Source: Jimgerdemannia flammicorona (lineage: Eukaryota). From it: 36,509 nt of DNA. Below, piece by piece: positions 1 through 36,509 of the stretch. Below the pieces are notes generated by a model, which ran no database searches, was not told the DNA's origin, and saw only the letters and a list, made by a program, of their open reading frames with translations. Within the stretch, counting starts at the first letter, position 1. Each line of letters opens with the position of its first letter. The stretch is from positions 1 to 36,509 of the forward strand of contig RBNJ01000215.1 of assembly GCA_003990765.1 (NCBI GenBank), read 5' to 3'. The position numbers were made by a program, and so were the translations under genes.

Positions 1-1140
1 ACGGATTTTTATTGGAAGGGAACCTAGACTATATAGGCCAAAACCCTCCCCCACCACTCACCAAACAATATCCCCCCATTAACCTAGGCTACTAAATTGT
101 CCAGCAGTCCCACTGCTCCAGCTATATCTGTTGAACACTAGCTACATCAACCCCCATGATATATACTAGACTTGTCTGCTTACCAGGACTGGATCATCAT
201 TTACACATAAGAGCACACCTACGCATCAGATCTAGTAGCACCAGGACTAAATAAAGAATAGCCCCCCGAACTTCAAAAGAAAGCCTGAGACAAAGAAAAA
301 AACCCTCCAACCAACCAATAGAGAGCAAAGTAGATTCAAAGTGGGTGAGTAAAGGACTTACACATGGGCTAGAGCCTGAAGAGACTCCACTCCCACTCCC
401 CAAGCCTACAGGCCTCGATCACGTTATCATGTCAGCTCCTGGTTTCAGTCGGATACTGCCAAATGAGGAAGGCCCACTCCCCAAGTCTGTAGGCCTTGAT
501 TGTATTGCCGTGTCAGCTCCCAGTTCCAGTTGGGTACAGCCAAGACACTGGCCCCTGCACCACCCCACCCCCCACCAGCCAATTGAAAGGCCCCACTGAA
601 ATATTGTCCACCTTAGCCCCGATGACTACCCCTAGCCTGGTACCCCACTGGTCTACCATAATTGTCCTTCCTCCTATCTGTAACAGCCATCTCCCCTCCC
701 ATCCCGACAACACCTGAAAAACAGTCACCTACACCAGAACCATGCTCACTGGAAAGCTCGCCAAAGCCAGAGGACCCCACCACAGACACCAAGGACCTAT
801 AGGTAATCTACACTGAGCACTTGATGTCCAAGGTGGGCCAACTCTCTATATAGTCTGAGATATACCAAGACACCACTTTGTTGGCGGCAGCAAAAGGAAG
901 AAGGCACTGCACTAAAATGAATATACTCCAGATATAGCTGGAGATACTAGAAACTGCAAAAAAGTGGAGAAGACACTGATCCAACACCAATAAAGGGGCA
1001 ACTCAACACCATTGCCCTCCTCCCACTATGCCCATGCAGGCACAGCAAACCAACCCAAGGTAGAGGGGGTAATAATAGGGGAAAGGGGACTCAGAAGGTT
1101 GCCTACCAAACCTTGTAACTAGTAAGATAGTAGAGAAAAG
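1..1140 (-). mobile_element. Family-A poly(A) retroposon, copy 1 (3' tail lies just outside the window)
   Basis: Colinear with 1848-3012 and 30419-31441; begins ACGGATTTTTATTGGAAGGGAACCTAGACTATA, the sequence ~15 bp inside the poly(T) of the other copies. CpG-depleted. Confidence 0.8.
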
Positions 1141-1159
1141 AGTACTCTGTTTCAATATC

Positions 1160-1340
1160 TTGTCACTCATTTCAATATATCTTATCTTGCTACTTATTTT
1201 AATATACCTTATCTTACCACTCATTCTAATATATCTTACCTTACTGCTTATTCCAACATATCTCACCTTGCTGCTTATTTCAATATGACTTATCTTGATA
1301 CTCATTCTAATATACCTCATCTTACTACTTATTTCAATAT
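1160..1340. repeat. Degenerate 27-bp tandem repeat (~7 units)
   Basis: Units of the type CTTATTTCAATATATCTTATCTTGCTA; ORF 1003..1320(-) shows the 9-aa periodicity (SKVRYIRMS/GKIRYIKIS). Confidence 0.8.
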
Positions 1341-1785
1341 ATTTTGTCTTGAAGATTGACTACTAAATTTTGAAAAAATGTTGAGTTATTTGTGGTATTG
1401 TCTATCATAATGACCAAAACCTATACTTGAAATTTTTAGTTAATAAATTTATGTAAAAATAAATAATCATTAAAATCTGTTTTATTTTAAGACTTCTCTC
1501 AAAATACTAACCAGATAGTAAGCCCTCTCTTTTTATCTTGATTGTGATCCCAAGCTTCTGAATATAACTAATAAAAGTATCTATAATGTTTTTTCTAGAA
1601 TAAGAATCAGTAAGTTTGATAAAGTCAAGAATAAAAGATTTAAGTTACTAATTGAGATCAATGTAATGATCAGTAATGTCCAGAAATGAAATTGTATTAG
1701 AGGATATTTATATATTAATCATAAATAAAATTCTGCCTGCTAAAATCTGTTTATTGAATGTGAGATTAAATTGGTAAGTTCTTTA

Positions 1786-1801
<16 letters not shown>

Positions 1802-1836
<35 letters not shown>

Positions 1837-3025
1837 CTCATAGTCTCGCAGATTTTTATTGAAAGGGAACCTAGACTATATAAGCCAAAACCCTCCTCCA
1901 CCACCCACTGAACAATATTCCTCTATTAACCTAGACTACTAAATTGTCCAGTAGTCTCACCACTCTAGCTATACCTGTCAAATACTAGCTATATTGATCC
2001 CTATGATATAGACTAGACTTATCTGCTCACCAGGGCTAGATCATCATTTATACATGAGAGCACACCTATGCATCAGATCTAGCAGTGCTGGGACTGAATA
2101 AAGAATAGCCCCCCAGACCTCAAAAAAAAGCCTGAGGTAAAGAAAAAACCCCCCAACCAACCAACAGAGAGTAGAGTAGATTCAAAGCAGGTGAGTAAAG
2201 GACTTATATACAGAACCTTCCACAAAGGACTTATACATGGGCTAGGGTCAGAAAAGACTCCACTTCCACTCCCCAAGCCTGCAGACCTTGATCACATTGC
2301 CATATCAGCTCCTGGTTCCAGTCGAGTACAGCTAAATGAGAAAGGTCCCACTCCCCAAGCCTGCAGGCCTTGATTATATTACCATGTTAGCTCTTGGTTC
2401 CAGTTGAGTACAGCCAGGACACCAGCTCCTGTACTACCCCACCCCCCACCAGCTAATCAAAAGGCCCCACCGAAATATTATCTGCCCTAGCCCTGATGAC
2501 CACCTCCAGCCTGGTACCCCACTGGTTCATCATTATTGTCCTTCCTCCTATCTATGATGGCCATCTCCCCTCCCATCCTGACAATACCTAAAAAACAGTT
2601 ACCTATGTCAGAACTGTGCTCACCAGGAAGCTTGCCAAAGCCAGATGGCCCCACCATAGGCACCAAGAACCTGCAGATAACCTACACTGAGTACTTGATG
2701 CCTAAGGTTGGCTGACTCCCTATATAGTCTGAGATATATCAAGACAGCACCTTGTTGATAATGGTAAAAGAAAGAAGATGCCACACCAAAATGAATGTAC
2801 TCCAGACATAACCAAAGGTACTAGAAACTGCAAAAAAGTAGAGAAGACATCAATCTGATATCGATAAAGGGGCAACTCATTACCATTGCCCTCCTCCTGC
2901 TATGCCCATGCAGATACAGCAAACCAACCCAAGGTAGAGGGGGTAATAATAGAGGAAAGGAACTTGGAAGGTTACTTATCAAACCTTGTGACCAGTAAGA
3001 TAGTGGAGAAAGGAGGCAGCCAATA
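1802..3025 (-). mobile_element. Family-A poly(A) retroposon, copy 2
   Basis: Poly(T) 1802-1830 followed by AACAAACTC; flanked by a near-identical TSD TGGT(A/G)AG(T/C)TCTTT(AT)n at 1772-~1801 and 3026-~3052; colinear with copies 1 and 3. Confidence 0.85.
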
Positions 3026-3899
3026 TGGTGAGCTCTTTATATATATATATATAATTCAGCTTACAATGGTTACAATATTGCTCTTATTTATTTATTTTAT
3101 CTGAAGTATCTGGTGAAGATTATCATGTTTCTTCCTATAGATCTCCAGGATATCTTTGTGAATAGTATCAGTACTTGGCAGATATAAATCATGCTTGAGG
3201 AGACCAAAGATGCTATACAACTGATCACTCTTGATGGTTGTGAATAATTGATCTATATATATAATCTAGTAAATAAGTCAATTTTGAAATTTTGCTAAAG
3301 AATATAACTAAATATTTTTGATTAAATAGGGTTATTGATATAGAAATAGTCAGGCAATCAGATAAATATACCCACTATAGCTTGGATATCAATTTTATTT
3401 ATTTCTGTATTCTTTTTAATTTTATTGAAATATTTGTCTTTTATATATCAATACATATTTAAAGTTGACCCATCAAGCATTTTGAACTTTTGGCTGTATA
3501 GTATAAAAGAGTTGATAGAAATAATATTATCTATATATCAAACAAAAGCATTAGTTATATTATAAATGTATCTTCTTTTTTTAATTTTTTATCTATAATA
3601 ATTACAAATAACATTATCTCCAGTTTTAGTATAATGTTACCAGATTTCAGAATGAGAATTGCATGAAAAGTGTAAAACTATCAAAGATGTTTGAAGTATC
3701 ATTGGTACTATGAACTATTGAAGACTAATTTGTTAATATATAGATTTATATATATATATCTGATAGGCTGTACATTTTTGCAGGCAAATTTGCCTACAAA
3801 AATTTTACTATATATTTATTATAAATTTTTTATTAATAATGGCTAATGGTAGGGTTACACAAGGATTTCGCTTGTTAGGACACGTCGATTTCTGAGCAC

Positions 3900-4370
3900 G
3901 TGCCTCTACACAAATTTGCCCTATTTACATAAATTAGGTCAGAGTCGTATCACATATACCACCTCTGCTATGCATATGCTTTTCATCCCCTTTGGGACAG
4001 TATATTATTATATTTTTGTGCTCATGTTATAATAAACTATAATCACTCTTTTCCCGGGTTCCATATTGTGAAAGTCATGTTTCACCCAGAGATGCATGTA
4101 TATTATGTTCTGCAATTTATGGTGACGAATATGAGTGCATGACAGGAAAATAATATCCAGTGGTAGCTAGTTCCTGCGTTTCTAAGAACTTCGGTTCAGG
4201 AAGCTTCGAGTGATTTGGTTGTGGTGGTACAGACGGTTCGATGACCATCTGCATGCGTTCTCTACAGTTTTTGGTGGCATTATCATTGTCGTTTGACTTG
4301 CTGCCCATCATATTCAGGTTACAATGAGCCCAAGTCACCCCAATATGTTGCTATATTCACTGTGGACCTC
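3900..4370 (-). pseudogene. Inverted fragment of the family-B gene 3' end plus its downstream spacer
   Basis: ORF 4117..4338(-) (MMGSKSNDNDN..SVPPQPNHSKLPEPKFLE) matches + strand translations at 6114-6422 (SVPPQPYHSKPPETKFLE) and ~24380-24540; 3900-4110 is the reverse complement of the spacer at ~6430-6710. Confidence 0.65.
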
Positions 4371-4429
4371 CTGTTTGAGACCCTATAGCGTGGCAACCGG
4401 TCGTTACAAAATAAATATCATTCATAATT

Positions 4430-4760
4430 AAGAACGCACGAGTGGAACTTTTGGCTCGACTGGCAGGGCTCTTTTCAAGGCTGCCCGTGTTGTCGGTCAT
4501 ACGGGACTACGAGGATTTGCGGGACCGGTTCGGATGTTGAAACTGAGTGGAATGGAAACACGGGTGGGCTAGTTACCTTCACGTGAACTGAGTTGACGAA
4601 CCTTTCCACTCAAAAGATGCTGGGAAGCGGAGTGCAGGTGCAGACGTCCCTTCGATTTTCTTCCCGACGAGTGTCACATCCTCCGAGTTGTTCGATTGCA
4701 AGGTATTACTATTGATCGGCGACGAAAACTATCGGCGGGGCTTGTGGTCAACTGACTCGA
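4430..4760 (+). pseudogene. Fragment of unidentified family C (convergent partner of the Mcp1-like gene)
   Basis: Nucleotide similarity to 16740-17070, 18800-19040, 22900-23190 and 28800-29175; always followed by the shared spacer and the Mcp1-like 3' end. Confidence 0.5.
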
Positions 4761-5031
4761 TGATAGAGCGACGAGTTGGTGAGGATGTCGGAGGTTGCTT
4801 TGGTGTTTTCTCCCCTCGAAAAAAAGCGAGTATTGCTGGGGAAGTTTGATGTCTGAGTGACTCGCCCGTCAATCAATCCGAGCAGGTGAGATAGTAGGAT
4901 GAACGACATTTGTTTATTACAGTTATTACAGACCATCGTTTACACTACACTTCCGATCCCCCTTTCTGCGTATCTTGTGCTTTCTAACAGCTTATATGTT
5001 ACACTGATGTTCCCTCCTTGGCAGCAATACT

Positions 5032-5904
5032 TCACTGCATCCAGCTCTGCGGTAATATTTTACCATAAATCTTCAAATAATCCAACTTCAACGGAATCTT
5101 GTTCGCCCTCCCAATCACGCCCAATCCACCCACCAGCACGCCCGCCACACCAACCACAACCGCATATCGCTCCGTCCTACCACCACTCCGTGGTACCTTC
5201 TCCACGACATTACTTTTCTTCTTTTTCAATACGCGCCGCACTGCGAACGGCATCCCTGATACGGCATGGTATGCCATCAGCCCGACGAGTCCAACGTGGA
5301 ACCCATACGCTGTGAGTGGCCACCGCTGTAGAGCGAGCGAAATATAAGAAAAGTCGAGGAAGGCCGAGTCTCCGAAATGGCGGCGTGGAAGGAGGCGAAC
5401 AACAACGAAATGAGTGACGACGATGGGAACGAGGAGAAATCCCGAAAATGAGTGGTAGGGGAGGAAGGTCGTGGTTGGAGGCAGAATTGGGACAGAGATC
5501 AACGTTTCGACTACGGTGTTTTTCTCGCTACTGATTTTCTTTCGCTTGAACACGAATTCTTTGATCCCCGCTTTGACGGCCCCGCTGAGGAGGTGGACGG
5601 TGAGGGCACCGAAGGTAAGGACGGGCTCAAGCAGACGGTCCTGGTAAAGGGGGCGGCCGAGAAGGAGATAGCGGTTCGCGAGGTCGAGGCCGCCGAGATT
5701 GGCGGCGGAGATCTGGAGAGCGTGAGTGAGGAGAAAGGTGGAGAAGACGAGGGCGGAGGCTGACTGGATGGTCGTCAGAGTGCCATAGGCGCGGTAGACA
5801 TGCGATGTGGAGGTTGTGTCGGAAACAGGGGTGGGTGTGGTTCCAGGGACAGGGGCGGGTGTGGTTCCAGGGACAGTGACGGGAGTATGGTCGGGGACGG
5901 ACAT
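5032..5904 (-). CDS. Mcp1/DUF1691-like multi-pass membrane protein (mitochondrial Vps13 adaptor family), intact, ~290 aa from the first ATG
   Basis: Uninterrupted ORF with family-like segments QSASALVFSTFLLTH, YLLLGRPLYQDRLLEP, HLLSG, HSFSGFLLVPIVVTHFVVVRLLP and YHAVSG, plus several hydrophobic helices. First ATG is at 5904 (the ORF track starts at GTG 5940). Family recognised from memory, not by search. Confidence 0.75.
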   Translation of the reverse strand: MSVPDHTPVTVPGTTPAPVPGTTPTPVSDTTSTSHVYRAYGTLTTIQSASALVFSTFLLTHALQISAANLGGLDLANRYLLLGRPLYQDRLLEPVLTFGALTVHLLSGAVKAGIKEFVFKRKKISSEKNTVVETLISVPILPPTTTFLPYHSFSGFLLVPIVVTHFVVVRLLPRRHFGDSAFLDFSYISLALQRWPLTAYGFHVGLVGLMAYHAVSGMPFAVRRVLKKKKSNVVEKVPRSGGRTERYAVVVGVAGVLVGGLGVIGRANKIPLKLDYLKIYGKILPQSWMQ

Positions 5905-6019
5905 GGTAGTTGTGTCGTTGATGAGGAACAAATACGTCACCCATTAACCCCGGAAATTTCGCAAGCTGACGTCACAAATCATCAGGTGATATTTGCTGCG
6001 GCAGCGAGCACGTGAGAAG

Positions 6020-6422
6020 ATAGACTTCCAAACTAAGTTCATCAAATATCTAACACCCCGATAAATTACCGCCGTCCCAATATCGTCATAGTGTTGATCC
6101 CGACCCCAGTATTTTGGCCAGAGCACATGGTAGAAAATATCGCGGCAACAGCCAATGTAAGCAACATATTGGTGTGTGTGCAATCAGAGATGCACCGGAG
6201 AAGAATAAGACGGTCGTTGAGCCGCGAGTGGAAGCTAGCTGCCAAGATGAGATGTCTGTACCACCACAACCATACCACTCCAAACCCCCAGAAACGAAAT
6301 TCTTGGAAATGGGCATGATCACAGCAACCAGCTTCCGCTGGGTGATATTATTTTCCTGCAGTGACTTTGGCGCGTCATATCCTGCAAATTTATTTCCTCA
6401 CTGCAAGTTGCAGGCGTTGTAG
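6020..6422 (+). pseudogene. Family-B remnant (N-terminal half related to the Zn-cluster genes, different C-terminus)
   Basis: Frameshifted segments HGRKYRGNSQCKQHI and EPRVEASCQDEMSVPPQP; colinear with 15040-15350 and 24150-24600. Confidence 0.6.
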
Positions 6423-6729
6423 CGTATACATGCATCTCGGGTGTGGAACGCGACTTTCACAATATGGAACCCAAGAAAACACAAGAAACTGTAATGATCT
6501 TAATTTATTAGAACATGGGTATAAAGACATAATAATAGACTGTCCCAGAGGGAACGGAAAGAATATGCATAGAAGAGTGGGTATATGAGAGTGAGGCTAT
6601 ATATATAAAAAGCCCAAGTCGAGGCTACGTCTTATGTGGACGTGATACTCAAATAAATGATTCCGAACCCAATCAGGATTGGCTTTATGTAAATTGGAAA
6701 AATTGAGATCGAGTACCTCAATTTAGTGG

Positions 6730-7782
6730 TAGAGCAGTTGGATGTGCTCGTCAGTAGTATTTTACAGCGTGCTGGGATCGGTTGTGTCGACTTCGACGTC
6801 CTTGAGGTCGCGAAGGTACACCATAATAGGATAACATTCTTGTGGGAAGAGCCAGTGTTCTCTATTGAGGATATTGTTGATCTTTCCGATACCGCCGTGC
6901 TTCCTAAGAATTTGGAGATATGGATTGAATTTGTACCGACCGTGGCAGCTGTTGGTCCTGGAGACGATTTGGAGCAGAGATTTAAGAGCCATTTTTCTAA
7001 TATCCTCATCGGTATCATCAAGCTTGTTGCAGAGGTTTGTGATGATTGAGGTGGACCGCGTGCTGTTTCCAAGGCAGGTCCTACCGAGTTGTTCGCAAAG
7101 AGAGCACGGTACATTGCCAAAGCATTTTTTGTTGCTGTTCTTGCACCAAACACAAGCCTTCCCCGGAGATTTTCTTTTCTCTCTCTTGTCGGTAACGTGG
7201 AGTCGACAACGCTTTTTTTTTTTTCTTGCAGTCGGGACACTTGCTATACCGTACAGGATTTGTGGCGGCGATAGACGTGCTGGACAATTGCAGCGTGTCA
7301 CTTGTAGAGTATTGTGTCAAGAGGGAAGGTTGTCCAGCGGACGCACCAAATCTGTTCGGCAACAGAATTTGCGTGACTTCAACGCTATCAGGTAATTACA
7401 ATGCCGTTGGTTTCTGAGATGTTCGCCGAAACTATAGAATAAGCTCGGGAAATGGCTCTGGGTGGTAGGCTGGGTTGGGCTCCAATACTTGAATACTTTC
7501 GTCATTGCGCTCCTCCATGTCGATGCTGCCTTGTTCTTCGAATGGGACAGTGGTATTGGTACCGTAATCGGGATGGCTTTGGAAATTATAGGCGACGAGT
7601 TGATCGAGGTACCCGTTTAACCCACCGCCACTTTTGGTATGTTGCTGCCACAAAGTTTTCGGGGTGGTGGAGTTGTGTTGTTACCCAAATCGGGGTTATT
7701 CTGGAGGATATTGCCATCGCCACCATATTCTCCGATCGCTATACTAAGGTCGGAATCACCGCCGTGATGATATAGAGGGATG
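6730..7782 (-). pseudogene. Zn(II)2Cys6 protein paralog, 5'-truncated and frameshifted
   Basis: Encodes ACVWCKNSNKKCFGNVPCSLCEQLGRTC; the homologous peptide is split over ORFs 7432..7653, 7317..7505, 7081..7362 and 6762..7301, with one shift in the T run at 7213-7224. Confidence 0.8.
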
Positions 7783-7951
7783 CCCATACAGATGCATAAG
7801 CGGGTGTGAACTGGTATGAGCCGGAAGGAATATAAGGCAACTTATATATATCATCGTCGAATTCCTTCGGCAAGTCATAAGAAATTTGGTTTGCGATCTT
7901 GGTGAGCTGGAAAAGCAATTTACAATCACAGTGGCTTGAGTTTAACAAACA

Positions 7952-8191
7952 TGAGACAGAGTTGAGATAGCTTTAACAAACATTACACGCTATGCACAGG
8001 CCAATCGGGCCGGTCTTGCTATTGTCAACAAACACTGAGTTGATCGTTTCGGTATGCTCGTTATCTGAGACAGAGTTGAGATAGCTTTAACAAACATTAC
8101 ACGCCATGCATAGGCCAATCGGGTCGGTCTTGCTATTGTTAACAAACAATGCACAGTGCGCTGAGTTGATCGTTCCGGAGTGCTCGTTATC
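7952..8191. repeat. Tandem duplication, 114 bp + 126 bp
   Basis: TGAGACAGAGTTGAGATAGC...GCTCGTTATC at 7952-8065 and 8066-8191; the second unit has a 12-bp extra segment. Confidence 0.9.
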
Positions 8192-9247
8192 TTTAAAATA
8201 CGATCGCACTGTTCGCTAAAGTAAGAGTTCTATTCGGGACATCCAGGACCTGGGAAACTGCCAAATGTTTGTTATCTCGGCTATCTTTTGGTCCTTCTGT
8301 ATATAAAGAAATCCATTGATGAATCGTCACGCGTCAGCCATGCAATATCCTTGAGTGACGTAACGTTGTGGGTGTCAATGTGAAACGCGTAAATGCTCTT
8401 GTTCTCCTTTTTTTTTTCTTCTTGCACCCGCAACTCTGTTCTTTCAATCGGGGTTCTTTCAATCAGGGGAAATCCTCAAACACAAAAATTTCAGCATGCC
8501 TCCGAGTAACCTCGGGACTATCTAGGTAAGTTGTGGCAGCTAGGGTTTCAGCAATGCTTTGGGTTCGCGAGGTCTGACGTCCTCGTGTGATGGGTTCGTG
8601 AGGGGCAGCAGGGATGTTGTGAGCGACTGTGGAATATTGTTTAAAGTATGACCGGAAAACGGCAAAATATTAATAAAAAAAGAAATATACCATGAAGCCG
8701 ATGAGATTTTTTAGTCTTTGAAATCTCGACCTCGAACCAAAGAGCTTGAACAGCGATGTATTATACGCTGATCGCATGTTTCTTTGCCTGGAAGCACTGG
8801 AATTCTGATAGTTCAAATCTGAATCTTTGTTATCTTCAAACTACCAGCCTTCGTTCGATGTGTATCGCATGGCCAGCTTACCAACATTAACTGCTTTGCC
8901 AGCCGGCATTGTTTATGCACAGCCATGACTTTCGTCCTCTTTGGACTTTTGCGTCGAGTTTTGGAGATACAATCGGTTATCCGGCGACCGCCTTTGACAT
9001 GCTCATTTATGGATATTACATACGTGCATACAGGTCATCGTACTAAGGACATGTCGTTGTACAGAGGAAAAAAACCAAAAAAAAAAAAAAGTACATCTTA
9101 ACTCATTTATTATATATTGGCCGCAGCACAGCACAGCATAGCACAGCACATGTATATGTATATAAGTGAGCGTCAATGTCGCTGTAAATCGATACCAAGA
9201 ATCAAGAATCAAGCATCAAACATTAAGCATCAACGCTTACTACAATA

Positions 9248-9632
9248 ATGAACGCCCGTGTCTTCGCCATTCTCCTCAGTTGCCTGTCACTCGCGGCGGC
9301 CCAAGCGTCGAGTGTCACAGTCACTTTCGGTTACGGAGGCCTCGTCGTGAAAGACTCTGCTGGTAGTAAACGTCACCGTCACCTTGAACCTCAACACATG
9401 CCTTGCGGTGCCGATGCTAGCTTCCAAAATATTCCTGATGTCTCGGACAAAGCTGTTGTCGCCATCTACACCAGCCCCGGACTACAACACCGCTTTCGAA
9501 TGGTATTACATTAATGGCTCTACCGTCTCCCATATGGACTTCAAATACAGGTCTCTCCAATATATCAGCAGTGTAGTCCGAACAAGCCTAGCTCGACGCT
9601 CATGTACAGCACCATGTCTAAGCATGTGGTGA
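9248..9632 (+). pseudogene. Small secreted protein gene, apparently frameshifted
   Basis: Signal-peptide-like N-terminus MNARVFAILLSCLSLAAA-QA; protein-like sequence alternates between frames (VNVTVTLNLNTCL / ADASFQNIPDVSDKAVVAIYTSP / NTAFEWYYINGSTV). Confidence 0.5.
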
Positions 9633-9668
9633 CGTCAATGAGCATTATCATTGCTTTGGTGTTGCAGT

Positions 9669-9914
9669 TAGTGCTCCCAAATGAATTGAATCAATTTGAA
9701 TTGAATTGAATTGAGGTCCAATTTAATTTAAAATTAAGAGTTAAACTTTGAAATGTATTAACTTGACCAAAATACATTCAAATTTGATGATCTTTATTGT
9801 GCTAGATTCTCCTAGATAAGGCCAACATTTGGACATGTTTTCATTGAGTTATTGAATTTCAAAAATTAAGGTTCAAATTGAAATTTGATTTGATTCAATT
9901 TATTCTGAGCACTA
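9669..9914. mobile_element. 246-bp hAT-type MITE
   Basis: Imperfect TIRs: TAGTGCTC..AATTGAATCAA on the left, TTGATTCAATT..GAGCACTA on the right. 8-bp TSD GTTGCAGT (9661-9668) / GTTCCAGT (9915-9922); AT-rich non-coding interior. Confidence 0.8.
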
Positions 9915-10743
9915 GTTCCAGTGATGTATGCCTAGTTAACCACTGCAAGCAGTAACTGACTTGCATTGAAAAGCTATGTTGGCAGCACCATATAATTAAA
10001 ACAGTAATTCAATTACATTTTCTTCAAAGCTATATAGACTATTGCCTGCACATATATCCCCCCCTCCTCATAATTCCAAAGGCTTGAAATACTGGGCGGG
10101 CATCTTCATAAAATATTGAATCGGGTGGGGTATTTTTCGTGGACGGGTGTCACGTTTACGAACATGAATATGGCTTAATTGTATAGTCAAGACTGAAAAA
10201 AAAAACCCTTTTCCAAACCAGTTGTCAACCCTGAAGAAAGCCGCTGACTCCCTTAAGAGTATCATCTAACAAAAATATCAAGAATATGTGGCGTCAAATC
10301 CGTGCTTTGGGCATTTCGCATTTCTTTCCTTTTTATATGTTTCATTCCATTTCTACGGAAATCGGTCGTCGGCAAACGCTTAGTGTTGCATCGTAGCAGC
10401 AACGTCAAACATGCCGTCAAACACGCGCACTTGATGGCATGGGCAATGCGCATATTTGTTTTTAGATTGCAGCGTTGACAGGCCACGTGTCCTTGTCAGC
10501 ATAGCGAGTATTCACTGTTGTCAAGGTCGTTTGCAATCACTTTGGAGGTGTCTTTAGATGCAACTTTCCGAGGTTACTGTATTCGTAGATAATGCGTGAC
10601 ACTTCGAGCTTCTCATATTTGTTCGCGGCAGCGTAATAACAGTTGTGACAACATTGCAAGAACGTTCGTAAGAGCAAATAGGGAACAGATTTTGTTTATT
10701 TATACAATATTTCGATAATTATAAACATGCATTGCGGTTCAAT

Positions 10744-13700
10744 TTACCAATCAAGTTTTTTGTCCCCACAACCAGAGCCGCCGCCACACCCGCTTGTTAC
10801 AATGTCAACACCATCCATCTCACTATCCAGCTCGTTATTGACCCCCTCTAACTCTATGGATTTCTTAGCCGTTGAACTCTTTGTAATCAATAGCTTTTTC
10901 GTCGACAATACGGAGTTCAATGCCTCCACGGACGGCATCAAGGCGTACACCAGTCCGTCGTCGCCAATCTTCACGTCAAACGTCATCAAGTTGTATTTCT
11001 CTTCTTCTCCAGGTACCAAGCACTTGCCGTTTGTTAATGAAAATTCTTCTTGTGCATGCCGCACGAAACGTGGTGTTCCGTCTCCTTGGCCCCCAGCAGT
11101 CCTTGTGATACGTTTGTGTTTTGGGTGGCGTACCACTTATCTGTCGCGCTGTGGAATATTGAAATCTGACCTCGTCATACTTAAACGTCTCACCCGAATC
11201 CTTCGGGAAGAGATGGGCCGGCCCGACGGGAACCCAACTCCGTTCGTTGATTGACGAGGAACAACAGGGAATCCTTGGGCCAGTTAGCTTCGTTGTTGTC
11301 CGCGTTCAGTGATGTACTCGATTTTCTCCTGCCGTTCGTCGGAGTCATTCACCACCGCCGCCCATTCGCATTGATACGTCGATATTAGGTACTCCATCTG
11401 CGTCCCCAGCTCCGCAGCGATCCCCAGGCGATCTTCGATCCCACCTTCCATCTTCTCCAACCAGCGGGCCGTGCGCCAGCCGTCGAGATGTAGTATATCA
11501 GGAAGCGGTCAAGATAGCGGATGCAAAGTTCCTTGGAGGTGTCCGTGGCGAGTGGAGTGTTTGGTTTCGCGCCGCCGTTTCCGCACATGTAGAGGATGTA
11601 ACCTTTGTCAGTACCAATGAGCCCAAAGTCCTTGCTTTGGGCTTCCGTACATTCACGAACACATCCAGAGACGCCGCCTTTCAGATAATATGGTGTTGAG
11701 TTTAATGGCAGCGGCATTAGATTTGGAATTTTCTTTTGTTACATTGTAGAGGATGGGTTACCAACAAAATCCAAACTCACCTTATGCGGAGTTCGCAAAC
11801 CCTTATATTTGTTCCCAATCTTACGGCAAACCCCACGGAATCTCCGATACCGTAACGGCACCAAGTCGAACCAACACAACTCTGCGTATCGAAAATTAGA
11901 AATGGTTTGCTCAGAGAGCAAATCTTTCAGATTGCAGTGTCTTGTGTGATTGCAATGGATCGATGACCCACCTTTACGGTACGAATGGACTTGCCGTATG
12001 CCCTCCGGTCTCAAACCCGCAACGGACCTGTTTCTCCCAAATGTCTGGCAAATCTTGCTTCCTTGAGCCAAACATGTCGATGCGCTGACCGTCAGTAATC
12101 TTACCTGACGAATAAGAGGTTGATACAAAGTTATGAATTGGGTCCCAACCTTGTACATTTGTATTTTATGTCATACAAAACGTTTAAACTTACCAATGGC
12201 AACAAGCTTTTCCGGCGTAATCTCCCCGGCTGGGACGCGAGGACAACAGAATAGGTTGTTGTTAGGTCTAACTAACACGTAGAGATACATTATTTGACAA
12301 TGCCCCAGAAAAGCAACACATACGCACCTCGTTGGATGTTTGCCAAGAAACGATCGTTTGTATCTTGCAATGCCGTGTGATCTAATACGTGATCATTGTA
12401 GAGCGATGCTAGGATGGACGCCATGGCTGGCTTGCAGACTTCGCCCCCGATGACGTCACCATTTTTCCCAGCTACCTGCATGATCTCGGCAAACGTCTTG
12501 AGCTTCTTGAACTTAACGATCTCAAACAGTTTAGTGCGCGAGTACTCGAAATGATGGCAAACGTAGTTCTTCACGGTGACGCCCATCGCTTTCATCTCGG
12601 TCTCGAAGATCTCGGTTACTTGCGGAACGCATCCGCCACATCCTTAACGTGAGAAATACAAACATGTTAAGATCACATGGTTGGCTTCATCGAAGCAAAT
12701 ATCAATCAAAGTGGTCAACCAAGAAGTGGATGATAGCATACCAGTGCCAGTCTTGGAGCGCGACTTCACCTCGCCGACGCTGGTAAGCTTTTTCTCGCGA
12801 ATGACTTTTCGTATCGTCCCTTTTGTGACATTGTTACAAGAACAGACCTGCCCCTCGTCAGGAAGACTGTCTGCACCCACGACAGCGCCACCCTTTGTGC
12901 CGACGATAAGCTCGCCTGGAGGCATCGGAAGTAGCCTCTTCGACTTTCTGAGGGCGTGCAGCTTTGCGTAATCGGACATGTCGCCAACCATCATACCACC
13001 GAGAAGGTGCTTGCCGTCCTTGGAGAAGACGTTCTTCTTGTACACTCTACCAAAGGGGTCATTGTACACCAGCGGCTGCGAGATGTCGGGCCCGGAAAAG
13101 TAGTTCCCAAACCTCGCGACGTGGATTCCGAGAAGCTTGAGTTTGGAGGAGATGTCGCCACCGGAGAACTTCTTCTTCGGGGCCAGCTGGTTGCGGTGTG
13201 TGGTGAGGTTGCGGCTACGACTTCAGCCATTTCGTAACCAGGCGCGACGAGGCGCCGTGGTGGAGCGCGATCTCGCCGACTGCGAAGACATCGTCAGCGC
13301 TTGTTTCAAGGATATCATTGACTTGTACACCTCCGCGAGGATGGACGTCAATACCAGAGATGCGAGCGACATCGCCCCTTTATGAAGAAATAACAATGTT
13401 AAGTGTGTGCGGGACTTTGTATCATATAAGTAACAAACCAATCTGTAACAACTTTAGTAATGAGATACGGACGAATTTCAATCGCAAATACAACCATCGA
13501 CTCTTCAAGGAAGGTACCATCTTCCAACTTCAAACCCGCCACTGCGGCATTGCTATCGGGTATAATTTCGACCGGTGCATTACCGAGAGAAAATTGGATG
13601 TTGAGTTTTTCAATCTCTGCTGACAGTAGTAATGCACCATCATCATCTAGCTGCCGCCTTATCAAACGTGGGTTACGTTCAAAGATGGTGACCTGTAGGC

Positions 13701-14290
13701 CGAGGTCGAGTACGGCCTTGGCAGCTTTGAGGCCTAGCAAACCTCCTCCAACGACGGCTGCTGTCTTGACTCTCTTGGCGTATTCGATGATGGAGTCGAG
13801 GTCCCGGGTGTGCGGTAGACGAACACACCTTTTGAATTCATATTGGGACATTATGGTGGAAACGCGGTGGAGGATCCGGTAGTGAGAACGCAGTAGTCAT
13901 AGTCTACTCGATGACCCGATGATGACTCGATCCATTTCTCGGCGTGATTGACATAGGTGGCCTTCTGTCCCAGGTGGACGACAACTTTTTTTGCAGCGTG
14001 CCATTCGGGAGTTTGCAACAGGAGGCGAGAAGCGTCACGATGGCTAAAATATTGAGTCAAGCCAACACGGTAGTAGGCGACTTTGGGTTCGTTCGCAAAT
14101 AACAAGTACAGTTATTAGCACAAAGCAAAAGATAGAAAGAAAGTAAAAAAGAAGAAGAATAACTGCAATATCATGAGGCTCTTCACAGAAGACTTCTATC
14201 CTGCATGCCTTGTCGGTGTCATACTCTAGGATTTTTTCGATGAACGATAGACCCACCATCCCGAAACCCACCACGGCGATCGGTTGTCAT
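10744..14290 (-). pseudogene. niiA: Assimilatory NAD(P)H nitrite reductase, intron-containing, multiply disrupted
   Basis: Ordered motifs VVGFGMVG, GVFVYRT, VVGGGLLGL, KLKLLGIHVA, QVCSCNNVTKG, GCGGCVPQ, DTNDRFLANIQR, SCVGSTWCRYG, GVSGCVRECTEA, a Rieske remnant and terminal CGDKKLDW. In-frame stop at 13851-13853 and frameshifts near 13810, 13210, 11820 and 11045. Confidence 0.9.
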
Positions 14291-14475
14291 GCTATAGGAT
14301 TCCAAACAGAGGATGTCCGATCAGTCCTGCAATATGTATATATAAGCAATATATTGGCGGGTTTATTATAATCTGAATATGATGGGCCGACAATGATAAT
14401 GGTGTAAAACACCTGGAAGGAATGAAGATAGTCTTGGAGCCATGAGTAGAAGATAGCTGCCAAGGTAATATGTCC

Positions 14476-14845
14476 ATCCCGTTTTATCATAACTCCATTT
14501 CGCCTTCACCCCAGCACCACTCTTCTTTTTCAACACGCGCCGCCCTGCGAACAGCATCCTTGATATGGCGTGGTGTGTCGACAGCCCGACGAGTCCAACA
14601 TGGAACCCGCACGCTGTGAATGACTGCCGATGCAGAGCGAGCTATATGTAAGGAAACCCGAGTCTCCTAAATGGCGGGTAACAATTAAATGGATAGCGAC
14701 GATGGGAACGAGGAGAAATCCTGAAAAGAAGTGATAAGGGAGGAAGGTTTCGGTTTGAAGCATGGTTGGGGAAGAGCTTGACGTTTCGCCTATGGTACCT
14801 TTCTCGCTACTAATTTCCTTTCGCTTAAACGCGAATTCCTTGAGG
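14476..14845 (-). pseudogene. Mcp1-like copy, C-terminal half only
   Basis: KEFAFKRKEISSEK..FLPYHFFSGFLLVPIVAIH aligns to the intact 5032..5904 product; frameshifts and deletions. Confidence 0.8.
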
Positions 14846-14859
14846 GTCCAAAACATAAT

Positions 14860-16020
14860 TACCTCCCCAACTCCAACCTTACCTGTCTCAATCCAAGGTA
14901 TCTATTCATATTCCACTGCGACGACGACCTCCAAATCAAGTTCAAAGTGACAACGTCCCGACTTTATCGATGATGGAATCCCCTCCACCAGCGTATCAAC
15001 ACTTGCTAAGAGCTTTTGAACAATGACTCCAGCAGATAACACCGTCGGAAACTCCAAGTTCGTCGACTATAGTCAAATATCTGACACACCTGATAAAATT
15101 GCTGCCGAAACTCGTCAGTTCGGACACCATCGCCCCAATGTCATCATAGTGGTGATTCCGATCCCAGCATTTTGGTCGGAGTACATGGTGGAGAATATAG
15201 CGGCGACAGCCAATACAAGCAATATATTGAGGCATGTGCAATTAAATGGTGACTTGGTCTTATTTTGATGGACCGCAAGTCATAATGGTGTAAAGCGCCT
15301 TAAAGGAATGAAGATGGTGAGTACAACAAGCTAGCTGCTAAGGTAAGATGTCGGCGTCGGCAATATCCTCCAGAGCCACCTCGATTTTAACACACCAATA
15401 CAACTCCCCCACCTGACAAACTTGGCGGCAGCAGGTTGAACTGGTACCTCGATCAAATCATCGCCTATTATGTCGACCCCGATACCAATATCACTGTCCT
15501 ATTCGAAGAACAAGGTGAAACCGACATGGACATCGTGTATAGCCCCTTTCGCGAACACAATGACGAAAGTCTCCAAGAATCGGAACCCGACTCCAGCTCA
15601 CCACCCAGTGCCATTTTCCAAGCTTATTATATAGTTTTGGCAATCATCTCCGAGGCTAATGGTGTGTACCTGATAAAGTCGTAAAGTCACGCAAAATATG
15701 CTGCCGAATGAGCTTGATGCTGCTGGACAACCTTTTCCCTTGCCATAATCCCCTACAAGTGACATGCTGCAATTGTTCAGCACATCTATCGCCACCACTA
15801 ATCCTGTGCCGTACGGCAAGTGTCCTGACTGCAAGAGAAGGAAGAAGCGTTGTCGGTTCCACACCACCTCGGACCAAAAAGAGAAAAGGGCATCTCCAGG
15901 CAAAAATTGTGTTTGGTGCAAGAACAGTAACAAAAATGCTTTGCCAATGTATCATGCTCTCTTCGTAACCAACTCGGGAGGACCTGTCCTGGGAACAGCA
16001 CGCAGTCCACTGTAACTATT
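14860..16020 (+). pseudogene. Chimeric degenerate family-B / Zn(II)2Cys6 gene
   Basis: 14860-15350 follows family B (TVGNSKFVDYSQISD); 15355-16020 follows the Zn-cluster gene (CPDCKRRKKRC..CVWCKNSNK) with frameshifts. Confidence 0.75.
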
Positions 16021-16509
16021 ACGAAACTCTGCCACCAAAAACTGCAAAAAGCAACCACGAGGAGTGCAATTGAAAGAAATGCATATATATCGTCAAGTCG
16101 TGAGCTGGCTGCCAACTACCAATTCGAAATGACTCGATCTTTTCTCTCTCTGCCTTGTTTGCTATTTACTCACTCCCAATTTTTGCACGTCCCATCATTC
16201 CAGCATATGCCAGACTATTGGGCGACGCCCCGCCCCCCTTCGTCTATATAGAGACTGTTCAACTTCCCCCCACACATGACAACGTATACAGATCCTTTCT
16301 CTCTCTTGACATTAGCTCATCGAACCGGTGTGGTATGATTGTCGTCGAGGATACCTCGTAGTGCTCTAAGTATACAAGGATAGCATAATACTCTTACAAG
16401 ACCACAAGCGCCATCCGCCAGATTCTTCTCAATAGTCGTACGGTTTAGGTTCGAATCAATTAATTAGCAGCAAGGTTGATATTAAAACATTGTCGTGTTT
16501 GGATCTTAG

Positions 16510-17070
16510 TGAGTTGGCACAGCCGTGGTTTTGAGAGCAGGTTGCGTAAGAAAAATGTGCCTTTTATGCTCTAGTTAATACTATGTGGACAATTAATTAC
16601 AATAAACAGCCAACTGCTCGTCGTTGTCGAACATGTGACGCCTTAATGACCTACGAAGCCATCCCCCCCCCTTCCCAAAAAAAAAAAAAGAGATGAAATG
16701 TGCATATGGCAGGGTCAACGTCCCCGGTTGGCCCAGCTGGCGGCGGATTATTTCAATTAGCCCGCGATGTCTTCATGCTGGACGACGAGGGTTTGTGGGA
16801 ACGGTTCGGATTGACGAAGTGAACTGAGTGGACCAGAACACGGGGGGACTAGTTACCTCCCCATGTCAACAGAAAAGACAAAACATTCTTTGCTTTTCCG
16901 CCCGACGCGTGCAGTGTGACATCCTTCCGGCTTGCCGTGGGACCGACAAGAGCATAAAAGGTAGCTATGATTGTAAACTACTTATATTACTTTGTCGATG
17001 GGCGACGAATATTATCGGCGGGGAGATCGGTCCCGCTGCTTGTAAGCAACTGTCCCTATAGTAGAGCGAC
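16510..17070 (+). pseudogene. Family-C fragment
   Basis: Colinear with 28540-29175 (e.g. GCACAGCCG.GGTTT and CTCGTCGT.GTCGAACA; peptide SYDCKLLILLC). Confidence 0.55.
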
Positions 17071-17319
17071 GAATCTGGGCTTGAAAATGGTGTCGGGATA
17101 TCGGGGGTTGCTTTGGTGTTTAAAGGAGTATTAGGGAGATAGTCTGATCGCTTGTGTCGCTTGAACGGCTCATGAATTCGAACGGGTGGATGGGTATCGG
17201 GTAGCAAGATGAACGACATTCTTTATTGCACACTGCTTACACTACATTTCCTGCCTTGTTTTCTGGGTATGTCGTGTTTTCTAACAGCCAATACACTACA
17301 CTAATGCTCCATGGCAGCA

Positions 17320-18010
17320 ATGCCTCACTTCACTCAGCTAATCTCACCTCAACGAAATTTTGTTCGCCTTCCCAAACGCGACCAACCTACTAACCAGTAC
17401 GTCCGTCACACCCACCAACCACACAGCTACCTATCTTACTACCACACTGTTTCACCTTCTTCCAACCACCACTCTTCTTTTTCAACACGTCGCCCCAGAA
17501 CGGCATCCCTGATACAGCATAATATGTCGCCTGCCCAACAAACCCAACGTGGAACCCGTGATTGGCCAATGTTGCAGAGCGAGCGAGATGTAATAAAAAT
17601 CGAGGAAAGCCTCCGAAGGAAATAAGCGGGCAACAACGAGAAAGAAGGTTGGAGGAGGGGTTGGGGGAGAGGTTGGCGTTTCGACTACGGTATTTTTCTC
17701 ACTACTGCTTTCCTTTCGCTTGAACGCGAATTCCTTGGCGGTCCCGTCAAGAAGTGAACGGTGAAGGCAGCATAGGCAATGACAGGCTCAAAGAGACGGG
17801 CCTAGTAGAGAAGAAAGTAGCGGTTCGCGAGGTCGATGCTGTCGAGGTTGGCGACGGAGATCTGGAGAGCATGAGTGAGAAGGAAGGAGGGCAGAGGCTG
17901 GCTGGATGGTCGTCAGGTGCCATAAGTGCGGTAGACGTGTAAGGAGTTGTGTCGGAAACAGGAGTGGTATGGTCGCAAGGAGTGTGTATATATAGTGTCA
18001 TGGACAATGA
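17320..18010 (-). pseudogene. Mcp1-like copy, degenerate
   Basis: Colinear with 5040-5900 (e.g. GCGGTTCGCGAGGTCGA, TTTCGCTTGAACGCGAATTC); many indels. Confidence 0.8.
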
Positions 18011-18249
18011 CACGTGAGGAGTAAAATAAGCACCTGAAAACGTGAGAATAACACCGCAAGGGGAGGGACCCATGACTTCATTCCCACCCTATCAGAACCA
18101 GCAGTAAATTCGTGGGGCAAGAAGTCCCAAAATACGCATCTCTAAGCCACCTGTCGGACCCGAAGCCTCACGTGGGAAGTCTATTTAATTATATGGGGCG
18201 CAATTTTTCAAAAGGTGCCTTATGGCCTATCAGGATTAGTACCTTTTTG

Positions 18250-18700
18250 AAAAATTGTGTCCCATATTTGCTGCGACAATCAACAACGTGCTCCTCGATT
18301 TCATCAAAATTCAAGCACTGTCGATGAGCTTTTGAACCGGCATCCTGGCCGTCGAAAACGTCAGGTTCATCGACTTATAGTCGAATTTCCGACGTACGCG
18401 ATAAAATTGCTACCAAAACTCGCTAAATCAACTTCACTTCAGATACCGTAATTATAAATATCCCCCTCCAATACCAAAGTCGACTTGCAGGCTCGTAATA
18501 ACCTCGATATGGTGGGCTGCAAGTCAACCGACAACAATAATGGTGTACAGATGCAGTGAGGAAGGTTGGAATTTGGAGGCATGTTTTTTAATAAGCGGCG
18601 GGGAAGTTATGCGCTGGGAACCTTTTTTTTTTTTTTTTTTTTTTTAACGGACTCTGCGCTGGGAACCTTTATATGGCACGCGTCAAAAGAGTAGATCGCA
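18250..18700. pseudogene. Family-B remnant (+, 18250-18555) joined to the 5' end of a Zn-cluster gene (-, 18545-18700)
   Basis: GTTCATCGACTTATAGTCGAATTTCCGACGTACGCGATAAAATTG matches ~24165-24230; GTACAGATGC..GGAAGGTTGGAATT..GCATGTTTTT matches 21111-21200. Confidence 0.6.
18610..18670 (-). mobile_element. Ultra-short family-A retroposon insertion (9 nt + poly(A)) with TSD
   Basis: TGCGCTGGGAACC(TTT) is duplicated at 18610 and 18655 around T23-AACGGACTC; AACGGACTC is the terminus of the family-A copy at 30402-30410. The paralog at 21167-21203 lacks the insert. Confidence 0.85.
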
Positions 18701-18799
18701 TTTTCCAGGAATGGCGATTTCATAATCACCTTGTGAAATGTAACCAGAATTTTGTGAAACTGAGCCATTTTTGCCTCACACCACACGGCACAGACTAAG

Positions 18800-19040
18800 T
18801 GGCTCACGTGAACGGAAGAGACGACCAGGTAACAGGGGAGGGAAGGACAAGTGCAATGCTCCTTCGCTTTCCCCGAGGCGCGTGCACAGAGTGACATCCT
18901 TCCGACTGGTCATGGGGACTGACAAGGACAAAAGAAGTAGTTATTATTGTAAATTAATGATATTGCTTTGTCGATAGGCAACTAATATCTTCGGCGTCGG
19001 CAGATCGGCGCCCCTCTTGTGGCAACTGTCATGGTAGAGC
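18800..19040 (+). pseudogene. Family-C fragment
   Basis: NAPSLSPRRVHRVTSFRLV matches 28169..28546(-) and 22953..23135(+). Confidence 0.55.
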
Positions 19041-19588
19041 GACGAGTTTGCGCGTGAGAACGGTGGTCTGGATGTCAGAGGTTGTTTTGGTGTTTTAATG
19101 TGTGCAAAAAGATCGTCTGAATGGCTCACATTGGTCAATGAATCCGAACAGGATAGGTGGTAGTAAGATGAAGCATGATTGCAGCAACTAGCTTTGTCAT
19201 GCGTGTCATATTCTGGTGCCACCTAATTATATCCCTATACTCCGATTGGTCACCATAAGTTGCAGAGCTCTTAGCTATATGGTATACATACATCTTTAGA
19301 AATTTTCAATGACCATAGTTTATTAGGAAATGGGCATAAAACATAATAATAAACCTTATAAAGGGGGCTGAAAGCATATTCATAGAAGAGTGGGTATATG
19401 AAGTCGAGGCTACATAATACAAAAAGGCCGATCGAGGATGCCCCATATGTTAACGTGATACTCCGAAACCAATCAGTGTTGGCTTTACGTTTATGTAAAT
19501 TGGAAAAGTTGAGATCGGGCACCTCAATTTAGTAAATACGAAATGCAACTTTTCGGTGGAGCAGTTGGATGTGCACGTCGGTAGTGTT

Positions 19589-21181
19589 TTACAGTGTGTT
19601 GGGATCGGTTGTGTCGGTGTCGATGTCCTTGAGGTCGCGAAAGTATTCTCTAACAGGATGACATTCATGAGGGAAGAGACAGTGTTCCTTATTGAGAACA
19701 CTGTTGATCTTCCCGATACCGCCGTGCTTCTTAAGAATTTGGAGATATGGGTTGAAGTTATACCGATCGTGGCAGCCGTTGGTCCCCGAGACGATTTGAA
19801 GCAGAGATTTGAGAGTTTTTTTTCTAATATTCTCATCGGCATCATCAAGCTTGTTGCAGAGGTTTGTGATGATTGCAGTGGACTGCGTGTTGTTTCCAAG
19901 GCAGGTCCTATTGAGTTGGCCGCAAAGAGAGCACGGCACATTACCAAAGCATTTTTTGTTGCTATTCTTGCACCAAACACAAGCCATTCCCGGAGATGCT
20001 CTTTTCTCTTTCTTGTCAGTGGTGTGGAGTCGACAACGCTTCTTCATTTTCTTGCAGTCAGGACACTTGCTGCATGGTACGGGATTTGTGGTGACGATAG
20101 ACGTGCTGCGCAATTGCGGCGAGTCGCTTGTAAAGGATTGTGTCAAGATGGAAGGTTGTCCAGCGGTCGCATCAAGCTTGTTTGGCTTGACCTCCTCGAC
20201 ACCTTCAAGTACTATGGAATAAGTTTGGGGAATGACGCCAGGTGGCAGGCTGGGGTCGGGCTTCGACTGTTGAAGACTTTCGTCATTGCGTTTGTGAAAG
20301 GGGATTTTGTACACAATGTCCATGATGGTGTCACCTTCTTCGAATGGGACGGTGGTATTGGTATTGGGATCAAGATAGTTTTGGACATTATAGGCGACAA
20401 CTTTATCGAGGTACACGTTTAATCCACCGTCATCTTCGGTATCCTTGTCGCTGTCGTTCAGATTGTCAGATGGAGGAGTTGTGTTGGGATGCCTCTGGAG
20501 GATATTGCAGTAGCCGCCATATTCTTCACCACATTCTCCGGACGCGATATTAAGGTCGAAATCACTGCCGTGACGATATAGGGGAATTTCCACAATGTTG
20601 GTATCCAATTTGAAGTTAGTTTCGGTGGCATATTCATCGCGCATGTCGGGGATTTGACTGTAGTCAATGAACTCGGCGAAGTCTTCGACAGTGTGCGCGC
20701 TACGATCGTCGGTTACCTCTGACAGATTTTCTTCGGTCAGGATGCTGGGGTTATCTACGTTCAAAAAGCTTTCATCATTTAGCTCAATGTTTATGTTATT
20801 TATATTTAGATTCCCTTCGGCGTCTTGTAAATTGTTGAAACCTCCTTGATCGGTTGCGTTGGTGAACATACTGAAACCGGGTAGAAGGTCAAGATTGCCT
20901 CGGAATATGACCATGAACTTTTCATCGTCAGTGCAGATGTTTGACCCTAGCAAGTCTTGAAATTCGAGGTTGCTCATGCTGGTGGGAGAGCGTCGATCAT
21001 CCATGAAGTCGGGGGGCGTATTGGCTCGCTGATACGTTGAACTTGATTCGAGGTGTGTTTGGAGGTCGTCGTTGCAATTAAAGATGAATGAACACCTTAG
21101 ATTGGGACAAGTACAGATGCGGAAAGGAAGGTTGGAATTGGGGAGCATGTTTTTGAATAAGCTGTGGGAAGTGTTATGCAC
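19589..21181 (-). CDS. Intronless Zn(II)2Cys6 zinc-cluster protein, 530 aa, putative transcription factor
   Basis: Single ORF; exact CX2CX6CX5CX2CX6C motif CVWCKNSNKKCFGNVPCSLCGQLNRTC (19901-19981), preceded by basic CSKCPDCKKMKKRCRLH; long acidic N-terminal region. Alternative start at 21148. Confidence 0.85.
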   Translation of the reverse strand: MHNTSHSLFKNMLPNSNLPFRICTCPNLRCSFIFNCNDDLQTHLESSSTYQRANTPPDFMDDRRSPTSMSNLEFQDLLGSNICTDDEKFMVIFRGNLDLLPGFSMFTNATDQGGFNNLQDAEGNLNINNINIELNDESFLNVDNPSILTEENLSEVTDDRSAHTVEDFAEFIDYSQIPDMRDEYATETNFKLDTNIVEIPLYRHGSDFDLNIASGECGEEYGGYCNILQRHPNTTPPSDNLNDSDKDTEDDGGLNVYLDKVVAYNVQNYLDPNTNTTVPFEEGDTIMDIVYKIPFHKRNDESLQQSKPDPSLPPGVIPQTYSIVLEGVEEVKPNKLDATAGQPSILTQSFTSDSPQLRSTSIVTTNPVPCSKCPDCKKMKKRCRLHTTDKKEKRASPGMACVWCKNSNKKCFGNVPCSLCGQLNRTCLGNNTQSTAIITNLCNKLDDADENIRKKTLKSLLQIVSGTNGCHDRYNFNPYLQILKKHGGIGKINSVLNKEHCLFPHECHPVREYFRDLKDIDTDTTDPNTL

Positions 21182-21272
21182 CGCGGACTTTTATATGGAC
21201 GCGAAATCATCCTTGCATTCCAATATTCCCGAACGCGTAGGCACCAAATTTGGCGATTATATTTGAGCGGCG

Positions 21273-21512
21273 CTTCAGGCGCCTTATGTAACCAGGCGAC
21301 CTGCCCCCTTCAGGCGCCTTCAGGCGCCTTGTGTAACCAGGCGACCCGGCCCTTCAGGCGCCTTGTGTAACCAGGCGACCCCGGCCCTTCAGGCGCCTTG
21401 TGTAACCAGGCGACCCGGCCCTTCAGGCGCCTTGTGTAACCAGGCGACCTGCCCCTTCAGGCGCCTTGTGTAACCCGGCGACCTGCGCAAGCGCCTTGTG
21501 TGTAACGAGGCC
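21273..21512. repeat. 34-35-bp GC-rich minisatellite, 6 units plus a partial one
   Basis: Unit CTTCAGGCGCCTTGTGTAACCAGGCGACC(C/T)G(G/C)CC starting at 21273, 21318, 21352, 21387, 21421 and 21455; no unique spacers. Confidence 0.95.
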
Positions 21513-21984
21513 TGGACCTGCTGCGCATTGACAATCCACACATTTAGGTGAGAGCCATTCAGACGACATAATCCCTCTATTTAGACTTCCAACGCGAGTG
21601 TAGTTCTGCTATCTCATATTTTCGCAACGTCAACACATCCCAGCTCGCTGCGAAAAACTACCTGGCCAATTAGCCCTAGATTTTTATTTCCTCGGCGGCA
21701 TATACCCTTTCGCTTTCGAATTGATTTATTTTTCTTTTTATATATATCCTTTATGCTCGTTTGGGATGTCTATAGTTACGTTTCTTATACCTATGTTCAA
21801 ATAATCTAGGGGAACGGCGAGGGTCTGGAGCTCCGCTATATATTCCAATCAATTACAATTTTTTGCCTGCCAAAAGGGAGTTATTGAGATTGATCTGAGT
21901 CACATTCCCGTGACATGATGGCTTAGATAAAATAGCGGAGGCGAATATTAACAGTCACCGTGGCTTGTCCGCCCTTGCAATTGG

Positions 21985-22710
21985 AGTCACGTGCCCGTGT
22001 TTCGGTTTCCACATTACACGCCTACCGCATCGATGGCACCCTAGCGACCATCCCGTCGGCCTCTGTCTCGTCTTCTTCTCCAGATCTTTGCCAATCTCGG
22101 CGGCTTTGACCTCGCGAACCACTACCTCCTTCTCAGTCGCCCCCTCTACCAGGACCGTCTACTTGAGCCTGTCAATTCCTATGGTGCCATCACGTCCACC
22201 TCCTCAGCGGAGCTACCAAGGCGTATCAAGGAATTCGTGTTCAAGCGAAGAGAATCAAGTAGCGAGAAAAACACCGTAGTCGAAAATTAACCCCGCCTCC
22301 GACCACAACCTTCCTCCCCTACCACTCTTTTTTGGGATTTCTCCTCGCTCCCATCGTCGCCACCCACTTCATTGTTTCCCGCCTCCTTCCACGCCGCCAT
22401 TTCGGAGACTCGGCTTCCTCGACTTTTGTTACATTTCGCTTGCTCCGCGGCGGTGGTCACTCATGACGGACGGGTTCCACGGTGCCCGTCGGCCTACCAT
22501 GTCATACCAGGGTACTGCTCGCGGTGCAGCGCGTCTTGAATAGGAAGAGCGGAGGTGGAGAGAAGGCGAAAAGCAGTGGTGGTAGGACTGGGAGATGTGC
22601 GATCGTGATAGGCGTGACAGGCGGGTTGGTCGCGATTGGCAGGGTGAACAAGATTTCGTTGGAGTTGGATTATTTGGTAAGGTATTGCCACACAGCTGGG
22701 TGCAGTGAGA
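21985..22710 (+). pseudogene. Mcp1-like copy, degenerate, inverted orientation
   Basis: Reverse complement of 5040-5840 with frameshifts (e.g. CCCCTCTACCAGGACCGTCTACTTGAGCC, CGCCGCCATTTCGGAGACTCGGC). Confidence 0.85.
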
Positions 22711-22899
22711 TATTGCTACCAGGAGATAACATTAGCGTAGTGTAAGCCATTGGGAAACACAATATACCAGTGTGCAATACTTAGAAAGCGGGGGCGGTGG
22801 TGTAGTGTAAGTGATGGTATGCAATAAACAAAATGTCGTTCATCTTACTACCCGATTCTTGTACACAAGTTCGAATTCATTGACCGACGTGGACCACGT

Positions 22900-23190
22900 T
22901 GTCAGTCATGCTGAACAACGAGAAGACGAAGTGAACTAAGTGGACCGACTATTTGCCACCTCACGTGAACGGAAGAGACGACTTGGTAACAAGAGAGAGA
23001 AGTGCGAGTGCAAACGCTCCTTCCCTTTTCCCCGAGGTACGTTCACAGAGTGACATCCCTTCGACTAGTCATAGGACTGACAAGAATGAAAGAGGCAGTT
23101 ATGATTGTAAGCTACTGATATTACTTTGTCAATAGACGACTAATATCTTCCGCGTGGGCGGATCGGCGCCCCTCTTGTGGCAACTGTCAT
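22900..23190 (+). pseudogene. Family-C fragment
   Basis: PPHVNGRDDLVT..NAPSL..SYDCKLLILLC shared with the other family-C copies. Confidence 0.55.
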
Positions 23191-23416
23191 AGTAAAGCAC
23201 GTGAGAAGGGTAGTGGGGATGTCGGAGGTTGCTTTAGTGTTTTCATGTGTTCGAGAAGGTCGTCTGAATGCCTCACAATCTGAACAGATGGATAGGTGGA
23301 ACTAAGATGAACCACATCTGTTTATTGGACACCATTGCTTACATCACCCCTTTCTGGATATGTTGTTTTCTAATAGCATATACACTGGCAACGCCTTACC
23401 AAAAACTTCAATAGTC

Positions 23417-23830
23417 TCATTTCAACGAAATCTTGTAAGACCCCCCCATCGCGACCAACCCACTCACCAGCATGCCTCTCCCCGTCCTACCACCACTCCG
23501 TTCCGCCTTCTCCCACACGCGCCACACTGCGAAGAGAATCCCTGATACGGCATGGTATGCCGCCAACCACGAGCACCCATGTGCCGTAACGAGATGTAAG
23601 AGGTAGACGGTCCTGTAGAGGGGACGACCGAGAAGAAGGCAACAGATCGCGAGGTCGATGCTGCCGAGGTTGGCGACGGAGAAGACGAGGGCGGAGGCCG
23701 ACTGGATAGTCGTCAGGGTATCATGAGCGCAGTAGATGTGTAATATGATAGTCGTAGTGGGAATTACAGGGGCGGGTGTGGTTCCAGAGAGAACGGTGAC
23801 TGACACGCGAGTAACAAACACGTCACCCAT
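23417..23830 (-). pseudogene. Mcp1-like copy with large internal deletions
   Basis: 137-aa ORF retains TLTTIQSASALVFS, LLLGRPLY and AYHAVSG but lacks the central helices. Confidence 0.8.
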
Positions 23831-23959
23831 TTATTTGCTGCGGCGCGTCACGGAGCGAATACGCGTCTCTAAGCCACTGCGGAGATAAGAACACCCGCCA
23901 TGCCACGGGAGCGAGACTCGCTAGTACATACCAACCAATGCTTCCACTTCACTACCATT

Positions 23960-24600
23960 CAAAACATACTCCAACTTTAACAGCGCGAACCCAAGTTCAA
24001 AGTGTCAATGCTCAGTGTGCTCCCCGACTTTATCAATCATAGAATCCCCTCCACCAGAGTAACCTCAAAATGCAACACTTGTTAAGCACTGTTGATGAAT
24101 AATTTATGAACTTATCACTCGAGCATCATGGCCGAAAAAAATCTGTCCGACATCGTCGGAACTTCAAGTTCATCGACTACAAGTTCATCGACTATAATAA
24201 AATATCCGGCATACGCGATAAAATTGCCGCCAACATCATTATGAATATCCTCCAATATCGCCATAATGTTGATCCTGAACCCAGCACTATATGATGGAAA
24301 ATACGGTGGCGACAGTCAATATAAGCAACATATTGAGGTATGTGCAATCAAAAGATGACTTGGGCGCTTATTATAAGAGTATGATGGGCCGTAAGTCAAA
24401 CGACAACAATAATGGTGTAAAGCGCCTGAAAGGAATGATGGTCTTTGAGCCGTGAGTAGAAGCTAGCTGCCAAGGTGAGATGTCCGTACCATCACAACCA
24501 ATTTCACTCGAAGCCCCCAGAATCAAAGTTCTTGCAGCTTCAGCCGAGTGATATTATTTTCCTGTGGTGGATTTGTCACGCGTGTCATCTGATTATAGCA
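23960..24600 (+). pseudogene. Family-B remnant (most complete copy)
   Basis: FKFIDY(KFIDY)NKISGIRDKIAA..SNILRYVQSKDDLGAYYKSMMGRKSNDNNNG..FEP*VEASCQGEMSVP, with stops and frameshifts. Confidence 0.65.
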
Positions 24601-24883
24601 CCTCCAATTGATCACTATAACATACACACATCCCTGGGGTGAAACAATATGGAACCCAAGAAAACAGGAAACTTGTATCGACAAGGGTTTATAGGAAAAT
24701 GGCATAAAAACATAGTAACAATGTGTTATAAAGAAGTTTGAAAGCATATGTATAGAAGAGTGGGTATATGAAGTCTATATAATACAAAAACCTAAGGCGA
24801 GGATGCGCCATATGTGAAAATAAATTACTCCGACCCAATAAGGATAGGCTTTATAAAAATAGGGGAAATTGAAATTGAGAGCC

Positions 24884-26320
24884 TCAATTCAGCAAATTGA
24901 ATTGTAGCTTTTCAGGGGGGGGGTCGGTTGTGTTGGTGTCGATGTCCTTGAGGTCGCGAAAGTATGCCATAACAGAATAGCATTCATGTGGGAAGAGCCA
25001 GTGTTCTCTATTGAGGACACTGTTTATCTTTTCGATACCACCGTGCTTCTTAAGAATTTGGAGATATGGATTGAATTTGTACCGGCCGTGGCAGCCGTTG
25101 GTCCCGGAGACAATTTGGAGCAGATATTTGAGAGCCATTTTTCTAATATCCTCATCGGCATCATCAAGCTTGTTGCAGAGGTCAGTGATGATTGCGGTGG
25201 ACTGTGTGCCGTTCCCAAGGCAGGTCCTACCGAGTTGGTGGCAACGAGAGCACGGTACATTGCCAAAGCATTTTTTGTTGCCATTATTGCACCAAACGCA
25301 GGCCTTTCCCGGAGATATTCTTTTTTCTTTCTTGTCGGAGGTGGCTTGGAGCCGACAACGCTTCTTCCTTTTCTTGCAATCGAGACACTTGCTGTGCGGT
25401 ACAGGATTCGTGGTGGCGATAGACGTGCTGGACAATTGCGGCGTGTCGCTTGTGGGAGATTGTGTCGGGGGGAAAGGTTGTCCAGTGGATGCATCAATCT
25501 TGTTCGGCTGCAGATTTTGTACAATGCCGTAAGCCTCTGAGATGTTCGCCGAAACTATTGAATAAGCTCGGGCAATGACTTTGGGTGGTAGGCTGGGGTT
25601 GGGCTCCGATGCTTGAATACTTTCGTCATTGCGTTTGTGAAAGGGAATGCTGTACATGATATCCTGTTCTTCGAATAGGACAGTGATATCGGTATCGTAA
25701 TCAGGATAGTTTTGGGCGTTATAGGCGACGAATTGACCGAAGTACCCGTTTAATCCACCGCCACTTTCGGTATCTATGTAGCTGTCACCAAGTTTTCCGG
25801 GTGGAGGAGTTGTGCTATTGTCCAAGTTGGGGTGACTCTGGAGGATATCGGTGTCGCCACCATATTCTTCGATCGCGATACTAAGGTTAATATCGGCGGT
25901 ATTTTCGTCGGGTATGTTGGGTATTTGGCTAAAGTCAATGAGCTCGGCAAAATTTTCTTCAAGGCTTGTGTTTCGATCGCTTCGTGCGTCTTGTAAATTT
26001 CCGAAACCTCTTTGATCGGTTGCGTTGGTGGCGATGCTGAAACCAAGTAGCAGGTTAAGATTTCCTCGTAAAATGGCCATGGAGCTTTTATCGACAGTGC
26101 CGAATGGAGATTCGAGATGAGCTCGGAGGTTGTCGTTGCCGTCAAAGGCGAATGGACACCTGGGATTGGGACAGGTACAGATGCTGCAAGGAAGGTTGGA
26201 ATTGGAGGGGATGTTTGGTGGGGAGGAGGGGGGGACTTTAATATATGCCTCGCAGGCTGACGTAAATCTAAATCGGACATGGCATATGCTGGGATACTTA
26301 CTCTGACCCAGTAGGTTCAA
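24884..26320 (-). CDS. Second long-ORF Zn(II)2Cys6 paralog (start uncertain; first ATG at 26080, ~398 aa)
   Basis: Open frame with CVWCNNGNKKCFGNVPCSRCHQLGRTC; colinear with 19589..21181. The Met used by the paralog reads ATC here and the C-terminus differs. Confidence 0.7.
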   Translation of the reverse strand: MNLLGQSKYPSICHVRFRFTSACEAYIKVPPSSPPNIPSNSNLPCSICTCPNPRCPFAFDGNDNLRAHLESPFGTVDKSSMAILRGNLNLLLGFSIATNATDQRGFGNLQDARSDRNTSLEENFAELIDFSQIPNIPDENTADINLSIAIEEYGGDTDILQSHPNLDNSTTPPPGKLGDSYIDTESGGGLNGYFGQFVAYNAQNYPDYDTDITVLFEEQDIMYSIPFHKRNDESIQASEPNPSLPPKVIARAYSIVSANISEAYGIVQNLQPNKIDASTGQPFPPTQSPTSDTPQLSSTSIATTNPVPHSKCLDCKKRKKRCRLQATSDKKEKRISPGKACVWCNNGNKKCFGNVPCSRCHQLGRTCLGNGTQSTAIITDLCNKLDDADEDIRKMALKYLLQIVSGTNGCHGRYKFNPYLQILKKHGGIEKINSVLNREHWLFPHECYSVMAYFRDLKDIDTNTTDPPPEKLQFNLLN

Positions 26321-26884
26321 TTACATTTTTCAGGCCAATAATGGCTGCAGACTCGTCTTCCAACCATTCAGAGCACAGAAAATCATCTTCGTAAACCATT
26401 TTTTGCGCACGTACGTTAATTGCCTTTTTTTTTTTTTTCCCCTGTTTTTTTTTATGGAAAAGCAGAGGGTTGACAAGACTGGTTGGTGGAAGGTATTGGT
26501 GGGGAGGGGAGAAAAAATTCAATTTTTGAGAGGGTTGGGGACGATGTTCTTTTGTATACAGCATGGCTGCGGTAAACGCCACGCAAATTCTGGTCGTTCG
26601 TAAATTCGTAGCCTGACGCTTTTACGTTATGTCCAATCTAGGTAACCGCCCGCTTCCTATTGGCAAATTTGGCGTTCAAGAAATTTATACGAGGACGACT
26701 GCGCTTCGCCGTCATTCAGTTGTCATTGATGACGAGTCGCGTTTGCAAAAATGTTGGTCAATTCCAGCATTCTCTACTGTGCCCACCTTGAGGCGTCACT
26801 CACGTCAAACTTGAAACCCAAACGAAGTTAGAGAAAGCTTCGCGAACTACAAGCTAGTAACGACTGGTTGGCAGCGAATTGGTT

Positions 26885-26950
26885 AAAAGAAGGTTTCAAA
26901 CCCCACCAAACGTATAGAAAAGAAGGGTTCAAACCCCGCCAAACGTATAG
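26885..26950. repeat. 33-bp tandem duplication
   Basis: AAAAGAAGG(T/G)TTCAAACCCC(A/G)CCAAACGTATAG x2. Confidence 0.9.
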
Positions 26951-27534
26951 GTGAGATAGCGGCCGTCGTTTCACACCTTGACGTACTCACAGCTCAATTC
27001 TCTGCTATCGCCCGCGGTACCAAGAAAACGGGGTCAAAGTCAAATTCGAATTCGCTCATGAGTAAATGATCGAAAGTGCTCATATTTCAAATTCGGAGCC
27101 GCCAAGAGTCTAGGAGGTGCGTAGCAGTAAACAACTGGGACCGTTGGACAAAAACAGCATCCCGCAGCCGCAGCATCGCACAAACCACATATCCGTTCCC
27201 GTCAATGTTTGTCCGGTTTAATTGGGTTTGTTGATATATTTTTGCCTAATGGAGGATGGCCCGGATCGCTCTCCGGCAACTAACCAAACAAGGTAGTCGG
27301 GTCATTTTTTTGGTTAAGTTCTCGACGTTCGCTGCTACCGTCCACGGTACCAAGAAAACGGGGAGGTCGTACATTGTCGGAAGTGCTCGCGATTGTATAT
27401 TGATTTAAATTCGGAACCAAGGGTACAAGTACGTAGCACATTCACAAGAAACAACTGGGGCCCTTGAACAAGGATGGTATCCTGTGGCCGCAATACCGCA
27501 CAAACCACATATATATGGACAGGTTTGTGGTGCC

Positions 27535-28125
27535 CCGAACCTCGAACTGCTACCTCCTTTTCGGTCACCCCCTCTACCAGGACCATCTACTTGAGCCTAT
27601 TATTACCTATGGTGTTTTTACCATCCACCTCCTCAGCGGGGCCGATCAAGGAATTCACGTTCAAGCGAAAGGAAACCAGTAGTAAGAAAAACGTTATAGT
27701 CGAAACGTCAACCTCCGCCCCAACTCCGCTTCCAATCACAACCTTCTCCCCTACCATTCCTTTCCGGGATTCTCGTCGTTTCCATTGTCGCCACTTACCC
27801 CGTCATTTCGGAGACTCAGCATTCCTTGACCTTTTTTACATCTTGCTCGCTCTGCAGCTATGGCCACTCGGAGTATACGTGTTCCACGTCGGACTGGCGG
27901 CATGCCATGCCGTATCAGGGATGCCATTAGCGGTGCGGCGCGTCTTTGAAAAAGAAGAGTGGTAGTTGCGAGAAGGCGAAACCGAGTAGTGGTAGGACGA
28001 GGGTATATGCGGTCGTGGGCGTGACGGGCGTGCTGGGGAGGGTTGGTACACAATAGGGAGAGCGAACAAGATTCCGTTGAGTTGGATTTATGGTAAGGTG
28101 TTGTCGCAGAGCTGGGTGCAGTGGG
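27535..28125 (+). pseudogene. Mcp1-like copy, 5'-truncated, inverted orientation
   Basis: YLLFGHPLYQDHLLEP, KEFTFKRKE and HFGDSAFLDLFYILLALQLWPL are spread across frames. Confidence 0.85.
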
Positions 28126-28239
28126 GTATTGCAGCCAGGGAAGGAGCATTTATGTAGCATATATGCTATTAGAAAACGCAACACACCCAAACCCCAGAAA
28201 GCGGGACGGGGTACAATGTAAGCAATAAACAAATGTTGT

Positions 28240-29175
28240 TCATGCATTGACGGAGGGATGTCACCCTATGCACGCGCCTCGGGGAAAGCGAAGGGGCATT
28301 TGTACTTGTACTTCCCTCCACAGCGGGATGGTTTGTTACCTGGTCGTCTCTTCCGTTTACGTGGGGTGGCAAATAGCCGGCCAACTCGTTCACCTCGTTT
28401 AGACATCGGAACCATTCCCGCGAACTCTCGTCGTTCGGCATGACCGACAATGCGATCCGACAAGGGCAATCCTTCGGATCCTTTCCAATCTGTCCCATGG
28501 CGTCGTGCAAATACCCGTCACCCAGTTGATCGGTTTGCGTTTGCACAGCCGCGGTTTAGAGGGCGGTTTTCATAAGGAAAGGTTTGTATTTTAGGCTCTA
28601 GCTAAATTTTTCAGATGATTCATTATAATAAAAACGCATCGGCTCGTCGTCGTCGAACACTTGCAATGTCTGAATGACCCGAGAACTAAACTGTCTCCTC
28701 CCAAAAGAGTGAAGCGTGCACACGGCAGGGTCATCGTCCCGGGTCGTGAAGACAGAGATGAGAAACAGAAAGGCGATTGTTTTGCGAAGGGAGAGTATGC
28801 CCGGGAATGCGCGGGCTGTTTCAAGGCGGACCGCGTTGCTGGTCATGTCGGACGACAAGATTTTGTGGGACCAGCTCGGAAGTGAGCTGAATGAATCGGA
28901 AACACTGAGGCTATTAGTCGCTTTACATGAACGGAAAAGACAAGTTGTTTCACTGAAAAAATGCTGGGGAGAGGAATGTAGATGCAGATATACCATCTAT
29001 TTTCCACCCGACGCGCGTGTATAGCGTGAGATCCTTCCGGCTTGTCGTGGGGCCCGACAAGAACAAAGGAGAGATAGCTATGATTGCAAACGACGGATAT
29101 TACTTTGTCAATGGACAAGGAATAATATCGGCGGGAGGGATGGGTCCCTCGCTTGTGAGCAAAGGTCTCTATAAT
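28240..29175. pseudogene. Two divergent family-C fragments (28240-28546 on -, 28600-29175 on +)
   Basis: Both match the family-C sequences at 16.5-17.1, 18.8-19.0 and 22.9-23.2 kb. Confidence 0.55.
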
Positions 29176-29409
29176 AGAGCGACGAGAAAATTATGGTGGG
29201 TAAGTTGGGGTTGCTATAGCGTTTAGAAGAAGGAGTATTACGGAGATAGTCTGATCGCTTATGTTGGTCAATGAATCAGATAGTAAGATGCACGTCATTT
29301 TTCATTACACACCATTGGTTACACAACATCCGCGGCCCCGCTTTCTGGGCATGTCGTATTTATTCAGCTTATACAATACACTCATGCTTCATCCCTGGCA
29401 GCAATACCT

Positions 29410-30140
29410 AACTGCATCATAATCTTCAAATAATCCCGCCTCAACGGAATCTTGTTCGCCTTTCCGATCGCGACCAATCTACTAACCAGTACGTCTGACA
29501 CACACACCACAACCACATATCTCTCCATCCTACCACCACACTGTTTTGCCTTCTCCAGACCACTACTCTTCTTTTCAACACGCCGCACCGCGAACGACAT
29601 CCTTGACACAGCGTGGTATGTCGCCAGCCCAACTGGAATCCGTGAGTGGGTACCGCTGCAGAGCGAGCGAGATATAAGAAAATTGAGGAAACGAAGTGAG
29701 GTGCAACAATGGAAACGAGAAGCCCGAAAAGGAGTGGTAGGTTGAAGGCCGGGTTGTGGGAGAGGTTGGTGTCTCGACTATAGCAATTTTCTCACTACTG
29801 CTTTCCTTTCGCTTGAGCGCGAATTCCTTAATCCTTGCCTTGGCGGACCGTGGGGAGGTGAACAGTGAGGGCACAGTAGATAATAATGGGCTCAAGGAGT
29901 AGAGGAGACGGCCGAGAAGGAGGTAGGTCGACGCCGCCGAGCTTGGCGAGAGAGCATAGGGCGGAGAGAGTCCGTTAAACAAAAAAAAAAAAAGAGCATA
30001 GGGCGGAGGCCTACTGGATGGCTGTCAGAGTGCATAGGGCAGAGGCCTACTGGATAGCTGTCAGAGTGCCATAGGTACTAGACGACTCGTGTCGGGAACA
30101 GGAGTGGGTGTGGTTGTGCCGCACATGAGCAAATGCGTCA
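29410..30140 (-). pseudogene. Mcp1-like copy, degenerate
   Basis: YLLLGRLLY, KEFALKRKESSSEK, YHSFSGF, FSYISLALQRYPLT and KIPLRRDYLKI in shifting frames; 36-bp tandem duplication at 29996-30067. Confidence 0.85.
29951..30008 (+). mobile_element. Second ultra-short family-A insertion with 16-bp TSD
   Basis: AGAGCATAGGGCGGAG at 29951-29966 and 29993-30008 flanks A-GAGTCCGTT-AAAC-A12; GAGTCCGTT is the sense 3' end of family A. Confidence 0.85.
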
Positions 30141-30379
30141 CGTGAACACGTGCGAAGCCACCTAAGGACCGTGACTCTTTTCTTCGAAAGCGAAAGTCAT
30201 ATAATGCAGGAATCGTAGGACAAGGATCGGGGCGCCTAAAATACACGTTTCTAAGCCACTGAAGATGTCGCCACTTTTACTTCTGGGTGGCTTAGTATGA
30301 TTAAAGAAACAATGTGTGACACAAAATTCTATATGAAGTTAAAACAATTGTTATGAAAATTAACATAATGTGAAATCTC

Positions 30380-31441
30380 TTTTTTTTTTTTTTTTTTTTT
30401 TAACGGACTCATGTCCCGCGGATTTTTATTGGAAGGGAACCTAGACTATATAGGCCAAAACCCTCCCCCACTACCCACCAAGCACTGCCACCCCATTAAC
30501 CTAGGCTAGCTATTGTCCAGCAGCTCGACCATATCAGGCACAGCAGGGCCAATATAGGCCTGCACCTCATTCTGCGCACTATGCTCTCCCTACCACCAGG
30601 GGAAACCCAACCATATGCCAACGACCGAAAGCACATATCTGAGAACCCAACATATGTACAAGGCCATGCTCGAGCTGAATAGAATAGCCCCTGCCACCCC
30701 AAAGAGAATGACAGACAAAGAAAAAACCCTCATCAAAGTATAACACGGTAGATAGGGCCTGGTTCTCCCAGTTGAGGTGAGTAAAGGACTTATACGTGAG
30801 GCAGGAGGAAACCCCCAATACCCCACTACTCAAGCCTGCGGGCCTTGATCATGTTGCCATATCAGCTCCCAGTTTCAATTGAGTGCAGCCAAGATGTCTG
30901 AAATGGGTAGCCTTGGGCCTCCTGACCCCCTCTGATGACTGGGGCCTAACCCCGCTGACTACCAAAAGAAGCTGATAGTGACACCTACCACCTAACCATG
31001 CCACACCAATCAAAAGGCCCCACCGAAGCAGCACCTACTCCAGCCCCAATGACTGCCCCCAGCCTGGCACCCTACTAGTCTACTGTTATCGCCCTTCCTC
31101 CTATCTGTGATGGCCATCTCTCCTCCCATCCCAACAACACCTGAAAAACAGTCACCTACGCCAGAACCATACTTACCAGGAAGCTTGCCAAAGCCAGAGG
31201 GCCCCACCACAGACACCAAGGACCTGCAGGTAACCTACACTGAGCACTTGATGCCCAAGGTCGGCTGACTCCCTATGTAGCCCGAGACATACCAAGACAA
31301 CTCCTTGTTGGTGATGGCAAAAGGAAGAAGGTGCTACACTAAAACAAGTATACCCCAGATGCAGCCGAAGGTACCAGAATTCGTGAAAAAGTAGAGGAAT
31401 CACCAATCTGATACCAATAAAGGGGCAACTCATCACTATTG
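30380..31441 (-). mobile_element. Family-A poly(A) retroposon, copy 3
   Basis: Poly(T) 30380-30401; perfect 15-bp TSD ATAATGTGAAATCTC at 30365-30379 and 31442-31456; ~150 bp shorter at the 5' end than copies 1-2. Confidence 0.9.
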
Positions 31442-31474
31442 ATAATGTGAAATCTCATTCAACTTCACTATAGT

Positions 31475-31477
<3 letters not shown>

Positions 31478-31538
<61 letters not shown>

Positions 31539-34406
31539 GTCACTTAGACTTCTTTATTATGAACTATCTAATACAATAATAATGAACCACAGACTACTAC
31601 TAACATCACATAATATATATAAGCAGAGTCTGTTAGCCAACTTCTTCTTTCCATCTTATCTCATGATCATCTAACATCAGAAACCCTTGACTCTGCTGTA
31701 TAATATCCTGTACCTTCTTCAAGGCTCCTGGCTGGAGTTGCTTCCCCTGATACCACCACCCCTGTATAACCTCCTGGAGAAGCCACTTCTACCACTCCAC
31801 TATCTCTCCAATCCCCATCCATGGGTCCTGTTCAAAAACCCACCACCAATGTACTGCCATCAAGACTCAGACCCCCAAGACTCTACCTAGGCTTTCCCAT
31901 ATATCACCAATTTCCCCTACCAGCCAGCGCTTGACCACTAGACTGATTAGGTCCTCTGTCCTTCACCTCTCTGGGCCCCAGTAATCTTCCAAACTCCACC
32001 AAAACCCTTCTACTCCTGGGTAGGCCCCCAGAACATATTCCGGTGTCTGAACAATTCCTCCATCCACCTCATTACACCACTCACAATTCCAACAGCCATT
32101 GACCTCCATCCAGCCTGTTCAATAACTCAGCATCACATTACATCTCAAGAATCACTACCAAACCACCCAGTACTTGAGTGGTATCATCTTGTATACTGAG
32201 GCTCTCCAATTCCAGATTCGGCCCCACTCTCAGTCTTCACCAATACCAGCTCTCTGCCAACCAGGCAGCCATCACTCCAGAGGGCCAGACCTGATCCACT
32301 CTATTACTTCGATTAGAGAGTACCCCTTCAGACTGTGGCCACCAACACAAAGGTCTCCCAGTCACCACCATCTCTGCCCAGGGGTTTTACCCACTTCTAT
32401 CTCAGGGCCTACCAACCTTATGGCCAGCCAGGCCTCTACAATACCCCATCAGAACCCCTTGAACCACAGTCAACCAACTCCTCCAACCTGAAGCAAGCCC
32501 CACATATCCTTCCAAACCTCACCATGAGAGCAGAACTGGACCTCCCAATTGTCCATGGCCAGCCTGCCCCAACCTTCCTCACCTAGTTCTACCATTCGGC
32601 ACCCCCACCAACCCCGAAGTACCTTCAGCTGGCACTTGAAATTCACTAGCTCCAGGCCTCCATCAGAAGTCTTCATCACTACAGTCTCCCACCCAATCTG
32701 CAGATACCTCCCATGCCACAACCACCCTTCTACAATCTTCTTCAGCCACTGCACCACCCACTCTGGGAAATCCAGATGATAACCCAGATACTACAGTTTG
32801 GGTAACCAATACACATTCAAGATCACTATTCTGCCAACCAATGAGAAGCTCCTCCCTGACCAACCCATCAGTGCACCTTCTAGCTTCTGAATCAATTCAC
32901 ACCACCACTCCTTTGGCAGGACTGTTCCATATACTGAGAACCAGATACCCAGATACCAAATAGCACTCCCTGTGGCTACCAATTGTCCGAATTGTCCATG
33001 TCCTCCTAGGCCGGCACCAAGTTCCATTGTCTCACACTTGCCCCAATTCAACTTTGCCCCTGCCAGCCTCTCATACTGTCTGACCCCTTCTTGTAGGACT
33101 TCTACATCCTCTTGACTGTCCAACCCTACAACCATGTCATCTACAAAGGTGCCTAACTGCCAGACCACCTCCCCCATCTGCAGTCCAGAGAGCCACCCCT
33201 TCAGCTATACCAGCAAAGGCTCTAAAGAAAGTACATAAAGAAGGGAGGAGAGAGGATCCCCCTGTGGTACCCCTCGCCCCAAGGCAAACTCTGGTCCACA
33301 CTAGCTATTTATCATTACTGCTGCTTGGTATCCCCATATCAAGCCCATCAGTCACTCTGCCTCTACTTCACCAAACCCTGCTCTCCTCAGAACAGCCTCC
33401 AGGTAACTCCACTACACTCTGTCATAGGCCTTCTCTTGATTCAGAAAGACCATCTGGCCATCTACCTGCTGGCTCCTACAGCTCTCTAAGACATTTGGCA
33501 CCCAAGCAGTACTATCTCTGATCTGCCTCCCCTTGACAAAGCCTCGCTACTCTTTCTCCACTAGCACACCAATATACTGCTATATCCTCCCTGCAAGAAT
33601 CTTTGACACCAACTTTCTATCCACATTCAGCAGCATGATAGGTCACCAATTACACCACACTCATCAATACCTCTTTTCCTTATATAGAAGAGAAACTAGC
33701 CCCAAGGAACTATTGCCAATCCAGCTGCCTTCCTTCAGGACAGCATTGGCCATCTCCACCAACCAGTTACCAAACTCAGTCTTGAACTCCTTCCAGAACT
33801 CCCAGGGCAATCCACCCTCCCCAGGAGATGAACCAGTCTGCATCTCTCTCAGTACTTCCAATACCTCATCTAGAGACACCTCCCCCATGACTGCCTCCCC
33901 TATCTCAGGTATCGCTGTCACTGGCCAATTGGTCACCATATTGTCATTGTCCTCCCCAAGCCAATTATCCTCAGCATGCTCCCCGCTATCCTGCCAAAGA
34001 GCTTGCCATTGACCAGATACCTCCCCTAACATGTCAGCTATCCCAGAGACCTCCACTCTATCTTTATGCAATACTGAGGCCCAACTATGTCATACTCTCC
34101 TGGCCTTCAACACACCAGACAGATATCTTGTTAGCCTCTCTCCTTCTTCCAGCCATCTAGCTCGCAGCCTGGCCAGCAGGCCATCTACCACTCTGGTCTC
34201 AGACACCCATAAATCTGCCTGCAGTTCTGCCACCTCAAAAGACAACTGGTGGCACACCTTACCAGACAAGTTCCCCTTTTCCAAAAGCTTCAATCACCAT
34301 CTCAGCCCCTTCTCTACTCTCCTTTCCTTGTCCTTCTGTTCCTTTCCAGCCACTTCTCCAACATCACGCCAGTAGGTACTGGCCAAATGTTTGAATTTTC
34401 CCCACC
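31478..34406 (-). mobile_element. Decayed L1/Tx1-like LINE (RT and C-terminal part of ORF2), interrupted by the LTR element
   Basis: 58-nt poly(T) 31478-31535; RT motifs SSPGEGGLPWEFWK, PIMLLNVDRKLVSKILAGR, GVPQGDPLS (~33250-33275), FVDD (33136-33147) and YLGIWF, with many stops. Confidence 0.9.
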
Positions 34407-34808
34407 TGTAACATTTTAGCATAGTTTATTCCTTTTCTTTGTCTTTCTCCAATATTCCACAACCTTCTGGTACTTTCCGAATGCTTAGAAATCCTTTCTT
34501 GGTGCCGAGCATTAACTAGTACTTACTTAGTTAGTCACTGAATGTCCTGGAAACTTGTAGAACTTTATTTGTCATTATTTGTCATCTCTGCTGAGAACTT
34601 TCCTCTTAGCATTTTCCTTTGATTTCTCAGATCCTTCCGGATCCTTCTTTCAGATCTTGTATAAATATCCCCTTTGTTCTCATGAATAAAGCTCAGAATA
34701 TTTTCTCCCAGAAATCCTTCGAGAACACTTGAATCCTTAGTATCTCTTCGAGCTACTTAGGACCACCAGAATTAGTCGCTTCCTCATTTAGAAACTAGAA
34801 CCGTTACA
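34407..34808 (+). repeat. 5' LTR (402 bp) of a Ty3/Gypsy-like element
   Basis: Inverted termini TGTAAC...GTTACA; TATAAATA at 34660-34667 and AATAAA at 34685-34690; LINE sequence stops abruptly at 34406. The partner LTR is outside the window. Confidence 0.85.
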
Positions 34809-34810
34809 CT

Positions 34811-34822
34811 TGGTAGCAGCAG
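34811..34822 (+). promoter_or_regulatory. Primer-binding site, probably initiator tRNA-Met
   Basis: TGGTAGCAGCAG 2 nt after the LTR end; TGGTAGC is complementary to the 3' end typical of eukaryotic tRNAiMet. Confidence 0.7.
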
Positions 34823-34876
34823 TGAAGTTACACCTAGCCTTATCAAGACATCTCTCAAGATATCAGTCACAACACT

Positions 34877-36509
34877 ATGGAGGACAACAGGTAGAACTCT
34901 TCATACAATGCCTATGGTCCAGGCAATGCCTCTTACCATCAGCAAGAAGAAGAAGAGGAACAGCCAATTCCCACCCAGTCAACCGGGTCCATCGAGAGTC
35001 TTTTGCAAACTGCATTTGCTCAGATTGCCCAACTTCAAGAACACATAGAAAGAAAGGAAAGCAAGGCCCCCGCTCATACCTCCACACCTCCACCGACATC
35101 AATACATCCAACGGCAGTCACTATCAAGCTGCAGAAGCCTGACACCTTTGATGGTCAAAGAGGAGGACTGTCTACTGATGCCTGGCTTTTCCAATTAGAG
35201 CAATATGGAGAACTGACCAATTTGGAAGAAACAACACTAGTCCAATTTGCTGCCACACTCCTCCGAGGGAATGCTGCAATCTGGTGGCGAAATCATGTCC
35301 AGAACACCAGATTCTCTGGCCGAATCAAGACCTAGGGTGAGTTCTCTGATGCTATTCAAGGCCAATTCAAACCAGTCAACAGCACCAAGGCCACACGAGA
35401 CCGTCTGACAAATGTCAAACAACTCAAGTCTGTGCAAGCATACAATGCACAATTCCTGTCAATCCTGCTAGAATTACCACATGTCACTGAAGACGAGAAG
35501 GTTGACAAGTACATCCGAGGTTTGAAAGGTCAAACCCGAGTTCGTGTTGAACTAGAAGAACCCAAGGACCTAGACACAGCAATGAAAATTGCTGATAGGT
35601 TTGATGTCATCACCTATGGTCACCACTTTGAACAGAAGAGACCACCTTTCAACAACAACAACAACAACCACAGAAGGGAGGAACCCAAAGTCAGAACTGT
35701 TAGACCTGCCCCCATGGATCTAGACACCATTGATAAGAACAAGAAAGGCAAGCTTACACCCGAGGAAAAGGAGTACCTCAAGAAGGCTGGAGCCTGCTTC
35801 TTTTGCCATCAGCCTGGTCACATTGCAACCAAATGTCCCAAGAAAACCTCAGAACCAAAGAGGATCCTGGTCCTGTCCAAAGACACTCAAGGTCAACCAG
35901 TCAAACAAGAAGTTGTACTCAATTTCATACAAGTCAACCCCAAGGCCCAGATCCCTCAAGTACAGTCAGAAGGAGCCATTGGTTTGGACCTTCAAGCAGT
36001 ACAACAAGTCACTATTCCGGCACATGAAAGAAGGCTCATCCCAACTGGCCTTTCAGTCGAAATCCCCAAGGAACATTATGCAAGAATTGTGCCAAGATCT
36101 GGCCTCAGCTTCAAGCACTCATTGGATGTTGGTGCTGGAGTCATAGACCCTGACTTTCGAGGTGAAATGCAAGTTCTGCTAGTCAACCACAAGAACCAGC
36201 CATATACCGTCAATGAAGGAGATAGAATTGCACAGCTCATTCTGGAGCGAGCCACCCTACCAGTTGTCAAAGAAGTCACCAAGCTATCTTCAACCAAGCG
36301 AGATCAGAAAGGCTTTGGCAGCACTGACAAAGTTGCAAGCATAGCTGAGAGCCGAGCCAATTCAATGCTCATTTTCAAAGGCCTAGTCAAGGGACAAGAA
36401 CTAGATGTTCTCATAGACAGCGGAGCTGTTGGGAACTTCATCAACAAGAACCTCATCGACAAGCTCAAGATTCTCACCAAACCAGCTGGCAAGAATGGTG
36501 GAGTTGTCA
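34877..36509 (+). mobile_element. LTR-retrotransposon polyprotein gag-CCHC-dUTPase-aspartic protease (continues past the window; two premature TAG codons in gag)
   Basis: One frame from ATG 34877: KPDTFDG..AWL..LRGNAAIWW (gag), PMDLD, CFFCHQPGHIATKC (35795-35836), dUTPase 35918-36325 and VLIDSGAVGNFI (DSG at 36416-36424). Stops at 34892-34894 and 35333-35335. Confidence 0.92.
35918..36325 (+). CDS. dut: Trimeric-type dUTPase domain within the retrotransposon polyprotein
   Basis: All five motifs in order: AIGLDL, PRSG, GVIDPDFRGE, GDRIAQL, RDQKGFGST; no stops in this segment. Confidence 0.93.

Follow-up and report, generated by a model that had tools for sequence, protein, structure and literature searches.

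We identified a real, repeated array of four modules in a 36,509-nucleotide stretch of DNA from the soil fungus Jimgerdemannia flammicorona, a member of the Endogonales (the window), built of MCP1-like genes (M), zinc-cluster-like genes (Z) and two homologous non-coding blocks, C and B, that join them. The array probably originated long ago, when a burst of segmental duplication took place locally, and then went through birth-and-death decay, with Z under selection and M as its passenger. Self-BLASTN, in which repeat matches reached 1139 bits, far above chance, and TBLASTN with the intact proteins recovered seven M and four Z copies. The order C-M-B-Z recurs at three sites (4.47-7.8, 16.5-21.2 and 22.9-26.2 kb), with partial or inverted pieces at 3.95-4.34 kb (B inverted), 14.36-16.1 kb, 22.0-22.9 kb (M4 inverted) and 27.5-30.0 kb (M6 and C6 inverted, then C7-M7); self-BLASTN thereby confirmed the layout given in a preliminary description of this DNA, and also revealed that the edges of the unit vary between copies. 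The features, by position in the window, are:

3950..4336, minus strand: B0, part of the B intergenic block in inverted orientation (self-BLASTN and alignment with the other B copies)
4473..4888: C1, non-coding, 3' of M1, matching 28819-29013, 16760-16858 and 23213-23244; no Pfam family in its ORFs
4889-5943, minus strand: M1 (CDS 5032..5904), the sole intact M, 290 aa, single exon (PF07950 and full-length alignment)
6073..6590: B1, between the M1 start and the Z1 stop, being the promoter side of M and the 3' flank of Z
6600..7800, minus strand: Z1, truncated and frameshifted, three TBLASTN pieces in three frames, residues 1-185 missing
10747..14280, minus strand: nitrite-reductase (NiR) pseudogene in the middle of the array, a part that is single-copy, and not a cassette module (TBLASTN query: J. 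flammicorona NiR, 1043 aa)
14363..14475: B2a, misplaced B fragment, 77% identical to 24368-24485
14492..14849, minus strand: M2, partial pseudogene, about codons 114-240 (TBLASTN pieces in two frames)
14863..16125, plus strand: Z2, inverted broken pseudogene, split over several frames and interrupted by stops, with everything after the zinc cluster missing
16510..17236: C3, non-coding, 3' of M3 (self-BLASTN, C alignment)
17172..17981, minus strand: M3, pseudogene, 10 of 14 indels frameshifting, 4 stops, reading switches among three frames
18349..18550: B3, B block of cassette 3 (self-BLASTN, B alignment)
18803..19300: C3b, extra solo C between B3 and Z3 (18803-19175 is 79% identical to 22960-23314)
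19589..21148, minus strand: Z3, intact ORF of 519 aa, acidic in its N-terminal region, then bearing a C6 zinc-cluster-like motif and ending in an ARM/HEAT-like helical tail
22008..22880, plus strand: M4, inverted pseudogene, tail to tail with M5, 9 of 12 indels frameshifting
22926..23385: C5, C block 3' of M5 (self-BLASTN, C alignment)
23386..23791, minus strand: M5, pseudogene with internal deletions, 6 of 11 indels frameshifting, 2 stops
24176..24533: B5, B block of cassette 4 (self-BLASTN, B alignment)
24884..26320, minus strand: Z4, open, 478 codons stop to stop, 398 aa from the first ATG
27542..28243, plus strand: M6, inverted pseudogene, tail to tail with M7, 7 of 10 indels frameshifting
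28251..28398, minus strand: C6, short inverted C fragment behind M6 (self-BLASTN)
28536..29277: C7, C block 3' of M7 (self-BLASTN, C alignment)
29273..30040, minus strand: M7, pseudogene, 8 of 12 indels frameshifting, 3 stops

As had been described, M1 alone among the seven M copies found by TBLASTN is intact. It matches the MCP1_TM family (PF07950) with an E value of 7.7e-12 and 46.3 bits (cut-off 22), and shares 96% identity with a J. flammicorona protein and 39-46% with MCP1 of Umbelopsis and Apophysomyces. M1 can be aligned end to end with Mucoromycota MCP1, with 56 invariant columns; its private changes (27 synonymous, 29 non-synonymous) indicate moderate constraint only. We predict from these alignments that M1 is the organism's real MCP1 gene. 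Two studies describe Saccharomyces cerevisiae Mcp1 as a mitochondrial outer-membrane adaptor recruiting Vps13 (PMC5626531, PMC6168272). M1 resembles it, as known here from sequence, in having MCP1_TM above threshold and a full-length match to the Umbelopsis and Apophysomyces proteins named "mitochondrial adapter protein MCP1". The accessible parts of the MCP1 literature searched report no case of six pseudogene copies beside MCP1. In M2-M7 together, 42 of 63 indels are frameshifting (2-10 per copy) and there are 10 stops in total, M2 having a 10-nt frameshifting deletion and one stop. The dead copies retain 66-80% identity to M1 (73% for 22850-22008 in M4, inverted, against 4892-5811 in the M1 region), and the arms of the inverted M pairs are 67-75% alike.

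The four zinc-cluster copies of the preliminary description were likewise found by TBLASTN, but its statement that just one has an intact ORF was not upheld, Z3 and Z4 both being open. Intact M and intact Z do sit in different cassettes, as it had noted: M1 lies beside the broken Z1, and the cassettes of Z3 and Z4 carry the broken M3 and M5. At the position aligned to the start codon of Z3, Z4 has a codon other than ATG. Between Z3 and Z4, dN/dS was 0.26 in the C-terminal domain (Fisher P 6.6e-07) and 0.58 in the N-terminal region (P 0.003), the indels (at least 8) were all in frame (P about 1.5e-4), and simulated neutral ORFs seldom survived free of stops (P 0.009 for Z3 and 0.010 for Z4). 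Z1 is open only in its C-terminal domain (ORF 6762-7316), has no ATG ahead of that domain and gave dN/dS of 0.45-0.46 in comparison with Z3 and Z4; in Z2, the residues of about 45-219 are replaced by a B fragment (15042-15352) in opposite orientation. These patterns indicate that Z3 and Z4 have been retained by selection as protein-coding paralogues and that Z1 and Z2 are dead; with the whole neighborhood in decay, a recent loss of function in Z3 and Z4 may have left no visible trace yet. Of the options offered earlier for this locus, selection on Z with MCP1 as passenger is the fitting one, with the long ORFs, dN/dS below 1 and in-frame indels of Z3 and Z4 on one side and the broken M3 and M5 on the other.

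The Zn_clus family was the top Pfam match in all three Z copies searched, covering profile positions 1-36 of 39, with scores of 17.0-19.6 bits (18.6 for Z3, 19.6 for Z1) that all fall under the cut-off of 21. The cysteine spacing, C-X2-C-X6-C-X5-C-X2-C-X6-C, and the basic patch before it are like those of Gal4-type Zn2Cys6 factors (PF00172; Put3, 1ajy/1zme, and Pho7, 6o19), and one genuine Zn2Cys6 factor matches Z at an E value of 9e-4. Unlike in these factors, the cluster is found towards the C-terminus (residues 390-416 of 519) rather than the N-terminus, about two ARM/HEAT-like repeats follow it, a Fungal_trans domain is missing, the Zn_clus match is sub-threshold and there are no close relatives. 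Weak profile matches of Z3 were to ARM-repeat structures and to Put3/Pho7 (E 0.02-0.04). Searches of about 5.8 billion sequences and about 1.8 billion cluster representatives, and two protein-atlas searches, returned no relatives, and Z appears to be a lineage-restricted orphan protein. Its function is a guess because of this orphan status, the sub-threshold zinc cluster and the poor structure model (pLDDT 51.5); the most likely role would be that of a nuclear DNA-binding regulator.

C and B had at first been taken for plus-strand genes, a reading contradicted by the indels of lengths not divisible by three that fill their alignments (many in that of C1) and by the absence of any Pfam family from their ORFs, the B1 ORF at 6054-6422(+) included. 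Both are better described as homologous non-coding flanks. B1 is homologous to 24176-24533, 18349-18550, 15042-15352, 14363-14475 and, inverted, 3950-4336; within B0, 3950-4234 is 68% identical to 6590-6254 (inverted), with shorter matches at 19315-19400, 24356-24533 and 18482-18542. In the C3 region, 16894-17795 is 71% identical to 29000-29899, and 16510-16728 matches 28536-28744. C6 shares 75% identity with 22926-23063 (28398-28251, inverted) and 81% with 18805-18904 (28363-28251, inverted). The solo C3b, at 18.8-19.3 kb, was absent from the first reading of the array and further matches 16895-17124, 29007-29186 and, inverted, 28363-28251.

The copies are 63-84% identical (differences of 16-37% plus many indels), and K2P distances are 0.25-0.38 among M and 0.19-0.38 among Z. 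Maximum-likelihood trees are star-like, with internal branches of 0-0.04 and terminal branches of 0.08-0.28, M3 and M7 forming the only pair to reach 94% support; such trees yield neither the order of duplication nor evidence that M and Z were duplicated together. The suggestion of a birth-and-death locus is borne out by this independent divergence and by the death of 8 of the 11 gene copies, M and Z combined. It had also been proposed that the dead copies serve as an archive from which gene conversion feeds sequence into the live genes, a role for which many diverged copies in both orientations within 26 kb would be suited. We regard this as most improbable: a GENECONV-like test was significant after correction for 0 of 21 M pairs (smallest P 0.037), the long terminal and near-zero internal branches speak against it, and self-BLASTN found no tract longer than 32 nt above 90% identity, beside a 31-nt exact match (18624-18654 and 30380-30410) outside M and Z. 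Candidate tracts among the Z copies (alignment columns 1615-1658) were rejected, as they reflect the conserved domain of Z1, Z3 and Z4 set against the misaligned, truncated Z2.

The age of the copies was judged against X1, one public run from a close relative, whose RNA label is a guess and whose contigs show neither strand nor level. Separate X1 contigs fit M3 at 98-99% over 17222-17867 (4-7 mismatches per about 330 nt; word depth 78-124), a 710-nt contig fits M4 at 98.6% over 22057-22763 (10 mismatches in 707 nt), and a Z contig shares 92% identity with Z3, the codon changes being 19 synonymous and 8 non-synonymous. The copies are therefore real and far older than the split from the relative, and the Z contig shows at least one further Z paralogue somewhere in that relative. 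Repeat-rich genomes are hard to assemble, and the repeats might be mis-assembled copies of a single locus; differences of this size between copies, and distinct contigs for M3 and M4, leave that explanation next to no credence. The NiR contigs of X1 lack stretches of 81-91 nt, one of which has GT..AG ends on the minus strand, and X1 on this basis suggests cDNA. That would accord with transcription of the dead M copies, the contigs on M3 and M4 being its products and the inverted pairs M4|M5 and M6|M7 giving double-stranded or antisense RNA that tunes M1 via RNA interference. We consider such a role very unlikely, given the guessed RNA status of the strandless contigs, the neutral decay seen in the frameshifting indels, and the divergence between pair arms and from M1; identity of 66-80% is too low for small RNAs to match M1.

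Transposons such as Pack-MULEs and Helitrons capture gene fragments, and the array shares with their products a host gene (M) present as many dead copies, foreign sequence and a repeat-rich genome. It differs from them in having no terminal repeats, transposase, Rep/helicase or defined ends, and in copies that are, as far as seen, only local. The selfish multi-gene unit proposed earlier would make Z the gene of an unclassified low-copy mobile element that captured the adjoining MCP1 and spread as a C-M-B-Z unit. Such an origin would suit the orphan status of Z, the additional paralogue in X1, the position of the array between LINE-like fragments and a Gypsy element, and a genome of a type reported to hold >77% repeats (PMC10386755); copies elsewhere in the genome are possible and would favor it. 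We nevertheless find it unlikely. The 25 longest inverted repeats (of 53 pairs) are all M-M, Z-Z, C-C or B-B, leaving no terminal inverted repeats or defined ends, and neither the 128 spacer ORFs searched nor Z gave a match to a transposase, integrase or reverse-transcriptase family, in agreement with the earlier remark that no transposase or terminal repeat bounds the units. In addition, unit edges are unlike from copy to copy, all copies are old and about equally diverged, and descriptions of 356 other windows of this genome contain no look-alike, a weak test that falls short of a whole-genome search.

Under local duplication followed by decay, an ancestral block of about 3.5-4.5 kb would have comprised two minus-strand genes, Z upstream of M, with B as their shared intergenic sequence and C behind M. 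A single old burst would have placed several copies of this block close by, some direct and some inverted, and these would then have evolved independently. M1 would have been kept as the gene for the mitochondrial outer-membrane adaptor and the six other M copies have decayed as redundant passengers; Z3 and Z4 would have been kept as protein-coding paralogues, with Z1 and Z2 decaying. The copying may have involved non-allelic recombination together with fold-back or template-switch errors of replication, a combination that would yield the tail-to-tail pairs M4|M5 and M6|M7. Birth-and-death evolution of tandem gene clusters is a concept of Nei and co-workers, and the array is like such clusters in its local duplication, independent divergence, many pseudogenes with few selected survivors, and lack of homogenization. 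It is unlike them in that its unit consists of two unrelated genes with uncoupled fates (one cassette retains M, and two different ones retain Z), that inverted copies accompany direct ones, and that one old burst takes the place of continuing turnover. The array is ordinary in kind, reflecting the usual way in which gene families grow and shrink.

The NiR pseudogene in the middle of the array covers residues 17-1043 of the protein and contains an in-exon stop as well as frame changes at places where an intron would not fit. With this pseudogene and dead retroelements, the neighborhood as a whole is decaying.

The contig carries an old local amplification of a two-gene block, in direct and inverted orientation, that was followed by birth-and-death sorting: an MCP1-like gene (M) was kept once, an orphan zinc-cluster-like gene (Z) twice, and the remaining copies are dead. 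Self-BLASTN of the window gave 52 repeat pairs of 63–91% identity, and a more sensitive run provided the full map. By the coverage profile, repeated DNA occupies 3.9–7.8, 14.3–16.1, 16.5–21.5, 22.0–26.25, and 27.0–30.1 kb, and 8.25–14.25 kb is single-copy DNA. TBLASTN with the two intact proteins found seven M and four Z copies in the window, and alignment placed one block, C, behind the 3' end of M in six places and another, B, between the start of M and the stop of Z, also in six. The preliminary description had reported a recurring C–M–B–Z cassette, and self-BLASTN, the coverage profile, and TBLASTN bear out this order; as M and Z are both on the minus strand, the order in the direction of transcription is Z, B, M, C. 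An inverted fragment precedes every complete unit as well as the partial unit C7–M7, and the unit edges vary between copies in the sensitive self-BLASTN:

3.95–4.34 kb, inverted fragment B0
4.47–7.8 kb, complete unit 1
14.4–16.1 kb, inverted fragment, the Z2 mosaic
16.5–21.2 kb, complete unit 2, with an extra solo C at 18.8–19.3 kb
22.0–22.9 kb, inverted fragment M4
22.9–26.2 kb, complete unit 3
27.5–28.4 kb, inverted fragment M6 with C6, ahead of C7–M7

Blocks C and B had initially been taken for plus-strand genes. This did not hold: indels of lengths not divisible by three abound in their alignments, and their ORFs contain no Pfam family. The reading that fits the aligned blocks best is that C flanks M on its 3' side and B is the M–Z intergenic region. 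Short tandem repeats with units of ~80–125 nt, 77–85% identical, are found at 7952–8192 and 21268–21521, just past Z1 and Z3 on their 5' sides, and an 85-nt palindromic MITE-like element lies within B3 at 18187–18271. Several contigs of X1, a public sequencing run from a close relative, match only the latter stretch (summed word depth of 380 in the bin) and are unlike on both sides, so that this is a multi-copy short element. No Rfam families or tRNAs were found in the window.

The first M copy, M1 (5032–5904, minus strand), is an intact one-exon gene of 290 aa. Judged from its sequence, M1 is a member of the MCP1 family: it matches PF07950 (MCP1_TM) at 46.3 bits, above the Pfam threshold of 22 (E 7.7e-12, profile positions 1–104 of 105), and is collinear from end to end with Mucoromycota homologues, the alignment having 56 invariant columns along its full length. 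It shares 96% identity with a J. flammicorona hypothetical protein and, with 84–91% of M1 covered, 39–46% with the "mitochondrial adapter protein MCP1" of Umbelopsis and Apophysomyces; these matches place the window in an Endogonales fungus. The N-terminus is proline-rich. Yeast MCP1 is known to reside in the mitochondrial outer membrane and to have a motif that binds Vps13 (PMC5626531, PMC6168272). The J. flammicorona protein model P0001 (221 aa) tracks M1 up to RWPLTA and then continues in an alternative frame to an early end. The alternative frame is also open in the window, at 5210–5527 on the minus strand, and the short form is probably a mis-predicted intron in the annotation and not a real truncated product. 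Compared with M1, copies M2–M7 together contain 10 in-frame stops and 63 indels. Frameshifting indels number 42, the two-thirds share to be expected in the absence of selection; by eye, the reading of M3 switches among three frames.

The four Z copies differ in their integrity:

6600–7800, minus strand, Z1: reads in frame over the C-terminal domain alone, with the frame changing at least twice upstream of it and the first ~185 residues missing (TBLASTN)
14863–16125, plus strand, Z2: inverted and broken, with a B fragment inserted
19589–21148, minus strand, Z3: intact ORF of 519 aa
24884–26320, minus strand, Z4: 478 codons open, the first ATG giving 398 aa; no ATG at the codon that corresponds to the Z3 start

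The intact M thus stands beside a dead Z (M1 adjoins Z1), and the two open Z copies, Z3 and Z4, stand beside dead M copies, in agreement with the earlier observation that intact M and intact Z sit in different cassettes. Selection on the zinc-cluster genes, one of the possibilities originally raised, is upheld by the comparison of Z3 and Z4. The C-terminal 161 residues give a dN/dS of 0.26 (Fisher P 6.6e-07) and the N-terminal part one of 0.58 (P 0.003); compared with Z1, each of the two copies gives 0.45–0.46. At least eight indels separate the two, all of them in frame, which has a chance of ~1.5e-4 assuming that two-thirds of neutral indels shift the frame. When neutral substitutions were simulated in the amount of the terminal branches, the ORF stayed stop-free in 0.9% (Z3) and 1.0% (Z4) of the trials. 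The low dN/dS, the in-frame indels, and the rarity of neutral ORF survival together indicate that Z3 and Z4 kept coding for most of their history.

The copies are old. The K2P distances are 0.25–0.38 among M pairs and 0.19–0.38 among Z pairs, and the maximum-likelihood trees are star-like, with internal branches of 0–0.04, terminal branches of 0.08–0.28, and M3+M7 as the sole grouping at 94% support. This shape points to a copying burst and then long independent decay; the module trees are too star-like to test co-duplication of M and Z. If the dead copies served as a donor archive for gene conversion, as had been suggested, converted tracts would be expected, and we saw none: in a GENECONV-like permutation test, the smallest P among the 21 M pairs was 0.037. 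Candidate conversion tracts in Z were rejected, the "significant" runs being the conserved domain common to Z1, Z3, and Z4 set against a misaligned Z2. A RIP-like defence was rejected as well. RIP-type mutation consists of overwhelming C:G to T:A change with a drop in GC, whereas the M and Z copies show neither: C:G>T:A changes outnumber T:A>C:G by only ~1.6–3.4 to 1 in all copies, live M1 among them, which is the usual mild GC-to-AT bias, and GC is 0.50–0.56 in all M and 0.46–0.47 in all Z copies. The distances, the conversion test, and the trees agree that the paralogues diverged independently, without homogenization, and pseudogenes lie beside survivors under purifying selection (Z3, Z4, and M1), so that the locus is, as first proposed, one of birth and death.

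An alternative to local amplification is that the cassette is a selfish multi-gene unit. Transposable or composite mobile elements would be recognized by defined ends and an element-encoded enzyme. We found no terminal repeats, terminal inverted repeats, or target-site duplications at the unit edges, which themselves vary, and the 25 longest of 53 inverted-repeat pairs were all M–M, Z–Z, C–C, or B–B copies. None of 128 spacer ORFs matched transposase, integrase, reverse transcriptase, or Rep families, two of them having unrelated sub-threshold family matches; ORFs for reverse transcriptase and Gypsy gag-dUTPase are located outside the array, at 32.8–36.5 kb. The descriptions of 356 other windows of the same genome included nothing that resembles M1 or the Z domain. 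C–M–B–Z therefore does not appear to be a mobile unit, although this is the weakest point of the analysis, the search for copies in this genome having covered only the window and the descriptions of the 356 others.

The Z protein has an acidic N-terminal region of 380 residues (62 D+E vs. 30 K+R), followed by a basic patch and six cysteines, C-X2-C-X6-C-X5-C-X2-C-X6-C, that are invariant in Z1, Z3, and Z4. This is the consensus spacing of the Zn2Cys6 (PF00172) family, and Z resembles the Zn2Cys6 factors in it. Zn_clus ranked first among the Pfam matches of each of the three copies, at 18.6 (Z3), 17.0 (Z4), and 19.6 (Z1) bits, below the cut-off of 21. Unlike the usual Zn2Cys6 factors, whose cluster is N-terminal and which have a fungal-specific middle homology domain, Z has its cluster at residues 390–416 of 519 and no Fungal_trans match. 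The tail is helical in an AlphaFold2 model, in which the pLDDT of the domain, 51.5, is too poor for a fold search. The tail weakly matches HEAT/ARM repeats, with E 4e-07 for designed armadillo proteins when summed over repeats and ~0.009 for the ARM repeats of importin-alpha, and Put3 and Pho7 were also matched weakly, at their zinc-cluster domains (E 0.02–0.04). No relatives were found in a word-indexed search of 5.8 billion sequences or in an exhaustive profile search of 1.84 billion representatives. The latter returned six weak matches (E 4.5e-07 to 9e-04), one an ordinary Zn2Cys6 factor and five long proteins, of which the three scanned were all HEAT-repeat proteins. Two protein-atlas searches with Z gave no usable match, and metagenomes scanned with either the Z domain or the M alignment yielded no confirmed locus. 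From these features, Z is probably a lineage-restricted, nuclear, zinc-cluster-like regulator.

The run X1 provides an independent view of the array. X1 is the sole run listed, its RNA label ("RNA?") is a guess, and its contigs show neither strand nor level; it was compared with window positions 6301–26300 only, and M1 (5032–5904) is outside this range. Two contigs on M3 have 7 mismatches over 341 nt and 4 over 329 nt, respectively, and one on M4 has 10 over 707 nt. As M3 and M4 have separate contigs, the copies are real and distinct, and they long predate the split from the relative. A 452-nt contig matches the Z3 domain at 92%, and the codon changes listed for it number 27, with 19 synonymous and 8 non-synonymous (Fisher P 8e-09). 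The synonymous divergence of this contig, ~0.29, is far above the 1–2% seen at M3 and M4, and it would thus come from a further Z paralogue and not from the Z3 orthologue. Other contigs match a nitrite-reductase (NiR) pseudogene in the single-copy stretch:

10747–14280, minus strand, NiR pseudogene: collinear with residues 17–1043 of the intact 1043-aa J. flammicorona enzyme (TBLASTN)
13851–13853, in-frame stop inside an exon
13804–13808, frame change, with only 5 nt between the pieces
13217–13235, loss of 11 nt, filled by X1 contigs with 10+1 letters

The exon pieces are 85–94% identical to the J. flammicorona enzyme, and the X1 contigs here are 95–96% identical. The contigs lack five stretches of 81–91 nt, one of them GT..AG-ended on the minus strand and another not, and, as they also fill the 11-nt loss, they resemble the spliced transcripts that an intact paralogue or orthologue would give. 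The missing stretches suggest that X1 is cDNA, and if so, transcription of M3, M4, and Z-type genes would follow; both are hints only.

The copying itself probably combined unequal recombination with replication errors of the fold-back or template-switch kind, which would yield the tail-to-tail pairs M4|M5 and M6|M7. A far bolder reading, to which we give little credence, is that Z is a family born in Endogonales that joins a C6 zinc cluster and ARM-type repeats behind an acidic, activation-like region, forming a new type of fungal regulator; as the family grew it would carry the neighbouring MCP1 with it, and the resulting MCP1 pseudogenes would stay transcribed and perhaps have a regulatory use. 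Under local amplification and sorting, the finding is real, neatly documented, and ordinary in kind: a clean, well-bounded case of a two-gene block amplified and then sorted, with a housekeeping gene retained once and a young orphan gene in two copies. The six M pseudogenes provide a local neutral yardstick for measuring selection on the Z family, which is flagged as a candidate lineage-specific regulator in Endogonales, little-studied plant-symbiotic fungi. Otherwise the locus does not change what is known of gene duplication, and only the orphan Z family might repay more work. Literature searches on Jimgerdemannia genomes or duplication, on Mcp1/Vps13, and on Zn2Cys6 in Mucoromycota turned up nothing on this locus.

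The NiR decay and the flanking repeats place the array in a decaying, repeat-flanked region; a review puts Jimgerdemannia genomes at ~240 Mb and states that repeats can make up >77% of that of J. flammicorona (PMC10386755). A strongly GC-skewed sequence occurs in three direct copies, 80–91% identical, on both sides of the array (4–1142, 1851–3015, and 30380–31441). The copy on the right adjoins broken reverse-transcriptase ORFs (32791–34089, minus strand; RVT_1 below threshold), and the copies thus look like 5'-truncated LINE-type fragments. The front end of a Ty3/Gypsy element at 34895–36508 (plus strand), with a dUTPase (E 8e-37) placed after the Gag zinc knuckle and before the protease, is an ordinary dead element. 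The single-copy stretch also contains a small ORF with a signal-peptide-like start (9227–9514, plus strand) and an ORF at 10265–10495 (minus strand) with a sub-threshold match, 24.3 bits vs. 25, to the fungal protease inhibitor family amfpi-1. AT-rich tracts are found at 1001–2000 (GC 0.30) and 3001–4000 (GC 0.28), compared with a GC of ~0.45–0.55 elsewhere.

Follow-up and report, generated by a model that had tools for sequence, protein, structure and literature searches.

The stretch of DNA analyzed here (the window) covers 36,509 nucleotides from the fungus Jimgerdemannia flammicorona. Outside the element described below, two coding regions could be recognized in it:

5032-5943, minus strand: ORF with an MCP1_TM domain, a host-type gene
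10682-13896 (with 12644-13896 among them), minus strand: pieces of a nitrite-reductase-like gene (Pyr_redox_2, Rubredoxin_C, BFD-like 2Fe-2S)

The MCP1-like ORF aligned over 66% of its length with a protein of J. flammicorona at 96% identity, the next best match being one of Umbelopsis at 46%, and this host gene confirms that the DNA is fungal, as the initial annotation had proposed from the letters alone. The nitrite-reductase-like gene is presumably split over several ORFs by introns. The window is also rich in repeats. One of about 0.9 kb was found in three copies that are 83-92% alike (1-900, 1849-2750 and 30419-31307), of which those starting at 1849 and 30419 come just after long T or AT runs. 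Another stretch is also present three times, with copies 77-85% alike (6632-7700, 19450-21190 and 24865-26320); two of these carry long minus-strand ORFs of 533 and 478 aa and the first one of ca. 200 aa. No Pfam family was matched by the ORFs of this stretch, which is possibly an unclassified mobile element or a gene family. Two tandem repeats were also detected, one with a unit of 27 bp at 1139-1354 and a GC-rich one with a unit of approximately 34-35 bp and roughly six copies at 21268-21502.

The right end of the window is occupied by the start of an LTR retrotransposon, with another repeat directly upstream. The features found there are the following:

31454-34406, minus strand: what looks like the decayed remains of a LINE-like retroelement (non-LTR type), adjoining the Gypsy LTR on its upstream side
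34407-34808, plus strand: 5' LTR of 402 bp with TG..CA ends and 6-bp terminal inverted repeats (TGTAAC/GTTACA)
34660-34667, plus strand: TATAAATA, the TATA box of the 5' LTR, read from the sequence
34685-34690, plus strand: AATAAA in the 5' LTR, read from the sequence
34811-34828, plus strand: candidate primer-binding site, extent approximate, with TGG 2 nt past the LTR end
34877-36508, plus strand: gag and pol in one reading frame, which two TAG codons interrupt and which is still in the protease at the window end
34892-34894, plus strand: first in-frame TAG, five codons past the only in-frame ATG
35123-35650, plus strand: capsid-like Gag core (Retrotrans_gag / Ty3_capsid), from Pfam and from an alignment to P0241 that starts at 35123
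35333-35335, plus strand: second TAG of the frame, a nonsense change seen in the copy of the window but not in the contigs of other copies
35795-35836, plus strand: nucleocapsid CCHC zinc knuckle, CFFCHQPGHIATKC, from pattern, Pfam and alignment
35918-36331, plus strand: dUTPase domain of the trimeric, all-beta type (PF00692, E 8e-37)
36380-36508, plus strand: N-terminal part of an aspartic protease, DSG triad at 36416-36424, cut by the window end

The frame translation of 34877-36508 gives, in series, a capsid-like Gag, a CCHC knuckle, a dUTPase and the start of a protease (proteins from the searches are designated here by P numbers). Read through its stops, this frame is colinear with residues 50-481 of P0241 (43% identity, E 2e-124; the TAG was read as W for that alignment only). 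The Gag part downstream of the second stop matched Retrotrans_gag (E 1.5e-7) and Ty3_capsid (E 2.8e-10). The zf-CCHC profile scored 18.1 bits, below the Pfam cut-off of 20.8, though the CCHC pattern is present, and the cysteines and the histidine of the knuckle are conserved in all five aligned relatives that span the region. The protease start reads LIDSGA, with its D at 36416. Two Pfam protease models matched it only partially and below threshold (E about 0.008) because just 38 of some 90 profile positions lie inside the window, which holds the first ~43 residues of the protease; reverse transcriptase (RT), RNase H, IN and the 3' LTR would lie beyond its end. In P0001 and P0241 the RVP_2 domain is the aligned counterpart of this segment. 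As in Ty3/Gypsy elements, a TG..CA LTR is followed by a primer-binding site, here a candidate, and a Ty3-type capsid by a CCHC nucleocapsid, here with the knuckle below the Pfam cut-off. The initial reading of the region is supported: an LTR retrotransposon of the Ty3/Gypsy type, from a fungus, in which an in-frame dUTPase separates the zinc knuckle from the protease. Gag, dUTPase and protease share one frame in the window and in its relatives alike, so that no frameshift is required. In this respect the domain order and the common frame described earlier stand, while the claim that the frame is uninterrupted does not, given the two in-frame TAG codons.

We have used contigs of other copies to judge the state of this one. 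Logan contigs of four public sequencing runs (X1, X2, X6 and X8, two of the four being soil metagenomes and the other two coming from organisms) were aligned to positions 34000-36509 at a likeness of at least 80%, giving 681, 69, 151 and 571 contig pieces, respectively. Such numbers indicate a multi-copy family, and most of the differences between copies were transitions. At position 35334, where the window has A, all 14 contigs that cover it have G (six in X1, one in X2, four in X6 and three in X8), restoring TGG, and the position of the second TAG is aligned with a Trp of P0241. The nonsense change is thus private to the copy in the window, which is therefore dead, and with two nonsense codons interrupting its frame the fusion protein cannot come from it. 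The same TAG explains why the ORF track stops at 35335, an end that had been attributed to the remainder of the frame having no stop. The alternatives of a readthrough signal or of an intron boundary at 35333 (GTGAGT comes next) were discarded on the basis of the TGG in the other copies and of the aligned Trp.

Both ends of the LTR are fixed by these contigs of other copies, which gives 34407-34808. The match begins at 34407 in contigs of X1 (two), X2 (two) and X6 (one), and the sequence before it, rich in purines, differs from that of the window, as would be expected at the junction of the internal region and the 3' LTR of other copies. It ends at 34808 in five contigs of X8 and at 34809 in one of X2, after which the flanks differ. 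Within the window we found no second copy of the LTR start and no tRNA genes. Another X8 contig links 35208 back to 34407 with eight letters between, and probably represents a rearranged copy. The summed contig depth of X8 over the LTR end and primer-binding site (34756-34839) was 18858 against tens elsewhere, in a run that is only guessed to be RNA and with a contig depth that is not a measure of expression. In a search of sequencing runs the share of the sampled words did not exceed 0.20 in any run, and the matches listed included no RNA run. A scan of metagenome contigs with the 359-aa ORF gave 594 pattern matches, none of them confirmed.

The repeat upstream of the LTR looks like a decayed minus-strand non-LTR retrotransposon. 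A plus-strand T run of about 80 nt (31454-31535) would correspond to a minus-strand poly(A) tail, a weak RVT_1 match (E 2e-4) is located at 32791-33204, and GC skew is strongly negative over 31-35 kb. One contig of X2 tracks this repeat as far as 34406 and then diverges, which fits an insertion of the Gypsy element into another repeat. Taken as a whole, we are highly confident that what the stretch contains is a 5' third, from a defective copy of a Ty3/Gypsy (Metaviridae) element with a high copy number, comprising the 5' LTR, a candidate primer-binding site and gag-pol up to the start of the protease, and that its family has a dUTPase between the nucleocapsid (NC) knuckle and the protease within one Gag-Pol made without frameshifting.

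The dUTPase itself was described at the outset as complete in its five motifs, and we have found no reason to change this. The PF00692 match spans profile positions 2-128 of 129, and the five motifs of a trimeric dUTPase appear in order:

35975-35992, plus strand: dUTPase motif 1, AIGLDL
36092-36109, plus strand: dUTPase motif 2, PRSGLS
36137-36166, plus strand: dUTPase motif 3, GVIDPDFRGE
36221-36238, plus strand: dUTPase motif 4, DRIAQL
36299-36325, plus strand: dUTPase motif 5, RDQKGFGST

The key residues of these motifs are invariant in the six sequences compared that have the order gag-dUTPase-protease (gag-dUT-PR), in spite of overall identities of merely 29-47%, which indicates long-term purifying selection. 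Among solved structures the top chain was a cellular dUTPase (3so2_A, E 1.5e-36), and active cellular dUTPases were matched over their full length with E values of 1.5e-36 to 1e-31. The retroviral structures match far worse (FIV 1f7d, E 8e-16; M-PMV 2d4l, E 5e-12).

In intact family members the dUTPase would be translated within the single Gag-Pol and carried into the virus-like particle, where cleavage by the protease may leave it fused to the nucleocapsid (NC-dUTPase) or release it as a trimer. The protease begins only about 15 residues past motif 5, so that the C-terminal arm of the dUTPase probably becomes free only upon cleavage there. Hydrolysis of dUTP to dUMP and pyrophosphate would then take place near the reverse transcriptase; a lower dUTP level would leave less uracil in the cDNA and reduce its destruction by uracil excision, a protection that would be most important in cells with little cellular dUTPase. 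We infer this uracil-limiting role by analogy with retroviral dUTPases, as treated in the available text of two papers (PMC4531489, PMC2864245).

Two motifs invite some caution. Most dUTPases have a Tyr in motif 3 and follow the consensus R-G-x-x-G in motif 5. The window has a Phe in the first and RDQKG in the second, and since the whole close family shares both this Phe and the sequence RDQKGFGST, these replacements are not the decay of one dead copy. They leave full catalytic competence less than certain, and they could suggest that the domain is kept for a non-catalytic function, as a structural spacer of Gag-Pol, a trimerisation module or in some signalling or moonlighting role. The closeness of the protease to motif 5, which could hinder the C-terminal arm before cleavage, might be read in the same sense. 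Against this, the remaining residues of the catalytic motifs did not vary across sequences of 29-47% identity, the domain matches active cellular dUTPases strongly and from end to end, and the Tyr of motif 3 is retained in P0123 and P0001. We consider a purely non-catalytic role improbable and retain the interpretation of a dUTPase that would act on dUTP during reverse transcription.

How frequent is the gag-dUT-PR order? A search for longer proteins gave 138 matches, 120 of them listed, and we have scanned with Pfam the 41 polyproteins that carried Gypsy-type or retroviral domain labels (Copia-type ones being left out). The dUTPase comes before the protease in five of the 41 (P0001, P0002, P0003, P0004 and P0072) and after it in 25 (20 Gypsy-type polyproteins and five vertebrate SCAN-PR-dUT proteins). 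Three more (P0010, P0011 and P0013) have it between RT and IN, and in the remaining eight (P0005, P0009, P0018, P0022, P0027, P0029, P0039 and P0044) it is located upstream of RT with no protease match at E 1e-6. The nearest long relatives, P0001 and its cluster mates P0241 and P0245, are single ORFs running from gag through dUTPase, protease, RT and RNase H to IN. A chromodomain closes P0003 and P0072; P0241 and P0245 stop short of the region where it would be. P0001, P0241 and P0003 are 42-47% identical to the window protein. Much closer are fragments of its own family in other assemblies (P0122, 95%; P0251, 93%; P0121 and P0259, 90%; P0128, 88%).

An exhaustive search against cluster representatives gave 36509 matches at E 1e-3 or better, and the best 150 were mapped onto the query. 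Three of these 150 were colinear with gag, dUTPase and protease, one with gag and dUTPase and three with dUTPase and protease, so that an order of this type was counted in seven (3 + 1 + 3); gag only was matched in 11 and dUTPase only in 132. Top representatives that matched in several stretches had been taken for gag-dUT-PR proteins and were rejected as such, having turned out to consist of two or three dUTPases in tandem. Such pseudo-trimeric single polypeptides are numerous among the best dUTPase matches of the representatives (P0281-P0295 and others), and several of the 132 are of this kind. The gag-dUT-PR order is, in the proteins examined, a minority arrangement, yet a recurrent one. The novelty of the order, which had been suggested together with the proviso that it should not already be common in annotated fungal families, does not hold, in view of the five polyproteins of 41, the seven of the best 150 representatives and the elements described in the accessible part of Novikova et al. 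(2010, PMC2864245).

To place the domain we have computed a quick maximum-likelihood tree from 140 columns and 93 dUTPase domains, a manual selection made in advance of the tree from 256 domain-bearing proteins. The window dUTPase grouped with those of P0251, P0123, P0001 and P0004 (SH-aLRT 94), while P0003 and P0072 were paired elsewhere, within a polytomy. In this free search the dUTPases of Gypsy elements that have the domain between protease and RT (PR-dUT-RT) made a clade of their own (SH-aLRT 99). When the seven gag-dUT-PR sequences were constrained to one clade, the likelihood rose by 21.6 lnL over the free search (p-AU 0.83). A single origin of the layout is thus compatible with the alignment, and even favoured by it. 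A clade joining gag-dUT-PR and PR-dUT-RT dUTPases, with truncated sequences left free, was 22.2 lnL lower and was not rejected (p-AU 0.18). A stricter version of this constraint had been rejected by the AU test (p 0.0003), and we have discarded that result since the constraint expelled three N-terminally truncated sequences that are nested in the PR-dUT-RT clade.

These data bear on the proposal, made when the element was first noticed, of an independent capture, taken here as a recent event in which this very element gained the dUTPase gene of a host. Fungal elements do seem to have gained dUTPases independently and from different sources, to judge from the available sections of Novikova et al. 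(2010, PMC2864245), and the separation of the PR-dUT-RT dUTPases in the free tree points in the same direction. The nearest dUTPases beyond the close family are, however, those of other gag-dUT-PR elements (P0123 at 68%, with P0001 and P0004 in the same strongly supported clade), and the gain in likelihood under the one-clade constraint argues against a recent event, as does the origin shared with the PR-dUT-RT group that the test left standing. Unfused dUTPases of ca. 140-240 aa outside its own family, bacterial and eukaryotic alike, were merely 45-56% identical among the matches listed, the named cellular ones among them 47-52%, so that no close cellular donor stands out in that list. The tree provides no support for the earlier proposal, and we regard a recent capture as very improbable. 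As for a chimeric assembly, or the mere adjacency of a dUTPase gene of the host and a retrotransposon fragment, the only point in favor is that the window is repeat-rich, and the probability is practically negligible given that the junctions of CCHC with dUTPase and of dUTPase with protease are colinear in P0122, P0251 and P0259 (90-95% identity) and in P0001, P0241 and P0003 (42-47%), and are both covered by contigs of the four runs.

What we retain is a dUTPase that belongs with those of other gag-dUT-PR elements. The soil-derived P0001, P0241 and P0245 and the chromoviruses P0003 and P0072 have the same one-ORF order as the window, with dUTPases compatible with one clade, although they are only 29-47% identical to the window protein. 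A possible extension, which we put forward tentatively and consider on balance rather doubtful, is that the elements with the gag-dUT-PR layout, chromoviruses included, are a single old clade of Gypsy elements from soil fungi, which acquired its dUTPase once and would deliver an NC-linked dUTPase at Gag stoichiometry since gag and pol form one ORF. If this were true, the clade would have converged, with no frameshift, on the NC-dUTPase of betaretroviruses, and the window would be its first noted instance in Mucoromycota (Endogonales).

Several described systems resemble the element in part. In the chromoviruses of Postia placenta three locations of the dUTPase within Pol have been described, namely the amino-terminus in PosPlaTy3-3, the carboxyl-terminus in PosPlaTy3-4 and the interval between protease and RT in PosPlaTy3-5, as stated in the text available from Novikova et al. 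(2010, PMC2864245), where earlier reports of dUTPase-bearing elements from Phanerochaete chrysosporium and Tuber melanosporum are cited. PosPlaTy3-3 is likewise a fungal Ty3/Gypsy element with the dUTPase upstream of the protease at the Pol amino-terminus; the likeness is in the described position of the domain, and the host of that chromodomain-containing element is a basidiomycete, whereas that of the window belongs to the Endogonales (Mucoromycota).

The PR-dUT-RT elements, described from rotifers, planarians and fungi in the consulted parts of Rodriguez et al. (2017, PMC5408684) and Arkhipova and Yushenova (2019, PMC6431247), also carry the dUTPase within Pol. They include Tmt1 of Tuber, the rotifer Juno, Vesta and TelKA and the planarian giants, and account for 20 of the 41 polyproteins scanned. 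Their dUTPase comes after the protease and has its own clade in the free tree, whereas that of the window comes before the protease.

The comparison with betaretroviruses, drawn already in the initial annotation, is correct in that their NC-dUTPase is a gag-pro transframe product of frameshifting (Hizi and Herzig, 2015, PMC4531489, in the portions available). As in the window, the dUTPase of MMTV (p30) and M-PMV directly follows the nucleocapsid and precedes the protease. According to the same portions of that paper, the MMTV and M-PMV enzyme is trimeric and packaged in the particle, as would be that of intact members of the window family. Betaretroviruses need a -1 frameshift where the window has Gag, dUTPase and protease in one frame, so that its dUTPase is not a gag-pro transframe protein and the likeness is in order only. 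The domain of the window is, moreover, far nearer to cellular dUTPases (E 1.5e-36) than to that of M-PMV (2d4l, E 5e-12). Betaretroviral and fungal chromoviral dUTPases have been considered alike (Llorens et al., 2009). In the literature searched we found no paper that combines "dUTPase" with Jimgerdemannia, and for dUTPase and retrotransposon with Mucoromycota only the Entomophthora genome paper, in which dUTPase is among the enriched transposon-linked Pfam domains.

The gag-dUTPase-PR layout is not new, and the window contains a further dUTPase-bearing Gypsy family, from a fungus of the Endogonales. Alone it carries little weight, since fungal Gypsy elements with a dUTPase, also those with the domain before the protease, have been in print since 2008-2010, and in public protein collections many polyproteins of retroelements have a dUTPase, at several different places. 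It does document such an element in the Endogonales, a mycorrhizal lineage of early divergence with a transposon-rich genome, and it adds evidence of the abundance of this family in soil sequence data. The NC-dUTPase-PR layout recurs outside retroviruses without frameshifting, and such elements could help to explore what the expression level of a packaged dUTPase, and its processing, mean for reverse transcription.
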